Sequence record: NC_135728.1
DNA from: a phage
Direction: 5' to 3' (one strand)
Length of the DNA: 64,000 nucleotides
Shown: in pieces, positions 1 to 64,000 of the stretch
Layout: the number at the start of each line of letters is the position of its first letter
Numbering within the stretch: position 1 is the stretch's first letter
Translations under genes and position numbers: made by a program
The notes under the pieces: generated by a model
Database searches by the model: none
What the model was told of the DNA's origin: nothing
Seen by the model: only the letters and a program-made list of their open reading frames with translations

Positions 1-63
1 TGAATTGCAGACTTGTTGAACTTATTACAGTTCTTTGCTACCGGGTTGTTCATTAAGCGCTCC

Positions 64-642
64 TCAGCGTTCATAGTAAATCTTATTTAACATTACCTCA
101 TCTTTTGCAGAAAGAATACCGAAATATGCATCACCGAATCTACCTGCAACAACCTCTGCATGATACATCACTTCGTTAATATCGTCAAGAGTGATAACTG
201 GATGACCGTATCTCTCTGAGTATTGTCTCAGAGTGCGATGTAGAGAGTCATCATCATAGGCAGACTTTTTAATATCGCAAACACGACGAATAGCCTTGAT
301 GTCGAAAAACCCTGTACGATACCAACCAAGAAAAAGGTTTCGTGCAGTGTCAACATCTACATCAATACCATCAAGAACCTTATCTACAAGATAGCTGTCA
401 TCCTTTGGACCTGCTTCCTTAGTGCGAATGTAGTTGCCATCTTTTCCAGGTGACAGCTCCTTCTCATCACCAACCTGCATGCCATCATTTGGCGGTGTTA
501 ACCACTTATCCGGATGCTTACGATCACGAGCGTTAGAATGATTACGCTGGAAACCTGGCTTCCACTTGAAAGTTTTCTCCATCTGTTCTTCATTCTGATA
601 ACGTTTTGCAATCTTTTCACGGTCATCTTTGCGTGGACTCAT
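64..642 (-). CDS. hypothetical protein (192 aa)
   Basis: Track ORF; GAGGAGG Shine-Dalgarno about 6 nt upstream of ATG at 642; no recognisable motif. Confidence 0.5.
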   Translation of the reverse strand: MSPRKDDREKIAKRYQNEEQMEKTFKWKPGFQRNHSNARDRKHPDKWLTPPNDGMQVGDEKELSPGKDGNYIRTKEAGPKDDSYLVDKVLDGIDVDVDTARNLFLGWYRTGFFDIKAIRRVCDIKKSAYDDDSLHRTLRQYSERYGHPVITLDDINEVMYHAEVVAGRFGDAYFGILSAKDEVMLNKIYYER

Positions 643-774
643 AGCTGCCTCCTCTTCAAGTTATAGAAAAACTCACTGTATCGCTTTGTAACGAGCTTTT
701 CTATCAAACTGGTGCGATTGCCTTACTTGGTATAGTTTATATGGCTGTGGAGCGATTTAGGGGCCTCATTGTCC

Positions 775-1010
775 GTTTCCACACATAAACTTTATCCAAA
801 CTCGCGCGGGAATCTCTCAACCGACTCCTTACGGCGCTGGCAAGCTTTCGTCGGTGGTCCACATTAGTGCTCGGCCTTTGGCCTGCGCTATCGCTTCGCT
901 CCCACACATGTTAACAGACCTGCATGTATGCACTTCTGTTATTGTGTGCACTATGGAGGCCCGGCATCTCGCCCCTCGTAGGCGAGTGCCAATGAAGGGC
1001 CGACACTACC
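775..1010. other. GC-rich structured non-coding island (candidate ncRNA or regulatory RNA)
   Basis: About 235 nt with no ORF in any frame, visibly GC-richer than its surroundings; nested complementary segments, e.g. GGCCC..CTCGCC-N7-GGCGAG..GGGCC. Confidence 0.3.
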
Positions 1011-1029
1011 TATAGAAAGTAATAAATTT

Positions 1030-1100
1030 AAAACATGGTACTTAGGATCTAGTATATTCTACATAAGTTAAGTATATGTACTTAGTACCATAAGTACTAG
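1030..1100. repeat. AT-rich dyad-symmetry element
   Basis: GATCTAGTA ... TACTAGATC inverted repeat and GTACTTAG direct repeats in an AT-rich stretch. Confidence 0.4.
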
Positions 1101-1145
1101 ATCTTTTATTTTTTATTATTTAGTTATTTTAGTTATATTCTTTAT

Positions 1146-1228
1146 GTGTCCGTATCACGGACAGTTAGTGTCCGTATCACGGACAGATGTGTCCGCGTGA
1201 CGGACAGTAGTGTCCGTATCACGGACAG
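1146..1228. promoter_or_regulatory. array of four tandem palindromic sites TGTCCG-N5-CGGACA (operator- or centromere-like)
   Basis: Four copies at 21-22 bp spacing; three identical (central TATCA), one with central CGTGA. Confidence 0.6.
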
Positions 1229-1302
1229 TTAATAGTTTCTGTTCCATGGTGAACATAAAACATACAAATCCTTATAGTACAGATATTTAAGTTTTTACTG
1301 GT

Positions 1303-1653
1303 CTAACCAGTTGTTGACATTCGAATAACTTCTTCTGGTGGCAAAACTTTGGAAAATGTGCATCTTTTACCTCTCCCTTGTGTGGATGTTTCAACAACTC
1401 CTGCACATTCTAAAGTTTTAACGCACGCTGCTGCTTTTGTTTTCTTTATCCCAACATCTGCTGCAATTTTCCTTGTGCTTGGTGTGAAGTGTGAATTTCC
1501 TCCAAGCTTATACCAGTTGTGCAGGTAGCAGTATACAATCTTGTCATACAAGTCAAGAACAACAACCTCCCCAGTTGTGTCATTCAAAACTTTTGACATA
1601 GATAGTATTTCAAGGGGGACTTTAAGATATAGCAGCTTATCCCCATCTTTCAT
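1303..1653 (-). CDS. small putative DNA-binding protein (HTH-like segment)
   Basis: 116 aa ORF; segment STRKIAADVGIKKTKAAACVKTLECAGVV resembles a helix-turn-helix; adjacent to the palindrome array. Confidence 0.45.
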   Translation of the reverse strand: MKDGDKLLYLKVPLEILSMSKVLNDTTGEVVVLDLYDKIVYCYLHNWYKLGGNSHFTPSTRKIAADVGIKKTKAAACVKTLECAGVVETSTQGRGKRCTFSKVLPPEEVIRMSTTG

Positions 1654-1700
1654 ATCTCCTGATTCTCCTTGTGTGGCAATTTTCTTTAAAATAGCAGGGA

Positions 1701-2255
1701 TTACTCCCTGCTGTCAATATCAAAACTCATTGCAATACGGTATGCCTCTTCTAATGGTAAGAGTCTCCCCCACACATCCCAACCGACATCAAACTGTCTA
1801 CCAAACAACTGTTGTGTGGTTCCGTGAGCATGACCGAACAGTTGGACTGATCCGTGATGCTTTCTGTTCCACGTTGCAAACTGGTAATGGCTCATACAGA
1901 TCAAATTCTTGTTGTGGCGAAGCTCGTAATAATCTACAACCTCATGACCGAACTCTTTCATAATTCTGACAGTCGTCCTTGTGTCATGGTTGCCACGAAC
2001 AAGAATAATATGTCCGTTCAACATATTTAGAATATCTGGAAGTAAGTTGTTGATATTCTTATCATTAGTGCACGCAATATCTCCCAGGTGGAACACAGTG
2101 TCTGCAGGTGACACAACTGAGTTCCACTCGGTGATGATTCCCGCATTCATACTGTCAAGATTGTGATCATATTGAGATCTGTGTTTTTGACATGAATCAA
2201 ACTCCATGACCCGCTGGTGGAGAAAGTGCGTATCGCTTGTTACAAAGTATTTCAT
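1701..2255 (-). CDS. calcineurin-like metallophosphoesterase
   Basis: Motifs SDTHF (DxH), HLGDIxxxN, GNHD, GHxH; start set at MKYFVTSDTHF with GAGGAA RBS (track ORF runs further upstream into the next gene). Confidence 0.75.
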   Translation of the reverse strand: MKYFVTSDTHFLHQRVMEFDSCQKHRSQYDHNLDSMNAGIITEWNSVVSPADTVFHLGDIACTNDKNINNLLPDILNMLNGHIILVRGNHDTRTTVRIMKEFGHEVVDYYELRHNKNLICMSHYQFATWNRKHHGSVQLFGHAHGTTQQLFGRQFDVGWDVWGRLLPLEEAYRIAMSFDIDSRE

Positions 2256-2262
2256 ACATTCC

Positions 2263-2673
2263 TCATTTAAGTTTAATGCAGTTTTTAAGCTGGCGTTCCA
2301 TACGATCCACAACCTTGTCTGGAACATCATGAATGCTTTTATTACCGTGGCGGTTTTCAACCACGATTACGGTATAACTATACCCATGACTGATTGCCAT
2401 GTCAACATATTCCTGCACATGTTTTTCTTTTGTAAACGTATTACTTACCACGATACGGTCGTATCCCATACACATCATATCTTCTACGTTATCTTTGCAC
2501 CATTTTGCTGCGAGTGTTACTTTACTTGCATCCCAGTTGTAATTGCCGTCATCGTCATACCAAAACATGTCATTCTCAAAATGTGGATACAGACCTTCTA
2601 AAGATAGCGCATTTGCCAGTGTTGATTTGCCAGACCCTGGCAGACCACGCACGATATATAGCATTTTAGACAT
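2263..2673 (-). CDS. P-loop kinase, polynucleotide 5'-kinase-like
   Basis: Walker A GLPGSGKST right after the start, as in T4 Pnk kinase domain; GGAGGA RBS before ATG at 2673. Confidence 0.6.
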   Translation of the reverse strand: MSKMLYIVRGLPGSGKSTLANALSLEGLYPHFENDMFWYDDDGNYNWDASKVTLAAKWCKDNVEDMMCMGYDRIVVSNTFTKEKHVQEYVDMAISHGYSYTVIVVENRHGNKSIHDVPDKVVDRMERQLKNCIKLK

Positions 2674-2701
2674 AGCAATCCTCCGTTTTAATTTTAATGA
2701 T

Positions 2702-2730
2702 AGTATACCTAACTGTTTTGTTAATTTCAA
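2702..2730 (-). promoter_or_regulatory. sigma70-like promoter (TTGAAA-17-TATACT) for the kinase/phosphatase operon
   Basis: Read on minus strand just upstream of the kinase RBS. Confidence 0.45.
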
Positions 2731-2791
2731 GTGTTGACACCAGGTTGTTTGTGTGGCAGGATAGACTGACAAAATGACAAATGAGGAACGT

Positions 2792-3709
2792 ATGATGAAG
2801 TATTTTAATGCAGATGACCTAGTAGACAAAGGTCTTGTAACCAGTCGGTATTATCCAGATCTTGGATTAAAGATCTATAAATATGCCAGAAAAGTATTCT
2901 ACAACAATCTGTGGCATTTGTCTCCGCGTTTACTGGAGTGCCGAGGTATTGTTGTTGGCAATGAGGGGAATGTTGTGGCATGGCCTTTCACAAAAGTATT
3001 CAACTTAGGAGAAAACTCCACCAACCTACCGGACAGTAAACTTGTTACTGCGGTAGAGAAAAAGAACGGATTCCTCGGTGTGGTATCATCTCATAAAGGT
3101 GAACTATTGTTCTCAACAACCGGGTCTCTTGATTCCCCATATTGTAACCTCGCAAAAGAAACCATCAGGGAGCAATGTGGTAATTTAGATCTTATCAAGA
3201 AGGTTATGGGCAATGAAAACATGACATTCATGTTTGAAATTTGCCACCCTTCAGATCCGCATATTGTTCAGGAAGATCATGGCGCATATTTGATAGGTTG
3301 CAGATATAATGATTCTGGAATAATGCTACCAGAAGCAGCTTTAGATGGGATTGCCAAATACCTTGGTGCAAAACGTCCTCACACTGTGCGTGAAATTCCG
3401 TTCAGCTATGCAAAAGAATTAGCTGCAGAAACAAGAGGTGAAGGGTATATGATTCGTAAGCCTTACTACCCTTATGATCTGCAGCTGAAGATCAAGTCTC
3501 CATACTATCTGGCACGGAAGGCAGTAATGAGGGGTAAAGCTTGGAAGATTTGGGATGATGATATCTTTAAACGTGTTGACGAAGAGTTTTACGGTATGGT
3601 AAAATTTATTCGTAGCAACTATACAGAAGATGTGTGGAATTGCTTATTAGAGCAGGAGCGTCGTGAGATACTGGACTACTATTTCCACAACGAGGACTAT
3701 ATGCAATGA
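2792..3709 (+). CDS. ATP-dependent RNA ligase-like nucleotidyltransferase (Rnl1/Trl1-type KxNG motif)
   Basis: Motif I-like EKKNGFLGVV (cf. Trl1 KANG, T4 Rnl1 KEDG); GAGGAA RBS before ATG 2792; divergent from the kinase/phosphatase genes. Confidence 0.55.
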   Translation: MMKYFNADDLVDKGLVTSRYYPDLGLKIYKYARKVFYNNLWHLSPRLLECRGIVVGNEGNVVAWPFTKVFNLGENSTNLPDSKLVTAVEKKNGFLGVVSSHKGELLFSTTGSLDSPYCNLAKETIREQCGNLDLIKKVMGNENMTFMFEICHPSDPHIVQEDHGAYLIGCRYNDSGIMLPEAALDGIAKYLGAKRPHTVREIPFSYAKELAAETRGEGYMIRKPYYPYDLQLKIKSPYYLARKAVMRGKAWKIWDDDIFKRVDEEFYGMVKFIRSNYTEDVWNCLLEQERREILDYYFHNEDYMQ

Positions 3710-4056
3710 AGAAGTGGATTGTGTGGCTTGATGATTTTAGAGATCCGTCAGATTATGGACTCCCAGACGCTCTGTGGCTAAAGAATTCTTCTGAGTTTAT
3801 GGATTTTCTTAATGATAAGAGAAAGCTCTACAGACGCGTATCTGAGTGGTATTTTGACAATGATCTAGGTGAAGTGCTTGAAGGGTACGACTGCTTCTCT
3901 GCGCTAGAGGAGAAATTTGTATTCGGAAAGCCACCACTTATTGACAACGTGATTATTTTCGTGCATACTTCTAATCCATCGGCAGCTCGTAAATTTATGC
4001 TTGCTGCTGACTCATTCAAGAAGTTTGGAATAGAGATCAAACAAAACATCTACTAA
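3706..4056 (+). CDS. hypothetical protein (116 aa)
   Basis: ATGA start/stop overlap with the ligase gene; no recognised motif. Confidence 0.5.
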   Translation: MKKWIVWLDDFRDPSDYGLPDALWLKNSSEFMDFLNDKRKLYRRVSEWYFDNDLGEVLEGYDCFSALEEKFVFGKPPLIDNVIIFVHTSNPSAARKFMLAADSFKKFGIEIKQNIY

Positions 4057-4064
4057 GGACATTT

Positions 4065-4826
4065 ATGCGACGACTGATTATTATCTCCGGTGCTGGTTTG
4101 AGCGCTGAATCTGGTATTCCAACTTTCCGATCTGGTAGCACTGCAATGTGGGAGAATTTCAGCATCGATGAGGTGTGCAACATCCACACCTTTGCCAAGA
4201 ACTACTATAAGGTGCATGACTTTTACAATGCACGTCGTGTAGCTCTGGGCAGTGTTGATCCTAACCTTGCACATCTTCGGATCGCTGAGTGGTATTCCCG
4301 CTGGCCTGGTCGTGTGATCAACCTTACCACCAATGTAGATGATTTGCTGGAGCGTGCTGGTGTAAAACATGAAGATATTTTACATGTCCACGGGTATTTG
4401 CCTGAAATCACCTACGAAGATGCTGAAGGTAACGATGTAATTAAAAATATCGGATACACGGAGGTAGATACAGGCAAGTATACCTGGGTTAAGCCTAATG
4501 TAGTGTTCTTCGGTGAGGTTGCTCCTAAGTATACAGACATGTATGACCTGTTGACATCTCTCACAAGCAATGATATGGTGATCCTGGTAGGTTGTTCTAA
4601 CACAGTTATTAATTTTAACTGGGAATTGTTTCCTGCTACTTGTAAAGGCACAAAACTGCTGATTGTAAACAAGTATGACTCGCAGAGTGCAGATGGAAGT
4701 GGCATTTCACGTAGCGACCTTTATCAATATGAGGATCGCGGGATCCCTGTATGGTTTAACGGTGCTGTTGACGCTTTCTCTGATAAAGCATTTATTGAAA
4801 CTGTAGAAAACTTTATGGAACTTTAA
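4065..4826 (+). CDS. Sir2-family NAD-dependent deacylase / ADP-ribosyltransferase homolog
   Basis: GAGLSAESGIPTFR (sirtuin GAGxSxxxGIPxFR), TTNVDDL, catalytic-His region LHVHGY, VVFFGE; no Zn-ribbon cysteines. Confidence 0.8.
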   Translation: MRRLIIISGAGLSAESGIPTFRSGSTAMWENFSIDEVCNIHTFAKNYYKVHDFYNARRVALGSVDPNLAHLRIAEWYSRWPGRVINLTTNVDDLLERAGVKHEDILHVHGYLPEITYEDAEGNDVIKNIGYTEVDTGKYTWVKPNVVFFGEVAPKYTDMYDLLTSLTSNDMVILVGCSNTVINFNWELFPATCKGTKLLIVNKYDSQSADGSGISRSDLYQYEDRGIPVWFNGAVDAFSDKAFIETVENFMEL

Positions 4827-4839
4827 AAGGAGACCTTTA

Positions 4840-5553
4840 ATGCTGAATACTAAACTGATCGACAACCTGGAAAAACTGTCTCAGCCTGAAAACTACCTTT
4901 GGTCTGCCAACTGGGTGGAAAACTGGAACCGTGTGGCAGCTAAAGTGAAAAAATCATACACACCATTCGAATTACAGCTTAGCTTCATTGAGGAAGAGTT
5001 CAATGAGGTTTTGGAAGAGCTGGAGAAAGGTGATGGTGGAGATCACCTGCTAAAAGAGGCCTGCGATCTTCACGTTGTCACAAGTTATGCCGCTTATCTT
5101 GTTAATGACAATCACGAAAAGTGGTCAAACCTGTTTGATAATCCACGAGGTCTTAAGTTCAAGATCGGTGAGTTCTATGATACACTGATCGCTGCGAAAA
5201 ACACATCCAAGCAAAGAGCGTCAGCTTACCGCTTAGCGGAGTTGTCAACAGCTTTGCTGTTCCAGCTTCGCGGAGATGTGTGTGGGATGATGCGGAAGGT
5301 TCTCAAATCTAATGACAGTAAGTTTGCACGGATCAACCATCTACGGCATTCACACGGTGCCAGTGCAGATATGCCTGCTGAACAACTCATCGAGTTGGAG
5401 ATTAAAGATCTTGAGCGTCGTTTTGGTGGTCGCTACGAAGGTTTCGTTGCTAAAGAGGAGTTCTACAACGGCAATAAAGTTATTATATTCCTTGACAGTA
5501 AAGGTAAGATTATGAAGCCTTCGAGCTTCAAGGATGTAACAGAGTATATTTAA
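4840..5553 (+). CDS. hypothetical protein; weak MazG-like NTP pyrophosphohydrolase resemblance
   Basis: AAGGAG RBS; segment IEEEFNEVLEELEKGDGGDHLLKEACDL resembles the MazG EExxE..D helix; assignment tentative. Confidence 0.5.
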   Translation: MLNTKLIDNLEKLSQPENYLWSANWVENWNRVAAKVKKSYTPFELQLSFIEEEFNEVLEELEKGDGGDHLLKEACDLHVVTSYAAYLVNDNHEKWSNLFDNPRGLKFKIGEFYDTLIAAKNTSKQRASAYRLAELSTALLFQLRGDVCGMMRKVLKSNDSKFARINHLRHSHGASADMPAEQLIELEIKDLERRFGGRYEGFVAKEEFYNGNKVIIFLDSKGKIMKPSSFKDVTEYI

Positions 5554-5559
5554 CAACAT

Positions 5560-5586
5560 AGCCGGGATTACCCGGCTTTACTTATT
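5560..5586 (+). terminator. rho-independent terminator
   Basis: AGCCGGG-ATTA-CCCGGCT hairpin followed by TTTACTTATT. Confidence 0.6.
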
Positions 5587-5615
5587 ATGGAAAGTATGCA
5601 GTGAGGTAGTCAGTT

Positions 5616-5924
5616 ATGTACAAGCATTCCAGAGATCTTGAAAAAGATGCTGTGTTTGGCGACCAGATGAAGGAGCTGATCAAACTTATTGGTAGAATGG
5701 AAGATAAGTTTGACACTAAAATCTACATCGATAGCAAGATCTTCAACCACAAAATATGGACAAATGTGTGTGTTGGGCTACATGGTGATAAAGATATTGT
5801 AAATTTGGTTGTAATAAAGTTCATAGTGTGGCAGAATAGGACTATACGTTATTCCGATCCACACTTACTTGTTTATCCTATAAAAGACCTACTACAGAAG
5901 GAGGACTGCAATGCCGTTATTTAA
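5616..5924 (+). CDS. hypothetical protein
   Basis: Track ORF with GAGGT RBS. Confidence 0.5.
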   Translation: MYKHSRDLEKDAVFGDQMKELIKLIGRMEDKFDTKIYIDSKIFNHKIWTNVCVGLHGDKDIVNLVVIKFIVWQNRTIRYSDPHLLVYPIKDLLQKEDCNAVI

Positions 5925-6180
5925 TCTTGCTAAACCTGTAGAAGCACACCAGTTTGACGGAAGCTCTTCATCAGTATCTGATCTGCAACGGTGGATTGAT
6001 ACTGGTGTGTTTACATCGTCGCCTGTTCGGACCAGAGATATTCGTCGCATGTGTGAGCTTATCGAGCCGTTTGGTAACCTTGTCTTGTACCAGGGAGATT
6101 GGCTAGTTGACTTTATGGGAGACTGGTTGGTAATGAGTAAAGAAGAGATGTTTAAAATTTTTAAGGAAGAGGCCGAGTAA
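5911..6180 (+). CDS. hypothetical protein
   Basis: AGGAGG RBS; stop overlaps the ligase start (TAATG). Confidence 0.5.
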   Translation: MPLFNLAKPVEAHQFDGSSSSVSDLQRWIDTGVFTSSPVRTRDIRRMCELIEPFGNLVLYQGDWLVDFMGDWLVMSKEEMFKIFKEEAE

Positions 6181-7463
6181 TGCATCAAATCAAAACAACA
6201 CTGTACGCACTGAACAAAGATGGCAGCTACCAACAGTGGAAAGTATTCACTGATGGCGAAAAGGTTATCGTAGAGTTTGGCAAGCTTGACGGTAAATTGC
6301 AGTACAAAGAGACGGTATGCACACCTAAGAACGTAGGTCGTGCCAACGAGACTACAGCTGAGCAACAGGCCGAGCTTGAGGCTATCAGCAAGTGGGAAAA
6401 ACAAGTCCGCCTGGGGTATGTTGAAAACATGGAAGATTGCGAGCAGGGTGTTGATCTTTTACCCATGCTGGTGCATGACTACCTGAAGCGTGGCAAGGCA
6501 CTTAAATTACCTTGCTGGATCTTGCGTAAGTTAGATGGTCTTCGTCTGCTTGTTGTTTTCCAAAATGGTGAGCCTAAATTTATTTCCCGTGGTAATAAGT
6601 CCTACCCTATTCAAGGAAAGCTTTTAGAGCAACTTCGTTCTTTCCATTCTACCACTAGGATTAAACAACTTGATGGGGAACTATACATTCATGGTCTTCC
6701 TTTGCAGAAAATAGTGTCTCTTGCTAAACGGTGGCGCACACAGGAAGAGATTCAGGCCGAGATCGATAAAGACTATGAGGCAGATAAAAAACGCCGTCAT
6801 GCAGCAATTAAGGCAGGCTTATCAACATACAAAAACTTCAACAAGGTAGATATTCCTGTCGATGTTGAGCCTGTTCGTGATGATTTGCGTTACGGCGGGT
6901 ACTGTAGCTACGATCTGGAGTATCACATTTTTGATATTCCTAGCGACAAGGTGTGGTGGGATCCAGAAACAGAGTCTGGGCGCTGCAAGGATCTTATGGA
7001 TGCAGAGGATACCGTTACCACTCTGATGCTTGATCATATCAAGGTTGTTGACGCAGAGCTTGCGTACACAGTTGATCATTGCGAAGAATCTGTTGGTATA
7101 TTCATGTCCGAAGGATATGAAGGTACTATCATGCGTAATTTCTGCGGTAAATATGAGTATGGTCAGCGAACATCTGAAGCATTGAAATGGAAAAAGTTCA
7201 ACGACGCAGAGGTGAAAGTTATTGACGTTGAGAAAGATAAGAATGATGAAGGTGTTCTTATCTGTGTTGACAAGGAAGGTGTTGTTGTTAAAATGAAGAT
7301 GAAAGGCACGCACGAGGAGCGTAGCTATGACAGGATGCAGGAAATGATCGGCAAGTTTGTCACCTTCAAATACCAAGCAAGGACAGAAGACAACAACTAC
7401 CAATTCCCTGTCGGTATCTGCGTCCGAAATGTTAACCCAGACACTTGGGAGGTGCTTGAATGA
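6180..7463 (+). CDS. ATP-dependent DNA ligase
   Basis: Motif I RKLDGLR (KxDGxR), motif III-like QLDGELYIHG, EGYEGTIMR. Confidence 0.8.
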   Translation: MHQIKTTLYALNKDGSYQQWKVFTDGEKVIVEFGKLDGKLQYKETVCTPKNVGRANETTAEQQAELEAISKWEKQVRLGYVENMEDCEQGVDLLPMLVHDYLKRGKALKLPCWILRKLDGLRLLVVFQNGEPKFISRGNKSYPIQGKLLEQLRSFHSTTRIKQLDGELYIHGLPLQKIVSLAKRWRTQEEIQAEIDKDYEADKKRRHAAIKAGLSTYKNFNKVDIPVDVEPVRDDLRYGGYCSYDLEYHIFDIPSDKVWWDPETESGRCKDLMDAEDTVTTLMLDHIKVVDAELAYTVDHCEESVGIFMSEGYEGTIMRNFCGKYEYGQRTSEALKWKKFNDAEVKVIDVEKDKNDEGVLICVDKEGVVVKMKMKGTHEERSYDRMQEMIGKFVTFKYQARTEDNNYQFPVGICVRNVNPDTWEVLE

Positions 7464-7586
7464 TGTAGGAAGGTTCAGCAGGTAACGGTAGCCAATTGAA
7501 TGATGGTTTTCAATCGGCACCTACATAACCACACTGTGTAGTGTTGTTGATTGTGTTAGTTATGAGTAAACTGGAGAGTATGAAAA

Positions 7587-8057
7587 ATGAAACTTGATAA
7601 AAATGTTCAACGAAAAGCTTTCTTGGATATGATCGCATATTCGGAAGGCACAGATAATGGTAGGCAACCCACTAAGGATCGGGGATACGATGTCATAGTT
7701 GGTGGCAAGCTGTTTAGCGATTACAGCAAGCATCCAGGTGTGTACGTTAAGCTAAATGCTAAACTTACCTCCTCCGCTGCTGGTCGTTACCAGGTTTTGG
7801 AGAAGTTTGCTAAACACTACATGGAACAGTTAGGATTGCCAGATTTTGGCCCTGCCAGTCAGGACAAGATTGCGTTGCAACTGATCCGTGAGTGCAAGGC
7901 TCTCGCCGACATTGACGAAGGGCGTATCCACGAGGCTATCCATAAATGCCGTTCCCGCTGGGCTTCGTTACCTGGTGCTGGATATGGTCAGCATGAACAG
8001 AAGATCGAGAAGTTGATCGAGGTGTTTAAAAAGGCAGGCGGTGTTGTCCTTGATTGA
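7587..8057 (+). CDS. endolysin, lambda R-type lytic transglycosylase
   Basis: Near-colinear with lambda R: QRKAFLDMIAYSEGTDNGRQ, GYDVIVGG, RYQVL, WASLPGAGYGQ. Confidence 0.9.
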   Translation: MKLDKNVQRKAFLDMIAYSEGTDNGRQPTKDRGYDVIVGGKLFSDYSKHPGVYVKLNAKLTSSAAGRYQVLEKFAKHYMEQLGLPDFGPASQDKIALQLIRECKALADIDEGRIHEAIHKCRSRWASLPGAGYGQHEQKIEKLIEVFKKAGGVVLD

Positions 8058-8060
8058 TCA

Positions 8061-8089
8061 TTGACATAACCACAAGGACGTGGTATTGT
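8061..8089 (+). promoter_or_regulatory. sigma70-like promoter TTGACA-17-TATTGT with palindromic spacer
   Basis: Spacer contains CCACAAGGACGTGG. Confidence 0.45.
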
Positions 8090-8120
8090 TACCTCATAAA
8101 ATGTTTAGGAGGGCTTAACC

Positions 8121-8327
8121 ATGAAAGATTTTCTGTTGGCAATTTTGTTCATGGCAGCATGTCTGGCCTGTGGTGTCGTGTTTGCAGGTGAAACAGCGTA
8201 TCTTGTCGATGTATATCGGGACAATGGTAAACGTATTTGCCTTTATGAGACAAGTCAAGGTGAGCTCTACGAGCTTGTGAAACAAGGCGAGGCTGGATCT
8301 TGTCCTCGCACCCATTTCTTTGAATGA
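8121..8327 (+). CDS. small lipoprotein (possible spanin-like lysis accessory)
   Basis: AGGAGG RBS; N-terminal signal with lipobox-like LACG; directly downstream of the endolysin. Confidence 0.5.
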   Translation: MKDFLLAILFMAACLACGVVFAGETAYLVDVYRDNGKRICLYETSQGELYELVKQGEAGSCPRTHFFE

Positions 8328-8336
8328 GGAGAATAC

Positions 8337-8801
8337 GTGGAAGACGGACGTTTAATGAAGTCTGAACGCAGGCTTATTGTGCAACTGATCCCAGAAACAG
8401 CTTGGTATAATAACCTCCGAAACGCTGTGAAGAAGAGTGAGTGGGATAAGATCCGTAAGAAGTGCTACAGAGAAGCCAACTACACTTGCGAGGTGTGCGG
8501 AGGTAAAGGCAGCAAACATCCAGTGGAGTGTCATGAACTTTACACTTTCGAAGAAGGAGTGATCCGTCTTGTCGGACTGATAGCGTTGTGCCCAGACTGT
8601 CACACATCGGTGCATCCTGGGTTAGCAAATATCCGTGGAAAGTATGCTCAGGCAGTTAATCAGTTGGCTAAGGTGAATAAGATCACCAAGGGTATGGCAG
8701 AGGCGTATTACCGAGACTGCTTTGCAGAGTGGCGTGAGCTTAGTAAAGTTCCAGAATGGAAGACTGACTTTTCGTGGATAGAGGGTTACCTTGATGGCTA
8801 A
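8337..8801 (+). CDS. HNH endonuclease
   Basis: CEVCGG ... HPVECHE ... CPDCH zinc/HNH-type motif; GTG start after GAGGAG. Confidence 0.65.
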   Translation: MEDGRLMKSERRLIVQLIPETAWYNNLRNAVKKSEWDKIRKKCYREANYTCEVCGGKGSKHPVECHELYTFEEGVIRLVGLIALCPDCHTSVHPGLANIRGKYAQAVNQLAKVNKITKGMAEAYYRDCFAEWRELSKVPEWKTDFSWIEGYLDG

Positions 8802-9084
8802 GAAACCTGTAAAAGAGAAATTTGATAAGACAGCTTTTGTATTCGATACACCTTTGGACGATATCATCAGAGGTATGCAAGCCTTGTATCGGAAGTCTGA
8901 ATCTGAGCAGCTGTCGGAATCAGAGCTTTACTGGTTGGGTTGGTGGGAGCTTAATCTACCTAAAGCTGAAAGCTCTGATCTAAAAACCGTTAAAACGTGT
9001 GCCCAAGAAAATGCTGCACTTGGAATTTACCACAAAAGAAAAAGATCAACAAAAAGCTCTCCAAGAAAGACTAAAAAGTCTTGA
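8794..9084 (+). CDS. hypothetical protein, basic C-terminus
   Basis: Track ORF; ATG at 8794 after GAGGG. Confidence 0.45.
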   Translation: MAKKPVKEKFDKTAFVFDTPLDDIIRGMQALYRKSESEQLSESELYWLGWWELNLPKAESSDLKTVKTCAQENAALGIYHKRKRSTKSSPRKTKKS

Positions 9085-9110
9085 CAAATGAGTCTCTGAT
9101 CTGATATTAT
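9081..9110 (+). promoter_or_regulatory. sigma70-like promoter TTGACA-17/18-TATTAT
   Basis: Consensus -35 and near-consensus -10 before gene 9144. Confidence 0.45.
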
Positions 9111-9143
9111 CAGTTAACTATTTATTAACTAGGAGAACTAGGT

Positions 9144-9452
9144 ATGCTTAAAATTTTTATTGTTGAAGATAAAGATATCGTCCAGTTGTATGCAAACGAG
9201 AATCACAAAGGTATGATTCTGAAGAAGGCAAAAAACCTTCATGAAAACACAATTCAACCGGGTGATGTAATTAAGATCTGTGGTTATATGATACCAGACT
9301 CCTTGATGAAAATAACCCACCACTGGGGGTCTAATCCGTTCCTTTTTGAAAAGTATTGGGATGTTGAGTCACTTATTGCAGAGAGTGATGATGCATTTCA
9401 TTACAGCATCCAACCATCTTGCAGAATAACTAACAGGAGGGGCTTTGAGTAG
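9144..9452 (+). CDS. hypothetical protein
   Basis: AGGAGAA RBS. Confidence 0.5.
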   Translation: MLKIFIVEDKDIVQLYANENHKGMILKKAKNLHENTIQPGDVIKICGYMIPDSLMKITHHWGSNPFLFEKYWDVESLIAESDDAFHYSIQPSCRITNRRGFE

Positions 9453-10584
9453 AGAATATCCACTTATTGAATCTGTAGATTGTCTTGCTGATCTTCTCGA
9501 ACCTGACGCTATAGTTTATTATGACTTCGACCAGGTTGCATATCAAGCTGCGGCAAGTTGTGAAAAAAGGACAATTGAGGTAACACACAAAGCCTCCGGA
9601 CGTAAGAAGATGTTTAAAACACGAACAGAGTTCTGGGGGCGGCAGAAAAACACCGTTGGTGGTTGGTTAAAAGCTGAGAATACCAACCGTGAAGCCGCAT
9701 GTAAAAAGGCTGGAAAGGAGTTTATTCCGTGGACACGCGAAGATTTCGATGTCTTGGATATCCAAACCCCTGATCCTGTAGAGAACTGCTTACACACAAT
9801 TAAGTGTAAAGCTAATGCAGTTCTTAACTATCTTGGTATTCCGGAAGAGCGATGTGTCGGGGTGTTGGGAGGCACAGGTAACTTCAGACTAGATCTTCCA
9901 ATGCCGGAAAGATACAAAGCCAACCGTAACAATACTCTTCGACCACTGCTGCTTGGAGATGCAAGACAGTATCTCCAAAAGCAGTATAATGCTCAAGTGA
10001 TCAACGGTATCGAGGCTGACGACTGGTTAGCTATCCAGCAATTTGAAGGTTGGAACCACTACCAAAAAACAGGTAAGTTCAACAAGTTTATTATCTCTAT
10101 TGATAAGGACCAAAGAACACTACCTGGACTTGTGTTCGATCCCATGCGAAACGATAAGGGAGATTTTGTAAGGGAAACCCCTATGCTGATCGATAACGGC
10201 ATGGGAAACATCTTCATGAAGCCTAATGGAGAGGTTGGTGGTTACGGAATGCTGTTCTTCGGATACCAAATGCTGTGTGGTGACTCTGCTGACAACATCA
10301 AGCCGTATCAAGGACTTATCGGTAAGGGTAAGTTCGGGGATGCCTCAGCATTCTACCTGCTGTCTCAGTGCAGCACTCCAAAGGAGATGTGGGTGGCTAT
10401 TATTGATCAGTACAAGAAGTGGTTCCCGAAAGGTGTTGTTAAGTATACTGACTTCAATGGCATTGATCGTAGAATTTCCGTAGGTCAATGGATGAGTATA
10501 ATTTTTGACTGTTTGTATATGAAGCGAACATTCAATGATCAAACAAAACTTGTTAACGTTCTTAGAAATGTTGGAGCAATTTGA
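9445..10584 (+). CDS. 5'-3' exonuclease / flap endonuclease (T5 D15-like)
   Basis: GIEADDWLAI (cf. D15 GVEADD), SIDKDQRTL, MLCGDSADNIKPYQGLIGKGKFGDA helix-3-turn-helix; TTG start after AGGAGGGG. Confidence 0.75.
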   Translation: MSREYPLIESVDCLADLLEPDAIVYYDFDQVAYQAAASCEKRTIEVTHKASGRKKMFKTRTEFWGRQKNTVGGWLKAENTNREAACKKAGKEFIPWTREDFDVLDIQTPDPVENCLHTIKCKANAVLNYLGIPEERCVGVLGGTGNFRLDLPMPERYKANRNNTLRPLLLGDARQYLQKQYNAQVINGIEADDWLAIQQFEGWNHYQKTGKFNKFIISIDKDQRTLPGLVFDPMRNDKGDFVRETPMLIDNGMGNIFMKPNGEVGGYGMLFFGYQMLCGDSADNIKPYQGLIGKGKFGDASAFYLLSQCSTPKEMWVAIIDQYKKWFPKGVVKYTDFNGIDRRISVGQWMSIIFDCLYMKRTFNDQTKLVNVLRNVGAI

Positions 10585-10916
10585 TGACTAAAAATGCTGT
10601 AGATAATGCAATTATGGAAGCTGTTTTTGAGGATGATCATACAACAGGGACACTTAAAACAAAAAACACATTTATTGTTGCCACAGGTATGTGGCGGTTG
10701 TACGAAGATGACACTATTGCATACATCTTGTATACTGATGATTACGCAGATGACCGTGTATGGTCTGCTGTTTTAAAAGAGGATTGTGAGCTGATTGAGG
10801 GCGAGCGGTTATGCATGTTCACCAGTGTGGAAACAGATGTTAAGCTTTGCTCTCTCGTCTTGTTCAAAGATAAGGCTTATGCTCCTGATGAAGGAGAGGA
10901 GGATGAGAGAGCATGA
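10584..10916 (+). CDS. hypothetical acidic protein
   Basis: Track ORF. Confidence 0.5.
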   Translation: MTKNAVDNAIMEAVFEDDHTTGTLKTKNTFIVATGMWRLYEDDTIAYILYTDDYADDRVWSAVLKEDCELIEGERLCMFTSVETDVKLCSLVLFKDKAYAPDEGEEDERA

Positions 10917-11542
10917 GAGAGCGTCTATTATCCATAGACCAGTCGTTGACACACACAGCTTGCGTTGTATGGGACGATGGAAAGCCTGTTCATAAGGTTG
11001 TGTTACGAACTCAAAGCTCATCTGCAAAAGAGAAGAAACCAGGGACGGTTTCTTTTGCAACAGCTGCTGAGCGCATTGACTGGATCTGCAAACAGGTCAG
11101 ATATTATATCCACACGCACGGAGTTGACACCGTGGTTATGGAAGGGCTTTCCTTTGGATCACGCGGTGATGCCACACGTGAGCTGGCTGGGCTGTTTTAC
11201 GGTCTTGAAATTATGCTTTGGGATGCCTTAGCTGATTGTGAAAATGACGGCCTGTTTAAGGTCCACACAGTGACACCAACAACTGCCAAAAAGTTTGCTC
11301 GTAGTCATCTTCCTGAAGAACTTGCTTTTGAGGAGAAGAAAAAGCTTGACAAAAAGACAGGTAAAGAGCATACTGTGAAGAAACCTGTTACAATGGATAA
11401 AAAGTTGATGGTTAAGGCCTGCGAAGTATCTGAACCTGGGTTCCTAGATGGGATCAATTTGGTACAAGGTAAGGCCGATCTCGCAGATGCTTATTGGATA
11501 GGCAGGGCTCATCTGGAGGGATTATCGCAAAGCGTAAAATAA
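10913..11542 (+). CDS. RuvC-like Holliday junction resolvase
   Basis: SIDQSLTHTACVV, VVMEGLSFGSRGD, C-terminal ADLADA; ATGA overlap with upstream gene. Confidence 0.6.
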   Translation: MRERLLSIDQSLTHTACVVWDDGKPVHKVVLRTQSSSAKEKKPGTVSFATAAERIDWICKQVRYYIHTHGVDTVVMEGLSFGSRGDATRELAGLFYGLEIMLWDALADCENDGLFKVHTVTPTTAKKFARSHLPEELAFEEKKKLDKKTGKEHTVKKPVTMDKKLMVKACEVSEPGFLDGINLVQGKADLADAYWIGRAHLEGLSQSVK

Positions 11543-12099
11543 GAAAGAAAGCTGTCAAAGCCCCAGTTCATAACGGGTGGTTAAAAGATTCTAAGGACAT
11601 AGCCAACTTTCGAAAAGAATTGTCAGAGGAGCAGGATGGTCTTGATCCGATCTTGTGCGAGCCACTTCGTAAGCCTTGTTTAGATCATGATCATCTGACT
11701 GGTCGTTGCAGGGGTGTTTTGTCTCAATGCACTAATACCTTTGAGGGATATGTGCTTAAATACTGGATGAAATACTGTAACGAGTATACAGATTGCAGTT
11801 TATCAGAGGCGTTGCGCCGGATGGCTGACTATTTGGAGAAAGACTACAGCGACTTCCCGCTCCACAAAAACTACAGAGATGATATGACAAAGTTCTTGAG
11901 GAGATGCTCTAAAGCTACGATTATTGCACGAGCAGAATCAGATCTAAATCTTGTCATTAATCCGGAGTGCACCAAGCATGAGGCTATTGAGTTCTACATG
12001 CAGGAGTTTATAAAGAAAACTGAGGAGAGAGATTTCTATGGGGATGAAAAAGGTATTCAATCCTTGCGACTCAGTCCTGATCAGGATGAAATACCGTAA
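11494..12099 (+). CDS. endonuclease VII-like HNH nuclease domain protein
   Basis: CLDHDHLTGRCRGVLSQCTN (DHxHxTGxxRGxLxxxCN); only start available in frame is TTG at 11494 with no RBS, 48 nt inside previous gene. Confidence 0.5.
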   Translation: MDRQGSSGGIIAKRKIRKKAVKAPVHNGWLKDSKDIANFRKELSEEQDGLDPILCEPLRKPCLDHDHLTGRCRGVLSQCTNTFEGYVLKYWMKYCNEYTDCSLSEALRRMADYLEKDYSDFPLHKNYRDDMTKFLRRCSKATIIARAESDLNLVINPECTKHEAIEFYMQEFIKKTEERDFYGDEKGIQSLRLSPDQDEIP

Positions 12100-12259
12100 C
12101 TGGAAAGGTGTTGTTGCAGATCGCTGCGTTACTGAGCCTAATTTATGGTTTGGATCTACAGAGTATCATAAAGAAGAGCAGTGGTTGATGCGTGCCTTCG
12201 ATGTAGACAAGGGCGAATATCGTGACTTCGCTTTAAAAGACATTCTTCAGTTTTACTAA
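12038..12259 (+). CDS. hypothetical protein
   Basis: GGAGAGAG RBS; overlaps previous ORF end. Confidence 0.35.
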   Translation: MGMKKVFNPCDSVLIRMKYRNWKGVVADRCVTEPNLWFGSTEYHKEEQWLMRAFDVDKGEYRDFALKDILQFY

Positions 12260-12271
12260 GGAATCTTAACG

Positions 12272-13255
12272 ATGATGACAAAGTTAACTCTTGAGCAAAT
12301 TTTAACACTAAAGCAACAGGGATACACTAATAGACAAATTGCTCGTGAATTTTTAGGCCGTGAGTCACGTGAGAGCTGGATCCGACTACAGCTTAAACGT
12401 GCACAAGAGAATATGTCAGAGATTGTAGGAGAAGCAACGGAGCGCTTCCTTGAAGAACACAAAGGTGCTAAAGTTTGGGTGTATGATACAGAGACATCCC
12501 CAACAAACGGCTGGTTCTTTGGGCACTATAAGACCAACATTCAAACCTGTGGTATTGAAGTTATGCCCTATATGCTAACTTTCGCAGGTAAGTGGTTAGA
12601 CAGCCCTAGTGTGGTTGACTGCGCTCTTCCAGATTACAAAATGTGGGATGAAGATATTCACAATGATCTCGAATTGATTCAGGATTTGTGGTATTATCTG
12701 GATAAATGCGATGTCGCAGTAGCCCACAATTCAGGTTTTGACTGCGGGTGGGCCAACCAACGATTTGCATTTCACGGGTTGCCTCCAACAAGCCCCTACA
12801 AAGAGGTTGACACCCTTAAAATGATCAAGAAGGCATTCCGTTTGAATGCAAACACTTTGGAGTATGCATGCAAATACTTCCAACTGGCCAGACAGAAACT
12901 GATTGATCACACATTTGAAATGTGGATCAAGTGTGTCCATGGCGATCTTGAGGCATTTAAACAGATGCGGGAGTATAATGTTGGTGATATCCTGTCTCTG
13001 GAAGGACTGTATTTGCTGGCTCGCCCGTTTGCTAAGCAGCACCCAAACATGTCATTGTACTACCAGGACGAGGAGCCAAAGGTTCGTTGCCCACGCTGTG
13101 GTGGAGAACACTTTCACGAGGAAGAAGCTTTGGCATATACTCAGCTGAGTGCATTTAAAACATACCGCTGCGAAGGTTGTGGATCTGTTGTTCGTGACCG
13201 TAACAACATCCGTACCAGAGAAGAAATGAAAAACACCCTGATTCAGATAATCTAA
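12272..13255 (+). CDS. DEDDh 3'-5' exonuclease with N-terminal HTH and C-terminal zinc ribbon
   Basis: Exo motifs YDTETS, HNSGFD, YNVGD; CPRCGG...CEGCGS; HTH-like LKQQGYTNRQIAREF. Confidence 0.6.
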   Translation: MMTKLTLEQILTLKQQGYTNRQIAREFLGRESRESWIRLQLKRAQENMSEIVGEATERFLEEHKGAKVWVYDTETSPTNGWFFGHYKTNIQTCGIEVMPYMLTFAGKWLDSPSVVDCALPDYKMWDEDIHNDLELIQDLWYYLDKCDVAVAHNSGFDCGWANQRFAFHGLPPTSPYKEVDTLKMIKKAFRLNANTLEYACKYFQLARQKLIDHTFEMWIKCVHGDLEAFKQMREYNVGDILSLEGLYLLARPFAKQHPNMSLYYQDEEPKVRCPRCGGEHFHEEEALAYTQLSAFKTYRCEGCGSVVRDRNNIRTREEMKNTLIQII

Positions 13256-13263
13256 CAATTATA

Positions 13264-13291
13264 GGGAGGCTTGCGCCTCCCTTTTCCTTTT
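13264..13291 (+). terminator. rho-independent terminator
   Basis: GGGAGGC-TTGC-GCCTCCC followed by TTTTCCTTTT. Confidence 0.6.
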
Positions 13292-13300
13292 GGAGGCACT

Positions 13301-14119
13301 TTGAGCAAGAAAGAGTCCAACGACAAATATTACACAAACCCTGAGTATGCAGAATATCTTGTTGGTAAAGTAAAAGACAAGTATGGGAATTGTGCATACG
13401 TTGAGCCTTCTGCTGGAAGGGGTTCTTTTTCAAAACTATTTTCAAAGATACTGTCGTACGATCTAGTACCAGATCCTGAATTTGAAGGACCAACACAGTG
13501 CATTCAGGCAAACTTCTTGGAGGTGCATCCTAAGGCAGATGTCTTCATAGGTAACCCACCATTTGGCAAGAATTCATCTTTAGCTTGCAAATTCTTTAAC
13601 CATTGTGCATCATTGCTAGAGCTTGGCGGGGCTATAGCCTTCATCTTGCCACGGACATTTGAAAAAATATTTTTTGCAAACAAACTGGACATGTCTATGC
13701 ACCTTGTCTACAGCGAAAGGTGCCCTAAGAACTCGTTTTTACTTAATGGCAAACCTTACGACGTGCCATGTGTTTTCCAAATTTGGGAGAAAAAGGCGTG
13801 CAATAGGGATCCTGTAGAGATTGGAGAGAATAAGTTATTTTCTTTTAGCACTCCGGATGACTACGACTTCTGTGTAAGACGTGTTGGGTATAATGCTGGA
13901 AAAGTATTGGGGGATGATGACCCAAAATCTGAAGAATCGACATATTTCATAAAATCTTTAGTTGACGGTGTTGACAGAGTGTTTGCCGAATGCTATTCTT
14001 CTTTTCAAGAAGAAGCAGGTAAGACTGCTGGAATGAAGAGTATAGGCAAGAAAGAACTACAATACATTTTGGAGACCCGGTATGATCAAAAGCATAGACT
14101 TGACCAAAGAACTTACTGA
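13301..14119 (+). CDS. N6-adenine DNA methyltransferase
   Basis: Motif I-like EPSAGRGSF then motif IV IGNPPFGK; start uncertain (TTG at 13301 after GGAGG; track start lies inside the terminator hairpin). Confidence 0.7.
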   Translation: MSKKESNDKYYTNPEYAEYLVGKVKDKYGNCAYVEPSAGRGSFSKLFSKILSYDLVPDPEFEGPTQCIQANFLEVHPKADVFIGNPPFGKNSSLACKFFNHCASLLELGGAIAFILPRTFEKIFFANKLDMSMHLVYSERCPKNSFLLNGKPYDVPCVFQIWEKKACNRDPVEIGENKLFSFSTPDDYDFCVRRVGYNAGKVLGDDDPKSEESTYFIKSLVDGVDRVFAECYSSFQEEAGKTAGMKSIGKKELQYILETRYDQKHRLDQRTY

Positions 14120-14540
14120 TGCAAAAGCTTTTGGTGAGACAGCGGTACAAAGAGGCCAGGCGATGGGACTGGCACTACCTTTCGTCTTAAAAGAGCACTT
14201 TACAGATTTTCAACTTATCAAAGGTGATAAGGGAATGCTTATCCTGGAGCATAAGTTGAGTAAGAAACGCTACAAAGTTGTTTTTAATTCTAAAGCCCCA
14301 ACAAAACTTGGATTCAGAACTTACAATCTCAACCCATCCTATACTAAGGGTGTTGGAAGGGTAGAACAACAGCATTTCAGTGCTAGAGCTTCTTTAGCCC
14401 CTTTGATGCTAAATTTCTCAGGAGTGGCTTTAGGATACCTTGATAAGAAAAGAGTTCTTCATGTCCGTTTCACAGACTTTGTAACGCTTTTAGCTAACAA
14501 CGAAGTTGATGAAAAGGGACGTGTAAAAACAAACTTCTAA
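14082..14540 (+). CDS. hypothetical protein
   Basis: Track ORF, GGAGAC RBS. Confidence 0.5.
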   Translation: MIKSIDLTKELTDAKAFGETAVQRGQAMGLALPFVLKEHFTDFQLIKGDKGMLILEHKLSKKRYKVVFNSKAPTKLGFRTYNLNPSYTKGVGRVEQQHFSARASLAPLMLNFSGVALGYLDKKRVLHVRFTDFVTLLANNEVDEKGRVKTNF

Positions 14541-14555
14541 TAACGCATAGTATGA

Positions 14556-14759
14556 TTGGAGACCGCAATGACACTAAAGTTAACAATTCCAGACAGCTTT
14601 TCAGAAAACTTTATCCCAGAAATGATGGGTAAGATGCGATCATTGCTTGATCAGATTGAGGAAGCTGTTTGGGAAGACGATGCTGTAGTGGCTAACGAGC
14701 TAGTAGATAAGTGTAAAAGTATTATTGATGCAGTTGAAGAATACTACGGAGGTTTTTGA
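14556..14759 (+). CDS. hypothetical acidic protein
   Basis: Track ORF, GGAGA RBS. Confidence 0.5.
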   Translation: METAMTLKLTIPDSFSENFIPEMMGKMRSLLDQIEEAVWEDDAVVANELVDKCKSIIDAVEEYYGGF

Positions 14760-15373
14760 TGGATATTATTGTTCTTAACGCCCCACCCAGCAGCGGTAAG
14801 GATCACATTGCAGATCTCTTGTTGGAAGCTATTCCTAACTCACACCATCGTGAGGTTAAGGAGATGCTCTTCAGCGTGGCAATTAAGGCAGCTGGTGTAA
14901 CTCCTCAACTCTGGAATGCACTTTATGACCGCCACTACAAAGAAGAGCCTTGCCCTTTCTTAATGATAGACGGCAAGCATGTTTCTCCGCGAGAGTGGAT
15001 GATCCATTGTAGTGAAAATCTGATTAAACCTATCTTTGGTGAAGATGCTTTCGGTAAGGCCGCAGTCACATCCTTGAAGAAAGATTTCCCTAAAGGTAAA
15101 GGGGTTGTTGTTTACTCCGATGGTGGATTTAAAGAGGAGCTGGCGTGCCTTAGTGAGTACGCATACAGCACAGGTGGAGATCTGTTGTTGTTCCGTATTC
15201 ACCGTGTCGGATATGACTGGGGAAATGATTCCAGAACCTATCTAAGTCTGGAAAAGAACGGAATAAAAGGGATTGAGTTCGATGTTGTAAATCCTGAAGG
15301 TGCACCTTGGGAATGTGCATCGGAGATTGTGTGCAAGTATATTGATGCTAAAGAGGCCCAAGAAGAATGTTAA
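14759..15373 (+). CDS. deoxynucleoside monophosphate kinase-like P-loop protein
   Basis: NAPPSSGKDHIADLL (SGKD as in T4 gp1 dNMP kinase). Confidence 0.5.
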   Translation: MDIIVLNAPPSSGKDHIADLLLEAIPNSHHREVKEMLFSVAIKAAGVTPQLWNALYDRHYKEEPCPFLMIDGKHVSPREWMIHCSENLIKPIFGEDAFGKAAVTSLKKDFPKGKGVVVYSDGGFKEELACLSEYAYSTGGDLLLFRIHRVGYDWGNDSRTYLSLEKNGIKGIEFDVVNPEGAPWECASEIVCKYIDAKEAQEEC

Positions 15374-15960
15374 TCGGAATTGATGTAGATTTGACACTGG
15401 TAGATTCAGGAACAGCATGGTGGGAGTGGTTGGAGCGTTTGTATGGTCCAGCCAGTAAGACAGTCGTTAAACCTTCTAATGGGCTGATGTATTACGATCT
15501 GTCAAAGTATTGGCCTGATCGCCCCAAAGAAAACATCATAGGACCTTTTGATTTCTGGAGTGATCCGTTCCTCTACGACTTCCTTAAGCCTGAAGAGGGG
15601 GCTATTGAGGTTATGAAAGATTTGGTGGCTCGCGGTCACAAGCTCGCATTTATCTCGGTATGCAAGAAAGGTCACCTTGCATCTAAATCAAGGTTCTTAA
15701 AGCGTTGGACCAGTGATTTTATGGATCTGGATGATCACACCCAGGGTCACGGCTTCTACGCCACACATTTCAAAGGTAATGTGGCTGTAGATGTTATAAT
15801 TGACGACAGGCATGAATACCTGAACCAATTCGCTTCACGACCTGAAGTTATTAAAATCCTAAAAGACACACCTTATGAGCAATTCGAGGAGTTAAAGGTC
15901 AGTGTTGACTATACCACTAATAGCTGGTATAAAATAGGAAAGTTTTTAGAAGGTATTTGA
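15367..15960 (+). CDS. HAD-superfamily hydrolase, 5'(3')-deoxyribonucleotidase-like
   Basis: N-terminal IGIDVDLTLVD (DxDxT). Confidence 0.55.
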   Translation: MLIGIDVDLTLVDSGTAWWEWLERLYGPASKTVVKPSNGLMYYDLSKYWPDRPKENIIGPFDFWSDPFLYDFLKPEEGAIEVMKDLVARGHKLAFISVCKKGHLASKSRFLKRWTSDFMDLDDHTQGHGFYATHFKGNVAVDVIIDDRHEYLNQFASRPEVIKILKDTPYEQFEELKVSVDYTTNSWYKIGKFLEGI

Positions 15961-15961
15961 A

Positions 15962-16162
15962 ATGGGCAGATGTTCTAAAGGTGGCGATCCTGTAGTCAGA
16001 TACGGTGACTGGCTGGAGGTATATGATCTGGGGGGCAAGCTAGTGTATGCCTCCAGGATCACCCAAGACATGTGCTCTGATATGTTTAACAGATACCTTG
16101 CATTTAAGGCTAACATAAGCCCAGACGAAATTTCCAAAATTAAAACAAGGAGAGCTAAATAA
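15962..16162 (+). CDS. hypothetical protein
   Basis: Track ORF. Confidence 0.45.
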   Translation: MGRCSKGGDPVVRYGDWLEVYDLGGKLVYASRITQDMCSDMFNRYLAFKANISPDEISKIKTRRAK

Positions 16163-17145
16163 TGCTAAAACTGTGCACTGCAAAGATTATTGCTGACAGC
16201 ATTTCCGAGAAAGGTAAGCGTATCACCACTTTTGAGCTAGAGTATCCTCGAATTATTCACTCAGAGCTTATGACGCACCGAGTGTTCAGCCGAAACGCCA
16301 TGTCTTCCCGTGCAGTACCTGTCGGCAAGATGCTGCAACAGATTGTGGAGAACCCTGCAATGCCAGTACGCTTCGGTGTAAATAAGCGGGGGATGGAAGA
16401 TGGTGGAGAACACGATCAAAAGATCCGTGTAGAGTACACTGACATGGAGTTAACTCCTGAAGAGTTTTGGAAAGAAGCTGCAAAAAACGCAGCTTGGCAT
16501 GCAGAGAAGTTCGCCCTTGCTGGTTACCATAAGCAAGTATGTAACCGCTTAGTGGAGCCGTTTCAGCGCATGAAAACAGTTGTAACAAGCACAGAGTGGA
16601 ATAATTTCTTCCATCTCCGTTGCTGGCACGATGCGGACCCTACTATTCAGATGTTGGCTAATTGCATGTGGGAGGCTCTTATGAATAGCACTCCTGAAAT
16701 CCTTAAACCTGGTCAATGGCACACACCATATGTAGAGCACGTTTATTTGGACGGCGAGTTTAACTATGCTGTACGTGACACAGAAGGAAAGCTTTGCATT
16801 CTCGATACTGGAGAAGCTCTGTCTATTAGTGCTAGTTGCTGTGCACAAGTATCTTATCGAAATATTGACAGCACGTTTGAAAAGGCAGACAGTGTGGCTA
16901 AAAAATTGATTGGTGGGGATCGTATTCATGCAAGCCCTTACGAGCACCAAGCAACACCTATGGATCACGATAACGCAATGGAACGTTTAAACTACTATCT
17001 ATCTTCATGTGAAATCACACAAGACAGCTGTGTTTGGCAGGAAGGTGTAACCCATCAAGACCGTGATGGTAAATTCTGGTCTGCCAACTTTTGTGGGTGG
17101 GTTCAGCACAGACAACTGCTTAATAACCACTTCGTGAAAGGTTAA
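16162..17145 (+). CDS. thyX: flavin-dependent thymidylate synthase ThyX
   Basis: ThyX signature region MTHRVFSRNAMSSR (HRxFSxNxxSxR); AAGGAGAG RBS. Confidence 0.8.
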   Translation: MLKLCTAKIIADSISEKGKRITTFELEYPRIIHSELMTHRVFSRNAMSSRAVPVGKMLQQIVENPAMPVRFGVNKRGMEDGGEHDQKIRVEYTDMELTPEEFWKEAAKNAAWHAEKFALAGYHKQVCNRLVEPFQRMKTVVTSTEWNNFFHLRCWHDADPTIQMLANCMWEALMNSTPEILKPGQWHTPYVEHVYLDGEFNYAVRDTEGKLCILDTGEALSISASCCAQVSYRNIDSTFEKADSVAKKLIGGDRIHASPYEHQATPMDHDNAMERLNYYLSSCEITQDSCVWQEGVTHQDRDGKFWSANFCGWVQHRQLLNNHFVKG

Positions 17146-17174
17146 TCCTATCACAGCGATAGGTAACTTTTGTG

Positions 17175-17203
17175 TTGACTAATATTATCAGATAATCTAT
17201 AAT
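17175..17203 (+). promoter_or_regulatory. sigma70-like promoter TTGACT-17-TATAAT
   Basis: Consensus -10 and near-consensus -35. Confidence 0.5.
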
Positions 17204-17243
17204 AATGGCTCACTTTGTTGGTGAGCCAGAAATGGAGACAGAT

Positions 17244-17705
17244 ATGAGTAATGTTATGATTCCTAAAAAGACATTTATTTCAGTTACTTTAGATTTCCTA
17301 TCTACCGTACCTGGGTTTAACGTTCGCACACGAAACGGTCTCCGAGCTGCACTCTTCGCCGTAGGCTTTGATTTAAAAAATATTGATGTTCTCCGTGGAA
17401 AAAACGTTCGATGCAAAAATAAGCCAACCCATTATCGAAAGGCAGATGTGTTTGCTGGTGTCATGCGTGCAGACTTTAGATACCCACAAATGTATAACGG
17501 TGTAGATATTTTAGATGTAGATAAAGCACCTGGTGAGGCAATGCTTGTTCAAGATCTTCCGTATGATATCCCAGTAGAAGATCGTGTTAATGTAAGAAAG
17601 TATACAAAACAATCTGAAAAGGCTGAAGATATTCATATTGTTGATGAACCTTTCAATTTTGAAGATCTGCATCGCCTAGAAAAATTATTCGGTATTGAAA
17701 GCTAA
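17244..17705 (+). CDS. hypothetical protein
   Basis: Start placed at MSNVM after GGAGA (track start 17205 abuts the -10 box). Confidence 0.5.
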   Translation: MSNVMIPKKTFISVTLDFLSTVPGFNVRTRNGLRAALFAVGFDLKNIDVLRGKNVRCKNKPTHYRKADVFAGVMRADFRYPQMYNGVDILDVDKAPGEAMLVQDLPYDIPVEDRVNVRKYTKQSEKAEDIHIVDEPFNFEDLHRLEKLFGIES

Positions 17706-17715
17706 GGTGGTGAAG

Positions 17716-17946
17716 ATGAGTCATAGCTCCAAGTGGAAGGATCTTGGTTTTGCAAGTCGGGCAGAGTATGTTGGTTGGCTTTGGTTCAACGGTCTGACAA
17801 ACGATATTAAAATGTATGATGATGTTTATTATGACGAGTATACAGGTAAAATTATAAATATCTCTGTAGAAGAGGATACCTTTATCCAGCAAGATACTGA
17901 TACCTGCCTTGATAAATACGTTAATGAAGTGGAGGAAGCAAATTGA
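17716..17946 (+). CDS. hypothetical protein
   Basis: ATG after AAGGTGGTGAAG. Confidence 0.45.
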   Translation: MSHSSKWKDLGFASRAEYVGWLWFNGLTNDIKMYDDVYYDEYTGKIINISVEEDTFIQQDTDTCLDKYVNEVEEAN

Positions 17947-20258
17947 TCACCAAGGTAATTAAAAGCAACGGATGTGAAGTGGCATTCGATCCAGAACGTT
18001 TAAATAAGGCAGCTATTTTCGGTGACGACGGTAACGGCAATTGGTCACACATTGCACTGGATGCATACAAACGACTGTATGATGGATGTACGACCAAAGA
18101 AGTTAACCAAGCTATCATAGACTCCTGTGTTAGCCGTAAAGACGAAGCACATTCCCGTATGGCTGGTCGTGTTCTTATTGGTCAGATTTATAAAGAGGCT
18201 TTTGGAGGGTTTACAAAGATCCCTTCATTACCATCATTTTACAATACCATGGTTGAGAAAGGGTATTGGGAGGATATGGGTTATAGCTTTACCGAGCTAA
18301 ATACTTTAGGCGCTGTTATTGACCACAGTAAAGATCTCGGTTACGGCTATGCAGTCCTTAAACAGTTTCGCGACAAATACGGGATCAAGGATACTCTTAA
18401 AGACACCCTGTTTGAATCTCCCCAGATGATGTTTATGGGGATAGCAATGGCTGTCATGAAGAATATGCCGAAAGAACGTCGTATCAACGATGTTGTAAAA
18501 TTATACACTTATCTGTCCGACTTAAAGATCAATGCCCCGACACCGTACTTAAACGGGCTGCGCACAGGTAAGACAGGGTATGCATCTTGTTGTGTAATAA
18601 AAGCTGACGATACAGCAAAATCTATTGGTGTGGCACGTGAAGTTGCGTACACTATGACGGTTAACCAAGCAGGTATCGGCTACTATTTATCATCAAGATC
18701 TGCAGGCGATGGTGTTCGTGGTAACACTATTAAACACATGGGTAAGATTCCATATTATCGAGGTATTGATGCTGGGGTTAAGGAGAACAGACAACAATCA
18801 CGTGGCGGTTCTGCAACAGTATCATTCCTTGCACTGGATCCGCAGATTGATGAGCTAATCCGTTTGAGAAACCCTATGACTGTTGCTTCAAAAAGAATCA
18901 ACACCATGGACTACTCTATAGGTATTAACAGGTCGTTTATCAACCGTGTGGCTAAGAATTTAGATTGGATGCTTGTTTCTTATAAGCACGCGCCTCAACT
19001 GCATGAGGGTATCTTCACCATGTCTATGGAGGAGTTTGATGCAGAGGTTGATCGTATCGCTAAAGATGACAGTATTCCTAAAACATGGATCCGAGCTAGA
19101 GATCTTGCTGTTGAGCTGATCACGCAGCGTACTGAGGTGGGAAGACTGTACGTATACTGGACAGATGAGATGAATAGACATACACCTTTTAAAGATGTGA
19201 TCTATTCAAGTAACCTGTGTGCAGAAATAGCCCTCCCGACAAAAGGCTATTCAGATATGCGTAATATCTTCAAGTACGATGCTGATGATGGCGAGGTTGC
19301 ATTGTGCTTCCTGTCATCTCTTGTAGCTGGAAGGGTTACCCCAGAGGAGTATGAGGATGTTGCATATTACACGGTGCTTATGATTGACAATGTTATGGAA
19401 ATCATGACATATCCGTATGAAAATATGGAGAGCACTGTTAAAAAACGCAGATCCATCGGGGTTGGCCTTACCAACGTTGCACATTTTATTGCCAGCCATA
19501 AGGTTACTTACGGATCTCCTGAAAGTAAACAGCTTGTTCACGATCTTGCAGAACTTCACAGCTACAGCTTGCATAAGGCAAGTTTACGGTTGGCAAAAGA
19601 GCGTGGTGTCTGCGAGTGGATGCATAAAACAAAATATCCAGAAGGTTGGTTACCAATCGACACCTATAACAAAGAGGTCGATAGCGTGGTGAAAGATCCT
19701 TCTCTTAAACAGGATTGGGAAGGGTTACGTAAAGAAATCATTGAAAATGGTGGGCTACGTAATAGCGTTCTTGAAGCATATATGCCTAATGAAAGCTCTT
19801 CGCTGGCAACAAACACCACTAACGGGGTTTATCCTGTCCGTGAGCACATTATCTTTAAAAAATCGCCACAAGGGCAGGTGCTGTTTATCGTTCCTGAATA
19901 CGATGAGCTGAAAGAGTATTACACTTCGGCTTGGGACGTTGATACTAACGACATGATCGATATGTATGCTGTGATTCAAAAATTCACAGGCCAGGCAATC
20001 AGCGCGGATTTATACATAGACTACACCAAGTTGAAAGATGGTAAAATTTCAATGAAGGAGCAGCTAGGGTACCTTATCCGTGCCACTAAATTCGGGATGA
20101 AGACATGGTATTATTTAAACTCCAGGGTTGGTGCTGGTGACTCCTTGGCAGAGGAACTTCATGCCAAGAAACAAGCTGAAGATGAAACCAGAAAGAACTA
20201 TCCTTTGATTGCAGATAGTTCAGTTGAAGATCCGTATTGCGAAAGCTGTGCATTGTAA
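17943..20258 (+). CDS. nrdA: ribonucleotide reductase class I large subunit
   Basis: N-terminus ITKVIKSNGCEVAFDPERL (cf. T4 NrdA), active-site NLCAEIALP, C-terminal CESC; TTG start after GGAGGAAG. Confidence 0.9.
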   Translation: MITKVIKSNGCEVAFDPERLNKAAIFGDDGNGNWSHIALDAYKRLYDGCTTKEVNQAIIDSCVSRKDEAHSRMAGRVLIGQIYKEAFGGFTKIPSLPSFYNTMVEKGYWEDMGYSFTELNTLGAVIDHSKDLGYGYAVLKQFRDKYGIKDTLKDTLFESPQMMFMGIAMAVMKNMPKERRINDVVKLYTYLSDLKINAPTPYLNGLRTGKTGYASCCVIKADDTAKSIGVAREVAYTMTVNQAGIGYYLSSRSAGDGVRGNTIKHMGKIPYYRGIDAGVKENRQQSRGGSATVSFLALDPQIDELIRLRNPMTVASKRINTMDYSIGINRSFINRVAKNLDWMLVSYKHAPQLHEGIFTMSMEEFDAEVDRIAKDDSIPKTWIRARDLAVELITQRTEVGRLYVYWTDEMNRHTPFKDVIYSSNLCAEIALPTKGYSDMRNIFKYDADDGEVALCFLSSLVAGRVTPEEYEDVAYYTVLMIDNVMEIMTYPYENMESTVKKRRSIGVGLTNVAHFIASHKVTYGSPESKQLVHDLAELHSYSLHKASLRLAKERGVCEWMHKTKYPEGWLPIDTYNKEVDSVVKDPSLKQDWEGLRKEIIENGGLRNSVLEAYMPNESSSLATNTTNGVYPVREHIIFKKSPQGQVLFIVPEYDELKEYYTSAWDVDTNDMIDMYAVIQKFTGQAISADLYIDYTKLKDGKISMKEQLGYLIRATKFGMKTWYYLNSRVGAGDSLAEELHAKKQAEDETRKNYPLIADSSVEDPYCESCAL

Positions 20259-20264
20259 TTTTAA

Positions 20265-20281
20265 AGGGGCTTCGGCCCCTG
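20265..20281 (+). terminator. hairpin after nrdA (weak terminator or attenuator)
   Basis: AGGGGC-TTCG-GCCCCT with only a short U tract. Confidence 0.3.
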
Positions 20282-20297
20282 TCTTAGAGGTAGAATA

Positions 20298-21386
20298 ATG
20301 GCTGTATTTAATGCTGAGAACACTGCTCATAAAACTGGTGACTATCCGCTGTTTTTAGGACAGCAAATGGGTATGTACGACTCTATTAACAAAAAATATC
20401 CACAACTGTTCGAACTGTACAAAAAACAAAAAGAACAAGACTGGGCAGAGGATGAAGTGGATTTGTCGCAATCTATTTCAGATTTTGTAACATGCTCCAA
20501 GTCAACTTATGACGTGATGGTGCAGACCTTGATGTGGCAATGGGAGGCTGATAGCGTTGCGGCAAGATCGATCATCTGCCTCTTTTCACCATTCATCACT
20601 AATAGTGAGCTTTTCACTCTATTGATGAAACAGTCAGAGATTGAAGTTCTTCACGCACTAACCTACTCAGAGATTGTTAGACAATGCCTTCCTAATGCTC
20701 GGGAGATTATAGAAGAGATTCAGGAAAACCAGAACGTACTGAGCAGATCTGGAGTTATTGTCAAATACATGCAAGAGCTTGAGGTTATTGGTGCAAAATA
20801 TCGACTGGATCCTTTTAGTGTTGAAGAAGATACTGTGCGGAAATGCATTCTTAGAGCGCTTTTTGCACTTTTAGCTCTAGAAAGTATTGAGTTTATTGCA
20901 AGTTTTGCATGCACTTTCGCAGTAGCTGAACAGGGTATTTTTGTTCAGGTGGCACAGCTTGTTCAAAAAATCATGCTTGACGAAATGCTACATTCGAAAG
21001 GTGATTTTGCCATCATTGATATCCTGCTTAATGATCCAGCATGGGAGAAAAGCTTCCTTGAGATAAAGGGAGAGTTAAAAGAGATTCTTGATGAAGTACG
21101 GACCAAGGAGTACGGTTGGAGTGACTATATTTTCAGCGAAGGAAGAGCGATTATAGGTCTTAACTCACCGTTGCTTAAAGAATGGGTTGACTATAACTGC
21201 TCACCGATTTATGATTACTACGACATCGACAAAGACTTTGTGCCGCCAACAAAGGACCCGCTACCGTTTATGCAGGTGTGGATGAAACCTTCATTGCAAC
21301 AGACGGCTAACCAGGAAATGTCGAACACCGACTACCGAGTCAACACAACTGTTAACGACGCTGAAGAAGAAATTTGGGAGTTTTAA
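20298..21386 (+). CDS. nrdB: ribonucleotide reductase class I small subunit
   Basis: Ferritin-like segment LLALESIEFIASFACTFA; position after nrdA. Confidence 0.85.
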   Translation: MAVFNAENTAHKTGDYPLFLGQQMGMYDSINKKYPQLFELYKKQKEQDWAEDEVDLSQSISDFVTCSKSTYDVMVQTLMWQWEADSVAARSIICLFSPFITNSELFTLLMKQSEIEVLHALTYSEIVRQCLPNAREIIEEIQENQNVLSRSGVIVKYMQELEVIGAKYRLDPFSVEEDTVRKCILRALFALLALESIEFIASFACTFAVAEQGIFVQVAQLVQKIMLDEMLHSKGDFAIIDILLNDPAWEKSFLEIKGELKEILDEVRTKEYGWSDYIFSEGRAIIGLNSPLLKEWVDYNCSPIYDYYDIDKDFVPPTKDPLPFMQVWMKPSLQQTANQEMSNTDYRVNTTVNDAEEEIWEF

Positions 21387-21389
21387 TAT

Positions 21390-21668
21390 ATGAGCTGTGA
21401 AAAATCTTTTTTCTTTATTATTTACGGTAAAGATAACTGCCCACATTGTGTAAGAGCAAAAGAATTTGCAGTCAGTAAAGGTCTGCCTTTTGTATATAAG
21501 ACACTTGGAGAGGGATACACAAAAGAAGAGCTTATTGAGAAGTGTAGTCCAATCGTCCCAAGAACGTTACCGCAGATCTTCTTAGAAAGCGATCTTGATA
21601 GTGTCCATGTAGGTGGTGCCGACGATTTCATCTCTTTTGTTAAGAATGATTTTGGAGAGAAAAAGTGA
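21390..21668 (+). CDS. glutaredoxin-like redoxin (NrdH/NrdC-type)
   Basis: CPHC active site near N-terminus. Confidence 0.7.
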   Translation: MSCEKSFFFIIYGKDNCPHCVRAKEFAVSKGLPFVYKTLGEGYTKEELIEKCSPIVPRTLPQIFLESDLDSVHVGGADDFISFVKNDFGEKK

Positions 21669-23788
21669 AAGTTGTAAAACGGGACGGTAGAGAAGAGGTC
21701 TATAACGGAATTAAGGTGATCAAGGCGGCAGAGTCCGCCTTACTTGAGTCTGGACATACTGAAGAAGAAGCTTACCGGATCGCCTGCGCGGTTAATGAAG
21801 TTGTTGCTAACAATCTACCAACCGACCAGTGCACGATCTCTGTAAAAAATATCCATATCCTTGTTGAAGACGCTCTTATGGATATGGGTTTAAAATGTGC
21901 AGCCAGAGAATACATCCAGTATAGGCAGACAAGAGATAATAACAGAGAGGCAGGTGGAAAACTGCTTGCAGATATTAGTGGCTTCTTGGATCGCACTTGT
22001 GATGAATTTACAAAAGAAAACGCAAATAAGCCTACCAACCATGTACACACTCATCGTGACCTGCTTGCAGGCATCCTTAGCAAACACCTTGCATCAACAC
22101 AGATCCTGCCAGACCGTGTCTCCGAAGAGCACAATAAAGGCTTCATCCATGTGCATGATCTTGATTATTTGATCAGTCCGTTAACAAACTGTTGTTTGGT
22201 AAATTATCCAGATATGCTGGAAAACGGATTCAACATTGGTAACGCCCATGTCAGTAAGCCGAAGTCAATAGGGGTTGCAACAACAATCCTTAGCCAAATC
22301 TCTAGTGCGGTAGCTAGTGCTCAATATGGCGGTCAGACTATGAGCCATATTGATCATTATCTGGCACAGTATGCTGAAGCAACCTATGAGAAGAACCTTA
22401 AATTTTGCCAGGAACATTGGTTGCCAGATGCTGAGACTGTTGCAATGCAAATGACAGATAAAGACGTATTTGACAGCATGCAGACTTTGCTCTATCAAAT
22501 CAATACGTTAACTTCTGTCAACGGGCAAACTCCATTCATTACATTAAGTTTGGGTCTGGACACCTCAGTATTTGGTAGAATGATTACCAAAAACTACTTG
22601 AAAGTCCACAAAATGGGTCTTGGTGAAGAACGTATCACACCTGTGTTCCCTAAAGTGCTGTTCTTCCTAGAAGAGGGTGTCAACATGAACCCTGGAGATC
22701 CTAACTATGATTTGAAACGATTAGCTCTGGAATGCTCTGCAGAGCGGATTTATCCTGACTTTGTTTCTGTTCCACTAAATCGTAAAGTGACAGGCTCGAC
22801 AGATGGCAAAGTAACGAGCATGGGTTGCCGGAGTTTTCTTAGCAAATACAATGACTTGGAAACAGGTGAGGAGAAATACCTCGGCAGATTCAATTTGGGT
22901 GTTGTTAGTCTTAACCTACCAATGATTGCGGCAAAAGCTAAGACGGAAGGTGTTGATTTCTTTGCCGTTCTTGACGAATACCTGGATCTTGCATACGAGG
23001 CTCACCTTGTAAGGGTTAACCGTCTAAAAGGAACAAAGGCAGGGCAGAACCCTATCATGTGGTGTGAAGGTGCTCTTGCTCGCCTGGATCCTGAAGAGAG
23101 TATTGATAAACTCTTCTATGACGGGTACGCTTCCATCAGTATTGGGTATATTGGTGTGTATGAAACCTGTCAGATTTTGGGCAGGGAGGGTGACAAGGCT
23201 TTAGCTCTTGGAATACTTCAGCACATGAGAGATGCTTGCGAGCGATACAAGAAGGAAAGTAGACTAGCGTTTAGCTTGTACGGCACCCCTTCTGAGAGTC
23301 TATGCTATAAAGCTGCAACCTGTCTGGATCGTGAATATCCTGAAGTGTTGAAGCACGAGCATGAATATCTCACCAACAGTTTCCATCAGCCAGTGTGGAT
23401 CAATAGCTCTCCTTTTGATAAGTGGGAATATGAGGAAGGTTTTGCTATGATCTCCTCTGGTGGCAACATCGGGTACGTAGAGACACCAAATCTGAAAAAC
23501 AACTTAGATGCTTTAGAGGCTCTTGTTGACTTCGGGTATAAACACATTATGTATTTTGGTATTAACCAACCTGTGGATAAATGTCTCAAGTGTGGTTTCT
23601 CTGGTGAGTTCAGTGCAACAGCTAAAGGCTTTGTATGCCCAGAGTGTGGAAACCATGAAGAGGGAACGATCAGTGTGATCAGACGTGTATCCGGGTACCT
23701 GTCTAGTCCAAACTCCCGTCCTTACAATAAAGGTAAGCAAGCGGAAGTTATCGAGCGGGTTAAGCACTATGGAAGTTGTAGTTGCTGA
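21665..23788 (+). CDS. nrdD: anaerobic ribonucleoside-triphosphate reductase
   Basis: ATP-cone-like N-terminus, C-terminal zinc ribbon CLKCGF...CPECG and glycyl-radical motif RRVSGYL; GTG start overlapping upstream stop. Confidence 0.9.
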   Translation: MKVVKRDGREEVYNGIKVIKAAESALLESGHTEEEAYRIACAVNEVVANNLPTDQCTISVKNIHILVEDALMDMGLKCAAREYIQYRQTRDNNREAGGKLLADISGFLDRTCDEFTKENANKPTNHVHTHRDLLAGILSKHLASTQILPDRVSEEHNKGFIHVHDLDYLISPLTNCCLVNYPDMLENGFNIGNAHVSKPKSIGVATTILSQISSAVASAQYGGQTMSHIDHYLAQYAEATYEKNLKFCQEHWLPDAETVAMQMTDKDVFDSMQTLLYQINTLTSVNGQTPFITLSLGLDTSVFGRMITKNYLKVHKMGLGEERITPVFPKVLFFLEEGVNMNPGDPNYDLKRLALECSAERIYPDFVSVPLNRKVTGSTDGKVTSMGCRSFLSKYNDLETGEEKYLGRFNLGVVSLNLPMIAAKAKTEGVDFFAVLDEYLDLAYEAHLVRVNRLKGTKAGQNPIMWCEGALARLDPEESIDKLFYDGYASISIGYIGVYETCQILGREGDKALALGILQHMRDACERYKKESRLAFSLYGTPSESLCYKAATCLDREYPEVLKHEHEYLTNSFHQPVWINSSPFDKWEYEEGFAMISSGGNIGYVETPNLKNNLDALEALVDFGYKHIMYFGINQPVDKCLKCGFSGEFSATAKGFVCPECGNHEEGTISVIRRVSGYLSSPNSRPYNKGKQAEVIERVKHYGSCSC

Positions 23789-23791
23789 TAC

Positions 23792-23821
23792 TTGACAAAA
23801 GCCACAAGGATGTGGCATATT
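23792..23821 (+). promoter_or_regulatory. sigma70-like promoter with palindromic spacer
   Basis: TTGACA then CCACAAGGATGTGG in the spacer; weak -10 (CATATT). Confidence 0.35.
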
Positions 23822-23851
23822 ATTGACACACAGTGAGCTAGGAGGTACAGT

Positions 23852-23968
23852 ATGTCTAAAGGTATTTATAAAATTTGCAAGTGTGGTTGTCGTTGCAATC
23901 TTCGTTGGTGCAAGGCACTTGATGATTTTATTTGGCATTGCCCTGAATGCGATGCGGAGTACTTATAA
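23852..23968 (+). CDS. small cysteine-rich (zinc-ribbon-like) protein, 38 aa
   Basis: AGGAGGT RBS; MSKGIYKICKCGCRCNLRWCKALDDFIWHCPECDAEYL; shorter than track threshold. Confidence 0.4.
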   Translation: MSKGIYKICKCGCRCNLRWCKALDDFIWHCPECDAEYL

Positions 23969-24119
23969 GCATAAGGGGTCGAAATGCGGAAATCTATCAA
24001 GAAAATCAAGATAAGATTGTTGGTACTGAAGCGTAAGTATAAAAAGTTATACGGCTTCATTAAATGGACTTTTATAGGTTTATCTTGAATAGAAGCACAC
24101 CACAGAAGAGAGGTTCCTT

Positions 24120-24356
24120 ATGATAGGTGTCTGTGTAAAAGCTAACAGATGGTTTACATTCGGTAAGGATTACGAAATTATCTTTCATTCGGACAGAGCC
24201 ACAACAGTAGAAAGCGATGATGGGTGCTACTGGTTCGTTAGTTACCATGGTGATGGGTATTATAGATCTACTGATTCCAGAGGGGAAGAAGCTGTTTTCT
24301 TAGATAGAGCTTATTGTGGGCCTGAATATCCCTACCTCAAAGAGGATAAGGAATGA
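24120..24356 (+). CDS. hypothetical protein
   Basis: GAGAGG RBS. Confidence 0.5.
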   Translation: MIGVCVKANRWFTFGKDYEIIFHSDRATTVESDDGCYWFVSYHGDGYYRSTDSRGEEAVFLDRAYCGPEYPYLKEDKE

Positions 24357-24826
24357 ATGTTGTTAATATTATAGAGTGTAGCATGGTTGACGGCCCAGGC
24401 ATTAGGACAACGGTGTTCTGTTCTGGTTGCCCACATCACTGTGTCGGTTGCCAAAACAAAAGTGTTTGGTCACCAGCTAAAGGTGAACCGTTAACAAATG
24501 ACACTATTGAGAGTATACTTCACTCTATAGAGCCGAAACATATTACTGGCGTTACATTATGCGGTGGCGAACCTTTAGCGCCTTACAATATCGATGGTAT
24601 GTACTCGATCATTCGCGCTATCCGTGAACGCTTCGGCAACACAAAAACTATCTGGGTGTACACAGGGTATTTGTTTGAAGAGGTTCCCGATCACATTAAA
24701 GATAGTGTCGATTACATTATGGATGGTAAGTACGAAAAAGATAACCCTACCAAAAAAACCTTCAGAGGTAGTGATAACCAAAGAATGTTTAAAAAGGTAG
24801 CAGGCGGTTGGGTTCAGGTTGACTAA
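24353..24826 (+). CDS. nrdG: anaerobic ribonucleotide reductase activating protein (radical SAM)
   Basis: CPHHCVGC (CxxxCxxC) near N-terminus; ATGA overlap with upstream gene. Confidence 0.85.
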   Translation: MNVVNIIECSMVDGPGIRTTVFCSGCPHHCVGCQNKSVWSPAKGEPLTNDTIESILHSIEPKHITGVTLCGGEPLAPYNIDGMYSIIRAIRERFGNTKTIWVYTGYLFEEVPDHIKDSVDYIMDGKYEKDNPTKKTFRGSDNQRMFKKVAGGWVQVD

Positions 24827-24829
24827 TTG

Positions 24830-24859
24830 TTGACAAAGCTTTGTTAAGTTGGTTATAAT
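24830..24859 (+). promoter_or_regulatory. sigma70-like promoter TTGACA-18-TATAAT
   Basis: Consensus hexamers, followed by a GGAGGTG RBS. Confidence 0.6.
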
Positions 24860-24882
24860 TAGGAAAGCAGAGGAGGTGCCAA

Positions 24883-24996
24883 ATGGCTAAAAAAGCCTTG
24901 AAGAAGGCGTACAAAAAAGAAATTGCGCTTGAGCTTAAGAAAAAACACAAGCGTGAAAAGAAACATCATGAGGATGAAGAGGGGGTGCAACAGTGA
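24883..24996 (+). CDS. small lysine-rich protein, 37 aa
   Basis: GGAGGTG RBS; stop overlaps GTG start of next gene (GTGA). Confidence 0.35.
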   Translation: MAKKALKKAYKKEIALELKKKHKREKKHHEDEEGVQQ

Positions 24997-25343
24997 CACA
25001 AGAACGTATCGATTTGGCTAATAAGTTTGTAGATCTCATTTTGCCACGGTTAGTTACTCAACATGCAGACGCTATTTCTACTAATCTTGATGGCTTACGC
25101 CTAATGCTGAATCGCACAGATGACCCTCGTATTCGGGCTGATTTAGAAGCCTCTGCCAACAAACTGGAAAAGTTCTTGCAAGTAGACACGCAAGAAGCCT
25201 TACACAAGATTATGGTGGAAGGTTTCTCTAAAGAATTTACCATTAAAGAGCTTAAGGAGCTGATCCACCAAGAAGAGATGAATATCCGAGTTCAGGCTGT
25301 TGCAAGCAGCATGGAAGCGGCTATTGAAAAACTGTTGCAGTAA
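24993..25343 (+). CDS. hypothetical protein
   Basis: Track ORF, GTG start after GAGGGGG. Confidence 0.5.
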   Translation: MTQERIDLANKFVDLILPRLVTQHADAISTNLDGLRLMLNRTDDPRIRADLEASANKLEKFLQVDTQEALHKIMVEGFSKEFTIKELKELIHQEEMNIRVQAVASSMEAAIEKLLQ

Positions 25344-25381
25344 AAGTACTTGACACATCTCAATCTGAAAGGAGTCCCAAC

Positions 25382-26170
25382 ATGGGTCGAGCTAAAGAAA
25401 CAAAACGCATGCGTGATGAAGCTAGAGAGGCTCGCAAATCTGATCGCCTGCGTAAGGCTGCTGAGAAATTTGCTGACGAACGAGAGCACACAGCTCCAGC
25501 TCTCCGACCAATGAATAAAAAGCAGCAAAAGTATCTTGATTATCTAGGGTCACGTAAGATTATTATTGTAAACGGTGTGTTTGGATCCGGTAAGACATTC
25601 ATGGCATCTGCATATGCAGGTGATCTTCTGCGTAAGAACGAGATTGATAAGATCATTGTTGCACGTCCTTACGTTCAGACAGGAAAGACTTCAGGATTTA
25701 AACCTGGAAATGCAATGCAGAAACTGTGGCCCTATCTTAGAAGCATGATGGACACGATTTGTCGTCGTGTTGGCAAAGGTGCTTTTGCCGCAATGCTGGG
25801 AGACGGTCAGAACAGCCGTATCGAGATTTGTGAGGTTGAAAGCATTCGTGGTCGTAGTTTCGATGAGCGATGCTTTGTCCTGATTGACGAGGCACAGCAA
25901 ACTAACCCTGAAGAAATGTTGTCAATTATCACAAGGATCTCTGATCAGGCCACTCTTGTAATTATGGGAGATAATAGTCAACGTGACATCCCTGGTAAAT
26001 CTGGCCTTGCATGGGTGACAGATTTCTTTACTCGTCATCCAGATCCTGAGGTTGGAATGATCAGCTTTGATAGTCCAGACGATGTCGTTCGTTCCGGGTT
26101 GGGTCGTCAGATTGCACTCAATCTTATTGAGGATCGTGCAAATCATATTTGGACCCCTGTTTCCGAGTAA
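25382..26170 (+). CDS. phoH: PhoH-like ATPase
   Basis: Walker A GVFGSGKTFMA, Walker B LIDEAQQ; AAGGAG RBS. Confidence 0.85.
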   Translation: MGRAKETKRMRDEAREARKSDRLRKAAEKFADEREHTAPALRPMNKKQQKYLDYLGSRKIIIVNGVFGSGKTFMASAYAGDLLRKNEIDKIIVARPYVQTGKTSGFKPGNAMQKLWPYLRSMMDTICRRVGKGAFAAMLGDGQNSRIEICEVESIRGRSFDERCFVLIDEAQQTNPEEMLSIITRISDQATLVIMGDNSQRDIPGKSGLAWVTDFFTRHPDPEVGMISFDSPDDVVRSGLGRQIALNLIEDRANHIWTPVSE

Positions 26171-26214
26171 CACAGAAGGGTGGTTATTCCACCCTTAGAT
26201 ATCTAAAACAGTTG

Positions 26215-26243
26215 TTGACAAATAGGTAAGCTTTAGATATTAT
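26215..26243 (+). promoter_or_regulatory. sigma70-like promoter TTGACA-17-TATTAT
   Basis: Preceded by GGGTGG-TTATT-CCACCC hairpin after phoH. Confidence 0.45.
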
Positions 26244-26268
26244 TATCGGACAAGGAGAAGGAGATAGT

Positions 26269-26580
26269 ATGGCTACAGTACAAGAGAAACTGAATAAAAT
26301 ATACTGCCTGTTTGTCTATAACGGCGAGACAATTCTGGCATATAAAGGATCCAAGAATGTATGGATCAAGGACAGTGGTGGTAATATAATCAACTTAGCG
26401 TTGCTACGTGAGCGCCGACACAGATTCTTTATCGAGTCTCGGATTATTGAAAGCAGCACCTGCTACAGAACAGGCGATAAAGTAATTGTTGACAATGATA
26501 CGTGGTATGTGGTAGACTGGCAATCATTGAGCTGTGATGCTTCTGACAATCGTAAGTATTCTATAGTGATTGCTAAATAA
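26269..26580 (+). CDS. hypothetical protein
   Basis: AAGGAGA RBS. Confidence 0.5.
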   Translation: MATVQEKLNKIYCLFVYNGETILAYKGSKNVWIKDSGGNIINLALLRERRHRFFIESRIIESSTCYRTGDKVIVDNDTWYVVDWQSLSCDASDNRKYSIVIAK

Positions 26581-26639
26581 AGGTAAATGTGAATCAGGTT
26601 TAATAAATAGCTTTCAACTTCCAATATTAAGGATTTCTC

Positions 26640-27689
26640 ATGAATTTAACACCTCGCAGCACCATGGTACACGGCATGAAAGAAAAACAGAACGGTTTCG
26701 AACCTATGAGTAATAAAATGTTTGGTATGCCAGGTGGTATTATGGAAACATACAGCTACCCAACACCAGTTGTTGACCACGTTCTTTATATCGACGATTT
26801 GGAAGACTTACAAGATCATATGTCTCGTCTACAGACGATCCGTATGGCTCAGCCGGAAGAAAGCATTCGGGTGATCATCAATAGCCCTGGGGGTTGCGTG
26901 CACATTGCAATGGCTTATCTGCAGGCATTCCGTGAGTCTCAGGCAAGCGTTGTTGCACATGCTGAAGGGATGTGCTGCTCTGCGGGAACAATCTTATGGC
27001 TGGGTTGCAAAGAGCGCACTGTTGCTCCGGACACAGAGTTTATGTTCCACTACTACCAAGGTGGCACCTATGGTAACGGTGTGAACATGAATACCCAGAT
27101 CAACTACTGGAAGAAACGTTTTGAACGCCTGATCGAAAAATACTACGGTGGGGTGTTAACAGAAGATGAGATCGCATCCATCACAGCTGGCGGTGAAGTG
27201 TGGTTAGATGGAGAAGAGCTGGCATCTAGAACTGGTGCTATCATTCTGGACGATGAAAACATTCAGCGCATTCAGAATGGACAGAAACCGAAAAAGCTTT
27301 TGGCAAAAAGTGATGAAGAAGGTGTGCTAGGCGAAGCAGGCCTGCCAGAGATTCACCAATGCACATCTCTGGACGAGCTGGTTCATGCTGTTGAGTCTGC
27401 AAAAGCAAATGGTATGAAAGATGATGTTCACACTGTGTTCCTGAATCTGCAGATGGAAAGTGGCGAGACAGTCAGGATCGCCCTGGGTGAAATTACTTCA
27501 GAAGATCTGCAGCGATTCTCTGTCGTCGAACTTCAGGATATTCTGTCTCAATTGAAGACTACTCTGAACGGCGGTGAAGAGGTTAAGGTGAAAGACAAGA
27601 CCCGCAAGCGTCTGATGGACAATATCATTAAAACAGCAAAAGAGCTCAATGAAAAAATCCTGGGTTCAGGAATTGTCGAAGAAGCTTAA
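26640..27689 (+). CDS. ClpP-like (S14-type) serine peptidase domain protein with C-terminal extension
   Basis: INSPGGCVHIAMAYLQAF and GMCCSAGTIL resemble the ClpP core and nucleophile region. Confidence 0.5.
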   Translation: MNLTPRSTMVHGMKEKQNGFEPMSNKMFGMPGGIMETYSYPTPVVDHVLYIDDLEDLQDHMSRLQTIRMAQPEESIRVIINSPGGCVHIAMAYLQAFRESQASVVAHAEGMCCSAGTILWLGCKERTVAPDTEFMFHYYQGGTYGNGVNMNTQINYWKKRFERLIEKYYGGVLTEDEIASITAGGEVWLDGEELASRTGAIILDDENIQRIQNGQKPKKLLAKSDEEGVLGEAGLPEIHQCTSLDELVHAVESAKANGMKDDVHTVFLNLQMESGETVRIALGEITSEDLQRFSVVELQDILSQLKTTLNGGEEVKVKDKTRKRLMDNIIKTAKELNEKILGSGIVEEA

Positions 27690-27702
27690 ACATTAATTCT
27701 AA

Positions 27703-27725
27703 AGCCCTCTTCGGAGGGCTTTTAT
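27703..27725 (+). terminator. rho-independent terminator
   Basis: AGCCCTC-TTCG-GAGGGCT followed by TTTT. Confidence 0.7.
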
Positions 27726-27740
27726 GATCTGGAGATTTGC

Positions 27741-28274
27741 ATGACTTGTGCTAGAAAACCTGATGAACAACGTAACGCATACGATGAGTATGTGACACCG
27801 GAGTGGTGTGCAGAAGGGCTGTATGACCTTATTCCGTTCCCAGAGGACTGGACCTACTTAGAGCCTTGCAGGAATAGTGCCTCAGGTGTGTTCTACTCCC
27901 GTATGCCGTTAGGATCTGCATGGGGAGAAATCCAAGAAGGTGTTGACTATCTGAATACAGAATACAACCATGTTGACTGTATTATCACCAACCCACCATA
28001 CAGTCTGGCCCGTGAGTTTGTAGACAAGGCGTTGAAAGATGCTGACGTAGTTATTATGCTTTTGCGTCTTAATTTTCTGGAAAGCAAAGCCAGATTTGAA
28101 TGGTGGCTTGATAATGCACCTACCACTGTGATCACAATATCTAAGCGTCCATCATTTCAATCAAATGGTAGAACTGACGGGCAAGCATATGCATATTTTG
28201 TGTGGGATAAGAAAAACCGTTTAGACTTGCCGCCATTTATGTGGTTGGCACCCCCAGAGGTAGACCTGAAATGA
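27741..28274 (+). CDS. small Dam-like N6-adenine DNA methyltransferase
   Basis: CIITNPPYS (NPPY motif IV) in a 177 aa protein. Confidence 0.65.
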   Translation: MTCARKPDEQRNAYDEYVTPEWCAEGLYDLIPFPEDWTYLEPCRNSASGVFYSRMPLGSAWGEIQEGVDYLNTEYNHVDCIITNPPYSLAREFVDKALKDADVVIMLLRLNFLESKARFEWWLDNAPTTVITISKRPSFQSNGRTDGQAYAYFVWDKKNRLDLPPFMWLAPPEVDLK

Positions 28275-28555
28275 AAATGAGTGCTAAGGACAAATTACAC
28301 CAACTGGCGCTAAAACGTCCTGTAACGCTTCCTGACGAGCTTAACTCTATTTATGATGCGATTGTAGGGGAGATACAAAATAAAGCGTTAGCAGGCTTTC
28401 TGGGATGCGGATTTTCGATAAATCTACCCTCGCATCTCTCAGATTACTTCCCGCATATTGTTGGGGATTTGAGGGCAGGAGGTCTGCAGGTAGATGTTGT
28501 TGGCATCTCTCCAGAGAAAAATAACACGGTTGCCTACTTGACAGTAACTTGGTAG
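28271..28555 (+). CDS. hypothetical protein
   Basis: ATGA overlap with MTase stop; GAGGTAG RBS. Confidence 0.45.
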   Translation: MKMSAKDKLHQLALKRPVTLPDELNSIYDAIVGEIQNKALAGFLGCGFSINLPSHLSDYFPHIVGDLRAGGLQVDVVGISPEKNNTVAYLTVTW

Positions 28556-28589
28556 TTGTGTATTGTTGTTATCAACAAGGGGGTCATTT

Positions 28590-28829
28590 ATGTACAAGTC
28601 ATTTTCAATTTACTCAAGACAGGCGAAACATTACACAGAGATTCTAATCACTCAGAAAAAATCTGTAGAAGGTGAGTGGGAATATCATCATAAAATGTTG
28701 CGTCCAGACTGGGTTTTTGATAGGCTTATTGCTATGATCCCTCTTGGAGAAGTATACCCTCTGACAGGTCATAGGGATGCTTGGGATTTAATTGATTACA
28801 TAGATTCATTTAAGGAGCCTAGTGTATGA
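28590..28829 (+). CDS. hypothetical protein
   Basis: ATG after CAAGGGGG. Confidence 0.45.
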   Translation: MYKSFSIYSRQAKHYTEILITQKKSVEGEWEYHHKMLRPDWVFDRLIAMIPLGEVYPLTGHRDAWDLIDYIDSFKEPSV

Positions 28830-29224
28830 AGATTGAGATCACTAAAGAAGGTAAGAAAGTGTCTGGCGATTATGCAACAGTAATTCGGGATGTAATGTTC
28901 GAAGTAACCCAGACTGGTACGTCTAAGGTTGGTCAAACGGTAAGTGTGCAAGGTAATATTGCCGCAGGTGAAAAGATAATCATCGTGATCAAAGGACAAG
29001 ACCCTGTGGAAGGAACAGTGGGCCGAGGAGGCTACCTGTGTATTTCTGAAGAACCTCGTATGCTGGTTGCTGATAACTCCACAGGTAAAAAGCGGGTATG
29101 TAACACGGACGAGGTGATGATTATCTATCCAGTCAACCCAGATGATCCGGCAACATGGATTGTGGGAAATGAAATCTTCTCTTTAGAAGAGTTATCCTTC
29201 CCAGCTCCGCGCTCTGTTCAGTAA
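28826..29224 (+). CDS. hypothetical protein
   Basis: ATGA overlap; AAGGAG RBS. Confidence 0.5.
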   Translation: MKIEITKEGKKVSGDYATVIRDVMFEVTQTGTSKVGQTVSVQGNIAAGEKIIIVIKGQDPVEGTVGRGGYLCISEEPRMLVADNSTGKKRVCNTDEVMIIYPVNPDDPATWIVGNEIFSLEELSFPAPRSVQ

Positions 29225-29263
29225 TAATTTATCTTACCAGGGACGGTAGAAGTAGGAGGTAGC

Positions 29264-29497
29264 ATGAAAGTTAAATTTCTTACAGATTTAGGGTACCCTT
29301 CCTTGGTTGACTGTGTTGGTAAAATTGTGGAAGCAAAACGGCTATCTGCAAACGAGAATGTTGTCATGGTTAAGGGAAAAGATTTATTAGCTGCAGGTGC
29401 AGAGTCTGGCAGGGTCTCTCCTGACTATACGTATTACCTGTCTTTAAGTAATCTACCAGAACGAGGCGGCAAAGGCCTTGAAGTTGTGGAGGAGTGA
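29264..29497 (+). CDS. small acidic protein, paralog family A
   Basis: MKVKFL... start, acidic VVEE C-terminus; GTAGGAGG RBS. Confidence 0.5.
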   Translation: MKVKFLTDLGYPSLVDCVGKIVEAKRLSANENVVMVKGKDLLAAGAESGRVSPDYTYYLSLSNLPERGGKGLEVVEE

Positions 29498-29502
29498 CAG
29501 GT

Positions 29503-30027
29503 ATGCTTCTGATTAACTGGGAAGACCTCTATGGGGACAAAGACCCTGTTGCGTTTGTTGATCGTAGATGGAGATATACTGAAGAACAACTGGCTGCAAA
29601 AAATTTAACTGCAAAACGCAGAAAGATCATCCAGTGCAAGTATAAATACGCACAGTTTGCTGCAAAAGTGTCTCCCCAAATCGAGAGCTTTGTGCTTAAA
29701 TTGTATGACGAGTACCTCAAATTCAAACTGGATTTTGTACAGGTATACCGTGCACAGATACGCCCAGATACCAGCATTTGTAGATGGAAGGTTGTTTGTG
29801 ACGGTAAAGATTTGCCACTCAGCTTGACAATTGAGCAGCGTTGGGGGTATCATGAGTGCGGTCTGTATGAGACTTGGGATGTCATTGTAGATCCTGCTAA
29901 GTACCTGAACACAGAGGAGCTGGAATATATCAATAAGGTTATTCTCGATATGTTTTTCAGATACACCTGTGAAAACTCTGAGAAAGAACGGGATAATTTT
30001 CTTGACACCATCAGCAACCATCTGTAG
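29503..30027 (+). CDS. hypothetical protein
   Basis: ATG after GGAG (track start is GTG at 29494). Confidence 0.5.
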   Translation: MLLINWEDLYGDKDPVAFVDRRWRYTEEQLAAKNLTAKRRKIIQCKYKYAQFAAKVSPQIESFVLKLYDEYLKFKLDFVQVYRAQIRPDTSICRWKVVCDGKDLPLSLTIEQRWGYHECGLYETWDVIVDPAKYLNTEELEYINKVILDMFFRYTCENSEKERDNFLDTISNHL

Positions 30028-30057
30028 TATACAATTTAACCTACAAAGGGAGGGCTA

Positions 30058-30294
30058 ATGAGTATAAATGTTGTGCTAATAGGTTACCTGGTAATAGCAG
30101 TTATAACAGCGGTATTCTTGACAGGTATATGCATCGTGTCTAGACGAAGGGTGAAGTTTGATGATTTTATCACCATCATCACTGCTGCACCTTTTTGGCC
30201 TATTGTTATCTTCATCGTAATAATGTGCCTAGTTGATTACTACAAGAATATCCGTAAGGAGAAAAAGGAGAGTAGGGATGGAGACCGCGCCTAA
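30058..30294 (+). CDS. small membrane protein (two predicted TM helices)
   Basis: Hydrophobic stretches VVLIGYLVIAVITAVFL and FWPIVIFIVIMCLV; GGGAGGG RBS. Confidence 0.5.
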   Translation: MSINVVLIGYLVIAVITAVFLTGICIVSRRRVKFDDFITIITAAPFWPIVIFIVIMCLVDYYKNIRKEKKESRDGDRA

Positions 30295-30495
30295 AACTGT
30301 TTATACTGTTCTTAAAGAGATTGCGTTCTACGCAGATCTTAGCCAGGCACCTTTATGGGAAAAGAGCATGTATTTAAAATGGTGCGTTAATTTATGGAGA
30401 CCTTCCAGTGTTTCAAGCCATGTTTATTGAGATGCTATCTGGGGTATTGTTACTGGTAGCCATCTTAGGTGGTGCAGTTCTGATGTATAACTATC

Positions 30496-30699
30496 TTGAA
30501 AAAGGAGACAGCAATGGCAAAAAATAAATCTTTAGAGCAGGCTGAAAACCTTCTCCACGAGCTAGTAAAGGAGTGGAAAGTTGAATACTCAGATTTTAAT
30601 GCACGAGAGGGTGAAGATTATTGGCCTACGGAGCGCTCAGAGGGCGAATGGTATCAAGATTTTATAGAGTGGTTATATCAGACGTGTGATGAGGGGTGA
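30496..30699 (+). CDS. hypothetical protein
   Basis: AAGGAGA RBS. Confidence 0.5.
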   Translation: MKKETAMAKNKSLEQAENLLHELVKEWKVEYSDFNAREGEDYWPTERSEGEWYQDFIEWLYQTCDEG

Positions 30700-30701
30700 C
30701 G

Positions 30702-31157
30702 ATGTTTGTTAAATATGTAAAAACGTGCCTCAACAGTCTTGGCAGAGAGCATTGGTACACCTTACTTGAAAAAGGAGAAATTTTAACAAAATCTGGAAAG
30801 ATAACTTTGATACCCTTGGACGATAAAGACCCGTCACTCCTTGTCATAGATGATTACGTTACAGGTGTGTCGTACGAGGTCTCTGTGGAGAGGTTAATAC
30901 GCAGATCTGGAGGTCCTTATGACCGAAGAGAGTATGTTTTCGATTCTGTTACAGAGAAGGAAGATCCGTCTCTAATGTTCAGGATGGTAATCAGAGATAT
31001 GAGGTCATCTATAGACAGGATCGTAAAGGACATTAAGGAGCCTTTTAGGGTAAAAGTTAAGAAGTTTTTTGATTCTAAGATTAACATACTTGCCGTTGTG
31101 CTAGGCGTAATTCAACTTCTGTTAATTTTGCACTATCTTGAACTGTTGTTTAAGTAG
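30702..31157 (+). CDS. hypothetical protein with C-terminal TM helix
   Basis: C-terminal ILAVVLGVIQLLLILHYL. Confidence 0.5.
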   Translation: MFVKYVKTCLNSLGREHWYTLLEKGEILTKSGKITLIPLDDKDPSLLVIDDYVTGVSYEVSVERLIRRSGGPYDRREYVFDSVTEKEDPSLMFRMVIRDMRSSIDRIVKDIKEPFRVKVKKFFDSKINILAVVLGVIQLLLILHYLELLFK

Positions 31158-31217
31158 TGTGCAATAAGGCACAAAGGATGTGCCATAACTAAATAAACTA
31201 AGAAAGAGGTAGAGAGA

Positions 31218-31565
31218 ATGCCAAAGATTAAATCGATATTAATGTGGGTAGCTGTTGTGGCTTTTGTAGGATACTGGACTTGGGAAACTGAATTAAAAGA
31301 TATCGGATATACCAGTCTTGAGAACAAGGCGTGCATTGGCATAACCGATGCATTCAGGCAAAATGCTATGGATCACGAATGTGTCGATGCAGACATAGAT
31401 GAGAAACTGTCTAAGGACAAAGACTTCTACCACGGGTATGCTTTGCTTGATAGTGGAGACACTGTAGAGTTCTGGTCGTGGTTCCGTAAAGATGGAACAA
31501 TAAAAACAGCAGTAAAGATCTCTAACAAAGAGTTAATGCTGTTGCAGCAGAAGGAGGCTCAATGA
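31218..31565 (+). CDS. hypothetical protein with N-terminal TM/signal segment
   Basis: AGAGGTAGAGAGA RBS; N-terminal ILMWVAVVAFVGYW. Confidence 0.5.
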   Translation: MPKIKSILMWVAVVAFVGYWTWETELKDIGYTSLENKACIGITDAFRQNAMDHECVDADIDEKLSKDKDFYHGYALLDSGDTVEFWSWFRKDGTIKTAVKISNKELMLLQQKEAQ

Positions 31566-31849
31566 TCTGGATATCCTATGCTGATGGCACCATGCTGTAT
31601 ACTGCAGGTACCAGATATGAGGTTCAGGAGAACGATAAAAAATTTATCGTAAGAACATTTGACAAGGACGACAACCTTTTGCTAGAATTAACTTACAAGG
31701 TTGGGGATGTATCTAGCATCCAGTTGGATTGCGGTCATAAAGATAACCCACTCAAGAAACCTGGGGTAGGTAAAGCTTCAGAAAAACGCCTGTCTCGTAT
31801 TGCAGAAAGCGTTTCTGCACAAAAATCTAAGAAGGGGACTAGAAAATGA
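31562..31849 (+). CDS. hypothetical protein
   Basis: ATGA overlap; AGGAGG RBS. Confidence 0.5.
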   Translation: MIWISYADGTMLYTAGTRYEVQENDKKFIVRTFDKDDNLLLELTYKVGDVSSIQLDCGHKDNPLKKPGVGKASEKRLSRIAESVSAQKSKKGTRK

Positions 31850-32040
31850 AAAACTTACGTTTTAACACTTATTACTACAACACATTGAATGATTTGTATT
31901 ATATTGTTCGAAGTAAAAGTCCTGAAACAGTCCTATTCTGCCGCGAACCTTTCAAAGGGGAGGAAGTAGAGTCTGAGATGAATGTTAGCCATATTACCTC
32001 TTTGTTGCTCTCAGGTGCAATGGAAGAAGCAATATTCTAA
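31846..32040 (+). CDS. hypothetical protein
   Basis: ATGA overlap. Confidence 0.45.
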   Translation: MKNLRFNTYYYNTLNDLYYIVRSKSPETVLFCREPFKGEEVESEMNVSHITSLLLSGAMEEAIF

Positions 32041-32059
32041 ACCAGGCGGGAGGGTTTTT

Positions 32060-32245
32060 ATGAAGCACTATTGTCTGTCTGGTAGAATGGGTGCAGATTG
32101 TGATTGGGTTTTCTTAAAACTTGTCAGTATTCGAGAGTTCATCCCAGAGGAAGAGCAAGAAAGTGAGCTGATGTCATGGATCAACCATTACGGTAACACT
32201 TTTCGGCATGTTAAGGTGGAAGAGTTGCCAAGCGAGGCTGATTGA
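32060..32245 (+). CDS. hypothetical protein
   Basis: ATG after GGGAGGG. Confidence 0.4.
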   Translation: MKHYCLSGRMGADCDWVFLKLVSIREFIPEEEQESELMSWINHYGNTFRHVKVEELPSEAD

Positions 32246-32247
32246 CT

Positions 32248-32337
32248 ATGATTGCATCAATATTAACGTTTATGGGCGGCGTGGCATTCGGATTCATTGT
32301 TTGCCTGTTTATAGTGATTATGTCTATGCGAGGCTGA
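32248..32337 (+). CDS. hydrophobic micro-protein, 29 aa
   Basis: MIASILTFMGGVAFGFIVCLFIVIMSMRG; packed between two genes. Confidence 0.35.
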   Translation: MIASILTFMGGVAFGFIVCLFIVIMSMRG

Positions 32338-32340
32338 ATT

Positions 32341-32637
32341 ATGAAACTTTTTGAGTGGTTTAAAAAGTTTAAATATAAAGCTGTAGCCATCGTGCCATGG
32401 TCCATTCAATGGGTGGACGATGAGGGATTACCAATTCCAGGTGATAAAGACACGGGATACTGGATCATGCTTGAAAACGGGTTTGGAAAGCGAAAATATA
32501 CGTGCACAAACTCTACTCGATCTGCACTTAATAGAGTGCCTGGTTACAAACTTATGGTTGTGTGGAAAATGTCAGGGGTGCCTCCAGCTAATGCTCAATT
32601 TCTTACTGACAATCCAACCACGGTGGAGGGAGATTGA
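32341..32637 (+). CDS. hypothetical protein
   Basis: Track ORF. Confidence 0.5.
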   Translation: MKLFEWFKKFKYKAVAIVPWSIQWVDDEGLPIPGDKDTGYWIMLENGFGKRKYTCTNSTRSALNRVPGYKLMVVWKMSGVPPANAQFLTDNPTTVEGD

Positions 32638-32639
32638 TA

Positions 32640-32921
32640 ATGAAAAAGATTAACAGTGGTGAAGTTGAGTTTAAACTTGTCGGGAAAGGCACTTACTGGG
32701 AAGTTCGTCAAAAGGTATATTTGTTCGGTCTTATTCCCTATTGGTCTAAATTCTACTGGGGAGCTAACGAGTTGGGAAGATACGCCACCAAATCAATGGC
32801 ACTTATTGGTATAGCAGAGTACATTGCAGCCAGAGATAGGGTTGGAGACACTTATTACTATACTGCGGACGATATTCGTAACAGTGTTTACGTCCCACAA
32901 CCACCTGATGGGGACCGTTGA
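32640..32921 (+). CDS. hypothetical protein
   Basis: ATG after GGAGGGAG. Confidence 0.5.
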   Translation: MKKINSGEVEFKLVGKGTYWEVRQKVYLFGLIPYWSKFYWGANELGRYATKSMALIGIAEYIAARDRVGDTYYYTADDIRNSVYVPQPPDGDR

Positions 32922-33145
32922 TGAAAGTTAAAGTTTTAGATTCAAGCTTCTATATTGGTCAGGAGCCTTTAGTAGGGAAAGTGTTTACTGCTGTCCCTAA
33001 CGAAGATTATCCTGACCTTTTAAAAATAAAAGGTGCAGATCTTATTGCCGCTGGTGCATCTCAGGACTGCTTTGACAGTCAGTGGACCTACAACTTTGCC
33101 CTAGGTGAGGATGTAGAGGTAGTGGAGGACGATCATGAAGGTTAA
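32921..33145 (+). CDS. small acidic protein, paralog family A (cassette 1)
   Basis: MKVKVLDSSFYIGQ...LIAAGA...VEVVED. Confidence 0.55.
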   Translation: MKVKVLDSSFYIGQEPLVGKVFTAVPNEDYPDLLKIKGADLIAAGASQDCFDSQWTYNFALGEDVEVVEDDHEG

Positions 33146-33389
33146 AATTCTTGATTCTAACGTCTACTTGGGACAATCCTTCCTGAAGGGAAAGGTCGTT
33201 CCTGCGGTATACTTTGAAGGGTTGCCGTGGGATGATCCTGTGCGGCAACATCACAGTTATGTAGGCCACAACGTGGTGTTTATCTTGGGATCAGACCTGA
33301 TCACCGCTGGTGCACCTGAATATTATTTCGGGGAAGAGTCCTATTATGCCTTTGGGGTAGGGTCAGATGCGGATATTGTAGAGCTGTGA
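33135..33389 (+). CDS. small acidic protein, paralog family A (cassette 1)
   Basis: MKVKILDSNVYLGQ...LITAGA... Confidence 0.55.
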   Translation: MKVKILDSNVYLGQSFLKGKVVPAVYFEGLPWDDPVRQHHSYVGHNVVFILGSDLITAGAPEYYFGEESYYAFGVGSDADIVEL

Positions 33390-33401
33390 TGGGTAACCGT
33401 T

Positions 33402-33800
33402 GTGAAAAATAAACTGTTTAAAGTTACAATGAAAATTCGCGGAGCTTGGAGCGTAAAGCAAGGGCGTATTCCGGAATTTGAGAAAGACTTCTACGTAGTC
33501 TCCACCTCGGAGGAGGCTGCATGCTGGCAGGCTGGCTATGCCTATGCAAGAACCTGGTACGAAGGATACCAGACCGGGGGATATGACGGAGAAATTATCA
33601 GCAGAGGTGTGGAAGAAATTAATGTGTTGACAAGTGAAAAAGTTTTTGTTATAGTGCATCCAGATTCCAGAGTGAAGCATTACTGGAACGCCAGAACAAA
33701 AACTTGGACACCGTTTGCAGATTCTGCTACGCCACTTTTAAACCAGAAAGCTCTTGACTCTGCCCCAAGTTATGGGATTGTTGAAGAAAAGCTAAACTGA
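33402..33800 (+). CDS. hypothetical protein, paralog family B (cassette 1)
   Basis: Shares LFKV..., HPDS..YW..TWTP.. with 35607-36002; GTG start. Confidence 0.55.
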   Translation: MKNKLFKVTMKIRGAWSVKQGRIPEFEKDFYVVSTSEEAACWQAGYAYARTWYEGYQTGGYDGEIISRGVEEINVLTSEKVFVIVHPDSRVKHYWNARTKTWTPFADSATPLLNQKALDSAPSYGIVEEKLN

Positions 33801-33817
33801 AACAGTGAGGTACTAAC

Positions 33818-34108
33818 ATGATGGATTTAGTTCTGGACACGGATAACACCGGAGAGTTTAAAAAGGATGGTGTAACAAGCGTTGACCAATCCTTCCCTGC
33901 CAAGATTGACTCAAAATGGACCTACAAGTTCGATGGAGAGATCTTCGCAAATGATGAGAAGGTTGTAGATGCTGCAGCCATTTTGAACGCTCTAGGGTAC
34001 GACCCTGTGAATTCTTTGATCAAGGATCCTGTTGAGTTTGCAGAGTATGTTCGAAAAATGGCAGATCTTGCTGTGGATATTTTAAAAACTATCGACGACA
34101 AGCTGTAA
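33818..34108 (+). CDS. hypothetical protein
   Basis: GTGAGGT RBS. Confidence 0.5.
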   Translation: MMDLVLDTDNTGEFKKDGVTSVDQSFPAKIDSKWTYKFDGEIFANDEKVVDAAAILNALGYDPVNSLIKDPVEFAEYVRKMADLAVDILKTIDDKL

Positions 34109-34114
34109 AAACTG

Positions 34115-34143
34115 TTGACACAACGCTTCAGATTTAGTATCAT
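34115..34143 (+). promoter_or_regulatory. sigma70-like promoter TTGACA-17-TATCAT
   Basis: Directly upstream of the HPF homolog. Confidence 0.5.
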
Positions 34144-34190
34144 TGTTTTCAAAGAGGGTTTGGTTCCCTCTTCTTTAAAAGGAACACGTT

Positions 34191-34508
34191 ATGCAAATTG
34201 AAATCACTGGCAACGTAGAAATCACTGAAGGTATGGTGTCTTTCATTTCCCACAAAATGTCTAAGCTGGAGCGTTTGCACCCATCTGCCAACTATGCACG
34301 TGTGAGTGTAAAAGTTGAAAATGATCACCAGGAAGTTATGGCGTTCATTTTTGACAATTCTGGAAAAGAAGTTATTGCCAAGGCTAAAGGCAGTGATGCT
34401 TACGAGGCAACTGACCGTATGGTAGATGTTGCAGCACGTCAGCTGGCTAAATGCGGTGGAAAGAAAGGTAAGGGGAAAGGCAAAGTAAAGATTGACTTTG
34501 GAGAATGA
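34191..34508 (+). CDS. hpf: ribosome hibernation promoting factor / RaiA-family homolog
   Basis: Colinear with E. coli HPF: MQIEITGNVEITEGM...KLE...VKVE...GSDAYEATD...ARQLAK, plus a basic KGKGKGK tail. Confidence 0.85.
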   Translation: MQIEITGNVEITEGMVSFISHKMSKLERLHPSANYARVSVKVENDHQEVMAFIFDNSGKEVIAKAKGSDAYEATDRMVDVAARQLAKCGGKKGKGKGKVKIDFGE

Positions 34509-34517
34509 GGTGCTACA

Positions 34518-34619
34518 ATGGGTGTGATTAAGAAATTAGTCCCAAATGTAGAGATTGCATGCTTTGAAATTATGTTTGCAATCGCAGTTGTAGTTAATGT
34601 GTTAGGTTACGGCTATTAA
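34518..34619 (+). CDS. hydrophobic micro-protein, 33 aa
   Basis: GAGGTG RBS; MGVIKKLVPNVEIACFEIMFAIAVVVNVLGYGY. Confidence 0.35.
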   Translation: MGVIKKLVPNVEIACFEIMFAIAVVVNVLGYGY

Positions 34620-34645
34620 TATCAAATAATTGAGGAGACCTCTAA

Positions 34646-34915
34646 ATGAAAATTAAATTATTCAAAACCGAGCTGGCAGACAAAAACTGTGGACTGGTTG
34701 AAGGCATGATTGTCGAAGCACAACCAGTTGACTATATGAAGGTGGTTCGTGATGCCCTGGGTGAAGGTTTTGATCTGATGGAGCCAGCTCTGCGAGAAGA
34801 TGTTATCGAGATGGCTAAAAAGCACACACCTGAAGGCATGGTGGTGTTTGTTGCACCGGGTAACGGAGAAGAGTTGATTGTAACTCCTGATGTGTATGAG
34901 ATTGTAGAGGAATAA
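34646..34915 (+). CDS. small acidic protein, paralog family A
   Basis: MKIKLFK... start, EIVEE end; GAGGAGA RBS. Confidence 0.5.
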   Translation: MKIKLFKTELADKNCGLVEGMIVEAQPVDYMKVVRDALGEGFDLMEPALREDVIEMAKKHTPEGMVVFVAPGNGEELIVTPDVYEIVEE

Positions 34916-35006
34916 TCCTGCTTGGATTAGCAGGCTTCCTCGATAAGGAAGGTTTGTAATTATTTGTGGGAAAGGAATCCCAATCTCTTACCAGAGGTGA
35001 TACTAT

Positions 35007-35270
35007 ATGATTGTTTATTTTAAAACTTCAGGTGGATACCCTGATTCTCAAAGCTTGATCGGAAAAACGTGCACAGCATACTCACCTCTTGATGAGGAGG
35101 TAGGCGATATTCTACGAAATATGTATCGGATTGATCCTCAAGAAGCTTTTGATCAAAATCTTGTATTTGTCAAGGGCTCAGACATGAAGTCTTTGGGAGC
35201 ATTCCCTGAAGCAGATGATGATGCCGTTTATTCGTTCATGACTCCTTTTGAAGCTATGGTTATTGGGTGA
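35007..35270 (+). CDS. small acidic protein, paralog family A (cassette 2)
   Basis: GAGGTGA RBS. Confidence 0.5.
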   Translation: MIVYFKTSGGYPDSQSLIGKTCTAYSPLDEEVGDILRNMYRIDPQEAFDQNLVFVKGSDMKSLGAFPEADDDAVYSFMTPFEAMVIG

Positions 35271-35275
35271 TAATA

Positions 35276-35607
35276 TGAAAGTACGCTTTATTGGTGAAAC
35301 AATTCCTGTGCATCTCCGGTCGCCTGAGGATTCTGCAGATCTTGCATCTCAAAAGGCGAGAGGCTATGATAAGAAAGTAATCTCAACCGATGTAGTGCTT
35401 GAGGCTACTAGTCTACCTGACCCCGCTGCATTCTTTAATCATTATGGATACTATTTCAGCAATCTGATGAATATCGGTGAGCTTGTGTTTATTAGTGGTG
35501 GAGAAATTGTTAGCAAGCTTGGCGGCGATCCGGATGTCTTTCATGAAACCTGTCCTTTTGCATTTGTGGTGGGTTCAGATGTGGAAGTTATTGAGGAGGT
35601 GCGGTAA
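35276..35607 (+). CDS. small acidic protein, paralog family A (cassette 2)
   Basis: MKVRFIG... start, VEVIEE end. Confidence 0.5.
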
Positions 35608-36002
35608 TGGTAAGCCTATACCGTGTTGAGTATAGCTCAGATACTGTATACAACGTAAGAAGCAAAGATCGCAGCGACAGAGTGCAAGAAATGTATGTTC
35701 TTGCCGACAGTCCGTTATCTGCAGCGTTCAAGGCAGGGGCTCTTGCATCTCGTTGGAAATTTGAAGGCGGATCTTTCTATGAAGAAACCCTTGAAGATTC
35801 TGTTGTTATTTCTTCTGTAGAGGTTTCAGATGACTACGAAGGGAAAAAGTTCGTAATGCGGCACCCACACAGTAACATTGCGTACTACTGGGATGTTCTG
35901 AACAACGAGTGGACCCCAGATCTTCAGAAGGCTACTGTGCTAACACCGTTTTTGGCAGATAAGTTCCCACCAGAAGGTAATTTATCCGCACTGTTTCAGT
36001 AA
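35607..36002 (+). CDS. hypothetical protein, paralog family B (cassette 2)
   Basis: LYRV..., HPHS..YW..EWTP.. shared with 33402-33800. Confidence 0.55.
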   Translation: MVSLYRVEYSSDTVYNVRSKDRSDRVQEMYVLADSPLSAAFKAGALASRWKFEGGSFYEETLEDSVVISSVEVSDDYEGKKFVMRHPHSNIAYYWDVLNNEWTPDLQKATVLTPFLADKFPPEGNLSALFQ

Positions 36003-36020
36003 TTTTCTTGCACACAGGTG

Positions 36021-36050
36021 TTGACAACACCAACCCTGTGTGAAATAATA
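36021..36050 (+). promoter_or_regulatory. sigma70-like promoter TTGACA-17-AATAAT
   Basis: Consensus -35, moderate -10. Confidence 0.35.
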
Positions 36051-36081
36051 CCTTCATCTTAACAAGACAGGAGACTGATTG

Positions 36082-36339
36082 ATGAAGATTAAATTGAAAA
36101 ACCTTGAAACGGCAGAGATTCAGGACGGTGTAGATTTCCGTTCTAAAGATGGTGACATCTTAGAGGTAAATCTTCCAACCTACGAGCTGATTAAAGGTTT
36201 TGGCAACGTTCAGGAAGAGGATATTCCAGAAATTCTTATGATGTTGATTCTTGACGGAACTGTGTTTGTAGGTGAAGGTGAGAACGCTATTGCAATCCCA
36301 GGCCATTTTTATGAAGTAGTTGACGAAGAGGTGCTGTAA
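36082..36339 (+). CDS. small acidic protein, paralog family A
   Basis: MKIKLKN... start, VVDEEVL end. Confidence 0.5.
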   Translation: MKIKLKNLETAEIQDGVDFRSKDGDILEVNLPTYELIKGFGNVQEEDIPEILMMLILDGTVFVGEGENAIAIPGHFYEVVDEEVL

Positions 36340-36690
36340 ATGAAAGTAGAAATTACTGGTTTTGATGTTAGTGTGGTTCCGGAAGATATTTTAGCTAACT
36401 TACCGGAAGGTTTTGGTAACGGTGTTGTGGTGGATGCTGTTCCTCCTACCAAAGACATTCTGCTGCAGTATGGTGTAGCAGAGGAAGATGTCGATAAAGT
36501 TCTTACAATGATGGCAATCGATCGTGTTGTCGTTGTTAAAGGTCTCGATAATTTTGAGAGTGATCCTCTGATTATTCGCGGAGATGACTACAAAATCATC
36601 GATAATGAAGGCCAAGAGTTCTATGAGCCTTGTGCAGAAGATATTCTTAACTTATTACTGGAAGCAGGCACCGAAGAGGAGGACGAATAA
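36340..36690 (+). CDS. small acidic protein
   Basis: MKVEITG... start, EEEDE end. Confidence 0.5.
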   Translation: MKVEITGFDVSVVPEDILANLPEGFGNGVVVDAVPPTKDILLQYGVAEEDVDKVLTMMAIDRVVVVKGLDNFESDPLIIRGDDYKIIDNEGQEFYEPCAEDILNLLLEAGTEEEDE

Positions 36691-37019
36691 TGAAGATTGA
36701 CCCGTTACTGAAGGCTCGTGCAGAAAAAGCGTACACCATTAAGTTGACCAACTTGGTTCCTACTTGTCATCCGGATGTAGGTTGGCCAGAAGGTTTGGTG
36801 GAGGGAACTGTAACAGCTGCATACCTTCCTAACATCAAATACCTCATGGAAATCTTGGAGCTGGATGAGGAAACGGCAGAAGAGTTCCAGTTGGACATGA
36901 AACAAAGTGGGACTCTGGTTATTCACGGGTGGTACAATACTAAAGATGCAGAAGATCCTCTGGTAACTTCTAATCTGGCATATGAAATCTTAGGACCTTT
37001 GAACCTGGAGGAAGACTAA
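36690..37019 (+). CDS. small acidic protein
   Basis: TAATG overlap with the upstream gene. Confidence 0.5.
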   Translation: MKIDPLLKARAEKAYTIKLTNLVPTCHPDVGWPEGLVEGTVTAAYLPNIKYLMEILELDEETAEEFQLDMKQSGTLVIHGWYNTKDAEDPLVTSNLAYEILGPLNLEED

Positions 37020-37306
37020 TGAAAGATCTGGTTAAGATTAAGATTAAAGATACCAATGGAGAACTCAGCCATTTTGGAATTAATGATGGTGACGAGCTGA
37101 TCGCACACCTGCCTACCAAGGAGGTTGTAAGCAAAGCAGTTGCCGGAGAAGAAGCTGCAATGCAGGCTGCAGGTGTGGATGAAAACTATGTAGCTATGTG
37201 CATGTGCCGAGATCAGGTTGTTCTGTATAAAGCGTATCGACCAAACGGAGCCACGGAGTGGCTTGTATTCCGACCCGAAGGATATGAAATCTTAGAGGCA
37301 CTGTGA
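37019..37306 (+). CDS. small acidic protein
   Basis: TAATG overlap; MKDLVKIKIKD... Confidence 0.5.
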   Translation: MKDLVKIKIKDTNGELSHFGINDGDELIAHLPTKEVVSKAVAGEEAAMQAAGVDENYVAMCMCRDQVVLYKAYRPNGATEWLVFRPEGYEILEAL

Positions 37307-37395
37307 TAAATCTTGCCAAGGTTGCAACGGCACTGTTAATTATTTGCTGGTCAGTAACCTTAACACTGTGTCTTGTATTTCAGTGAGGTGCTTGT

Positions 37396-37659
37396 ATGAA
37401 CATCCTGATGTGGGTTATAGCAGTGGCGTTTGTTGCATGTTTTTGCTGCTGGGTTGCGGTGAGGATTTCTGTAGCTACCCTTCGGAAGTTGGGGTTCTCA
37501 GAATGGGATATTAATATCCTTTCTTTTCGCAATGAAACAATCTCAGCCGCCCTGCTTTGTAAGAAATTCAAGTGGGAACCTTGTGAGGTCATGAACTATC
37601 TAAGAACAGGTGATATTCCTGAAAGATTTAAAAAAGTTCTTGACGGCAAGGATAAATGA
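37396..37659 (+). CDS. small membrane protein (N-terminal TM helix)
   Basis: MNILMWVIAVAFVACFCCWVAV; GAGGTG RBS. Confidence 0.5.
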   Translation: MNILMWVIAVAFVACFCCWVAVRISVATLRKLGFSEWDINILSFRNETISAALLCKKFKWEPCEVMNYLRTGDIPERFKKVLDGKDK

Positions 37660-37687
37660 CAGTATAGTGACTAACAAGAGGTGAGGA

Positions 37688-37828
37688 GTGACTGATTTTA
37701 CTGAAGCTTTAATGATGGCCTTGTCTGTTTTAGCGCTATCGGTGTGTTTTGGGGCGTTATTCACATCTCTGGTTAAAGTTTTACATACAGTATTATTACC
37801 CAAGGAGCGCAGTAATGACGAAGATTGA
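37688..37828 (+). CDS. small membrane protein, 46 aa
   Basis: GTG after AAGAGGTGAGGA; TM-like ALSVLALSVCFGALFTSLV; overlaps next gene start. Confidence 0.4.
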   Translation: MTDFTEALMMALSVLALSVCFGALFTSLVKVLHTVLLPKERSNDED

Positions 37829-38066
37829 CTTGAATGCTGGCGACCATGTTGTTGTCAAATGCATCGGAGATTATCTTGGATTCACAATCGGCAATACTTA
37901 TGAGGCGGTAGTGGCGAAGGTTTATCATGATAAAGTCCTCAGTCTTGTATTTGACTGCGATGATGATGGGGATGACCGATACGTCTGTGAGGTGCTGGCA
38001 CGAGACGATAGTGAAGACCAGAAATTCCTGGTTATTGAACTGAACGGTATTTTTGTAGAACGTTAA
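37815..38066 (+). CDS. hypothetical acidic protein
   Basis: ATG after AAGGAG (track start is further upstream). Confidence 0.5.
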   Translation: MTKIDLNAGDHVVVKCIGDYLGFTIGNTYEAVVAKVYHDKVLSLVFDCDDDGDDRYVCEVLARDDSEDQKFLVIELNGIFVER

Positions 38067-38094
38067 TTTAAAACAACATAAGGAGACTCTTACT

Positions 38095-38400
38095 ATGGCT
38101 AAATCTAAAGTTGAACTGTTCACCTCTCTTCCTTCTGACACTGCAGAACGTGATCGCCTTCGCAAAACAATCGAAGAACTGGTGGAACTCCAGCTTCAGA
38201 TTAAAGATCTGAAAGATGCCATCAAGGATATCATTCTTGTTGAGAAGCAGGATCATCTGTATTCTCCTAAATTCATCAAATCTTTGGTGGCTACAGAGTT
38301 TGATATCCGCTACGAAGCTGAAAAACGTCGCGCTAAGATTGAAGAAGAGGTTGAGCACATGTCTGAGGCAGACATTCTGTTCAAACGCTCTGTAGAATAA
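38095..38400 (+). CDS. hypothetical protein (coiled-coil-like)
   Basis: AAGGAGA RBS. Confidence 0.5.
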   Translation: MAKSKVELFTSLPSDTAERDRLRKTIEELVELQLQIKDLKDAIKDIILVEKQDHLYSPKFIKSLVATEFDIRYEAEKRRAKIEEEVEHMSEADILFKRSVE

Positions 38401-38406
38401 TATGGC

Positions 38407-38436
38407 AGAGGGGCTACGGCCCCTCTTTCACTATTT
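38407..38436 (+). terminator. rho-independent terminator
   Basis: AGAGGGGC-TACG-GCCCCTCT followed by TTCACTATTT. Confidence 0.65.
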
Positions 38437-38452
38437 GCAAAAGGAACCAGCT

Positions 38453-38779
38453 ATGAGAATGCCAATCACTGTGAAAGAGCTAAATGAACGTGATGCAGGT
38501 GGTCTATGGCCTGCACGAAAAATCCGCTGCGTCTATATGAAAGAGAATCTTGAACATCTTGATCAACAGATCAAGGTCGGTGATATTTTCGAGGTCTTCT
38601 ACTCCAATCGTCGCAACTGGGAAACCATTCAGCCTTCTGGTTTTGTTCTTGCCAAACTTGACACTGGAGAAGTGATTATCCCTGGGTTGGATATTGTCTT
38701 CGAAATTATCCAGGAGTGGGATCCAGATAAGATTAGATACGAAGAATTATTCGGTAAAGGTATTATCAAACCTGTGTGA
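38453..38779 (+). CDS. hypothetical protein
   Basis: Start placed after the terminator hairpin (MRMPITV...). Confidence 0.45.
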   Translation: MRMPITVKELNERDAGGLWPARKIRCVYMKENLEHLDQQIKVGDIFEVFYSNRRNWETIQPSGFVLAKLDTGEVIIPGLDIVFEIIQEWDPDKIRYEELFGKGIIKPV

Positions 38780-38787
38780 GGTGGATT

Positions 38788-39087
38788 ATGTCTACAAAGG
38801 CGGCTAAATACTCCTATATGCCATCAACCTCTGCAGAGGTAGACTTTAGTTTCGATGTATTTCCACTGTTTGAGGTGGTTCTGGCATACCCTACAATACT
38901 ATCTACTCCTGAATCACTTGTGCCTGTTAAGTTGCAGAACGCTATGCATTCCATGCACTACAACAATAAATGTAGGCACAGATGGTGTCAGGACGAGGAA
39001 AAAGATTTGGATAGTTTGAGGGATTTTGACAGTCACCTTTTGACACCTTTCAGCTACTCCAACCTTGATAAGCCCTCATGGGTATAG
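38788..39087 (+). CDS. hypothetical protein
   Basis: ATG after GAGGTGGA. Confidence 0.45.
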   Translation: MSTKAAKYSYMPSTSAEVDFSFDVFPLFEVVLAYPTILSTPESLVPVKLQNAMHSMHYNNKCRHRWCQDEEKDLDSLRDFDSHLLTPFSYSNLDKPSWV

Positions 39088-39111
39088 CAAAATATCAAAT
39101 TTAAGACACCT

Positions 39112-39141
39112 AGGACGCTCTGTGGCGTCCTTTTCTTTATC
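39112..39141 (+). terminator. rho-independent terminator
   Basis: AGGACGC-TCTGTG-GCGTCCT followed by TTTTCTTTATC. Confidence 0.6.
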
Positions 39142-39300
39142 TGGTGCACGATTGCATACCTTGGGTAGTTAATCTCATTACAGAGCGTTTAAGAGCTTCC
39201 TACAAACAACTCCATATTTCGAGCGTAGCGAGAACGCACGTCCGTTTTGACCCAAATCACCATACGCTCGGATTTTAACCAAACCCTCGCGGCGTTTCTG

Positions 39301-39329
39301 TTGACACATTGCCGCTCCAGTGATAGTAT
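39301..39329 (+). promoter_or_regulatory. sigma70-like promoter TTGACA-17-TAGTAT
   Basis: Consensus -35, good -10. Confidence 0.5.
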
Positions 39330-39354
39330 CCACACATAGTCTGGAGAATATGGA

Positions 39355-39660
39355 GTGCACAATGAAAACATTGTCCGAAGTTTTGGTGGTGATCCTGATG
39401 ATCATTACGTCCATAGCGGCTGTTGCCGGAATACTCACGGGTGGAACATGATAAACACACATGCATCTGAAGAGACATCCAAAGGAGTGACTATATGTCC
39501 CTTGACTGAGCCAGTGCAAGAGGAAAACTTCGATTCTGAAGATTCTCCATCTTTGCTCCAGGTAGATCCTGAGGCTGATGACCTAACGTGGGAAGACATC
39601 GTAGATATCTGGTTCTCTATTATGCCTGAGCACGAAGAGTTCAGGGGTGGTAGACTATGA
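39355..39660 (+). CDS. hypothetical acidic protein (start uncertain: GTG 39355 or ATG 39448)
   Basis: GGAGAA RBS before GTG; alternative ATG 39448 overlaps the stop of the micro-ORF below. Confidence 0.4.
   Translation: MHNENIVRSFGGDPDDHYVHSGCCRNTHGWNMINTHASEETSKGVTICPLTEPVQEENFDSEDSPSLLQVDPEADDLTWEDIVDIWFSIMPEHEEFRGGRL
39362..39451 (+). CDS. alternative hydrophobic micro-ORF, 29 aa
   Basis: GGAGTG RBS; MKTLSEVLVVILMIITSIAAVAGILTGGT; mutually exclusive with the GTG-39355 reading. Confidence 0.3.
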   Translation: MKTLSEVLVVILMIITSIAAVAGILTGGT

Positions 39661-39781
39661 AGCACCGAGCCCACACAGGTTCCTCATGCTAAAGCATGGC
39701 CTGAAGAGGCAAACGTGTATAATTCCAGCGTATTGGGACGTATAAAACCCAGTTCACACTCTCATTTCCAGAGGAGATTTC

Positions 39782-39997
39782 ATGAAGATAGAAATATTTG
39801 GTGGGGCTGACAACACTCGTGGCCTGATTTACCTTGAATTCGATGAATCATACCTGCCAGAGGTGTTAAATATGGACTCTGTTGCTGAGGCTTTGGGAGT
39901 AAGTCCTAAAGATCTCCACTCTGGTGCTGAGATTGATGGTTGGGAGGAGACCATGAACATCGATTTCAGTGAAGTAGGGGATGAACCACTGGACTGA
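39782..39997 (+). CDS. small acidic protein
   Basis: GAGGAG RBS; last rightward gene before the non-coding hub. Confidence 0.5.
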   Translation: MKIEIFGGADNTRGLIYLEFDESYLPEVLNMDSVAEALGVSPKDLHSGAEIDGWEETMNIDFSEVGDEPLD

Positions 39998-40346
39998 CAC
40001 ACAATTAGTTGCCCGGCTAAAGTGCTGGGAGCACCCATAACACATCTTTCAACTAAATTTCCTACCACCACAATCACTTACCTCCCACACATGACTGTTT
40101 GCTTGTTTAGTGAGCAGTCATGCCTTGACATTCTTGCCTATCCTGATAAAATTAAGTTCTTCTCTTTTCTTTTACCGAGTAATTCGGGTTTTCTGTTCTC
40201 TTCGGTTTGAAGGGGTATGGAGATACACCTGAGTGAACAGGGTGAACAACCGAACCATTGGCTATGGCATTAGCATGGCGAAGCGGACGGGTGACGAAAG
40301 AGGGGCCGGAGGACACCAGTCACTGCCATATGATATATGGGTGATA

Positions 40347-40865
40347 ACCTGAAGAGTCTGAATAAGTGTTTAAGTACCAGTCAGAGGAAAAGGTGAATGG
40401 TAGCCGAAGGGGGAGGGGGGTTACCTGCTTCTGTAAACATGCATCTGAAATACTACTTTAGATAACCTGAACCTGCCTTTCTGACAAATATTCCCTATTA
40501 AACTTGAATTATTTATAGAAAATACCACAACACCACTTAAGTCTTTGATTTTACACACAAATCTTACAGATATTAAACCTCTCTATTTAACATACCTGTA
40601 ACATATACTATACTCCACCTGTCTGATCAATTTCCCCAACTACATCCCCATATTTTCCCTGTCTGTACTACCCCTGCCCCGCCGGGAGTCCCGTCATATC
40701 TGGCTTTCCAGCAAATATCACACCCACAAATATCATCACCTGAAGAGGGTTTCATCCCATAATACATGCCTTACCTGAAGAGCGCTTCATATACCCCGTA
40801 AATTTTTTAATTGACCCCCTCCCCGCCGCCGGAGGGGTTGGCTTTTCCCACACAAACCTGAAGAG
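40347..40865. repeat. dispersed direct repeats of ACCTGAAGAG (4 copies)
   Basis: Copies at about 40347, 40738, 40773, 40856; ACCTGAAC variant at about 40463. Confidence 0.5.
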
Positions 40866-41425
40866 TCAGCCAGAAATATCTGAACAGCCAGTTATACCAC
40901 GATTTTGTGCTTGTCCTACAGGAGTGCTTCCCTGTCAGGAGCCGGTAGCGACTGGAGTGCTGCCAGGCGGACGAAATGGGAATACTTCTCATTCTTATAA
41001 CAATTCTCAAATATCGAGGCAGTGAGGCAAATTAATAGGTGAGGCCGTTCACACAGTGGCACAACATTTGCAACCTATCTTGTGGGATTGAATGAGAATA
41101 CCTATCATTGTGAGAACTGTTATCATTACGGGCAATTTAACATAATACCCATTATGCGCACCACTGGCGATACATACAGGGATTTATAACATGAGTTACT
41201 GTTTACGTATATAACAATTATATTTCTTACTATTTGTGTGGGATATAGTTAGCAGCCGATAGATTAGATATTGACCTGCAGACTTCCAACCGTCTAGACG
41301 TCTAAACGCCCACACAACAAGGTTTATACATACATTACTGAATGTAAACAGGGCCGCAAAAATGCTACCATACAAGATTGTAAATTTTTCATGCAGCACT
41401 TGACAAAGAGGAGAAAAACTTGTCT

Positions 41426-41505
41426 GACACTTTAGACACAATAGTGACATAATATGACACCTTTGACACACTGGACACATTAAACATAATTGACATGCCT
41501 GACTG
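41426..41505. repeat. iteron-like array of GACA(C/T) repeats phased every 9-11 bp
   Basis: Eight copies: GACAC, GACACA, GACAT, GACAC, GACACA, GACACA, GACAT, GACT. Confidence 0.6.
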
Positions 41506-41540
41506 TTTACATAGCTAACTATTTACTAAAAAATGATAAG

Positions 41541-41852
41541 CCATGCCATTCGTTTGCATGATAAAGATTAGCAAGTTAATAATCTTTCGCTGGCTATGCC
41601 AGGTGACCTTTGGTCACCCCTTCGGGTGTTTCTATGACATAATATAAAAGCAGGGCAACTATTAGCAGATCATAGTTGCCTTGCTTGTTAACACCCTTGA
41701 GACGAAGGCTTTGCCTGAGTTTATGTCATGATTAACTAAATACAAGGCAACTATGATCTGATTAATAGTTTGCAGACAAACTATCACGGGGGTGATGGTT
41801 ACTGCTTTTATATTATGTCGCGACTCCGTCGCGCCATGCCATTCGTTTGCAT
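41541..41852. repeat. nested repeat complex: 19-bp direct repeat, 18-bp inverted repeat and internal palindromes
   Basis: CCATGCCATTCGTTTGCAT at 41541 and 41834; GACATAATATAAAAGCAG (41636) inverted at 41802; GGTGACC-TTT-GGTCACC; GGCAACTAT-N9-ATAGTTGCC. Confidence 0.6.
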
Positions 41853-42477
41853 AGTTGCCTTATTGTTACGAATAAAACAATTGCATTGTTAATGATTTCT
41901 TATCTTTCTCTTAGTCATCTAATGATTCCAGTCAGTCTAGTAATGTACAGTAAACATTAGACGACTAAAGATTTCCCTGTTTATGATAACTCACCGTGAT
42001 AATTTCAGGCTGTTTACTAAAAATGTTGACACCTAAGCTGATTTATGTTATGCAGTTTACACGAATAATTATTTTATGCAGGTATTGACTATTCCGTTAT
42101 TCTATGGTTGGAATAAATACTTAGCAGACTATAGAATGGTGAGCGTACGTAAATTCTGAGATCTGGCGGCTATAGTTATACTCGATTTTTCACGTAGAAC
42201 ACGCTTTTGTGAGTGTGTAAGTGTATGACTTATAAAGATTTTTAGTTGTTGACAAGATATTGAAGATGTGCATCAGGTTAAATTTTGTGCAATAGCGGCA
42301 TTACGTGCAATTCTGAGAGAGAAAACGGGTAAAAATGGCCCTGCTACCACAAGATGAAAGATTATGCAATAGTTATTTTTATATGTATATTTGTACAGTA
42401 GGGTTAATTGCTGGCTTGTTGATTATTCCACTTGCCAGGTGGGGCCGTTTGTGGTAGGAGAAATACAGACAAAAAGA

Positions 42478-42508
42478 AAGGGGCCTTTTAAAGCCCCTGA
42501 TAGTTTAG
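42478..42508 (-). terminator. rho-independent terminator of the leftward block
   Basis: On minus strand GGGGC-loop-GCCCC followed by TTTCTTTTT, just past gene 42517-42936. Confidence 0.6.
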
Positions 42509-42516
42509 TTAAGAAA

Positions 42517-42936
42517 TTATAATGATTCGTATATTTCAAAAATCCGATTTGCCAGGTCGTTACGGTAGCGGAATTTTTCCTCACGTTTGATCATCAGATC
42601 TTTAAAGCCATATTCTTTAAGCACTTCATTAACTTTATGGCGGCATACCTTCATATTATCTTGTGCGTCACCAATAAACTTGTTGCTATGGTGCATGGCT
42701 TTAATTTCTTCTTCCAGGACCAGGGCAACTATGCGGACCGGATCAAGCTGATAGGCGGTAACATCAATGCGGCATTGTAAACGGCTTTTTACGTCTGCCA
42801 CCGGATATACTGCAACCTCTTCCCCGTCAACATTGACAATAATTAGTTTACCATCGATTTCGAATCCTTTCGCCGCCGGACCGTGACAAAAAGCGTTATC
42901 AAAGCTATATGCCGGATTATTAGATTTAATGTTCAT
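42517..42936 (-). CDS. hypothetical protein
   Basis: Track ORF; AGAGGT RBS. Confidence 0.5.
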   Translation of the reverse strand: MNIKSNNPAYSFDNAFCHGPAAKGFEIDGKLIIVNVDGEEVAVYPVADVKSRLQCRIDVTAYQLDPVRIVALVLEEEIKAMHHSNKFIGDAQDNMKVCRHKVNEVLKEYGFKDLMIKREEKFRYRNDLANRIFEIYESL

Positions 42937-43081
42937 GGTGTTTTTACCTCTTAGTTAATTTTCTTACAACTTCCCTTCAAAAAAGAATATAGCAAAACTG
43001 CCGATCCTTGTCAACCAAGGATAGCATAATTTTTATGTGATCAAGGGGCTTTATTGCCCCCTGATCGTGCAACTTGTTGTA

Positions 43082-43345
43082 TTATTTGTTACTCATCCAG
43101 TTTTCCCAGGCTGCCTGATAATCTGCCTCACTGCGGCGGATCTCTTCTTGCTCTTCAAGTCGGATCTCTTCTTCCAGGTACCCCAAGATATCGGCTTTCT
43201 TGGTCTGGCGTAACATCCAATCATCTTTTTTACGGGTAAAGATCTTATATGCTTTCTCGCAAACCTCTTTTTTGCTACCTTTTTGGACTTCAAGAACTTT
43301 GTAGGCCATGTACTGAACTAGTTTAAGCTGATCAAGACGTTTCAT
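43082..43345 (-). CDS. hypothetical protein
   Basis: Leader CCACACAAAGAGGTAAAC before ATG. Confidence 0.5.
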   Translation of the reverse strand: MKRLDQLKLVQYMAYKVLEVQKGSKKEVCEKAYKIFTRKKDDWMLRQTKKADILGYLEEEIRLEEQEEIRRSEADYQAAWENWMSNK

Positions 43346-43405
43346 GATGTTTACCTCTTTGTGTGGTTCTGATTAGTGGGCCTCCCGGCCCGTGTCATTA
43401 TCTTA

Positions 43406-43678
43406 TTACTTACGGCGGCAGAATTCAAGCGTTTTTAATTGATAATCTTCCTCAGCCTGGAGTACAACCGCCTCGATCATTTCGTTGGCATTGTTGAAGC
43501 CATACCCTTTAGCGAACTCGTCCGCACCACCTTCGTGATCATGTTCTGCGTTCATCGCTTCCACAAAATGGAATTCCAAATTGTTGAGGTAGGGGCTTGA
43601 TGTGCCGTCTTCTTTTTCGATGAGATCCCAAATAGCATTAAAACGTGATTCGACTTCTTGATTAATCCAGCTTGACAT
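43406..43678 (-). CDS. hypothetical acidic protein
   Basis: AGAGGAAAACAC before ATG. Confidence 0.5.
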   Translation of the reverse strand: MSSWINQEVESRFNAIWDLIEKEDGTSSPYLNNLEFHFVEAMNAEHDHEGGADEFAKGYGFNNANEMIEAVVLQAEEDYQLKTLEFCRRK

Positions 43679-43896
43679 AGTGTTTTCCTCTCTTCTGGTT
43701 GTTGTGTGGGCACCTTTGCCCCTTCAAGATAAATGTTACCCCACCCCCTGGCAGATGTCAACGGTTTTTATAGTTCTTATATGACAGGCAGGCCTGGTGA
43801 TTGTCTCCCCCTGTTCCCAAGTGCCGCCCGTTTAATAAGAATAGCAAAAGGGGCCGAACAAGTCAACCCCAAAATCAGTACCAAAACACTTTTTAT

Positions 43897-44208
43897 TTAT
43901 ACGGTCCGGTCATTGGCCTTTGTCCAGGACCTGGCGATCCGTTTCCCAGTCACCTGGAACGGAGACTGCATTGTGTGTAGTGAATCCAGCGTAAGGGAGG
44001 ACCGTTTACGGCGTATCTTCAGGATCGCCAATGTATTGTCCATCTCACGGCCAGGTCCTGGGCGGTATGGTGTGCCTCCAGCGTTAAGGTTGATGATCTC
44101 ATGTATTGAGATCCGGCGTTGTTTTGCTTCCGCATCTTTGAAGATAGCCAGTGGAGGCGCTATGCGTTGCCGATACCAATCTAAAACGGTTGGCGTAATA
44201 GCGATCAT
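43897..44208 (-). CDS. hypothetical protein
   Basis: AGGGGGTAAAAT before ATG. Confidence 0.5.
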   Translation of the reverse strand: MIAITPTVLDWYRQRIAPPLAIFKDAEAKQRRISIHEIINLNAGGTPYRPGPGREMDNTLAILKIRRKRSSLTLDSLHTMQSPFQVTGKRIARSWTKANDRTV

Positions 44209-44396
44209 ATTTTACCCCCTATGTAGTCCGGTCGGTTTTTCTCTGTCATGCGTTTAAGCAATTCTTGCATATGGCCTATAGCTTGTAGCGTGTCTTCTTC
44301 CAGGCTTGAATCTACATAATCAGGATCGTCTATCACCTTTTTATGATTATGATAACGCAGTACCGCCAATACCTTTCTAACTTGTTCAGTATTCAT
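44205..44396 (-). CDS. hypothetical protein
   Basis: ATGA-coupled to downstream gene. Confidence 0.45.
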   Translation of the reverse strand: MNTEQVRKVLAVLRYHNHKKVIDDPDYVDSSLEEDTLQAIGHMQELLKRMTEKNRPDYIGGKI

Positions 44397-44412
44397 TTTA
44401 CATCGCCCTTAC

Positions 44413-44703
44413 TTATTGTTGGCGGTTTACGTAAGCTTTACCGTTTACCGTCATCGGCAAATCTTCCAGGCCTGGATCTTCCTTAAGGTCGCGAGCAAGT
44501 TCACCGCACCGGATACCCTCGAATCCGTAGTACTCTGTTGTACCGTCATTAAAAGTTTTAGTGGCAAGGCATAAGCGATAAGTAACCCCGATTCGATTGA
44601 CGGCATGAATATCCGTTAGATTAACCTCTTTTGCCAGCTCATTAGCCATTGCAGGCGCACTAAGTCCAACAACCAGGGCAACCACTGCGATCATCTTTTT
44701 CAT
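44413..44703 (-). CDS. secreted / periplasmic small protein
   Basis: Signal-peptide-like MKKMIAVVALVVGLSAPAMA; AGAGGA RBS. Confidence 0.55.
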   Translation of the reverse strand: MKKMIAVVALVVGLSAPAMANELAKEVNLTDIHAVNRIGVTYRLCLATKTFNDGTTEYYGFEGIRCGELARDLKEDPGLEDLPMTVNGKAYVNRQQ

Positions 44704-44794
44704 TGTGTCTATCCTCTTTCTGCTACGTTTAAGGCGGCGGTAACCGCCTGTTTATGATTTGTTGGTTAATTTTCGGGTATCGGTATAAATTAAA

Positions 44795-45010
44795 CTATGC
44801 TGTACGCTCAACTATAACAACGGTTTGGGGGATCTCCCCTTCCACCACTAGTAAGGCCTTTTTCTGCGTGATAGATATCTTTACCCGTTGCAGCGTGGCG
44901 GTGAAGTCTTTCATTTCGTCACGCGGTGTTTTAGTGCAGTACCAGATCTCAGGCTTGCCGATCTGTAAGTTGCGTAAAAATTCTGTTTTGCCCGTTTTGT
45001 TAGTGATCAT
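44795..45010 (-). CDS. hypothetical protein
   Basis: GGTGAGG RBS. Confidence 0.45.
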   Translation of the reverse strand: MITNKTGKTEFLRNLQIGKPEIWYCTKTPRDEMKDFTATLQRVKISITQKKALLVVEGEIPQTVVIVERTA

Positions 45011-45019
45011 TTGCCAACC

Positions 45020-45124
45020 TCACCCGATACCGTTGGAAGACAAGATCATATTAGACATGGTTGCAATCAGGCCAATACCCAGGGCAATAATCAAGATCAC
45101 TGCATCGATTAATTTCTGTTTCAT
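45020..45124 (-). CDS. hydrophobic micro-protein, 34 aa
   Basis: MKQKLIDAVILIIALGIGLIATMSNMILSSNGIG; fits between flanking genes. Confidence 0.35.
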   Translation of the reverse strand: MKQKLIDAVILIIALGIGLIATMSNMILSSNGIG

Positions 45125-45201
45125 GGTGTTTATTCTCTTCTGTTAGTAACCTTATTCATGGGGCCGCTACCACAGCCCCAGGGTAAGGCGGCTATGTGCT
45201 T

Positions 45202-45447
45202 TTAGTGTTTCATTCCAACCATCGCGGCACGGATCGCCGTAGTGCTGTACTTGAAGCCGTCCGGGGTCTTATCTTGTCCGGTTAGCTCCAGAAAAAGCAT
45301 CATATCCCGCGCCGCATCATTACGATTAGCATTAGCGTTAATAAAGCCTTGGGCCAACCGGTACAATGACTCATCGTTATTAATCCAAAGGCTTACATTC
45401 CAATGAGTTTTGTTTTTGTAACCGTTATAACCTTTATTGCTTTTCAT
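45202..45447 (-). CDS. hypothetical protein
   Basis: AAGAAGAGGTAAAC leader. Confidence 0.5.
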   Translation of the reverse strand: MKSNKGYNGYKNKTHWNVSLWINNDESLYRLAQGFINANANRNDAARDMMLFLELTGQDKTPDGFKYSTTAIRAAMVGMKH

Positions 45448-45539
45448 GGTGTTTACCTCTTCTTTGTTCCGGGGTGGCGGATCATTCTACCACCTTATGT
45501 ATTATGCTTTGTTAGATGGTTGTTTGTTGTCAAACTATT

Positions 45540-45719
45540 TTAACGATAATCATCGTACGCTTTATTAACCTGGCGAATATAACATTCAAAAGCTAGATCA
45601 ATAGATTCATATTCACGGATATACTCACCATAGGAAACCACATACATTTCTATAGCTTCCTCATATGCGAGGAGAATAGAATCTAAGCCTACGATCTCGG
45701 TCTTTGCAATAATAGCCAT
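45540..45719 (-). CDS. hypothetical protein, 59 aa
   Basis: AAAGAGGATAAAAATC before ATG; just under track threshold. Confidence 0.4.
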   Translation of the reverse strand: MAIIAKTEIVGLDSILLAYEEAIEMYVVSYGEYIREYESIDLAFECYIRQVNKAYDDYR

Positions 45720-45794
45720 GATTTTTATCCTCTTTGTGGTTGGTGGGGCTTGTTGCTCCCTTTGATTTATATATTACAGTTTTATATGGTCATG

Positions 45795-46028
45795 TCAACT
45801 ATTTTCAAAAAATTTTTCTGCTGTGATATTCTTCCCGGTAGGGTTCGCTACTTTCAAAATTCTATCATGCACCGGACGCCCGAAAGAATAAGATCCGTAT
45901 ACAGTAAACCAATAATCACCGTCAGGCTGTACTATTACCGCCGCATATGGTACGCCTTTTTCGTTTTTGCTGACAAAATAGATCACATTGCCATTAATAG
46001 CCTCAGCGCGTTTAATTTGTTCCATCAT
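45795..46028 (-). CDS. hypothetical protein
   Basis: AGAGAGGTAAAT leader. Confidence 0.5.
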   Translation of the reverse strand: MMEQIKRAEAINGNVIYFVSKNEKGVPYAAVIVQPDGDYWFTVYGSYSFGRPVHDRILKVANPTGKNITAEKFFENS

Positions 46029-46082
46029 GATGATTTACCTCTCTTTATTTTCATAATTGGGGCCTTTTCGGCCCCGCCAGGT

Positions 46083-46367
46083 TTATTTATTGATAGCGTG
46101 CAGCGGGAAAGCTACGCCAGGTTGATAAATAACCTTTACAACCTCATCAGGACAAAAGAAGTTGCAGAACTCACCGCAGTAGGCCTCATCCTCTTTCAAC
46201 TCTTCATTAACATACTCAAAAAAGTAGTCGATGCTTGGATAATCCTGGCCGGGATTATAGTCAACCATCGTTAATAATAACTCTTGATCATTCCGTAGGA
46301 TATGCATACCCGCTTTTAAGTATTTTGCTTCCATTTCTACTACATCGCCAGCGGTAACAATAGCCAT
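46083..46367 (-). CDS. hypothetical acidic protein
   Basis: TAGGAG RBS. Confidence 0.5.
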   Translation of the reverse strand: MAIVTAGDVVEMEAKYLKAGMHILRNDQELLLTMVDYNPGQDYPSIDYFFEYVNEELKEDEAYCGEFCNFFCPDEVVKVIYQPGVAFPLHAINK

Positions 46368-46500
46368 GATTTTAACTCCTATCTATCTGGTCAATGATTG
46401 GGGGCCTCCCCCCTCGACAACTCTTATTATCCATATTGTCGGGAATGATGCAAGTACTTCTTTAAAAATTTTTTAAGCGCCTTAGGGCCGTTGTAACGTC

Positions 46501-46531
46501 AAAACAATAAAGGCTATGCGATTGCATAGCC
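46501..46531 (-). terminator. rho-independent terminator
   Basis: On minus strand GGCTATGC-AATC-GCATAGCC followed by TTTATTGTTTT. Confidence 0.5.
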
Positions 46532-46569
46532 TGCTAGTGTTTAGGTCGCTGTAGGCCCTGCCTGGGGCC

Positions 46570-46920
46570 TTATTTTGCATTCTTGCCTGTATTGCCGCCA
46601 CGGTACCAGCGTTTGCGGTGAAAATGGTAATAATCCCCCTCGGCATTAAACATCAGATGATTTTCAATAACCAGCTTACGAAGGTGGGCCGGATCTTGTT
46701 CCATTCTTGCCAGATTCCGGCGGCTGTTACGTAAACGGATAAATTCCATATTCAGGCCGTTGATTGCAGCATGGATGTTAAAGTAACCACCTTTGAGACG
46801 TTCACGCATGGCGTTAAGCTCAACACAATATACAGATTTCTCACAAATCAAGGTATTAGCTAGGGCGCGGACCTGGGCAAGGGGGTTAAGCTCATTAAGG
46901 TAATATAATTTAACTTTCAT
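46570..46920 (-). CDS. hypothetical protein
   Basis: AGGTGA RBS. Confidence 0.5.
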   Translation of the reverse strand: MKVKLYYLNELNPLAQVRALANTLICEKSVYCVELNAMRERLKGGYFNIHAAINGLNMEFIRLRNSRRNLARMEQDPAHLRKLVIENHLMFNAEGDYYHFHRKRWYRGGNTGKNAK

Positions 46921-46937
46921 AAAATCACCTGTTGAAA

Positions 46938-47246
46938 TTAGTTTGAGAAAACATCGTTCACAATAGCGATCACAATGCCGCTCACCTTGTCACGGTCAAC
47001 AATGCACAAATCACCATAGATCATGTGGTAGTCTGGATGATCTTTCACAGAATAGTCAATAAGTGTTTTCTTGTCATCCAGCTTCGTAACTTCCATTCTC
47101 ATAACGATATGAGAATCATCAAAGGCATTATTCCGAAAAGTCATAGCCTGACCGCCAGGGCACCCAGTGATCTCCACTTCCACACCATCTACGATCTGAC
47201 CATCAAAGAAATAAAGATTATTAGCCTGGATAAACATGTCTATCAC
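46938..47246 (-). CDS. hypothetical protein
   Basis: AAGGAG RBS. Confidence 0.5.
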   Translation of the reverse strand: MIDMFIQANNLYFFDGQIVDGVEVEITGCPGGQAMTFRNNAFDDSHIVMRMEVTKLDDKKTLIDYSVKDHPDYHMIYGDLCIVDRDKVSGIVIAIVNDVFSN

Positions 47247-47281
47247 TCCTTGTTAACTGCGTGGTATTTTAACAGGGTTTA

Positions 47282-47311
47282 AATTTACTTTATTGATGGC
47301 CCTGGAGTCAA
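47282..47311 (-). promoter_or_regulatory. conserved promoter-hairpin element, copy 1 (TTGACT-18-TAAATT)
   Basis: One of three near-identical 48-bp elements; hairpin GATGGCC/GGCCATC spans the -35 and spacer. Confidence 0.5.
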
Positions 47312-47330
47312 GGCCATCTAAAAATAAATT

Positions 47331-47531
47331 TTACAGGCCTACAATCTCTTTGATTCGTTTAACCGCTGCCTCAGCGCCTTGGGGGTAAAAATTATGGTAA
47401 CCAATCACGCGAGTGATACTAATCGCCGTTTGATGATCTTCATAGTCGCCCTTGAAGATTTCTTGACCGTCAATCAGCACGGCAATTTTTTCTTCTTTTT
47501 TGAAGTTAATAACGCGGATATTGTTGCTCAT
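47331..47531 (-). CDS. hypothetical protein
   Basis: AAGGAGA RBS. Confidence 0.5.
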   Translation of the reverse strand: MSNNIRVINFKKEEKIAVLIDGQEIFKGDYEDHQTAISITRVIGYHNFYPQGAEAAVKRIKEIVGL

Positions 47532-47632
47532 TTTGTTTCTCCTTTCTGGTTTTTGTGGTGGTGGGGATTAGCTCCCCCCGTTGATTGTTATTATCCACAT
47601 TCCGGACCGGATTGCAACACCCCGGAAGAAAA

Positions 47633-47647
47633 TTTTTTTTTTTTTTT
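47633..47647. repeat. T15 homopolymer tract (A15 on the coding strand)
   Basis: Fifteen consecutive T; flanked by DnaA-box-like TTATCCACA at about 47589 and hairpin GGCCCCC-ATGATC-GGGGGCC. Confidence 0.8.
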
Positions 47648-47678
47648 AAAGATAGGCCCCCATGATCGGGGGCCGTTA

Positions 47679-47798
47679 TCAGTTACTTACAGCGATAAAA
47701 TACATCCCTACGCCTAACAATATTTCAAGGGCGATGATCTCAAGCCATACCATAGCACGGCGCGCCTTATCGGTGCGGGGCTTATCCTTGGTTGTCAT
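47679..47798 (-). CDS. small membrane protein, 39 aa
   Basis: GGAGGGAAGGGGGAG RBS; MTTKDKPRTDKARRAMVWLEIIALEILLGVGMYFIAVSN. Confidence 0.35.
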   Translation of the reverse strand: MTTKDKPRTDKARRAMVWLEIIALEILLGVGMYFIAVSN

Positions 47799-47818
47799 CG
47801 TCTCCCCCTTCCCTCCTG

Positions 47819-48040
47819 TTAGCAGTTACGTGGTTTGCAATGGCCCCCAGGAGTATTATCACCACGCACATTGCAAGAAAAATTATCTCTGTCGTTGTTC
47901 GATCCATTGTTATAAAATTCCTCAAGATCAGGCCTGAAAATAAAGCGTTCGTTATTGAATCCGTCACGCCAGGCGGCTGGCTTCAAATCTTCACTAAAGG
48001 GATTAATTAACGTGGCATTATTTAAACGGTTGGCCCACAT
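47819..48040 (-). CDS. hypothetical protein (alternative to track ORF 47782-47967)
   Basis: ATG after AGAGGAA (MWANRL...); overlaps a competing frame. Confidence 0.35.
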   Translation of the reverse strand: MWANRLNNATLINPFSEDLKPAAWRDGFNNERFIFRPDLEEFYNNGSNNDRDNFSCNVRGDNTPGGHCKPRNC

Positions 48041-48389
48041 ATTTTCTATTCCTCTCAAATAGGCGATCCGCCTCAGTTAAACATATCTCATGGGCTTGAT
48101 CTCTGGTTTTAGCCTCATCAAAAACCTGTTGTGCCAGGCTGCAGCGTAGGGAGACTGGAAGATCGCTATAATAGGCGTTGACAAACGTTTGAGCGTCGTA
48201 CAGGTCTGAAAATACTTTACCCTTTCTATTATTCCCCTTGTCAACAATTGCAAGGATAACCAATACAATAGTTGCGACTACCCCCAGGAAAATAGATATA
48301 ATAAACCATAAAAAGGCGGATCTTCCCATCTTGCCAGCGATCCAGGCGTTAAACAAGGCAACCAATACAGCCAAAATAATAAATTCCAT
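48018..48389 (-). CDS. membrane protein (two TM helices)
   Basis: Start MEFIILAVLVALF after AGAGGT; second TM FLWFIISIFLGVVATIVLVILAIV. Confidence 0.5.
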   Translation of the reverse strand: MEFIILAVLVALFNAWIAGKMGRSAFLWFIISIFLGVVATIVLVILAIVDKGNNRKGKVFSDLYDAQTFVNAYYSDLPVSLRCSLAQQVFDEAKTRDQAHEICLTEADRLFERNRKYVGQPFK

Positions 48390-48453
48390 TCTATGTACCT
48401 CTTTTACAGTTCTGATTAACAATAAGGCGGCAAATATGCCGCCTGTTACCTGA

Positions 48454-48834
48454 TTAAAAATTATCGCCGTAAATCTTTCCGCTTTCTACCCATACCACCA
48501 CGCGAGGCATACTATCCCACACGTCTTGTTTTAGATTGAGCGCGTGCAATTCTTCGGTGGTGCTCATACCGGGCACGGGCTGATTGTATACTGCAAAACG
48601 ACCGCCTGCATAATCATAGGCCAGGGTTAAATCACACTGGATCATCTTTTTGATCATGGCATTAAGCATGGCGTTAGCCGCATATTGATCACGTTTTAAA
48701 GGCAACTCTTTGATTAGTTTGCGATAGTTTTCGATATGGTCGCACACTGTTTCACGTGGAAGATCTTTCATATCCTCGCGAAAGGTAACCAGGTTAAACA
48801 TAACGGTGTCAATGGCTTTAGTGGTGCTTTTCAT
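48454..48834 (-). CDS. hypothetical protein
   Basis: Leader CCACACAAAACAAAGAGGAAAAC. Confidence 0.5.
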   Translation of the reverse strand: MKSTTKAIDTVMFNLVTFREDMKDLPRETVCDHIENYRKLIKELPLKRDQYAANAMLNAMIKKMIQCDLTLAYDYAGGRFAVYNQPVPGMSTTEELHALNLKQDVWDSMPRVVVWVESGKIYGDNF

Positions 48835-48922
48835 GATGTTTTCCTCTTTGTTTTGTGTGGGGCAAACGTCTTGCCCCTTGAGTTTTAATATAGCAGGTTT
48901 TTAGGTTATTGCAACACTTTAT

Positions 48923-49546
48923 TTATGAAAAAGTCATCTCGCCATATTCATCCACATCAAACCGCCAATCATTGGCCTCGATAAGGCCGATCAGGTTTTC
49001 GGTAGTAAATTGTTCAAGATAAGCTTGCTCCAGGTCTACGTAAACCTTGCGGGATAGCTCCCGTACCGTCTCGGTGATCAGCTCTTCCAGCTCTTCAACT
49101 TTGTCCTCTTGCTTGGTGGTCAGGTCTAGCCAATTAGTATCGATGCACCCTCCTATTGTGTTTTCGTGGTGATAATGGCTAAACGGGATACGTTCAACAC
49201 TGGCTGATAGTTCGCCATCGTGCATTGTGCCGAACAAGTGACGAATTGATCGGAACTTGGTCAGGGCCTTTACTTTACGCAAGAATTTTTCTAAATCCAC
49301 GTTTTCCGCACTGATTGACGCGCCGTCACCCTGGCACCAAAAGCCTGACCAATGTACTTCGGTATCTTCAAGGCCATACTCTGGAAAAACATATTCTTTA
49401 TAGTATTCAATTACACTTTCTGCAAAAAAGTTATCCCCGCTGTGTTCTTCTCTTTCGCGTACCATTTCAATGGCTTTTTCTTTTTGTTCGTCGGTCAGCA
49501 CGTCGAAAGATAAATTGTAACCTGTGGTAATGTTAACGGTGGTCAT
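48923..49546 (-). CDS. hypothetical acidic protein (207 aa)
   Basis: CAGGAGAAAATAT leader; no confident motif. Confidence 0.5.
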   Translation of the reverse strand: MTTVNITTGYNLSFDVLTDEQKEKAIEMVREREEHSGDNFFAESVIEYYKEYVFPEYGLEDTEVHWSGFWCQGDGASISAENVDLEKFLRKVKALTKFRSIRHLFGTMHDGELSASVERIPFSHYHHENTIGGCIDTNWLDLTTKQEDKVEELEELITETVRELSRKVYVDLEQAYLEQFTTENLIGLIEANDWRFDVDEYGEMTFS

Positions 49547-49621
49547 GATATTTTCTCCTGTTTTCTTTGTTAGTGGCGGGAAGTTTTCCCGCCTATGTTT
49601 TTTAATTATACTTATTGAGAT

Positions 49622-49882
49622 TTACTTGTCAACACTATTTTTTAAATTATTGTGGCGCAAAATGTTTAAAATCTTCTCAACGTCATCAACACGGCGGCAA
49701 TTTTTAAACGCTACCAATTGCCCCATGATTTTAATCACTGGGCGGCCTTGCCAGTGCCCCTGAAGAAAGCGCGCCTTGACTTTATCGGTGGAACTATCAC
49801 GCCACCAAATAGCCTTGTTGTTGCAGTAGTAAAAATTATTCAGGATAACATCAACTTTATCAAAATTTTTTAATTTACGCAT
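49622..49882 (-). CDS. hypothetical protein
   Basis: AAAGGAGTAAACGCC leader. Confidence 0.5.
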   Translation of the reverse strand: MRKLKNFDKVDVILNNFYYCNNKAIWWRDSSTDKVKARFLQGHWQGRPVIKIMGQLVAFKNCRRVDDVEKILNILRHNNLKNSVDK

Positions 49883-49914
49883 GGCGTTTACTCCTTTCTC
49901 TCTTTGATGTGGTT

Positions 49915-49942
49915 AGTATAGCTAACCTGTTGACGATGTCAA
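49915..49942 (-). promoter_or_regulatory. sigma70-like promoter TTGACA-16-TATACT
   Basis: Read on minus strand upstream of gene 49622-49882. Confidence 0.5.
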
Positions 49943-50063
49943 TGATATTTTTAACGCCACAAAACGGCCCTGGGCGATGTTTTCAGGTTAAAGGGGGCGA
50001 TTGCATAGGTGGGGGGCCTTTTTGGCACTTATAGGGCCAACCAGGGGCGCTATTCGTAGGGTA

Positions 50064-50093
50064 GAAATAAAAAGCCCCGCACGATGGCGGGGC
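50064..50093 (-). terminator. rho-independent terminator
   Basis: On minus strand GCCCCGC-CATCGT-GCGGGGC followed by TTTTTATTTC. Confidence 0.65.
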
Positions 50094-50101
50094 GTTGGTT
50101 G

Positions 50102-50299
50102 TTAGTTGCCTTTGTGGCGGTATCGTTCCGCCTGCCGTTCACGTTCCAAAAGGAGGCCCGGCAATTTACGATCATAATGATTTCGCCAGATCTTCCCAAA
50201 TCTTTTTGGCTTATTCAGTTTATTGTTACGCTGGCGGCGTTCCGGCAGCTCTTCGGAATCATGAGATCGCTTTACAATTTTCTCAAAATTAATCTTCAT
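50102..50299 (-). CDS. small basic (Arg/Lys-rich) protein
   Basis: Start MKINFEK after GGGGGGAATAT; overlaps upstream gene end. Confidence 0.4.
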   Translation of the reverse strand: MKINFEKIVKRSHDSEELPERRQRNNKLNKPKRFGKIWRNHYDRKLPGLLLERERQAERYRHKGN

Positions 50300-50642
50300 A
50301 TATTCCCCCCTTGCTAACTTCAATATTGGCCTGAATAGCCCGGATACGGCGCTTTATAACTTCCTGATCTGTGTGATCGTATCCCCAAAAGTCCACAATT
50401 TTTGCGCCCCCTGCCTCCAAGCGGTATAGTGTTTCCTGCATCTTGTAAGCCGGGATCGGTCGCGGTGTTACTTGGTCACCTTCTTTATTTTTATACTTTA
50501 TAATATAATCTTCGTTATCGTTGAATGTCCAAAATGGATATTCTGCAAGGGCGGTACTTCCTCTTTCCTTTTTATCCTGGATCTTGTTTACAATTAAAGC
50601 CGTAGCAATAGCGCCAATAATAAAACTAGCCCCGCTGATCAT
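50289..50642 (-). CDS. membrane-anchored protein (N-terminal TM helix)
   Basis: MISGASFIIGAIATALIV; AAAGGAGAAAGTA leader. Confidence 0.5.
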   Translation of the reverse strand: MISGASFIIGAIATALIVNKIQDKKERGSTALAEYPFWTFNDNEDYIIKYKNKEGDQVTPRPIPAYKMQETLYRLEAGGAKIVDFWGYDHTDQEVIKRRIRAIQANIEVSKGGIYED

Positions 50643-50716
50643 GTACTTTCTCCTTTCAAGGTGTTAATAAATTATCTTTATAGATGGCCCTGCAGCCAGG
50701 ACCACCGAAAAAATAA

Positions 50717-50962
50717 CTATTTCACAATGCCTACAAAACAGATCCCGCCTTCACCTATATAAGCAATATCGGTCACTTTGTAGTTGGTCAAGATCTGTTT
50801 ATTTAGATCATTAATAAAATCGGTCATTGCGTTGGTGTAGTTGTCTTCCGTATCTAAGGCATAATCCCAGGTGTAAACCTTTTTACGTCCGAAGCCTTTT
50901 ACCATGATACGGGCGCTTTTGGTGTTGGTAGGGGCATAATATTTGGTGATTAGTGCTGCCAT
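50717..50962 (-). CDS. hypothetical protein
   Basis: ATAGGAG RBS. Confidence 0.5.
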   Translation of the reverse strand: MAALITKYYAPTNTKSARIMVKGFGRKKVYTWDYALDTEDNYTNAMTDFINDLNKQILTNYKVTDIAYIGEGGICFVGIVK

Positions 50963-51004
50963 GGTTTTAACTCCTATGCATTAGTTCAGTGTTAACAGTA
51001 TAAA

Positions 51005-51034
51005 GTTTACTTTATTGATGGCCCTGGTGTCAAG
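51005..51034 (-). promoter_or_regulatory. conserved promoter-hairpin element, copy 2 (TTGACA-18-TAAACT)
   Basis: Near-identical to copies 1 and 3. Confidence 0.5.
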
Positions 51035-51051
51035 GCCATCTAAAAATAAAC

Positions 51052-51393
51052 TTACTCGTTTTCTTCCAGCTCCGCAAGCTCTTCTTTTGCTTCTTCCAAC
51101 TCTGTCTGCAATTCCTGATATTCTTCATCGTCCTCAATATCCAGGCTGTCGATGTAGTCGCTAAATCCGCAGCGGTAAGCGATAGGATCTAGCTCCTTGA
51201 GGATACGCGACGGAAGAAAAGAAATGTTTCCGATCATAATTTCGCCGTAGATCTCGTCCAACCATTCATCATAGTTTTCGTCGTACTTGTCCTCGTCGAT
51301 TTCAAAGTTATCGATCTTATTCTCAAGGTCTGCGATCTGTTTTTTCAGGGCAGCGATCTGAATAGCTTTTTCTGCGGCGGTCATAGTAGTCAT
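51052..51393 (-). CDS. acidic coiled-coil protein
   Basis: AAAGGAGAAAAACACC leader. Confidence 0.5.
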   Translation of the reverse strand: MTTMTAAEKAIQIAALKKQIADLENKIDNFEIDEDKYDENYDEWLDEIYGEIMIGNISFLPSRILKELDPIAYRCGFSDYIDSLDIEDDEEYQELQTELEEAKEELAELEENE

Positions 51394-51472
51394 GGTGTTT
51401 TTCTCCTTTTGTGTGTTCTGGGAAGTTTTCCCGTTTATGTGTTTAGTATACTGATCTAAGTTAGCTTGTCAA

Positions 51473-51592
51473 TTAAAAGTTTAAGAAAAATTTTGCGACA
51501 CTGTTGGCGCTACCCATCAACATTTGCGCCAGGATGTAACCAATGATGCAAACGATAATAGTTACCTTTGTGTGCTGGCGTGTAGTACTCAT
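51473..51592 (-). CDS. small membrane protein, 39 aa
   Basis: AGGGGG RBS; MSTTRQHTKVTIIVCIIGYILAQMLMGSANSVAKFFLNF. Confidence 0.35.
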   Translation of the reverse strand: MSTTRQHTKVTIIVCIIGYILAQMLMGSANSVAKFFLNF

Positions 51593-51624
51593 CTTCAAGC
51601 CCCCTTTTTAGCTTAACTGGGATT

Positions 51625-51654
51625 AGTTTACTTTATTGATGGCCCTGGTGTCAA
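51625..51654 (-). promoter_or_regulatory. conserved promoter-hairpin element, copy 3 (TTGACA-18-TAAACT)
   Basis: Near-identical to copies 1 and 2. Confidence 0.5.
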
Positions 51655-51672
51655 GGCCATCTAAAAATAAAC

Positions 51673-52068
51673 TTAGTAAGTTTTCAGTACTTTCCCGTCC
51701 AGTCTGTCAAGCTGGATCTCGATAGCTGCAGAAAACCTATTATAAACCACATCGCCCATGGAGTCCAGCCAATCTATGACGTTATACACCTGCTCTTTAT
51801 TCTTGCAAGTCCGGATCCGTTTCATTACGTAAGACGGATCAATATTAGTGCTCTCGTTGTTGTGGTCATGCGCCTGGCCTGCTGCATTAGTTATAGATTT
51901 TACAACCACCTGAAAGGGCTTTAAGGTGCCTTTTGCGTTCATCTCACGCGCTTTTGCGGCGCGGTTGTTATATGTTACACAACGGCGGCAAATGTTGACC
52001 AAATGCATATCAATAATTTTTTCATCGTTTGCCAGTTCGTTCATGATGCGGCGTACGTTCTTATTCAT
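51673..52068 (-). CDS. hypothetical protein
   Basis: AACACAAAGGAAAAAGATC leader preceded by GGCGGGAA-ACAT-TCCCGCC hairpin. Confidence 0.5.
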   Translation of the reverse strand: MNKNVRRIMNELANDEKIIDMHLVNICRRCVTYNNRAAKAREMNAKGTLKPFQVVVKSITNAAGQAHDHNNESTNIDPSYVMKRIRTCKNKEQVYNVIDWLDSMGDVVYNRFSAAIEIQLDRLDGKVLKTY

Positions 52069-52150
52069 GATCTTTTTCCTTTGTGTTGGCGGGAAACATT
52101 CCCGCCTTTTGTGCCTAGTTTACTTGAATTTTGCAGCGTGTCAATGATTT

Positions 52151-52549
52151 TTATTCGTGGGCGCATGTTACAATGTGCTTTTTATAGCCTAGATGATCAG
52201 CAAGTGCCGACAAAAACTCTTCTTCATAGATCCAGCCGTTGGCAGTGATCCCCATAGCATTTAATGCGCTCTCAAGTGCTGCGTTAGCTTTATCATAACC
52301 GTATCCGCTGGCCTTGCCGCCAGTATAACCGTACTTATTGTTCTTGCTGTCGTGCATCCAAAAGACGCAATAATGAGTATTACCGCTGGAGGCGGCATAA
52401 TACCGGATCTCAGCTACTTCGTGCAAATTATTGTCATCGTCCAGGCCCACCAGATTATAAGCCTTATAAAATCCACGATCACGGCGGCAGTTCTTGACAT
52501 CAGAAAAAGAAAAGTCCGCATTATCAAAATTAAAGGTGGTGGTTTTCAT
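52151..52549 (-). CDS. hypothetical protein
   Basis: AAGAGGATAAAATC leader. Confidence 0.5.
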   Translation of the reverse strand: MKTTTFNFDNADFSFSDVKNCRRDRGFYKAYNLVGLDDDNNLHEVAEIRYYAASSGNTHYCVFWMHDSKNNKYGYTGGKASGYGYDKANAALESALNAMGITANGWIYEEEFLSALADHLGYKKHIVTCAHE

Positions 52550-52613
52550 GATTTTATCCTCTTAGTGTCTTTTGTGCTTTTAGTGTATTTGGTGTCGTAC
52601 TATATGTCAATAC

Positions 52614-52811
52614 TTATTTTTTATTAAACCAGTGGTTGATCTGGCCTTTTGTCAGGGCGCAACGATTAAGCTGTTGCCGGGTATAGCTCTGACCACGACG
52701 GAATTTATAAAGGCCTTGCCCGTTGTTGATGGTTACATCCACCCGGCAAATCACTTGATCCGTGACCACCTGGCGAGTGTTGCGACGTACTTTGATTCCG
52801 TAGGCGTTCAT
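52614..52811 (-). CDS. hypothetical protein
   Basis: AAAGAGGATAAAAAATC leader. Confidence 0.5.
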   Translation of the reverse strand: MNAYGIKVRRNTRQVVTDQVICRVDVTINNGQGLYKFRRGQSYTRQQLNRCALTKGQINHWFNKK

Positions 52812-52899
52812 GATTTTTTATCCTCTTTGTTAATTAGTGCGGTGTTGTTCACCTTGCGATAATAAGAATAACAAGAACTGCCCGAGCTGTCAACCATTA

Positions 52900-53860
52900 T
52901 GTAAAATTATTTTTTGGGTAGAATTCTCCAGCCGCCACCCCTGCCAGGTTTGCAAGCTTTCACTCTCCCACCTGGTCAGTTAGGTCCTGCTAGGGCTGGC
53001 CCCGCCAGGTTGCAGCAGTTGACGCACTATGTTAGAAAAATTTTTTGAAAAGTGTTGACAACGGCCCCACCAGGTGGCACAATATACATATCGAAAGGAC
53101 GGCAGGCACCGGTGACGGGGGAGACAACCACCGGGGATGGGCGCTGCATAAAATGAGAACGGTTATCATTATCATTTAAAAATTTATGCAAAAAGTCCTT
53201 GCTTTCTTTGTCCTGTGTGATACTATAATAACAAGCCGGGGCAGCAGGGGCCGGGAGACAATCACCGGGCCTGCCCGTTATTCTGCAAACGAGAATGATT
53301 ATCATTCAAAATTCTAAATGAGAACTCCTCGCATTTAATAAATTTAATTAGCATGCTAATTACCATCCGTAACAATTTCCTATAAAACAGTATCCACTAA
53401 AATATTCCCATATAGAAATTTTAAAAATCCATTTCTGAAAACGAAAAATCGATTTCGTCCCCAAAAATTTCAGGTCGAGAGCCGGAACGATTTCCAGAAA
53501 ATCCGATTCAGAAAACGAAAAACAGATCGAGTACTGAGAAATTTATCGAGAAAAATTTTCAGAAAATTCAATCTTTGAAATGAAAAACAGATCGAGTACC
53601 TGGAAAGCTGCACCGCAACTTCAAGATAGTGGTTAGATTGTTACCATAGAAGGTCAAGGGTAAGTGGAGGGAGTTATAGTAGAAGGATGTGAGTATGTGC
53701 AGGAAATCTGTAATGGTGGTCTGGAATATGGTGCAAACGATAGGATGGGTGATTCAGCTTGTCGCGCCCACTCTGAAAAAATCCATTTTAGTTTTCGATC
53801 CATTTTCTGATTTTCTAAGGATTTTAAAATATCCAGCCCGGTGAAATATCAAAAGGAGGA
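52900..53860. repeat. about 1 kb ORF-poor region with several direct-repeat families
   Basis: CC..CCAGGT-type motifs; two related 80-nt units containing GGGAGACAA(C/T)CACCGGG and GAGAA(C/T)G(G/A)TTATCATT; three GAAAACGAAAAACAGATCGAGTAC-type repeats about 70 bp apart; AAATCCATTTTAG repeats. Confidence 0.55.
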
Positions 53861-53882
53861 AATCCATTTTAGAAATCCTCCT
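53846..53882 (-). terminator. probable rho-independent terminator
   Basis: On minus strand GGAGGA-loop-TCCTCC followed by TTTTGATATTTC, just past gene 53913-54242. Confidence 0.45.
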
Positions 53883-53912
53883 TACACTTGATATGCCAGG
53901 AATTTTCAAGTA

Positions 53913-54242
53913 TCAGCTGTCTTTGTTTTTAGGTTTGTACATGCGCAGAGGTATGGTCTTTGTAACATTCCATTTCCTCAACCCTTCCCAGCTCCAGTTG
54001 TGGGCGTGATACCCGGTTATGCATGCACTGCTGGCGTGATCATAGGCATAAGAGAACGCTATGCGTAACAGGTGGGGCCAGTCTCTCCACGGCTGTGGTC
54101 CGTAAGCCTTTCTCCAACACCGACATAAACTAAATGTCTCAAGAATAGGCAGGATAACAAATCCATACACCACCACCAAGATGATCAGCGCAATGATTGT
54201 CAGGAATACATACCCTGCAGTTGAAATGATGATCTCTGTCAT
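53913..54242 (-). CDS. membrane protein
   Basis: N-terminal TM IISTAGYVFLTIIALIILVVVYGFVILPIL; ATGA-coupled. Confidence 0.5.
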   Translation of the reverse strand: MTEIIISTAGYVFLTIIALIILVVVYGFVILPILETFSLCRCWRKAYGPQPWRDWPHLLRIAFSYAYDHASSACITGYHAHNWSWEGLRKWNVTKTIPLRMYKPKNKDS

Positions 54243-54433
54243 TTGTCATCCCCTTTACGAATATAGATGTGTGAGCCTGCCTGTATATAAATTTCTCGAC
54301 CATCTTCTGCAAAGATGTGGAATACACGGTCACCTTCGTATTCAACACGAGATATCTTCATAACGGTCTTCCCACCAGGAATGCGGATCTCATCCCCCAC
54401 AGCAATGTTCCATGCAGATTTAAGCTTAAACAT
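54239..54433 (-). CDS. hypothetical protein
   Basis: ATG after AGGAGGG (track start is a GTG 6 nt upstream). Confidence 0.45.
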   Translation of the reverse strand: MFKLKSAWNIAVGDEIRIPGGKTVMKISRVEYEGDRVFHIFAEDGREIYIQAGSHIYIRKGDDK

Positions 54434-54671
54434 CGACACCCTCCTTTGGGAACTTGAACTCTGGCATAGCCATATACGCTACAACAGGGTTGTGATCAAA
54501 GTAGAACTGACCATTAATTATCCCAGTTTTTTGCACATAGTCACCAGATCCTGCAAGAACAACCTCGCAAGCTCCGAAATCTACATTGCCATCCTCATCA
54601 GCCATGGCTACGATATACTTTCCAAGAGGCATGTTTTTAACGCCGTCTACAAATGTCCACTCTGTGTTCAT
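54426..54671 (-). CDS. hypothetical protein
   Basis: Track ORF. Confidence 0.5.
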   Translation of the reverse strand: MNTEWTFVDGVKNMPLGKYIVAMADEDGNVDFGACEVVLAGSGDYVQKTGIINGQFYFDHNPVVAYMAMPEFKFPKEGVDV

Positions 54672-54680
54672 ACTTTACCC

Positions 54681-55013
54681 TTAAGGTAGCCAGTAAACAA
54701 TCTCGCCTTTCAGCTTCATGTCGTTTCCAACATAAATTTGCCAGCCATCCATTTTAGCAACTGTAGGCCCAAAGTCATCCGCACCCCTTACCTCTTTCCA
54801 GGCTCCGTAGTCAGGTTGCCAGATATAGAATCCACCTTCTTTGTCCCATGCTCCGTACACTACGTTCAACAGGTTTCCCATTGCAACAATGGTGGGCCGT
54901 GGGAATAATACATCTACAGATGCGCCACAATTTCGAGTATCTTTTAAGTTGCAATCCCAAAAGATGTCTGCCAGTGTGGCGGCGATAGCTTTACGTCTTT
55001 CTAGTGTTACCAT
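54681..55013 (-). CDS. hypothetical protein
   Basis: Track ORF. Confidence 0.5.
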   Translation of the reverse strand: MVTLERRKAIAATLADIFWDCNLKDTRNCGASVDVLFPRPTIVAMGNLLNVVYGAWDKEGGFYIWQPDYGAWKEVRGADDFGPTVAKMDGWQIYVGNDMKLKGEIVYWLP

Positions 55014-55022
55014 ATATCATAC

Positions 55023-55214
55023 TCACTTGTTGTTAATAAGTTCTAAAACTTTCTGTCTTACTTTGTCAAGGTCTGTTGATTCAAAAACTGTGCGATATCC
55101 CCAACTTTGCCCATAGGAGTGACTGCAATCACCGTAGCACCATTGCTCAATTTGATAGTATTCAAGGAACGGGTGCTGTCTAACTATGATACCATCCCGG
55201 TTAAAAATTACCAT
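55023..55214 (-). CDS. hypothetical protein
   Basis: AAAGAGAGCG leader. Confidence 0.5.
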   Translation of the reverse strand: MVIFNRDGIIVRQHPFLEYYQIEQWCYGDCSHSYGQSWGYRTVFESTDLDKVRQKVLELINNK

Positions 55215-55277
55215 AATACATCGCTCTCTTTTAGTTTATGCGTATACTATACACTGCAGTTTTCAGATGTCAACCTC

Positions 55278-55472
55278 TTATAGATTGCTCCAGTACAATC
55301 GGCATTTACATTTTGGGCAATGAGGTTCTTTTATGTAATAACCATCAGTCTTTGGAACACTTTTTGGTGCAGTTTTAAGATTGTACCGAGTAAAACACCG
55401 GAAGCAGGTTACCTCTCCGACTTGTTGATCGTTGATCCACTCACCAGAGTAAAGCTCTTTCTTGTTTCTCAT
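55278..55472 (-). CDS. small zinc-ribbon-like protein
   Basis: CFRCF...CPKCKC; ATG after GGGAGAGAA; ATGA-coupled to upstream ORF. Confidence 0.45.
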   Translation of the reverse strand: MRNKKELYSGEWINDQQVGEVTCFRCFTRYNLKTAPKSVPKTDGYYIKEPHCPKCKCRLYWSNL

Positions 55473-55669
55473 AATTCTCTCCCTAATCCTCTGCAATCTT
55501 CTACCAGAATCTCCAGCCAGAAAGCACAAGGGAACACTTTAAGGATTGAATCTTTACTCGGTTCGGAAGTTCTTTTTCCGTAGGGCAGGTAGAAATACCC
55601 TCCTGCAGATTCGAACACGGCCCCTTCGGTCGTATCTATCACAGCCAGAATTAAGATTTTAGTCTCCAT
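55469..55669 (-). CDS. hypothetical protein
   Basis: GAGAGGGAG RBS. Confidence 0.45.
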   Translation of the reverse strand: METKILILAVIDTTEGAVFESAGGYFYLPYGKRTSEPSKDSILKVFPCAFWLEILVEDCRGLGREL

Positions 55670-55722
55670 AGTGCTCCCTCTCTCAATCGTTGTGGTGACT
55701 ATACCATCTCAAAAGTCAGCTG

Positions 55723-56181
55723 TCAACACTCTTTGTATTCCACCACGATAATATCTATATCAAAAGTGGCAAGGTTAATAACGTCCTCTACATGCTCCCA
55801 CTTCAAACCGCCTATGCCGCACCCGATTTTGGGGATGTAGAATGGTAAAGTCGATCCACTGAATACCTCATTGACCAGCTCAAAGCCTTTCAGGATTGAG
55901 AAATATTCAGCATTAGGCCCTGGGTAGAACTGAGTATACAGATTGATTCCGTAGACAATACCTCTCGGAGATGAGTGCTCCCATCGGGAGAACGCACCCA
56001 GTTTACTTAGGCAACCGTGTCTGGTCTCTTTGTCGGCTGACAATGCTTGAGGAAACTCACGGGCAATCTGTTTTGCTATGCCCTTACCCATCGTGTGGAA
56101 GCAGTTACAACCGTGGATCAGGTGACCAGCACCGCTCTTAAAAAGGGAGATTAAATCTCCCTCTACAGTATCAATAATCAC
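55723..56181 (-). CDS. macro-domain (ADP-ribose binding / processing) protein
   Basis: GDLISLFKSGAGHLIHGCNCFHTMGKGIAKQIAREFP and later IGCGIGGL match macro-domain landmarks; start uncertain (GTG 56181 or ATG 56220). Confidence 0.7.
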   Translation of the reverse strand: MIIDTVEGDLISLFKSGAGHLIHGCNCFHTMGKGIAKQIAREFPQALSADKETRHGCLSKLGAFSRWEHSSPRGIVYGINLYTQFYPGPNAEYFSILKGFELVNEVFSGSTLPFYIPKIGCGIGGLKWEHVEDVINLATFDIDIIVVEYKEC

Positions 56182-56596
56182 GGTATGCCAGCTCCTCTTC
56201 CGCAATTTCAAAAAACTCATCCCAACCTTGTGGCATATTTGAGTTGCCGAAGTGGCTTTCATAGTAAAGGTTCTCACCACTTGGAAGATAGAAATCTGTT
56301 ACCTCGTAGAATCCACAATCGTCGCACTCGCCTTCTTCAAACTTGGCCTCAACCTTAATACCGAGGAAGGTGAAAAGTTTATGTATATCTTCAGTTTCGA
56401 ACTCCCAGTGAATGTTGTTTTCCGCATCGGTGTAGAACTGGATCAGCAGACCATTGTCCAGTTTACCAAAATACTCTGTGAAGTAACTCCCTTCCCAGAA
56501 ATCTTTATGACAAATAATATCCATGCGCTTACCCATAATAATGGTGTGAGCGTTTTGGGCATCGTCATGAATCAGTTTTGGCATTTCATAGATCAT
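56171..56596 (-). CDS. hypothetical protein
   Basis: GGAGAA RBS. Confidence 0.5.
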   Translation of the reverse strand: MIYEMPKLIHDDAQNAHTIIMGKRMDIICHKDFWEGSYFTEYFGKLDNGLLIQFYTDAENNIHWEFETEDIHKLFTFLGIKVEAKFEEGECDDCGFYEVTDFYLPSGENLYYESHFGNSNMPQGWDEFFEIAEEELAYRDY

Positions 56597-56664
56597 CTTA
56601 GTTCTCCGGGTTCAACAGGTGGTGGTGCTACAGGAAGATCATAAAACATAGCTATCACAGTCTC

Positions 56665-56862
56665 TTACACAGGAATTGCTTCAAACAGGCCGTTATCTAT
56701 ACCGTCCTTCAGATAGAGATTATATTCTATGTCGGTATCTGTATAAAAGGCAGCATCCAGCATTCTATCTGTGAGTCCATCCATTGGGTGGAGAAACCAC
56801 CACCCACGCCAGTCAAAGTAACAGCCTGGTGCATCTTCTCTTACACGGATTCGATAAATCAT
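56665..56862 (-). CDS. hypothetical protein
   Basis: AGGAGG RBS. Confidence 0.45.
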   Translation of the reverse strand: MIYRIRVREDAPGCYFDWRGWWFLHPMDGLTDRMLDAAFYTDTDIEYNLYLKDGIDNGLFEAIPV

Positions 56863-56957
56863 GGGCAGTGGCCTCCTGTTAGTTATACATCCCAGTTTTC
56901 TTCGTTCATCACGTCCTCCAGTCTATGAAGTTATAATTGCACACCTTTCAACCTGTG

Positions 56958-57374
56958 TCAACAGAAAACTTCAACAAACTCTTCCACAGTTTTAATGTCG
57001 TGGGAAAAAGGTTTACGGCTATAACGGGCAATAGCACTATCAACCACCGCCCGGTACTCCAAATCTTCAGAATATTTCATGAAGCATTGCAGTGTTTCTG
57101 GACAGATAGCTAGATAGCTCCACCACCCTTCATCAGATTGATAGTCAAAGCCCATGCTCTCCAACCATGAAGCATATACTCCAGCACCCTCAAGCCAGTG
57201 GGTATTTTCATCCAGAAACTTGTTAACAGACATGTGAGCTTCTAAGCACTTGTCCAGCTCTTTTCCGTTAACCAGCCACGCACTGACTGTGGCACATCCA
57301 AGGTCTACAGATTGAGTTGACAGGTTGTATTGGTCATAGTTCTCAGGTTTAACAATGATATCTTCTAATGTCAT
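56958..57374 (-). CDS. hypothetical acidic protein
   Basis: AAGGAGA RBS. Confidence 0.5.
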   Translation of the reverse strand: MTLEDIIVKPENYDQYNLSTQSVDLGCATVSAWLVNGKELDKCLEAHMSVNKFLDENTHWLEGAGVYASWLESMGFDYQSDEGWWSYLAICPETLQCFMKYSEDLEYRAVVDSAIARYSRKPFSHDIKTVEEFVEVFC

Positions 57375-57436
57375 TTTTCAGATCTCCTTATACAAAAATG
57401 CCCCACCCTTTCGGGCAGGGCTATGTTAACTAGATG

Positions 57437-58663
57437 TTAGAAGGGGATGTCATCATCAAAGGCGTACTGTGCTGGATTCTGATCCATCGGGTCGTCTTCC
57501 CCATCATTTACAGGAGGAGCGTCTACAGTGTTTTGCTGTGGAGCTGCTTCCTGTTTGGCAGCCTGAGGTTCTTGATGGTCAGTTGACCCAGCACCGTTCT
57601 TGATCCAATCGTACAACGGCTCAGCCAGATTAGTCAACACATCTTTTGCTTCTGCAGTAATTGCCGCTGCAAAATCATCAACTTTCGTTTTCTTGTCAAT
57701 ACGGCGACAAGCGTTCAACACCGCATTACCGACACTGGCACCTACTTCATCTTCAGTTCGGTTGGTGGCTTGAGCATACTCTTTCTTAAGCTCAATGGTG
57801 ACTACGTGCAGTGCTTTAGCCACACCTAGTGGGTCGTCTACCTTAAACCCGCGATCCAGGATGATTTGCAACGCATTGATGCTATGCCCAGTCTCCACAC
57901 CAATAGGGTCGTAAGAGGATTTACGCTTGCCACCAGAGCCTTGAGTGCCGTTCTCTGCCTTAGGTGGGTAGGCTTTGAAACCACTGATAATGTTTCCGGT
58001 GTCTTTGTCAACAATGGCTGCAACACGACCACCTACCACCAGGTCTTTAAGCTGCTCATCAGTGACAACCATAGCACCTTCGCCAATCTTGTGGTCATTA
58101 ACAGTAACCACGTTGCCAACAATCTGAGCCACATCGCCATAGATGCGTAAAACGTCCTGATTGGCATTCTGCTGAGGTTTCTGCTTCTGACCTTGTGATT
58201 GTGCACCTTGTTGCTGTTTTTGCTGCTGAGTCGCTGCTGGAGCCTCTCCTGCACCCAGCTTAACCATCTTAGCCAGTGAGCCTTTGTAGTAGGTCTTACC
58301 GTTATGCTCGTTTGCCTTCAAAGGAATATTTACGATCCATCCTGTCGTTACGGTTTCCCACTTGTCATCAATCTTAACAGAGACAGAGTCTTGATGACCC
58401 GGTTTAAGCAGCTTATCACCCATGCTGATCCAGACTTCTTCACCACCTTGAAGCAGGTTATCAGAGGAATCCAGTTCAGAAATCAGTAAAGAGATGGTGT
58501 GGCTGGACTCAATTTTCTTACCTTGCCACACGGTGGTTTTAATACCTGTTGCAGGATCAGCCCCTTTAATAGGTTTGATGCTAACACGTTTGATCATACC
58601 GTGAGCCAGTAAAACAGTTTCACGCGGATTCATCGGGTTAGCAAATTGTTGAATAACGCTCAT
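57437..58663 (-). CDS. multi-domain protein with SSB-type acidic C-terminal tip (putative ssDNA-binding protein)
   Basis: C-terminus ...AFDDDIPF is the same hexapeptide as the E. coli SSB tip; Gln-rich low-complexity linker QQQKQQQGAQSQGQKQKPQQ; AAGGAGA RBS. Confidence 0.55.
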   Translation of the reverse strand: MSVIQQFANPMNPRETVLLAHGMIKRVSIKPIKGADPATGIKTTVWQGKKIESSHTISLLISELDSSDNLLQGGEEVWISMGDKLLKPGHQDSVSVKIDDKWETVTTGWIVNIPLKANEHNGKTYYKGSLAKMVKLGAGEAPAATQQQKQQQGAQSQGQKQKPQQNANQDVLRIYGDVAQIVGNVVTVNDHKIGEGAMVVTDEQLKDLVVGGRVAAIVDKDTGNIISGFKAYPPKAENGTQGSGGKRKSSYDPIGVETGHSINALQIILDRGFKVDDPLGVAKALHVVTIELKKEYAQATNRTEDEVGASVGNAVLNACRRIDKKTKVDDFAAAITAEAKDVLTNLAEPLYDWIKNGAGSTDHQEPQAAKQEAAPQQNTVDAPPVNDGEDDPMDQNPAQYAFDDDIPF

Positions 58664-59028
58664 TATTTATCTCCTTGTTCTTCGTTAGTGTTTGCCGTGT
58701 GTGCAAACCCTGCTTGAATTAATTTGTCCTGAACTTGAGCCAATAGGCCCATTGCAAAACTTGTGGTCCCAGAGAGGGCCATTAGCATATCTCGTTGTTG
58801 AGCTACCCAACCTAAGGCATAGTCCAAACGACGATATTTTTCTTCTTCGCGCAGAGCCTGAAATAATTGTTCAGCCTCCGGTTGTTGTGTGAGCTCCTGA
58901 AGTCTTCCCATGAAAGAAGAAAGCACTAGCAAAAGAGACACTTGATCTTTACTTAACCCTAAGAAAAATTCTTGAGGTTGTTCTTGCTCGTTCATCGCAA
59001 CCGACTCTTGATCGTTCATTTGTTCCAT
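58663..59028 (-). CDS. hypothetical protein
   Basis: GGAGA RBS; overlaps downstream start by 1 nt. Confidence 0.5.
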   Translation of the reverse strand: MEQMNDQESVAMNEQEQPQEFFLGLSKDQVSLLLVLSSFMGRLQELTQQPEAEQLFQALREEEKYRRLDYALGWVAQQRDMLMALSGTTSFAMGLLAQVQDKLIQAGFAHTANTNEEQGDK

Positions 59029-59111
59029 TATGGAATCTCCGATTTTATTTGAACAACATAGAAGGAGACACTATTTTAGCATCCCCTTCTGTAAATTACA
59101 ATATGTATTTG

Positions 59112-59357
59112 TTAGCCAATCACTTCAAAAGTTCCCCAATTCCCGTCCAGCAGGCAGGTGATCGGATCCCCATCGTCGTCAAAGATTTCAAAGTTCTCAG
59201 CATCCAGGATGTGGCCCTCGAACACAATACTTTCGTCGCCACCACCAGAAATAACAGCGTATTCCTTACCTTGAGTCAAGTTTTGACATCCTTTGCCACC
59301 AAAACCTACTTCAACACAACGTACTTTCTGTCCTGCGCGAGCAACTGCTTCAGTCAT
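59112..59357 (-). CDS. hypothetical protein
   Basis: AGGAGA RBS. Confidence 0.5.
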   Translation of the reverse strand: MTEAVARAGQKVRCVEVGFGGKGCQNLTQGKEYAVISGGGDESIVFEGHILDAENFEIFDDDGDPITCLLDGNWGTFEVIG

Positions 59358-59374
59358 CTTAAGGTCTCCTGATA

Positions 59375-59677
59375 TTAATCGTCAAGTTCAAAATAGATTT
59401 TAACAGCTTCATCAAAGATTGGAATCTCGATGTTGTTGATAAGCTGCCAAACTACCATATCTTTACCTGGGTCTGGGAGAATGTCAACCTTTCTCCATGC
59501 GCTGTATACCCAGTTCGGACCGCCTTCTGCACTAACTGGCAGATTTTCACCAGCTTCTTGTAGATACTTATACAGCAAAAGATATTCTGGATACTCTAGA
59601 ACACTGTCCTCTGTGGTATATAGCAGTTCACGGTATACTTTTAAGAACCCTGCTGGGGTGATGTTTTCAGTCTTCAT
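59375..59677 (-). CDS. hypothetical protein
   Basis: Start MKTENIT after AGGAGAAG (track start 59695 has a weak RBS). Confidence 0.45.
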   Translation of the reverse strand: MKTENITPAGFLKVYRELLYTTEDSVLEYPEYLLLYKYLQEAGENLPVSAEGGPNWVYSAWRKVDILPDPGKDMVVWQLINNIEIPIFDEAVKIYFELDD

Positions 59678-60056
59678 TTGCTGCTTCTCCTGCATTCATC
59701 AGATCTGCCATAGCGTCGCCCACGAAGAGAACAACCCCATCGTTCACCGCGTCAGCATCATCTTTGTTGACGTTGCTGAATTTAGGACACACAGCAATAA
59801 TCATATAGACACCGTTACCCATCTGAACTGTCCGTGTGGTGCACATCATGGCTGTATTTGTACCTTCTTTGAAGGCGAAGCCTTGAAGACGCTCCTCTAG
59901 AGTGTTACCGGTAGATTTCAGAAGCGCCAGCTCGTCCAAGGCATAGATGATATCTCCGGAAGTTAGTGTTGCCTTGCCATCAGATACCATAATCACTCCA
60001 TCAGCACCATCAAGCTTAGAGGCTTCAAAGATATTGATATCCCAAATATTTTTCAT
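59667..60056 (-). CDS. hypothetical protein
   Basis: ATG after GAGGAAG. Confidence 0.5.
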   Translation of the reverse strand: MKNIWDINIFEASKLDGADGVIMVSDGKATLTSGDIIYALDELALLKSTGNTLEERLQGFAFKEGTNTAMMCTTRTVQMGNGVYMIIAVCPKFSNVNKDDADAVNDGVVLFVGDAMADLMNAGEAANED

Positions 60057-60328
60057 CACGCTTCCTCATCATCTAAGTAATCATCAAGAGAGGTGAAGAT
60101 TTCACCGAAGTATTCTAAGATTTCTAGCTCACGTGTGGTGCAGCAAACATAATCGCCTTGGTCGTCCTTAATAGTGGCCTCTTTACCCAGAATATCTACT
60201 TCAAGTTCATCGTTCAACAGGACGGCCCCTGTGTAAACTTTGTCGGCTGTGCAGTCCCGAAAAGCAGAGTCTTTCTCCAGATAGTCTGGCTTAACCTTGG
60301 CTTTAATTCGTTGATATTGTTTGGTCAT
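60056..60328 (-). CDS. small acidic protein, paralog of 60392-60646
   Basis: Start MTKQYQ after AAAGGGGA; shares KP.Y...D.AF.DCT with the neighbour. Confidence 0.5.
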   Translation of the reverse strand: MTKQYQRIKAKVKPDYLEKDSAFRDCTADKVYTGAVLLNDELEVDILGKEATIKDDQGDYVCCTTRELEILEYFGEIFTSLDDYLDDEEA

Positions 60329-60359
60329 TGCTGTGGTCCCCTTTCGTTTTGATAGGGCC

Positions 60360-60388
60360 ATTATATTAGGCCCTATCACTGTTGTCAA
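60360..60388 (-). promoter_or_regulatory. sigma70-like promoter TTGACA-17-TATAAT with hairpin in spacer
   Basis: Read on minus strand; ATAGGGCC/GGCCCTAT palindrome overlaps the spacer. Confidence 0.4.
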
Positions 60389-60391
60389 GTA

Positions 60392-60646
60392 TTAATGTTC
60401 AGGTTTTACAAAAACTACCTCATTAACAGTGCACCAGACAGAGTCTCCTTCATCATCTTTAAAGGTAAGGCACTGTGCTGAGTTTTCCAGCTCATCAATC
60501 TCTTCTTGTGATAAAGGGGCCCCTTCTTCCAGAAGGGCTTTTACCAGAGGGTTCTCACAAAACTCTGCTTCATAGATTGCACCGATTGTGCAATCTTTAA
60601 AAGCTCGGTCATTTGCAACGCATTCTGGCTTCAAAGTAATTTTCAT
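60392..60646 (-). CDS. small acidic protein, paralog of 60056-60328
   Basis: AAGGAGA RBS. Confidence 0.5.
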   Translation of the reverse strand: MKITLKPECVANDRAFKDCTIGAIYEAEFCENPLVKALLEEGAPLSQEEIDELENSAQCLTFKDDEGDSVWCTVNEVVFVKPEH

Positions 60647-60722
60647 CTTGGCAGTCTCCTTAGTTATTTAAAAATCAACGCTTTGTTTGTGTGAAGCATC
60701 TTATATCTAATCTTACTTCTTG

Positions 60723-61094
60723 TCAATGGCTATTTTCAATCAGCCACACAGGGTCTAGGTAAATTTGTTGGCGTGTTGCCCAATGACAAACTTCATTGTA
60801 CATCTGAATCTCTTTGTCCGTCAGTTCACGAATAGGCTCATCTATGCCCTCATTTTTGTGGTAATCCCAGTCGGCATCGATTTCCCACAACCATGACTTG
60901 TTGTCACCACGCTTACGCACACAAAAGTCACCTGGACGGCCTGCCAATGCATTTAAGAACTCGTTCTCCGCTCGCTCCTGAAGAATACTAAGGAGCAAAA
61001 CGTTGGAGCATGACCGTAAAATATGCTTCAGCTCACAATCATCAATCTCAACTTCAATACGTTGTTTGACTGTGTGGGTACCTTTTACTAACAT
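60723..61094 (-). CDS. hypothetical protein
   Basis: Start MLVKGTH after AGAGGAGGTAGG. Confidence 0.5.
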   Translation of the reverse strand: MLVKGTHTVKQRIEVEIDDCELKHILRSCSNVLLLSILQERAENEFLNALAGRPGDFCVRKRGDNKSWLWEIDADWDYHKNEGIDEPIRELTDKEIQMYNEVCHWATRQQIYLDPVWLIENSH

Positions 61095-61104
61095 CCTACC
61101 TCCT

Positions 61105-61299
61105 CTAAACGAACTCTGCAAGAGTTGTGTTGTTCACTGCACCGCAGTAAATGGAGTATCCCAGCCCATTAGAGTGCAGAAACCACGGCGTGCCGAAATT
61201 ATCTTTCACGTAGACATCGCCGTTGTTTGTAAAGGGCCAATATTCTTCACCAAGGGTAAAATACCTATTCATACCTTCAGCAAGATACTTTACTTTCAT
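61105..61299 (-). CDS. hypothetical protein
   Basis: ATGA-coupled; GAAGAGGACC leader. Confidence 0.45.
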   Translation of the reverse strand: MKVKYLAEGMNRYFTLGEEYWPFTNNGDVYVKDNFGTPWFLHSNGLGYSIYCGAVNNTTLAEFV

Positions 61300-61523
61300 A
61301 GGTCCTCTTCAACAACTACAAACTTGGCAAGCAAAGTGGTTCCGTAGATATGATACTCACCGTTTGCGAGGTGAGAGATATACCAGGCAACCCCTTCCTC
61401 GTCTTTAATCATTTTGTTTGCACGAGCTTTATCGTAATAAACCTCGTAGGTCTTTCCTTCTTTAAAGAATGACAGGTCTGTCATCTTTTCTTCTACAAAG
61501 GTAGCTTTAACCAAAGTCGTCAT
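61296..61523 (-). CDS. hypothetical protein
   Basis: AAGGAGA RBS. Confidence 0.45.
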   Translation of the reverse strand: MTTLVKATFVEEKMTDLSFFKEGKTYEVYYDKARANKMIKDEEGVAWYISHLANGEYHIYGTTLLAKFVVVEEDL

Positions 61524-61804
61524 TGATCGGTCTCCTTCTTGTTAAGTCTGAATACTGCAATAATAGTATTCCCAAGGTGCAGTGTCAAGTCATTTCCAAG
61601 GTACCACAGCATCCCACGGTCATCTTTAATGAAAGGGTAACAATCTGGTGCCTTCCAGACATTGTACACTTTCCCAACCTGAAAGAAATCAGGCCCTGTT
61701 GGTATTTTGGTGCCAGGCCACACTTGAGATACCTGAACACACTCCACCTGCATAATAACAGGAATGGTCATGGATGTAAATGTTTTTGTTGGCTCTACTA
61801 CCAT
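61520..61804 (-). CDS. hypothetical protein
   Basis: Start MVVEPTK after AAGAGGAGA (track start 61894 would overlap the polymerase exon). Confidence 0.45.
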   Translation of the reverse strand: MVVEPTKTFTSMTIPVIMQVECVQVSQVWPGTKIPTGPDFFQVGKVYNVWKAPDCYPFIKDDRGMLWYLGNDLTLHLGNTIIAVFRLNKKETDQ

Positions 61805-61853
61805 AAAAGTCTCCTCTTTGCTCAACAGCACCTCCCTGTGCTGATAGTTTACA

Positions 61854-62207
61854 TTAGTGACAATCCCCCCAGTTACGACCACACAAGTATTCACCTGTGA
61901 TCTGGAACGGGACTCCCATCATTTTAGAAGCTTGCCAGAAGCAATGCACCACCATTTCACCCACAGGGCTCCAGATAAGTTCAAGCTTTCCGTCATCGTT
62001 CAGGATAGGATCGTACACCGTGTTTCCGTCTCTGTCAACCACTTCGTTTCCGTCCTCATCCTTGCGTGCCTTTTTGTACTTATGACCGTCGAACACATGA
62101 AGTTTGGCTTCCTGCTCTGCCTTAAATGCCTCCAGTTGCTCAATTGTGTCGAAGGTGTACACAGTCTTATACTTAGGCGTGTCAGGCACTTGAAGTTGGT
62201 ACTCATC
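61854..62207 (-). CDS. DNA polymerase family A, C-terminal exon (exon 2)
   Basis: Begins DEYQLQV, completing motif C (H|DE) with exon 1; ends GRNWGDCH like the Pol I C-terminus (GENWDQAH); same frame as exon 1. Confidence 0.7.
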   Translation of the reverse strand, partial: DEYQLQVPDTPKYKTVYTFDTIEQLEAFKAEQEAKLHVFDGHKYKKARKDEDGNEVVDRDGNTVYDPILNDDGKLELIWSPVGEMVVHCFWQASKMMGVPFQITGEYLCGRNWGDCH

Positions 62208-62483
62208 CAATAGTTCAGGTAGGTCGTTAAGCTACCCCGCACCATTACGTGCATAGCCATACGTTTTCACGTAGGATCGGACCATCTCATATTCCTATGA
62301 TAAGCAACCACAGGAATCCTCCCATTTCGACCGCACTTGCTGGTCTACTTCCTTTCGGAATGGCCTCTGAGCGTTCGCTCTTTTGAGCGCTTCGTTGCGG
62401 ATTACCTTGCCATAAGGTTTAGGCTTCCCGCAGTTAAAGAGGTTATTCGACATAGATTACTCTATGAAGCCACAATGTTATTT
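62208..62483 (-). ncRNA. putative group I self-splicing intron (276 nt) in the DNA polymerase gene
   Basis: Interrupts the ORF between the H and D codons of motif C; exon ends in U, intron ends in G; GUGG guide 11 nt into intron can pair with exon CCAU; P-like CUGCGGGAAG, Q-like AAUCCGCAAC, P7 strands GACCA / UGGUC. Confidence 0.65.
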
Positions 62484-64000
62484 ATGGTAATAAATAATAC
62501 GACGAACACCTTCATCGTACCACCCACGCTTCACCATTTGGTGGTGCATGAGTATCCCAACTAAGTCACACAGCGATGCACCACCATTTTGTTGGTATGC
62601 ATTAAGTAAAGAGTGTTTAGATCTGGTCCAGATAGCATGACCATCGAAAGAGTAGATAAACTTCTTACCTGTTGCTTCCCAGAATTTCTCCAGATCCTCT
62701 TTGCGCCCCTTAAGACCGGGGTTGGCATCCCAAAGTGCATCTATTACCCTTTGCCCCAACTCTGGAGAGATGTCCAACATATCTGCAACTTTATCTTTTT
62801 GTGCCCCGTACATAACACCATACGTGATAGGTTTACCGTCGTTACGGGACACCTCTCTGCCTGCTACTTTTGTATATGCCTCGGCATTGTTTTGGTGTGC
62901 GTCTCCGTTACTTACAACATCATAATACAGGCCGTTGTCGAACTCAAAGGCACCCCAAGCCCCGATAAGCTGCTCTAAGTTGGACCCGTCAATACCGATC
63001 TGAAAGTATCCGGGAGGAACACCCCATAGACTACGCATCTCTTTACCCATAACCACTTTAGGAGATGGTTTAGGCATGTTTGCACAAATACTGTGTTTCT
63101 GTCTGGAAGTGTTTGTTAGCCCAGAACTTTTAGCAGGAAGCTTATGGTCAATCTTCAAACGTGGGTGATTAAGAAGACCAGTATCAACCTTATCCTCCTT
63201 GATTGGGTCAAGGACCGATCTGCGGTTTCGCAATGATAACCACAAGACGATATCTTTAGCCATCTCTCCGTTCAATTTTTCAAGATTCGGACACAGGTGT
63301 CCAAACGTATCTTTCAGTTGCGGAGAAGTAATAAGTGCCCTGGCTTTTCTACGTATTTTCCCGAACACTTCCTTTTTAATCCTTTCGGAGTTAGGAAAGC
63401 TTCGGAACTTGTGCACGGTTGTCTGGAACTTAGCATCAGTTTTGTTCCAGAAGTTGATAATTAGGTCACAATACTCTGACTCTAAAAGCTCGTCCATATA
63501 AGCATATACTCGTGCATCAACATCTGCATCAGGTAGAGCTTTCTTCTTGCTGTCTTTAGTTACATCCTTAGTTCTCCACATTGTCGGGAGCCAGCCAGCG
63601 CTGATCAGATACCGCTTAATGTCGTCCTGATTGCTGATTTTCATAGGTATCTTGCAGTCCGGCATTCGCTTCTGCTGTAGATCACTTATTGCCTGATCCA
63701 TCAGCTCTTTAGGCAAAGGGTGTGGTGTGGAAGTTCCCTTAATATAGCCTCTCAAGAAATCAGCCATCTTATCGGGGTCTTTGCAGCCCATCTCTTCACA
63801 CCATTTTATCCCCATCTTGCTGACATCCCCTGTAGAGGTAAATGCTCTCTTAGGCGGGGCTTTGAACTCTAAAGCGCTCATGTCTACAGGATAGCCAAGC
63901 TTATCTTTTAACCATTTCCAACCATTATTAGAGATTGTCCCGTCTTGGTTAAACGGCTTTTCAGGGAACTTGGGCCGCTGAGACATTGACAGCTCTTTTA
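62484..64000 (-). CDS. DNA polymerase family A, exon 1 (partial; N-terminus may lie beyond the window)
   Basis: Motif B-like KPITYGVMYGAQ; ends ...VRRIIYYH (cf. Pol I RMIMQVH-DE); reading frame stays open upstream of the track start at 63986. Confidence 0.8.

What the first reader, a model, noticed from the sequence alone, without database searches (positions are those of the whole stretch)
32248..51592. Several unannotated hydrophobic micro-ORFs with good ribosome-binding sites
Short ORFs below the track threshold encode single transmembrane-like helices and fit exactly into gaps or overlap flanking genes in the pattern used throughout this genome: 32248-32337, 34518-34619, 37688-37828, 39362-39451, 45020-45124, 47679-47798, 51473-51592. 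Such micro-proteins in phages are candidate holin/antiholin-like factors, membrane-stress modulators or type I toxin-like peptides.
Basis: partly seen in the sequence, partly recalled or inferred. Interest (0 to 1): 0.4.

Follow-up and report, generated by a model that had tools for sequence, protein, structure and literature searches.

The report
Tiny membrane-protein genes of rV5-like phage
Seven very short genes in this rV5-like E. coli phage each encode one membrane-spanning helix and are conserved as proteins, but they are already catalogued in related phages as membrane proteins of unknown function, so the finding is real but not new.

Summary
The window is an rV5-like E. coli myophage (genus Vequintavirus; closest record searched is Murica, 97% identity). 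All seven micro-ORFs exist exactly where stated. Each has a 19-residue stretch with Kyte-Doolittle hydropathy of at least 2.08, and each sits in the compact gene layout on the coding strand. Such ORFs are about 8-fold more frequent here than in simulated sequence.

They are real genes. The frames stay open in every relative that carries them. Substitutions are biased towards synonymous changes only in the proposed frame (113 of 227 against 66 expected, p=5e-11). dN/dS is 0.12-0.35 for six of the seven; m2 is conserved but statistically unresolved.

They are not unannotated. Five are listed as "membrane protein, 1 TMD" in the 2013 rV5 paper, six match PHROG families over their full length, and all seven exact peptides are in public protein databases.

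No test supported membership of the holin or type I toxin families. There is no homology, the lysin gene is far away, and the ORFs sit in operons with sigma70-type promoters.

The most likely role is as early-expressed single-pass inner-membrane micro-proteins that modulate membrane proteins. That role is inferred, not shown.

New side observations: two unannotated candidates (37303-37386 and 47782-47907), and an m1 homolog heading arrays of TM micro-ORFs in E. coli prophages.

The parts
32248..32337 (+). m1: 29-aa micro-gene, MIASILTFMGGVAFGFIVCLFIVIMSMRG (essentially only a TM helix)
   Evidence: The ORF is intact in every relative that carries it and tblastn finds it in 90 phage records, mostly unannotated. 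It is cleanly absent from Murica, HMD-6 and the IMG/VR genome. Homologs at 76-90% nt identity are intact in E. coli prophages. Including those copies gives 18 syn: 16 non (p=0.0015) and dN/dS 0.21, with no signal in the shifted frames.
34518..34619 (+). m2: 33-aa micro-gene directly after the HPF/RaiA gene (= rV5 ORF145, phrog_15151)
   Evidence: It is present in 117 of 117 Vequintavirus records and matches its PHROG over the full length. It is listed as '1 TMD' in rV5 Table S3. The frame is intact in all 11 genomes examined, and the other two frames carry 3-5 stops. Selection statistics are unresolved (6 syn: 8 non, p=0.23; dN/dS 0.42). The TM-coding 69 nt is almost invariant (1/69 differences against about 20% in the flanks), and no RNA structure explains this (z = -0.13).
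37688..37828 (+). m3: 46-aa micro-gene (GTG start here, ATG in most relatives; = rV5 ORF156, phrog_16755). It has an acidic N-terminus, a TM helix and a charged C-terminal tail, and overlaps the next gene by 14 nt.
   Evidence: 18 syn: 14 non (p=0.007) and dN/dS 0.29. All 11 database clusters are exactly 46 aa. AlphaFold2 predicts a helix over residues 2-36. A sigma70-like promoter lies at 37640-37668, just upstream.
39362..39451 (+). m4: 29-aa micro-gene (= Murica147, phrog_34195), overlapping the next gene by ATGA
   Evidence: 21 syn: 17 non (p=0.002) and dN/dS 0.12. The alternative long frame (39355-39660, annotated as the 101-aa rV5 ORF162) shows no constraint over this stretch (9 syn of 38). 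The divergent IMG/VR genome lacks the upstream ATG, which supports the start at 39362. It is present in 114 of 117 records.
45020..45124 (-). m5: 34-aa micro-gene (= Murica158, phrog_14631; rV5 ORF173 is a longer call). It has a TM helix plus a conserved C-terminal motif NMILSS(N/H)GIG.
   Evidence: Two alleles differ at 47% of residues but have the same length and the same hydrophobic character. dN/dS is 0.25-0.30 within and between alleles, with between-allele pS 0.65. Allele 2 is also intact, and unannotated, in Phapecoctavirus phages. Only one 50%-identity cluster exists among 1.84 billion representative proteins.
47679..47798 (-). m6: 39-aa micro-gene (= rV5 ORF181, phrog_13629). It has a basic N-terminal tail and an invariant TM helix containing two Glu residues, and is the last ORF of its operon.
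   Evidence: 19 syn: 15 non (p=0.0003) and dN/dS 0.21. One allele carries an in-frame 3-nt insertion. All 15 database clusters are 39-40 aa. AlphaFold2 predicts a helix over residues 8-38.
51473..51592 (-). m7: 39-aa micro-gene (= rV5 ORF193, phrog_16391). It has a basic N-terminus, a TM helix and a conserved amphipathic C-terminal tail.
   Evidence: 22 syn: 24 non (p=0.007) and dN/dS 0.20. It is present in 111 of 112 matching records but absent from ECP26. It is flanked by two sigma70-like promoters.
37640..37668 (+). Sigma70-like promoter (TTGACG-17-TATAGT) immediately upstream of m3
   Evidence: Consensus scan only.
39301..39329 (+). Sigma70-like promoter (TTGACA-17-TAGTAT, extended -10) immediately upstream of m4, preceded by a terminator-like hairpin at 39112-39131
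   Evidence: Consensus scan only.
51623..51657 (-). Repeated promoter-plus-palindrome element (GCCTTGACACCAGGGCCATCAATAAAGTAAACT) directly upstream of m7. Other copies are at 51002-51036 and 47280-47314.
51445..51472 (-). Strong sigma70-like promoter (TTGACA-16-TATACT, 11/12) starting 1 nt after the m7 stop codon (= rV5 P192)
47655..47674 (-). Terminator-like GC-rich hairpin 4 nt after the m6 stop codon
   Evidence: Annotated as a terminator in Murica.
   Evidence: 18 syn: 3 non and dN/dS 0.03.
37303..37386 (+). x2: candidate 27-aa TM micro-ORF (GTG here, ATG in 10 relatives) overlapping the upstream stop codon by (A/G)TGA. It is not annotated in any record examined.
   Evidence: It is intact in 11 of 11 genomes, with 8 syn: 8 non (p=0.05) and dN/dS 0.38, which is not resolved from the +1 frame. 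The peptide is not in the 15-billion-protein collection and matches no PHROG.
47782..47907 (-). x3: candidate 41-aa TM micro-ORF hidden out of frame under the 3' tail of the annotated 73/81-aa gene (Murica167 / rV5 ORF182). It overlaps the m6 start by 17 nt.
   Evidence: It is intact in 11 of 11 genomes. In the overlap, the x3 frame shows 15 syn: 15 non while the annotated frame shows 6: 23 (Fisher p=0.03). The tail of the annotated protein varies in sequence and in length. The peptide is not in public collections or PHROGs.

Best explanation
The seven ORFs are genuine, separately evolving micro-genes of a Vequintavirus (rV5-like) phage. Each encodes a 29-46-aa peptide consisting of little more than one transmembrane helix, with or without a short polar tail.

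Shown:
- The reading frames, lengths and hydrophobic character are maintained by purifying selection across the genus. For m1 and m5 this extends across different phage lineages.
- The ORFs lie in the block of about 88 small ORFs, inside operons with sigma70-type promoters.
- Some are near-universal in the genus (m2, m4, m7). Others are present or absent (m1, m7), replaced (m4) or occur as alternative alleles (m5, m6).

Inferred:
- They are translated early or in the middle of infection by host machinery and insert into the inner membrane. By the positive-inside rule, m2, m4, m5, m6 and m7 would be N-in, while m3 and m1 would be N-out.
- They act as small modulators through helix-helix contacts with host or phage membrane proteins. 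Candidate roles are host takeover, superinfection exclusion or counter-defence, by analogy with bacterial small membrane regulators.
- The invariant intramembrane Glu pairs (m2, m6) and the conserved extramembrane tails (m5, m7) are the likely specificity determinants.

The specific targets are unknown.
For: Identity of the genome.

ORF integrity and in-frame indels.

Synonymous excess only in the proposed frames: 113 of 227 events against 66 expected (p=5e-11). The shifted frames give 48 of 196 and 35 of 212, with no excess.

Per-ORF dN/dS: m1 0.21, m3 0.29, m4 0.12, m5 0.35, m6 0.21, m7 0.20.

m1 re-tested with prophage copies: p=0.0015.

m5: dN/dS is 0.25-0.30 within and between alleles, and the allele found in another subfamily is intact.

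Negative controls: the antisense hydrophobic ORFs x4 and x5 fail the same tests.

Enrichment over chance: 12 against 1.5 +/- 1.2.

Single helix and TM character: hydropathy, AlphaFold2, and TMHMM/Phobius '1 TMD' in rV5 Table S3.

Operon context.

Literature context: hydrophobic microproteins under purifying selection are the dominant class of intergenic smORF products in Enterobacteriaceae and are thought to act through protein-protein interactions (PMC11188072).
Against: - There is no expression evidence of any kind. I found no Ribo-seq, RNA-seq or infected-cell proteomics for this genus. The rV5 mass spectrometry was done on virions only.
- m2 is not resolved by synonymous/nonsynonymous statistics (p=0.23). 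Its near-invariance at synonymous sites could reflect a nucleotide-level constraint instead.
- The SD of m5 is weak in this window.
- No partner protein is identified, and no homolog with a known function exists. The mechanistic part therefore rests on analogy only.
Confidence: 0.55

Rival explanations
1. Lysis-timing factors. Some of the peptides would be holins, antiholins or other lysis regulators that accumulate in the inner membrane and control when the endolysin reaches the cell wall.
For: - They are single-TM peptides, and some have charged tails (m3, x3).
- m6 and x3 lie in the same operon as a 123-aa membrane protein that the BASEL annotation calls 'putative holin'.
- In E. coli prophages the m1 homolog lies three genes downstream of a holin-lysozyme-Rz cassette.
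Against: - There is no homology to any holin family.
- At 29-46 aa with one TMD, they are below typical holin size and TMD number (rV5 paper's description; own knowledge).
- The rV5 lysin gp89 is tens of kb away, and the paper's holin candidate is a different 78-aa, 2-TMD protein.
- The 'putative holin' label on the 123-aa neighbour matches no holin family: it falls in an unknown-function PHROG and has only sub-threshold Pfam hits.
- The slot between lysis and terminase genes in prophages is a general site for accessory (moron) genes (own knowledge).
- Sigma70-type promoters suggest expression that is not restricted to late infection.
Confidence: 0.07
2. Toxin-like membrane-depolarising peptides. 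Like type I toxins (TisB, Hok, Ldr, Ibs, ShoB, ZorO, TimP), they would insert into the inner membrane and dissipate the proton-motive force. A lytic phage could use this for host shut-off or to block DNA injection by competing phages.
For: - Their size, single hydrophobic helix and polar tail resemble type I toxins (own knowledge of those families).
- x3 gives a weak, sub-threshold hit to TimP (E=0.04, 14 bits against a cut-off of 45).
- Toxic early products are a recognised theme for this phage group (PMC13250531).
Against: - No significant match to any toxin family was found.
- The defining regulatory architecture is missing. There is no stand-alone locus, no structured leader and no antisense RNA. 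The antisense promoter-like matches are at chance level, 63 found against 42.8 +/- 6.7 expected.
- The ORFs are translationally coupled members of polycistronic operons.
- About ten different depolarising peptides in one genome would be redundant.
- The conserved extramembrane motifs (m5, m7) and the invariant intramembrane Glu residues (m6) suggest specific partners rather than generic membrane damage.
Confidence: 0.15
3. Cis-acting leader or coupling ORFs. The act of translating them, not the peptide, would be what matters. They might set translation of the overlapping downstream gene (m3, m4) or tether the nascent polycistronic mRNA to the membrane.
For: - m3, m4 and m7 are the first ORFs after sigma70-like promoters.
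- m3 and m4 overlap the start of the next gene by 14 nt and 4 nt.
Against: - Purifying selection acts on the amino-acid sequence (dN/dS 0.12-0.29 for m3, m4 and m7), and the replacements that do occur are conservative hydrophobic swaps.
- A pure coupling ORF would need only an open frame.
- m1 and m5 move between genomes as SD-plus-ORF cassettes with different downstream genes.
Confidence: 0.08
4. Chance ORFs or over-annotation: hydrophobic frames thrown up by base composition in intergenic spacers, with no product.
For: - Open frames of 30 codons are common in 42% GC sequence.
- PHANOTATE-style annotations over-call small ORFs.
- m2 and x2 are statistically unresolved.
Against: - The count is 8-fold above simulations.
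- The synonymous excess is frame-specific, at p=5e-11.
- Length is conserved across very divergent alleles and across phage subfamilies.
- Antisense control ORFs fail the same tests.
Confidence: 0.03

Closest known systems
rV5 ORF145, ORF156, ORF173, ORF181 and ORF193 ('membrane protein, 1 TMD'; Kropinski et al. 2013, PMC3606486 Table S3) and the matching PHROG families 15151, 16755, 14631, 13629, 16391 and 34195
   Same: They are the same genes. They occupy orthologous positions, match the profiles over the full length (E 1e-21 to 1e-36) and are identical or nearly identical peptides.
   Different: Nothing substantive differs. m1 and m4 are missing from the 2013 rV5 annotation: m1 falls in a gap and m4 is hidden under the over-extended ORF162. 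Both are annotated in later genomes (Murica, BASEL phages).
Bacterial small inner-membrane regulators such as AcrZ, MgrB, MgtS, MgtR, KdpF and CydX (own knowledge), and the hydrophobic intergenic microproteins of Enterobacteriaceae (PMC11188072)
   Same: They are 25-50 aa with a single TM helix and are under purifying selection. They are presumed to work by binding larger membrane proteins.
   Different: There is no sequence relationship. These are phage-encoded and sit in host-takeover operons. No partner is known.
Type I toxins (TisB, Hok, Ldr, Ibs, ShoB, ZorO, TimP)
   Same: Small hydrophobic single-helix peptides of similar length.
   Different: No family match, no antisense-RNA locus architecture, and the ORFs are embedded in operons with normal SDs.
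Phage holins, antiholins and pinholins
   Same: Phage-encoded small inner-membrane proteins.
   Different: These peptides are shorter and have one TMD. They show no homology, are not next to the lysin, and are not in an obviously late transcription unit.
T4 early membrane proteins involved in superinfection exclusion (Imm, Sp; PMC7677548 for Sp)
   Same: Early-expressed small envelope proteins of a large virulent myovirus. This is a plausible functional analogy.
   Different: Imm and Sp are 83-97 aa and unrelated in sequence. No exclusion phenotype is known for the rV5 micro-proteins.
Catalogues of small phage genes (Fremin et al. 2022, Cell Rep 39:110984; cited from the reference list of PMC11188072, paper not held)
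   Same: They describe a general class of conserved phage genes below 50 codons, many with predicted TM segments (own knowledge of that paper).
   Different: That work is a catalogue and does not characterise these families.

Membership tests
Vequintavirus 1-TMD micro-protein families (rV5 ORF145/156/173/181/193; PHROGs 15151, 16755, 34195, 14631, 13629, 16391) | Full-length sequence match to the family profile | tested here: met
   m2-m7 match over their whole length at E = 3e-21 to 4e-36. m1 has no PHROG family, but its exact peptide is in NCBI (BASEL phages).
Vequintavirus 1-TMD micro-protein families (rV5 ORF145/156/173/181/193; PHROGs 15151, 16755, 34195, 14631, 13629, 16391) | Same syntenic position in related genomes | tested here: met
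   Annotated CDSs occupy the orthologous positions in Murica, rV5, WalterGehring, MiataMamis and A51.2.
Vequintavirus 1-TMD micro-protein families (rV5 ORF145/156/173/181/193; PHROGs 15151, 16755, 34195, 14631, 13629, 16391) | One predicted transmembrane helix | tested here: met
   The best 19-residue KD hydropathy window is 2.08-2.95 in all seven. AlphaFold2 gives a single helix for m3 and m6. TMHMM/Phobius give 1 TMD in rV5 Table S3.
Holins / antiholins | Homology to a described holin family | tested here: not met
   No holin model was hit in Pfam, NCBIfam or PHROGs, even at permissive E-values.
Holins / antiholins | Gene linked to the endolysin or spanin genes, or in a late lysis cassette | tested here: not met
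   The rV5 lysin gp89 is at 71.5 kb, whereas the micro-ORFs lie at 96-115 kb of rV5. The ORFs sit in operons with sigma70-type promoters. The one exception in context is the m1 homolog in prophages, which lies 3 genes after a lysis cassette.
Holins / antiholins | Typical architecture: usually 2-3 TMDs (or one TMD in a larger protein) plus a charged, usually basic, C-terminal tail | tested here: not met
   These have a single TMD and 29-46 aa. Only m3 has a charged C-terminal tail, and it is net acidic. The definition follows the rV5 paper and my own knowledge.
Holins / antiholins | Triggered membrane permeabilisation that releases the endolysin | not testable with these tools
   This needs lysis assays or holin complementation.
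Type I toxin peptides | Small hydrophobic membrane peptide | tested here: met
Type I toxin peptides | Homology to a known toxin family (Hok, Ldr, Ibs, TisB, ShoB, ZorO, DinQ, TimP) | tested here: not met
   The NCBIfam scan at E<=10 gave nothing for m1-m7. Only x3 gave a sub-threshold TimP hit (14 bits against a cut-off of 45).
Type I toxin peptides | Stand-alone locus with a cis- or trans-encoded antisense RNA antitoxin controlling translation | tested here: not met
   The ORFs are coupled members of polycistronic operons with canonical SDs. The only antisense promoter-like sites are 9/12 matches, at the chance level for the region. Whether an antisense RNA really exists needs RNA-seq.
Type I toxin peptides | Toxicity or membrane depolarisation on expression | not testable with these tools
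   This needs expression assays.
Small membrane-protein regulators (AcrZ/MgrB-like mode of action) | Physical binding to, and modulation of, a larger membrane protein | not testable with these tools
   No multimer prediction or interaction data are available here. The invariant intramembrane Glu pairs in m2 and m6 and the conserved tails of m5 and m7 are only suggestive.

The most novel reading that the evidence does not exclude
Phages of E. coli may carry a pool of exchangeable gene cassettes of about 100 bp, each an SD plus one TM helix. These cassettes would move between virulent myoviruses of different subfamilies and temperate prophages, and can be stacked into arrays of 7-9 back-to-back micro-genes. 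In this reading the Vequintavirus micro-ORFs, including the two unannotated ones (x2, x3), are members of a largely unannotated, modular 'TM-helix toolkit', in which each helix targets a particular host membrane protein or membrane-bound defence or entry component. Shown here are the exchange of m1 and m5 across lineages and the conserved prophage arrays. That these are one functional class with specific targets is speculation.
Probability: 0.2. Interest if true: 0.6.

Novelty: already known. Interest (0 to 1): 0.22.

Why it matters
As stated, the finding rediscovers genes that are already annotated and that were published as 1-TMD membrane proteins of unknown function, so it adds little on its own.

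Its value is as a well-validated example set. Six to seven peptides of 29-46 aa show clean comparative evidence of coding. They sit in a phage genus that is easy to manipulate (the BASEL collection and the O157 typing phages), and no function is known for any of them.

If they modulate host membrane proteins, exclusion or defence, they would be compact tools and a window on how large virulent phages remodel the inner membrane.

The side observations point to systematic under-annotation of this gene class. These are the unannotated overlapping frame x3, the candidate x2, the mis-extended rV5 ORF162, and the prophage arrays of micro-ORFs that RefSeq leaves blank.

Tried and rejected
- tblastn of m5 against the phage collection returned nothing, probably because the low-complexity filter masked the hydrophobic peptide. 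DNA searches replaced it.
- The search for homologous proteins refuses queries under 40 aa, so only m3 and the 40-aa allele of m6 could be searched. Both families proved restricted to the genus.
- An exhaustive HMMER search for m5 found a single cluster.
- IMG/VR anchor searches gave only one useful divergent genome.
- The phi92 region that matches DNA near m5 is not syntenic and holds no m5.
- Pfam and NCBIfam gave no significant hit for any peptide, and Pfam gave none for most neighbouring genes.
- Rfam found nothing in 32000-52000, and no tRNA was found in the window.
- An RNA-structure explanation for the nucleotide-level conservation of m2 was rejected (z = -0.13).
- Literature searches found no transcriptomic, ribosome-profiling or infected-cell proteomic data for Vequintavirus. 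The Fremin et al. 2022 paper is not held.
- The antisense hydrophobic ORFs at 45403-45543(+) and 38914-39036(-) were considered and rejected as spurious.

Full report
**What the window is.** Megablast of 32000-52000 finds 309 phage records. The best is Escherichia phage Murica (Vequintavirus) at 97.1% identity over 99% of the query, followed by many rV5-like phages at 90-96%. The finding's range lies in the part of the genome that the rV5 paper describes as containing '88 mainly small ORFs', split by an ORF-free block (PMC3606486). The + strand cluster runs to about 40 kb of the window and the - strand cluster starts at about 42.5 kb.

**Check of the observation.** All seven ORFs are present at the stated coordinates; m1-m4 are on the + strand and m5-m7 on the - strand.

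| ORF | Coordinates | Strand | Length | Peptide |
|---|---|---|---|---|
| m1 | 32248-32337 | + | 29 aa | MIASILTFMGGVAFGFIVCLFIVIMSMRG |
| m2 | 34518-34619 | + | 33 aa | MGVIKKLVPNVEIACFEIMFAIAVVVNVLGYGY |
| m3 | 37688-37828 | + | 46 aa | (V/M)TDFTEALMMALSVLALSVCFGALFTSLVKVLHTVLLPKERSNDED |
| m4 | 39362-39451 | + | 29 aa | MKTLSEVLVVILMIITSIAAVAGILTGGT |
| m5 | 45020-45124 | - | 34 aa | MKQKLIDAVILIIALGIGLIATMSNMILSSNGIG |
| m6 | 47679-47798 | - | 39 aa | MTTKDKPRTDKARRAMVWLEIIALEILLGVGMYFIAVSN |
| m7 | 51473-51592 | - | 39 aa | MSTTRQHTKVTIIVCIIGYILAQMLMGSANSVAKFFLNF |

- Each has a 19-residue window of Kyte-Doolittle hydropathy 2.08-2.95.
- AlphaFold2 predicts one long helix for m3 (residues 2-36, pLDDT 84) and for m6 (residues 8-38, pLDDT 86).
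- SD motifs are good for m2, m3, m4 and m6 and acceptable for m7. The m1 SD is spaced 10 nt from the ATG. The m5 SD in this window is only purine-rich.
- The packing claim holds.
- Chance test: ORFs of 25-50 aa with an ATG or GTG start, an SD-like motif and hydropathy of at least 2.0 number 12 in the window, against 1.5 +/- 1.2 (maximum 5) in 100 second-order Markov simulations.

**'Unannotated' is not correct in public terms.**
- Murica annotates m2, m4, m5 and m6.
- The rV5 RefSeq record annotates m2, m3, m5 (a longer call), m6 and m7.
- WalterGehring and MiataMamis annotate all seven.
- A51.2 labels m2, m5, m6 and m7 'putative membrane protein'.
- Table S3 of the 2013 rV5 paper lists ORF145 (33 aa), ORF156 (46 aa), ORF173 (46 aa), ORF181 (39 aa) and ORF193 (39 aa) as 'membrane protein, 1 TMD'.
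- m2-m7 match PHROG families of unknown function over their full length.
- All seven exact peptides are present in public protein collections.
- m1 is the least annotated. tblastn finds it intact in 90 phage records, most with no feature there.

**Are they real genes?** I aligned the orthologous segments from eight GenBank Vequintavirus genomes and the IMG/VR contigs, which include one more divergent 137-kb genome.
- Every frame is open wherever the segment exists. m6 has an in-frame 3-nt insertion allele. m3 varies only between ATG and GTG at its start.
- I classified unique substitution events against a neutral expectation. The proposed frames give 113 synonymous events of 227 against 66 expected (p=5e-11). 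The +1 and +2 frames give 48 of 196 and 35 of 212, with no excess.
- Per-ORF p-values: m3 0.007, m4 0.002, m5 0.014, m6 0.0003, m7 0.007, m1 0.066, m2 0.23.
- Pairwise dN/dS: m1 0.21, m2 0.42, m3 0.29, m4 0.12, m5 0.35, m6 0.21, m7 0.20. The shifted frames are near or above 1 except for m2.
- Two antisense hydrophobic ORFs picked up by the same scan serve as negative controls and fail, with broken frames and no synonymous excess.

**Extra divergence for m1 and m5.**
- The m1 cassette (SD plus ORF, window 32230-32343) has homologs at 76-90% nt identity in 10 of 5,426 complete E. coli chromosomes.
- In three of these that I fetched, the ORF is intact at 29 aa and its replacements are conservative hydrophobic swaps. 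Homology begins at the SD and ends at the stop codon.
- Including those copies gives 18 syn: 16 non (p=0.0015).
- m5 exists as two alleles that differ at 47% of residues but keep their length, their TM character and an invariant C-terminal motif NMILSS(N/H)GIG.
- The second m5 allele is also present, intact and unannotated, in Phapecoctavirus phages of another subfamily, next to different downstream genes.
- m5 dN/dS is 0.25-0.30 within and between alleles, with between-allele pS of 0.65.

**m2 and m4.**
- m2 is present in 117 of 117 Vequintavirus records, and its frame is the only open one.
- Substitutions in m2 are too few and cluster in codons 2-10. The TM-coding 69 nt differs at 1 of 69 positions in the divergent genome, against about 20% in the flanks.
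- A stable RNA structure does not explain this (z = -0.13).
- Coding is the best reading for m2, but it is the weakest of the seven.
- For m4, the competing annotation is rV5 ORF162, a 101-aa protein starting at the equivalent of 39355. That frame shows no constraint over the micro-ORF stretch (9 of 38 events synonymous), whereas the micro-ORF frame does (21 of 39).
- The divergent genome lacks the alternative upstream start.
- The model of a micro-ORF followed by a 70-aa gene is therefore the right one.

**Distribution.**
- The families are restricted to this phage group. m3 has 11 clusters, all 46 aa. m6 has 15 clusters of 39-40 aa on contigs of about 137 kb. m5 has one 50%-identity cluster among 1.84 billion representatives.
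- Within about 117 genus records, m2 is in 117, m4 in 114, m7 in 111 and m1 in 90.
- m1 is cleanly deleted in Murica and HMD-6, m7 is absent from ECP26 and m4 is replaced in B9-1.

**Context.**
- m3, m4 and m7 are each the first ORF after a sigma70-like promoter (37640-37668; 39301-39329; 51654-51625).
- The m7 promoter belongs to a 35-nt promoter-plus-palindrome element that occurs three times on the - strand.
- m7 is followed immediately by a second strong promoter (51472-51445), which is rV5 P192.
- m6 is the last ORF before a GC-rich hairpin (47674-47655).
- m2 follows the HPF/RaiA gene.

**What they are not.**
- No peptide matches any Pfam or NCBIfam family, even at permissive thresholds. 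That includes the holin and type I toxin models.
- The rV5 lysin (gp89) is far away, and the paper's holin candidate is a different 78-aa, 2-TMD protein upstream of the finding.
- The 'putative holin' label that BASEL places on the 123-aa membrane protein upstream of m6 matches no holin family: it falls in an unknown-function PHROG and has only sub-threshold Pfam hits.
- The type I toxin locus architecture is absent. The ORFs are coupled operon members, and antisense promoter-like matches are at the chance level.

**Most likely mechanism (inference).** I think these are early- or middle-expressed single-pass inner-membrane micro-proteins.
- By the positive-inside rule, m2, m4, m5, m6 and m7 would be N-in (basic N-terminal flanks). 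m3 and m1 would be N-out.
- The conserved features point to specific helix-helix or tail contacts rather than generic membrane damage. These features are two invariant Glu residues inside the TM helix of m6 and two in m2, the invariant periplasm-facing tails of m5 and m7, and the variable cytoplasmic tail of m6.
- The analogy is with bacterial small membrane regulators (own knowledge) and with the hydrophobic microproteins under purifying selection described for Enterobacteriaceae (PMC11188072).
- Plausible biological roles are host takeover, superinfection exclusion and counter-defence. None has been tested, and no expression data exist for the genus in the library searched.

**Side findings.**
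- 30408-30527 (x1) is another TM micro-gene of this kind (rV5 ORF131), with 18 syn: 3 non.
- 37303-37386 (x2, 27 aa) overlaps the upstream stop by (A/G)TGA and is intact in 11 of 11 genomes. It is absent from every annotation, from PHROGs and from the 15-billion-protein collection. Its statistics are borderline (8 syn: 8 non, p=0.05).
- 47782-47907(-) (x3, 41 aa) lies out of frame under the 3' tail of the annotated 73/81-aa gene. In the overlap, the x3 frame shows 15 syn: 15 non against 6: 23 for the annotated frame (Fisher p=0.03). The annotated tail varies in sequence and in stop position.
- In E. coli prophages the m1 homolog heads a back-to-back array of 7-9 conserved TM micro-ORFs of 20-31 aa, between the lysis cassette and the terminase genes. 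The array occurs in 35 of 5,426 genomes and is almost entirely unannotated.

**Verdict.** They are already annotated and published as 1-TMD membrane proteins of unknown function. The holin and type I toxin labels are not supported. Interest is low for the finding as stated. The exchange of micro-gene cassettes across lineages and the prophage arrays are the only parts that go beyond what is known.

Noticed in passing
window 47782-47907 (- strand): x3 is a conserved 41-aa TM ORF (MDRTTTEIIFLAMCVVIILLGAIANHVTANRREGGDDDNQG) lying out of frame under the 3' tail of the annotated 73/81-aa gene, and it overlaps the m6 start by 17 nt. Its frame, not the annotated one, carries the synonymous bias (15:15 against 6:23, Fisher p=0.03). 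It is not in any annotation, PHROG or public protein collection that I checked.
   Followed up: partly
window 37303-37386 (+ strand): x2 is a 27-aa TM ORF (MINLAKVATALLIICWSVTLTLCLVFQ) filling the 90-nt gap between two genes, with an (A/G)TGA overlap on the upstream stop codon. It is intact in 11 of 11 genomes (GTG only in this window) and is unannotated everywhere I looked. The selection test is borderline (p=0.05).
   Followed up: partly
It has the strongest coding signal of all (18 syn: 3 non, dN/dS 0.03). The rV5 'putative holin' ORF129 (78 aa, 2 TMD) lies about 115 nt upstream of it.
   Followed up: yes
L021 4015-4886; L022 4015-4660; L023 4015-4760 (E. coli chromosomes NZ_CP012379, NZ_CP053296, NZ_CP169309): In E. 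coli prophages the m1 homolog is the first of 7-9 back-to-back, conserved single-TM micro-ORFs of 20-31 aa with the pattern M-[DEK]-x-x-[DE]-hydrophobic. They lie between the holin-lysozyme-Rz cassette and the terminase genes. The array occurs in 35 of 5,426 complete genomes, about 10 of which have the m1-like member, and RefSeq annotates almost none of it.
   Followed up: partly
L024 552-656, L025 552-656, L026 543-647 (Phapecoctavirus phiWec188, phiWec181, 536P1): The divergent allele of m5 (MLEKIFTV..ANMILSSHGIG, 34 aa, same SD) is intact but unannotated in phages of a different subfamily (Stephanstirmvirinae), next to different downstream genes. This looks like horizontal exchange of a gene cassette of about 130 bp.
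   Followed up: yes
window 39355-39660 (+ strand); rV5 NC_011041 103372-103677: The rV5 RefSeq gene gp157/ORF162 (101 aa) appears over-extended at its 5' end. The first ~30 codons show no constraint in that frame and are better explained by the 29-aa m4 gene followed by a 70-aa gene starting at 39448.
   Followed up: yes
window ~40000-42500: This is an ORF-poor block of about 2.5 kb between the converging + and - strand gene clusters, called 'non-coding' in the rV5 paper. It has no tRNA and no Rfam family, but it holds several strong sigma70-like promoter matches and hairpins. Its function is unknown.
   Followed up: partly
window 51623-51657, 51002-51036, 47280-47314 (- strand): A 35-nt element is repeated three times (GCCTTGACACCAGGGCCATCAATAAAGTAAACT). 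It combines a TTGACA-N18-TAAACT promoter with a GGCC..GGCC palindrome across the -35 hexamer, which could be an operator for a shared regulator.
   Followed up: no
window 34551-34619: The TM-coding part of m2 is almost invariant at the nucleotide level, synonymous sites included, even in a genome whose flanks differ by about 20%. No stable RNA fold explains this. The cause could be recent recombination or an unrecognised constraint.
   Followed up: partly
window 47679-47798 and 34518-34619: m6 and m2 each carry two Glu residues inside the predicted TM helix (m6 E20/E25, invariant in all alleles; m2 E12/E17). This is unusual for a lone TM helix and suggests pairing with a partner helix or self-assembly.
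   Followed up: no
window 37688, 30408, 37303: Three micro-ORFs (m3, x1, x2) start with GTG in this window but with ATG in most or all relatives.
   Followed up: no
GenBank records MG0656xx (e.g. MG065644, MG065659, MG065662): About two dozen records named 'Campylobacter phage', with host given as C. jejuni, are 94-96% identical to E. coli rV5-like phages across this region. This looks like mislabelling or contamination of those submissions.
   Followed up: no
rV5 NC_011041 108489-108623 (ORF170); window ~44400-44700: rV5 and WalterGehring carry a further 44-aa, 1-TMD micro-gene (ORF170) that is absent from this window and from Murica, where a single 291-nt gene occupies the position. This is another present-or-absent TM micro-gene.
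   Followed up: no

Follow-up and report, generated by a model that had tools for sequence, protein, structure and literature searches.

The window, that is, the whole stretch of 64,000 nucleotides analyzed here (sequence record NC_135728.1), comes from an rV5-like Vequintavirus with 98% identity to phage nimi. The rV5-like phages carrying the gene runs described below infect E. coli. They are among the coliphages isolated most often and find use in biocontrol, and most small genes of the block have no known role. Two runs of three small genes, A1-A2-B1 (cassette 1) and A4-A5-B2 (cassette 2), were located within this block, in which eleven genes were sorted into two families (five A members and two B members) and four singletons. 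The relevant features are as follows.

29264-29497, plus strand: A0 (rV5 gp122), fifth member of family A, 77 aa, pI about 4; phrog_5009, E 1e-35
29494/29503-30027: gp123 (rV5), gene of 174-177 aa directly after A0
32921-33145, plus strand: A1 (rV5 gp135), family A, 74 aa, acidic; phrog_5009, E 2e-38
33135-33389, plus strand: A2 (rV5 gp136), family A, 84 aa, with a loop insertion; phrog_5009, E 3e-32
33402-33800, plus strand: B1 (rV5 gp137), family B, 132 aa, GTG start; phrog_7379, E 3e-73
33818-34108, plus strand: X (rV5 ORF143), 96 aa, acidic, outside families A and B; phrog_12029
34115-34143, plus strand: sigma-70-type promoter-like site 5' of the HPF gene, 11 of 12 consensus positions; promoter P144 in the rV5 record
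34191-34508, plus strand: homolog of the ribosome hibernation factor HPF/RaiA; Pfam PF02482 (Ribosomal_S30AE), E 1.8e-12, over the curated cut-off
34646-34915, plus strand: family C member (rV5 gp141), assigned by the family C alignment
35007-35270, plus strand: A4 (rV5 gp142), family A, 87 aa, the most divergent member; phrog_5009, E 1.2e-4
35275-35607, plus strand: A5 (rV5 gp143), family A, 110 aa, with N-terminal and loop insertions
35607-36002, plus strand: B2 (rV5 gp144), family B, 131 aa, acidic; phrog_7379, E 2e-66
36021-36049, plus strand: sigma-70-type promoter-like site 3' of cassette 2, 11 of 12 matches, extended -10 TG; promoter P150 in the rV5 record
36082-37306, plus strand: four further consecutive family C paralogs (rV5 gp145-149), assigned by alignment (pairwise z 4.5-7.4), outside the duplication

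Five of the six pairs of cassette gene coordinates in the preliminary description were correct, and the start of A5 was off by 1 nt: reading from 35276 yields stop codons, and the ATG of MKVRF... lies at 35275. The start of B1 is a GTG at 33402 in the rV5 record and an ATG at 33429 in the BASEL records; the GTG is favored because of the N-terminal match to B2 and to P0047, a protein that sits beside B1 in the family B tree. The genes within each cassette are tightly packed, with an 11-nt overlap between A1 and A2, where the GAGGAC tail of A1 forms the Shine-Dalgarno site for A2, and an ATGA overlap between the stop codon of A5 and the start codon of B2. A tRNA scan of the whole window returned none. 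A patch of 25 nt and 9 aa (DSKWTYKF) common to X and A1 was also observed.

B1 and B2 are paralogs, with 27.7% identity over 119 aa (BLASTP E 1e-8) and a Smith-Waterman z of 16.8, a score reached by 0 of 1000 shuffles. Both cover the 131-position profile phrog_7379 end to end, and the motifs originally quoted for them (LFKV/LYRV, HP[DH]S, YW[ND], and [TE]WTP) were all found in their alignment. In the family B tree, B1 grouped with P0047 (87% bootstrap), separate from B2, P0048, and P0057, and exhaustive searches returned about six full-length relatives of the family. The long repetitive proteins P0050-P0055 were rejected as B relatives, since their profile E values (5e-6 to 5e-4) were summed over four to eight stretches and driven by repeats, an exclusion based on the inspection of two of the six proteins (P0050 and P0051), both of which were internally repetitive.

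The similarity within family A was significant but uneven across pairs. It was highest for A1 and A2 (z 23; 40% identity, E 1e-14), followed by A0 and A1 (z 15.2), A2 and A5 (z 9.0, E 2e-4), A1 and A5 (z 8.4, E 3e-5), A0 and A4 (z 6.2), A2 and A4 (z 5.4), and A1 and A4 (z 4.0; 5 of 1000 shuffles as high), with A4 and A5 being the least similar pair (z 2.6). A leave-group-out HMM built solely from the A0, A1, and A2 groups recovered A5 (E 4.6e-6) and A4 (E 3.3e-5) among the 483 ORFs of the window, the next ORF standing at 0.38, and the reverse HMM built from A4 and A5 recovered A2, A0, and A1 at E 3e-6 to 1e-5. These searches place A1, A2, A4, and A5 in one family. Its five copies, of 74-110 aa and with a pI of about 4 to 4.7, share a conserved G-x-D-L-x-A-A-G-A turn and differ in loops of variable length; exhaustive searches returned 42 clusters of the family. 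The PHROGs collection holds A0, A1, and A2 in phrog_5009 and B1 and B2 in phrog_7379, both annotated as "unknown function," and the corresponding window proteins align with the profiles over their whole length (E 1e-32 to 1e-73); thus, the paralogy of B1 with B2 and of A0, A1, and A2 was already implicit in public clustering. On the full-length phrog_5009 profile, A4 reached only 1.2e-4 and A5 gave no match. PHROGs keeps A4 (phrog_13920) and A5 (phrog_13661) apart, whereas the leave-group-out profiles obtained here join both to family A.

The MK start and the acidic, VEE-like tail initially taken as traits of the A genes hold in part, as A4 starts with MIVYF and ends in ...MVIG, without either. 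Moreover, MK.K starts and VEE tails are also common in the neighboring, unrelated family C and partly reflect ribosome-binding sites inside gene ends: in six pairs of abutting genes, the codons for the Glu-Glu tail of the first gene double as the GGAGG ribosome-binding site of the second. Such unspecific traits, along with the weak A4-A5 and A1-A4 pairs, would suit a scenario in which unrelated small acidic ORFs resemble each other by chance, only through MK.K starts and Glu-rich ends. For family membership, this scenario was refuted by shuffle z values of up to 23 and by the leave-group-out HMMs, which set the members apart from the next ORF by four orders of magnitude. It is equally at odds with full-length alignments that retain conserved internal motifs and with independent PHROG models that group the proteins, and we give it practically no credence. 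Alignment of the copies had been named beforehand as the check on which the proposed duplication could founder; the similarity was significant, and the proposal that the two runs share their two protein families and their gene order was borne out. The family C gene gp141 also looks A-like (MKIKL...EIVEE), but its relation to family A was not demonstrable (z 0.3-1.3 against A0 and A1). A superfamily of A and C was rejected, as the hhalign match covered the first 29 columns only, with a probability of 2%, and pairwise z values were at most 1.5.

The order A-A-B on the plus strand occurs twice, with a chance P of 3e-5 to 4e-4 under random gene orders or permutation; the repeated order is therefore non-random, with P about 1e-4. 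The term "tandem" did not survive inspection, because the copies lie 1.2 kb apart. The HPF homolog is indeed situated between them, as first described, together with three other genes, namely, X, a 33-codon ORF, and the family C gene. No nucleotide-level repeat was found between the cassettes, the sole nucleotide patch being one of 26 nt inside cassette 1 (A1 versus A2), and this absence indicates that the duplication event is old. Each A paralog has its own ortholog in the relative L005 (98-100% bootstrap), so the low identity between the copies reflects age, and the duplications are older than the split from the sister lineages.

The preliminary description read the locus as one A-A-B block copied as a unit, followed by fast divergence under diversifying selection, as might befit host-takeover or anti-defense factors. 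The repeated order and the tight packing within each cassette are consistent with such a block copy, as is the loop insertion carried by both second-position genes, A2 and A5; however, A4 carries the insertion too, the site being common to A2, A4, and A5 and absent from A1. A single three-gene duplication would also pair A1 with A4 by position, a pairing not recovered in the A tree, where A1 grouped with A2 (67% bootstrap), in line with their z of 23 against 4.0 for A1 and A4, and this split is already found in L005. Since A1/A2 recombination occurs in nature, later homogenization could mask the original pairing. The separation of the cassettes, the existence of relatives with an A pair but no B gene or with a B gene but no A gene, a dN/dS of about 0.1, and the very high conservation within the genus all argue against this reading, which we regard as rather doubtful. 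The A1-A2 pairing in the tree and the uncoupling of the parts in relatives make a one-step three-gene duplication only one possible history, and the weakly resolved A tree, combined with the insertion site in A2, A4, and A5 but not A1, renders the order of events uncertain. The double A-A-B arrangement would have arisen from an old duplication inside the small-gene block, either as one three-gene event or, about equally likely, in steps, an A-B pair being duplicated first and the A genes separately thereafter, with all copies in place before the sister-lineage split and maintained by purifying selection afterwards.

Gene-wide selection was purifying, contrary to the suggestion of diversifying selection. 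Comparison of the window with MaxTheCat, a 97%-identical phage, gave dN/dS values of 0.08-0.15 for A1, A2, B1, A4, and A5 and of 0 for B2, which showed no nonsynonymous change; these values were obtained from a single pair of genomes, in which each gene differs at 2-14 codons, and are blind to site-specific or episodic positive selection. The dN/dS values between paralogs or against L005 were discarded as uninformative because dS was saturated (>1.4 or undefined). Across all 118 Vequintavirus records, the identity of B2 was no lower than 95%, and no lower than 97.7% among the 60 listed, and B1 was absent from 3 of the 118.

Synteny in the relatives L004 and L005 revealed that the cassette is not kept as a unit. 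L004 has one B gene preceded by unrelated genes, A0 as its only family A gene, and no HPF gene. In L005, the gene after A1-A2 is an unrelated one of 96 aa, B1 is missing, and A4-A5-B2 and the HPF gene are present. Natural isolates show deletion or fusion within cassette 1. In the BASEL phage EduardKellenberger, a 3.7-kb deletion takes out A1, A2, and most of B1, with an imperfect microhomology of about 15 nt at the deletion joint. A single A1/A2 hybrid gene of 70 aa was found in contigs L010 and L011, each from a different sample. Both runs consist of conserved, dispensable accessory genes that are not fast-evolving. Each copy is dispensable on laboratory hosts, and the copies continue to recombine at short common motifs, so that the motifs common to paralogs act as active recombination points reshaping the region.

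The family A gene A0 lies 3.4 kb upstream, adjoining an unrelated gene, gp123. In EduardKellenberger, the deletion fuses gp123 in frame to the tail of B1, with TW..D.A at the junction in both, which made gp123 look B-like; gp123 orthologs do not conserve the TW at the junction. The idea of a third cassette, "A0 + B0," with gp123 as the B-like gene was rejected (z -0.8 and -0.2; hhalign probability 0.1% and 0.3% when both partners were entered as family alignments), and the EduardKellenberger deletion was thus taken as a join at microhomology. A BFVD fold search returned nothing beyond the query's own family except a weakly matching 185-aa protein from phage 4MG (E 0.017, TM 0.55), and tblastn with gp123 did not detect phage 4MG.

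With regard to function, searches of Pfam, NCBIfam, PADLOC, and PDB sequences returned no characterized homolog of A or B, and the PADLOC defense models matched none of 10 proteins at an E value of 0.01 or lower. Literature text searches with rV5 locus tags found no functional report, and a text search of a phage accessory-gene screen found no mention of rV5 or Vequintavirinae. In the CRISPRi-ART paper, only capsid and rII genes were tested in the rV5-like phage EdH4. A text search of the rV5 genome paper (PMC3606486) found no mention of the repeated gene order or its history. The BASEL study describes the Vequintavirinae as exceptionally sensitive to restriction-modification (PMC8594841). Sigma-70-type promoter-like sites flank the block, which would be transcribed by host RNA polymerase; together with the rV5 annotation, they suggest early expression.

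The AlphaFold model of A0 is an acidic SH3-like barrel (pLDDT 95), the predicted topology of which superposes on SH3, KOW, and PhnA C-terminal domain barrels over 46-53 residues at 2.0-2.8 Å. Family A is acidic, like the anti-restriction DNA mimics of the Ocr and ArdA type, but is predicted to form a compact beta-barrel, those mimics having an elongated helical fold. B1 was modeled as a two-layer alpha/beta fold (pLDDT 79), a model of medium confidence built on five sequences. The acidity, predicted folds, position, and tight gene packing point to a protein-binding role, and the proteins may be small early modulators that bind host or competitor proteins, the paralogs having diverged toward different partners with no obligate A-B complex.

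In another explanation, A and B form one machine of two barrels and one alpha/beta subunit that acts on the ribosome with the phage HPF between the cassettes, B mimicking or replacing a ribosomal-protein-like element. However, L004 has a B gene without HPF or an adjacent A gene, and L005 has HPF and A1-A2 without B1. PurS and T7 Gp2 also match the B fold, which is thus a common small alpha/beta sandwich. B has no sequence relationship to eL20/LX or PurS and no sequence match to any ribosomal family, and it does not belong to eL20/LX; B2 is acidic (pI 4.7), unlike the basic, RNA-binding ribosomal proteins, and an extra C-terminal beta-hairpin region in B carries the conserved HP.S...YW...W. We therefore consider such a machine very unlikely. 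Its elaborated form is highly improbable: a three-subunit A-A-B module that reprograms or protects host ribosomes with the phage HPF, with B as an eL20-fold adaptor, the acidic barrels as regulators, and modules specialized by ribosome state or host. The explanation we favor overall, with moderate confidence, combines an old duplication, purifying selection, and dispensable copies that may encode early protein-binding modulators.

Large lytic phages, such as those with T4-, T5-, and SPO1-type genomes, have paralogous families of small genes in their early or accessory regions. The families described here resemble them in their short, packed genes, host-type promoters, laboratory dispensability, variability between relatives, and local duplication. 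As an instance of old gene duplication in the accessory region of a phage, the locus is ordinary and opens no new question. The predicted folds, the natural knockouts (EduardKellenberger and the A1/A2 fusion phages), and the sister-lineage variants provide a shortlist for functional tests. In contrast to the T4-, T5-, and SPO1-type families, A and B have a very restricted distribution among E. coli phages: in the collections searched, both occur only in rV5-like phages and a few close relatives, with A also present in mEp021-like E. coli prophages. A text search of PMC11893012 found no characterization of mEp021 gp39-gp41. The mEp021 protein gp40 is a true A0 homolog, with 41% identity over its full length (E 6e-16) and the same GADLIAAGA motif, and is encoded as a single copy in this temperate phage, with the late regulator Q on one side, the lysis genes on the other, and no adjacent B gene.

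The gene order A-A-B occurs twice, as cassette 1 (A1-A2-B1) and cassette 2 (A4-A5-B2), within a single long block of + strand genes extending from ~2 kb to 39 kb of the window, as seen in the GC skew. All six cassette genes are annotated as hypothetical proteins in the rV5 record. The genes and promoter sites concerned, with rV5 names where available, are as follows.

29264-29497, + strand, A0, rV5 gp122 (phrog_5009, E = 1e-35), a fifth family A member missed in the preliminary description
29494-30027, + strand, gp123, the unrelated gene directly after A0 (174-177 aa)
32921-33145, + strand, A1, gp135
33135-33389, + strand, A2, gp136
33402-33800, + strand, B1, gp137
33818-34108, + strand, X, a 96-aa gene of neither family
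34115-34143, sigma-70-type promoter site, also annotated in the rV5 record
34191-34508, + strand, HPF homolog (PF02482, E = 1.8e-12)
35007-35270, + strand, A4, gp142
35275-35607, + strand, A5, gp143
35607-36002, + strand, B2, gp144
36021-36049, sigma-70-type promoter site, also annotated in the rV5 record

Five of the six coordinate pairs originally proposed for the cassette genes were correct, the exception being the fifth gene, which starts at 35275 and not at 35276, a frame that runs into stop codons. B1 starts at GTG 33402 in the rV5 record and at ATG 33429 in BASEL records; the former is favored because the stretch upstream of ATG 33429 aligns with the N-termini of B2 and a distant relative.

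B1 and B2 align over 119 residues at 27.7% identity (BLASTP E = 1e-8), with a Smith-Waterman score 16.8 standard deviations above shuffles, and both match phrog_7379 end to end. In family A, pairwise z values against shuffles were high for A1-A2 (23), A2-A5 (9.0), and A1-A5 (8.4), and weaker for A2-A4 (5.4), A1-A4 (4.0), and A4-A5 (2.6). Since membership is untestable by a profile already containing the gene in question, leave-group-out profiles were used: a profile of A0, A1, and A2 searched against 483 window ORFs ranked A5 (E = 4.6e-6) and A4 (3.3e-5) immediately below the sequences it was built from, with the next-ranked ORF at only 0.38, and the reverse profile (A4 and A5) recovered A2, A0, and A1 at 3e-6 to 1e-5. 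Judged from these sequence comparisons, all four A genes of the two cassettes are homologous, and the similarity proposed between the copies is thus significant.

The signature of family A lies within the proteins (G-x-D-L-x-A-A-G-A and then an aromatic strand), and a loop of variable length is inserted at one site of the predicted barrel in A2, A4, and A5. The A proteins are acidic (pI 4.0-4.7), as is B2; B1 is near neutral. The MK.K start and acidic VEE-like tail by which the A genes had been defined are not diagnostic, as A4 has neither and another group, family C, has both. The five acidic paralogs of family C (85-116 aa), with orthologs in both sister lineages, have in common an MKIKL... 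start and a ...YEIVEE end, together with a conserved (E/D)G.I..A..PT and a helical central part; their kinship with family A was not demonstrable (hhalign probability, 2%; z ≤1.5). At six gene pairs, the Glu-rich terminal codons (GAGGAG or GGAGGA) form the Shine-Dalgarno site of the abutting next gene. Because Glu-Glu codons double as Shine-Dalgarno sites, the recurrent VEE tails are partly a translation-signal constraint and not evidence of homology.

34646-34915, + strand, family C gene
36082-36339, + strand, family C gene
36340-36690, + strand, family C gene
36690-37019, + strand, family C gene
37019-37306, + strand, family C gene
29480-29503, + strand, embedded Shine-Dalgarno site
33120-33135, + strand, embedded Shine-Dalgarno site
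35585-35607, + strand, embedded Shine-Dalgarno site
36320-36340, + strand, embedded Shine-Dalgarno site
36670-36690, + strand, embedded Shine-Dalgarno site
37000-37019, + strand, embedded Shine-Dalgarno site

The two runs are not in tandem, being separated by X, the HPF homolog (rightly placed between the cassettes from the outset), a 33-codon ORF, and the family C gene at 34646-34915, and no nucleotide repeat linking them was found. In simulated orders of 25-45 genes with five A and two B genes at random positions, a pair of A genes came directly before each B gene in only 3e-5 to 4e-4 of cases, so that the repeated order is not accidental. In the A tree, A1 grouped with A2 (67% bootstrap) and not with A4, and A4 and A5 were the least similar pair. 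This pattern fits a history in which an A-B pair was duplicated and the A genes then duplicated separately, and also one in which a block was copied and A1 and A2 later exchanged sequence. Two relative contigs indicate that the cassette parts are separable. The first (L005; 124 kb, in an E. coli assembly), whose orthologs are 30-64% identical to those of the window, has the order A1-A2-(unrelated 96-aa gene)-X-HPF-C-A4-A5-B2 and lacks B1; the second (L004; 139 kb, metagenomic) has A0 as its sole family A gene and one B1-type gene with two unrelated genes ahead of it, and lacks HPF. Together with the A tree, these gene contents tell against a one-step duplication of three genes as the sole history. 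A ribosome-directed module of A, B, and HPF appears very improbable, given that these genes are uncoupled in both contigs and that B2 is acidic. Between B2 and the first family C gene, L005 carries an extra 98-aa gene (10467-10763; Pfam PF27050, Phage_P22_Y8K6); the corresponding interval in the window is just an 80-nt spacer, which contains a promoter-like site. The small-gene block of the Vequintavirinae-like L004 contains a TnpB-type gene (13532-14644; Pfam OrfB_IS605 and Cas12f1-like_TNB).

Each A paralog had its own ortholog in L005 (98-100% bootstrap), and in the B tree B1 grouped with the relative P0047 (87% bootstrap) apart from B2 and the relatives P0048 and P0057; all duplications are therefore older than the split of these lineages. 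The cassettes had been thought to be under diversifying selection, but dN/dS against phage MaxTheCat (97% identical DNA) was 0.08-0.15 for A1, A2, B1, A4, and A5 and 0 for B2, similar to neighboring genes, although these values come from few substitutions and single selected sites could escape; synonymous sites were saturated against L005. B2 retained at least 95% identity in every one of the 118 genus records, and at least 97.7% in the 60 that were listed, which together with the dN/dS values indicates purifying selection, and B1 was 94.7-99.2% identical among the matches listed. Over the 5 kb around the cassettes, identity to Escherichia phage nimi is 98.5%, and ~100 other rV5-like phages of the genus Vequintavirus match at 97-98%. 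The low identity between the copies reflects age, not ongoing diversification. Accessory regions of large lytic phages are familiar sites of old local duplication, and the repeated A-A-B order is a real but ordinary finding; the proposed tandem arrangement and diversifying selection do not hold.

The cassette genes are real, conserved, and non-essential on laboratory hosts. In the BASEL phage EduardKellenberger (MZ501061.1; 2716-3183 of the locus extracted), a natural deletion of ~3.7 kb has left gp123 fused in frame with the final 23 codons of B1, the junction being an imperfect common stretch of ~15 nt (TTG[TC]AGAT[CT]CTGCTA). It has taken out ~12 genes, A1 and A2 among them, along with most of B1. 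B1 is absent from 3 of the 118 records. Two contigs from separate samples and sequencing runs (L010 and L011, both at 3001-3213) carry, ahead of B1, a single hybrid gene of 70 aa where A1 and A2 would otherwise lie, with the N-terminus of A1 joined to the C-terminus of A2 at DLIAAGA, where the two genes have a 26-nt patch in common (81% identity); this hybrid is a product of unequal crossing-over between tandem paralogs. Two single-contig products, P0004 (resembling a B1-X fusion) and P0019 (resembling a prophage-type/A1-type chimera), could be assembly artefacts.

By hand count on the alignment, A1 itself looked mosaic, its first 32 residues being ~56% identical to A2 versus ~31% to A0 and its C-terminal half ~50% identical to mEp021 gp40 versus ~39% to A2, with the boundary at the GADLIAAGA motif, the junction point of P0019. 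A 25-nt, 9-aa patch of X resembles A1 at 33072-33096 (DSKWTYKF versus DSQWTYNF), and X is weakly similar to the gp123 C-terminus (z = 4.7; 1/1000 shuffles); along with P0004, these similarities are further hints of mosaic exchange in the block. Across the genus, gp123 is much more variable than its neighbors (50% amino acid identity in FV3, 73% in Alma, and ~92% in most records, versus ~96% for the adjoining A0), and it had no Pfam match that would account for its BASEL label of putative glycosidase.

Family A, with 42 clusters among 5.8 billion, is restricted to rV5-like phages and to temperate phages and prophages of E. coli that resemble mEp021. The mEp021 homolog, gp40 (4001-4228 of the locus extracted), is a single gene lying with other small genes between Q, the late regulator, and the holin/lysis genes; since such homologs are present in temperate coliphages of this kind and in many E. 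coli prophages, the family passes between virulent and temperate phages. For family B, two profile searches, the first of them exhaustive over 1.84 billion representatives, recovered only B1, B2, and three diverged full-length relatives, plus fragments. Neither family had a Pfam, NCBIfam, PADLOC, or PDB sequence match. The B1 model, built from five sequences, is of medium confidence (pLDDT, 79; pTM, 0.75) and predicts a beta-sheet on one long helix, with the conserved HP.S...YW...W motif in the C-terminal hairpin region. PHROGs already places A0, A1, and A2 in one family and B1 and B2 in another, both of unknown function; searching the text of the rV5 genome paper (PMC3606486) turned up no mention of paralogs, duplication, gene families, gp137, or gp144, and the cassette genes were not named in any paper of the literature searched. 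Novel findings are the assignment of A4 and A5 to family A, the twice-occurring gene order together with its dating, the naturally occurring deletions and hybrids, and the fold predictions.

The cassette proteins may be made from host-polymerase transcripts and, as small protein-binding factors, could modulate proteins of the host or of competitors. Each paralog would have a different partner, as suggested by how deeply the copies have diverged under constraint, by their independent loss in relatives, and by the variable loop in A2, A4, and A5. Vequintavirinae are reportedly exceptionally sensitive to restriction-modification systems (PMC8594841), which weakly disfavors an Ocr-like anti-restriction role for the acidic proteins.

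Eighteen GenBank records named 'Campylobacter phage' (MG0656xx; host, Campylobacter jejuni) match this E. coli rV5-like sequence, with ~98% identity to the window for five among the matches listed, and are probably mislabelled or contaminant genomes.

Follow-up and report, generated by a model that had tools for sequence, protein, structure and literature searches.

An HPF-family gene and its conserved promoter-like site in an rV5-type Vequintavirus

The closest described counterpart of the gene studied here is gene 144 of the Escherichia coli phage rV5, listed by Kropinski 2013 (Virol J 10:76, Table S3) at 98197-98514 as a 105 aa 'sigma 54 modulation factor' with PF02482. The same work (Table S4) gives it a promoter, P144, whose sequence, TTGACACAACGCTTCAGATTTAGTATCAT, is identical to the one found here. 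HPF homologs in rV5, related E. coli phages, and the Cronobacter phage GAP32 were reported by Mizuno 2019 (Nat Commun 10:752, PMC6375957), and the gene was again remarked on in a description of five new rV5 isolates (Mathieu et al. 2020). In GenBank, orthologs of gp144 carry the names 'sigma 54 modulation factor', 'ribosome hibernation promotion factor S30AE', 'ribosome hibernation factor', 'hpf', and 'RaiA', and the generic name used by NCBI for the phage protein is 'ribosome-associated translation inhibitor RaiA'. With the rV5 genome annotation, the 2019 publication, and dozens of GenBank labels at hand, the existence of this gene is not news. Both the gene and its promoter are already known from the rV5 literature; its ribosome-control function is a prediction from sequence.

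Two E. coli proteins provide the cellular comparison. E. coli HPF (YhbH; PDB entries 2rql, 4v8h, and 6h4n) has the same fold and falls in the same length class as the phage protein, but it is expressed in stationary phase, whereas the phage gene has an early-type promoter. A cryo-EM preprint (10.1101/2025.10.07.680626) describes K80, R83, K87, K89, and K91 as strictly conserved basic residues of helix 2 contacting 16S rRNA, and reports further HPF contacts through K26/Q29, through H55/E60 to uS9, and through T53/H62 to m2G966. E. coli RaiA (YfiA / protein Y) consists of the same domain with a flexible, unmodelled C-terminal extension past helix 2, to which the tail of the phage protein may correspond. 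In RaiA, this flexible tail overlaps with the site of RMF and keeps ribosomes from dimerising into 100S particles (PMC13152769).

Viral bS21, viral bL12, and the HPF of GAP32 are likewise genes of the translation machinery that large lytic phages have captured and that purifying selection maintains. Viral bS21 and bL12 enter E. coli ribosomes, whereas rV5 HPF was not shown to do so (Mizuno 2019). The GAP32 protein is more divergent and clusters apart from the E. coli-phage homologs (Mizuno 2019), and it is too divergent to be retrieved by tblastn with the phage protein at E<=1e-3.

When the rV5 protein was expressed from pBAD24, mass spectrometry detected it in the crude extract and gave a negative result in purified 70S and 100S ribosomes (Mizuno 2019). 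Expression had no discernible effect on 100S particles, the level of which stayed unchanged; in contrast to E. coli HPF, the phage protein was not found on them (Mizuno 2019). Harvest took place at OD600 1, when exponential growth was ending, and the ribosomes had been pelleted through 500 mM NH4Cl (Mizuno 2019). By comparison, HPF and RaiA were visualised on ribosomes prepared with cushions of ~100 mM NH4Cl (10.1101/2025.10.07.680626), and classical hibernation-factor work used crude ribosomes, a high-salt wash being what defines core ribosomal proteins (PMC13152769). The authors' own explanations were the wrong growth phase, salt washing, or a true loss of binding, and they put forward the idea that the viral protein could act as a rival of cellular HPF and so keep ribosomes from dimerising (Mizuno 2019, PMC6375957).

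This negative is close to an absence of ribosome binding, the finding that the initial annotation of the DNA analysed here, made from the sequence alone, had named as contrary to its proposal of a phage-encoded ribosome hibernation factor. Hibernation factors are salt-labile and are not known to bind any but vacant ribosomes, and 500 mM NH4Cl is expected to strip them. Because of this salt concentration and the harvest at OD600 1, the negative result is not decisive; it lowers the claim of ribosome binding without excluding it. Our literature searches found no later functional study of the phage HPF, no transcript, proteomic, or mutant data for gp144 during infection, and nothing specific on Vequintavirus expression or on stationary-phase infection by rV5-like phages.

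Identity, distribution, and family of the gene

The window, i.e., the whole stretch of 64,000 nucleotides that was analysed (NC_135728.1), contains the gene in the following arrangement:

34115-34143, + strand: sigma-70-type promoter-like site TTGACA-17-TATCAT (rV5 P144), matching 11 of 12 consensus positions
34152..34172, + strand: 7-bp stem-loop AAGAGGG / CCCTCTT from the MFE fold, at the 5' end of a transcript predicted to start ~7 nt past 34143
34178..34182, + strand: Shine-Dalgarno-like AAGGA, ~8 nt 5' of the ATG, read from the sequence
34191..34508, + strand: hpf-like gene (rV5 gp144), ATG start, 105 aa
34518..34619, + strand: 33-aa hydrophobic ORF (rV5 gp145, 'membrane protein, 1 TMD'), per related records and rV5 Table S3
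34646..34915, + strand: 89-aa acidic ORF (rV5 gp146), 60% identical and syntenic in the sister-lineage contig L003

Over 3 kb around the ORF, the DNA shares 98.5% identity with Escherichia phage rV5_ev147, its best database match; of the 120 phage records matched by this stretch, nearly all are rV5-like Vequintavirus. Judged by these matches, the window is phage DNA and represents another isolate of the rV5-type Vequintavirus group. The product of ORF 34191-34508 is exactly the sequence quoted in the initial annotation, is 100% identical to rV5 gp144 (ABI79209), and belongs to a 90% cluster with 163 members on 189 contigs. Protein, genomic place, promoter P144, and the neighbours gp143, gp145, and gp146 are all as in rV5, with no substantive difference. 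Among the related records, 18 unannotated MG0656xx entries (e.g., MG065666 and MG065654) are named 'Campylobacter phage' with C. jejuni as the host and are rV5-like genomes, with 97-100% identity to the window in the HPF protein and ~98% in DNA; the C. jejuni host label looks doubtful.

By tblastn, the gene turned up in 117 phage records, every one of them rV5-like with at least 90% identity, and no other deposited phage gave a match at E<=1e-3. An undeposited sister lineage carries a syntenic ortholog of 103 aa with 64-65% identity; the contigs compared from this lineage span 15.7-125.8 kb, and the protein cluster also includes a 136.8-kb contig. The sister lineage shares known Vequintavirus DNA across just 15-19% of an 8-kb stretch. 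Of the genes flanking the hpf-like gene, 21 have a counterpart in this lineage, at 28-87% identity. On these searches, the gene is confined to rV5-like phages and this one sister lineage. An exhaustive phmmer search of 1.84 billion representatives returned 22 matches at E<=1e-3, of which the cellular ones had 27-45% identity. No close cellular donor was found, the word-indexed search returning the phage clade only, and no recent donor can be named.

Comparing the window allele to seven other rV5-like alleles by the Nei-Gojobori method gave dN/dS values of 0.02-0.10 at dS 0.13-0.34, and the hpf-like gene is thus under strong purifying selection. These values, together with the near-universal presence of the gene, rule out a decaying passenger gene. 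Purifying selection combined with only distant cellular relatives points to an old and maintained acquisition rather than a recent passenger.

Several alleles and relatives have features of their own. The allele of phage inoa (locus L013, 395-694) has an in-frame N-terminal deletion of 6 aa, GNVEIT, covering strand 1 and the following loop; that of JES2013 (locus L011, 301-618) has a GTG start; and those of Murica (locus L007, 401-700), nomo, and rV5_ev146 have NN at position 8, like E. coli HPF. A metagenomic protein of 1160 aa (P0006) from the search of representatives has 8 separate stretches that match phage HPF residues 35-81 (E 2.9e-9) and appears to contain tandem repeats of an HPF-like half-domain.

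The initial annotation had proposed that the protein aligns along its length with E. coli HPF and had pointed to the ribosomal S30AE / sigma-54 modulation family, and both proposals hold up. In the profile search, PF02482 (Ribosomal_S30AE) scored 48.3 bits against a gathering cut-off of 23.7 (E 1.8e-12), with residues 3-88 of the protein aligned to positions 1-83 of the 88 in the model, and TIGR00741 (HPF/YfiA family) was passed with 45.9 against a cut-off of 40.9. The best phmmer match in the PDB was E. coli HPF, aligned over residues 1-89 of both proteins (E ~5e-12). BLASTP gave 43% identity to E. coli HPF over residues 1-87 (E 5e-18) and 25% identity to E. coli RaiA. The two equivalog models failed, that of E. 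coli HPF (NF007780) with 55.8 bits against a cut-off of 125 and that of RaiA/YfiA (NF007654) with 17.6 bits against 158. By these scores, the phage protein is closer to HPF than to RaiA, yet it lies far under both equivalog cut-offs. A Pfam search found PF02482 alone in the 105 aa; the dimerisation domain PF16321 of the long, Gram-positive type of HPF was absent, whereas the long forms (167-184 aa) retrieved by the family search, which recovered 464 members, have both PF02482 and PF16321.

An AlphaFold2 model built from a 73-sequence alignment had a mean pLDDT of 85 and the elements E2-7, H13-29, E33-43, E46-55, E60-67, and H70-92. When this model was searched against the PDB with Foldseek, all 37 of the 37 top matches were HPF/RaiA/pY proteins, with best TM scores of 0.72-0.82; V. 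cholerae HPF was matched with a TM score of 0.82 and an rmsd of 1.1 A, and the ribosome-bound E. coli HPF 6h4n_x with a TM score of 0.81. The proposed HPF/RaiA-family identity thus also passes a test of structure. Because the profile and fold tests agree, we regard family membership as firm: gp144 is almost certainly an HPF-family protein, a bona fide but divergent member whose core is of the short HPF type. In OR062525/8, OR062530, MT884008, and MT884010, the HPF-like gene is labelled 'ATP-dependent protease La Type I'; given the PF02482 and TIGR00741 profile scores, the protease identity is a mis-annotation.

We compared the surface that in E. coli HPF contacts rRNA using the contact residues given in the preprint (10.1101/2025.10.07.680626), with phage equivalents assigned by BLASTP alignment to E. 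coli HPF and with conservation measured against 69 aligned cellular family members. All four of the family-invariant residues K22, D69, Y71, and D75 (phage numbering) are kept in both the phage protein and its 65%-identity ortholog. Across the 36 columns with at least 70% consensus, the phage protein is identical in 22 and similar in 7 more. It shares with E. coli HPF the residues K23/K26 (phage K22/K25), E60, the motif DxYxAxD, R83, Q84, K87, and K91, Y71 and Q84 being likewise intact, and some phage alleles also have the HPF-like 'TGNNVEIT'.

In contrast to this retained set, the strict helix-2 positions of the phage protein read V80, R83, K87, G89, and K91, so that three of the five basic contacts are kept; in the sister lineage they read T80, R83, K87, S89, and S91, with K90 and K92 adjoining. 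K80 and K89 are therefore gone from both phage lineages (position 80 being V or T and position 89 G or S), whereas among the 69 cellular members position 80 is K in 96% and position 89 is K in 97%. H88 of HPF is also missing from the phage protein. At the remaining contacts, the phage protein has K25 and R28 in place of HPF K26 and Q29, F54 and E60 in place of H55 and E60, and F52 and I62 in place of T53 and H62, i.e., Phe at the equivalents of both T53 and H55. The putative rRNA-contact surface is, on this alignment, partly remodelled.

The short basic tail described in the initial annotation is present. Residues 89-105 form a Lys/Gly-rich tail, KKGKGKGKVKIDFGE, which has a net charge of ~+3.8 and is disordered in the AlphaFold2 model from residue 91; it is attached to an acidic core (pI 5.9), compared to a near-neutral pI of 6.5 for E. 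coli HPF. Helix 2 ends in ...KCGGKKGKGKGKVKIDFGE instead of the conserved ...KHKxK, and where E. coli HPF ends in KHKDKLKQH, the phage protein instead has CGGKKGKGKGKVKIDFGE, which is 10 residues longer. Tail length differs by isolate, with that of YN3 being 2 aa shorter and that of Murica truncated (...KKGKGKAK), and the tail of the sister lineage has another sequence, but in the alleles compared the tail is always basic and Lys/Gly-rich. As modelled, the disordered tail has 15-17 residues. It is shorter than that of RaiA, whose longer tail has an acidic end (…NFVEEVEEE) rather than a basic one.

Promoter-like site and putative transcription unit

The initial annotation had also stated that the gene follows a near-consensus promoter, TTGACA-17-TATCAT, and that this promoter is its own. 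The first statement is borne out by the 11 of 12 consensus positions matched. The strict pattern TTGACA-N16-18-TANNAT occurs at 18 sites in the window against 1.1 expected, and none of 100 shuffles reached 18. These sites also follow the direction of the genes, with 10 of 10 on the + strand up to 40125 and 8 of 8 on the - strand from 43733. Because the pattern is both enriched and strand-consistent, the match upstream of the hpf-like gene is beyond chance. The site is kept in 13 of 13 orthologous loci inspected, one of them with TATTAT at -10, and the 65%-identity lineage retains AAACTGTTGACACA followed 17 nt later by AATTAT, with the other sequence of the spacer region diverged.

The stop codon of the upstream gene, at 34108, lies seven bases before the -35 box, and a terminator scan found no terminator-like site between this stop and the promoter, which makes read-through from upstream promoters likely. 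As such, the description of the gene as having its own promoter stands in part: the predicted promoter is present and conserved, but it would act in addition to the likely read-through rather than as the sole source of transcripts.

The stem-loop at 34152-34172 was considered as a regulatory element or terminator and rejected, with a region z-score of -0.45 and no call by the terminator scan. Mutations in its left arm go uncompensated in YN3, Murica, nomo, and ev146, the sister lineage lacks the hairpin altogether, and we regard the stem-loop as probably incidental. The AAGGA downstream of it corresponds in position to an annotated RBS in phage Murica.

The gp145 ORF starts 10 nt past the hpf stop codon and is preceded by a Shine-Dalgarno sequence, GAGGTG, and with this short gap and ribosome-binding sequence it is probably co-transcribed with the hpf-like gene. 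It has no significant Pfam match. It is annotated in related records and absent from the annotation of phage ECP32, and in sister-lineage contig L003 it has no match and no gene is called at its position. A further promoter-like sequence, TTGACT-16-TACAAT at 34492-34519, overlaps the start codon of this 33-aa ORF and so cannot serve it; we regard it as a mere consensus match.

The last gene of the hpf-like transcription unit is probably gp146, 3' of which lies a weak terminator-like hairpin at 34935-34951. This ORF is mislabelled 'sigma 54 modulation factor' in nimi, nomo, inoa, ECP32, and other records. A Pfam search gave no match for it at E<=1, and we therefore rejected gp146 as a second HPF-like gene and regard its label as a propagated annotation error, which appears to have spread from a mix-up of neighbouring genes in phage APCEc02.

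Small ORFs, most of them acidic, are densely packed across the wider surroundings, 30000-38100 on the + strand, and this block is syntenic in the sister lineage; six that were tested had no Pfam domains. The host-type promoter predicted for the hpf-like gene is one of many among these small, early-type genes. By translation, 32921-33145 and 33135-33389 form a paralog-like pair, as do 33402-33800 and 35607-36002, and the ORFs at 34646, 36079, 36340, and 37019 form a paralog-like set ending in ...YE(I/V)(V/L)E.

Possible roles of gp144

In the reading that we consider best, gp144 is an acquired HPF-type protein that binds ribosomes in a salt-labile manner and has a parking role; taken whole, we give this reading an even chance of being right. 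That gp144 acts on the ribosome at all we think rather probable, and the specific mode, parking or protection that does not proceed through 100S particles, we put forward only tentatively. An ancestor of the rV5-like phages would have taken an hpf-like gene from a bacterium long ago, and strong purifying selection would have followed. Transcription of gp144 by host RNA polymerase would begin as soon as infection starts and would extend into the two small ORFs downstream. Its product would then dock in the tRNA/mRNA channel of vacant host 30S or 70S ribosomes, as HPF and RaiA do, by means of the retained K22, K25, E60, R83, K87, and K91 and the flexible Lys/Gly tail. With K80 and K89 missing, this binding would be weaker and salt-labile. 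With a tail running past the end of HPF, like that of RaiA, gp144 would not promote 100S dimers of the RMF/HPF type; for the path of the tail across the ribosome, RaiA serves here as the guide. The net effect would be that ribosomes freed by host shut-off, or idle in slow-growing hosts, are held as intact 70S monomers, which would be quickly reusable for phage translation.

The unchanged 100S level on expression (Mizuno 2019) is consistent with a mode that does not involve 100S particles. Counting against the parking reading are the lack of peptides in 70S and 100S ribosomes, the HPF equivalog score of 55.8 against 125, the poorly conserved sequence of the tail and its truncation in Murica, and the 6-aa N-terminal deletion in inoa. 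Moreover, with two of the five strict helix-2 contacts lost and Phe at the T53 and H55 equivalents, binding may be truly lost rather than weakened.

The same loss of K80 and K89 would fit the weaker, reversible binding expected of an anti-hibernation competitor, as proposed by Mizuno et al. (PMC6375957). Here, gp144 would contend with host HPF/RaiA (and RMF) for one site on the 30S subunit, bind there weakly, and prevent or dissolve 100S ribosomes, releasing a translation arrest induced by stress or defence so that phage mRNAs are translated. An HPF-type core would share the binding site, a tail extending beyond the C-terminus of HPF could get in the way of RMF, like that of RaiA, and RMF is raised by some defence responses (review PMC13434031). 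However, whatever sits in the HPF site closes the A and P sites as well, so that such a competitor would be useful only if it dissociated fast, and the small 100S fraction was unchanged on expression, though cells at OD600 1 had hardly any 100S that could disappear. The proposal overlaps heavily with the parking reading, from which it differs mainly in purpose. We consider it unlikely.

Should binding be truly lost, gp144 may have kept the HPF fold while acquiring a new function, binding some other RNA or a host or phage protein in early infection. Its presence in the extract yet absence from salt-washed 70S and 100S ribosomes (Mizuno 2019) would be explained in this way. The loss of K80, H88, K89, and the T53/H55 equivalents is consistent in two lineages under strong purifying selection, and the lineage is an isolated one, going by the 22 matches among 1.84 billion representatives. 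The acidic core points in the same direction, but E. coli HPF is itself near-neutral, and K22, K25, E60, Y71, D75, R83, Q84, and K87 are all intact in the phage protein. Also speaking against a new function, the added tail has the basic character that RNA binding would call for, and the salt used in the negative experiment would be expected to strip hibernation factors in any case. A new function away from the ribosome is improbable on this evidence.

Very unlikely, finally, is an early and abundant host shut-off factor that blocks initiation on host ribosomes generally or on host mRNAs selectively: the early-type sigma-70 promoter, the known blocking of the A and P sites by this family (10.1101/2025.10.07.680626, PMC13152769), the NCBI name with its 'translation inhibitor', and the differential repression of translation by S. 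aureus HPF (PMC4889938) would suit it, but the phage needs the same ribosomes, a mechanism for selectivity is not evident, and expression from pBAD24, kept up from the overnight pre-culture until OD600 1, did not affect 70S profiles, with no growth defect reported (Mizuno 2019).

Sequence tools do not separate these alternatives from the parking reading. A related and doubtful idea is that the rV5-type protein is a distinct, phage-adapted HPF subtype rather than a passively carried host copy, as the replacement of K80, K89, and KHK in both lineages, the Gly/Lys tail, and the purifying selection would suggest. Such a subtype could have a different binding mode or target. Candidates could be a fast-exchanging occupancy of vacant ribosomes that blocks RMF/HPF/RaiA hibernation or a ribosome-directed defence, or a non-ribosomal RNA target. 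If true, this would also explain the absence of the protein from washed ribosomes.

What is added here to the known gene is the purifying selection, the distribution including a sister lineage, and the retention of three of five helix-2 contacts. gp144 is one of very few hibernation-factor homologs in a cultivated, genetically tractable E. coli phage, and its role may lie in the protection of idle ribosomes, in countering host hibernation, or in something unrelated to ribosomes. A demonstrated role on host ribosomes would be the first direct case of a phage using the hibernation-factor fold on them. V80, G89, F52, F54, and the Gly/Lys tail provide concrete residue-level differences for mutants.

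Other features of the window

The stretch at ~40200-42500 is ORF-poor and matches rV5 104013-106618, which is termed non-coding in the rV5 paper. Its GC content drops to 0.36-0.38 over 41.0-42.5 kb, and it coincides with the switch of the sigma-70-like promoters from the + to the - strand. Two perfect 18-nt inverted repeats, one nested within the other (41636-41653/41802-41819 and 41666-41683/41743-41760), make up an imperfect palindrome of ~184 bp, and a perfect 20-nt direct repeat lies at 41540 and 41833. No tRNA and no Rfam family were found in this stretch, and it is possibly an origin or a non-coding RNA region. At 62258-62493 on the - strand, Rfam detects a complete group I catalytic intron (RF00028), with 64.7 bits against a gathering threshold of 50 and a match to positions 1-253 of the 253 in the model.
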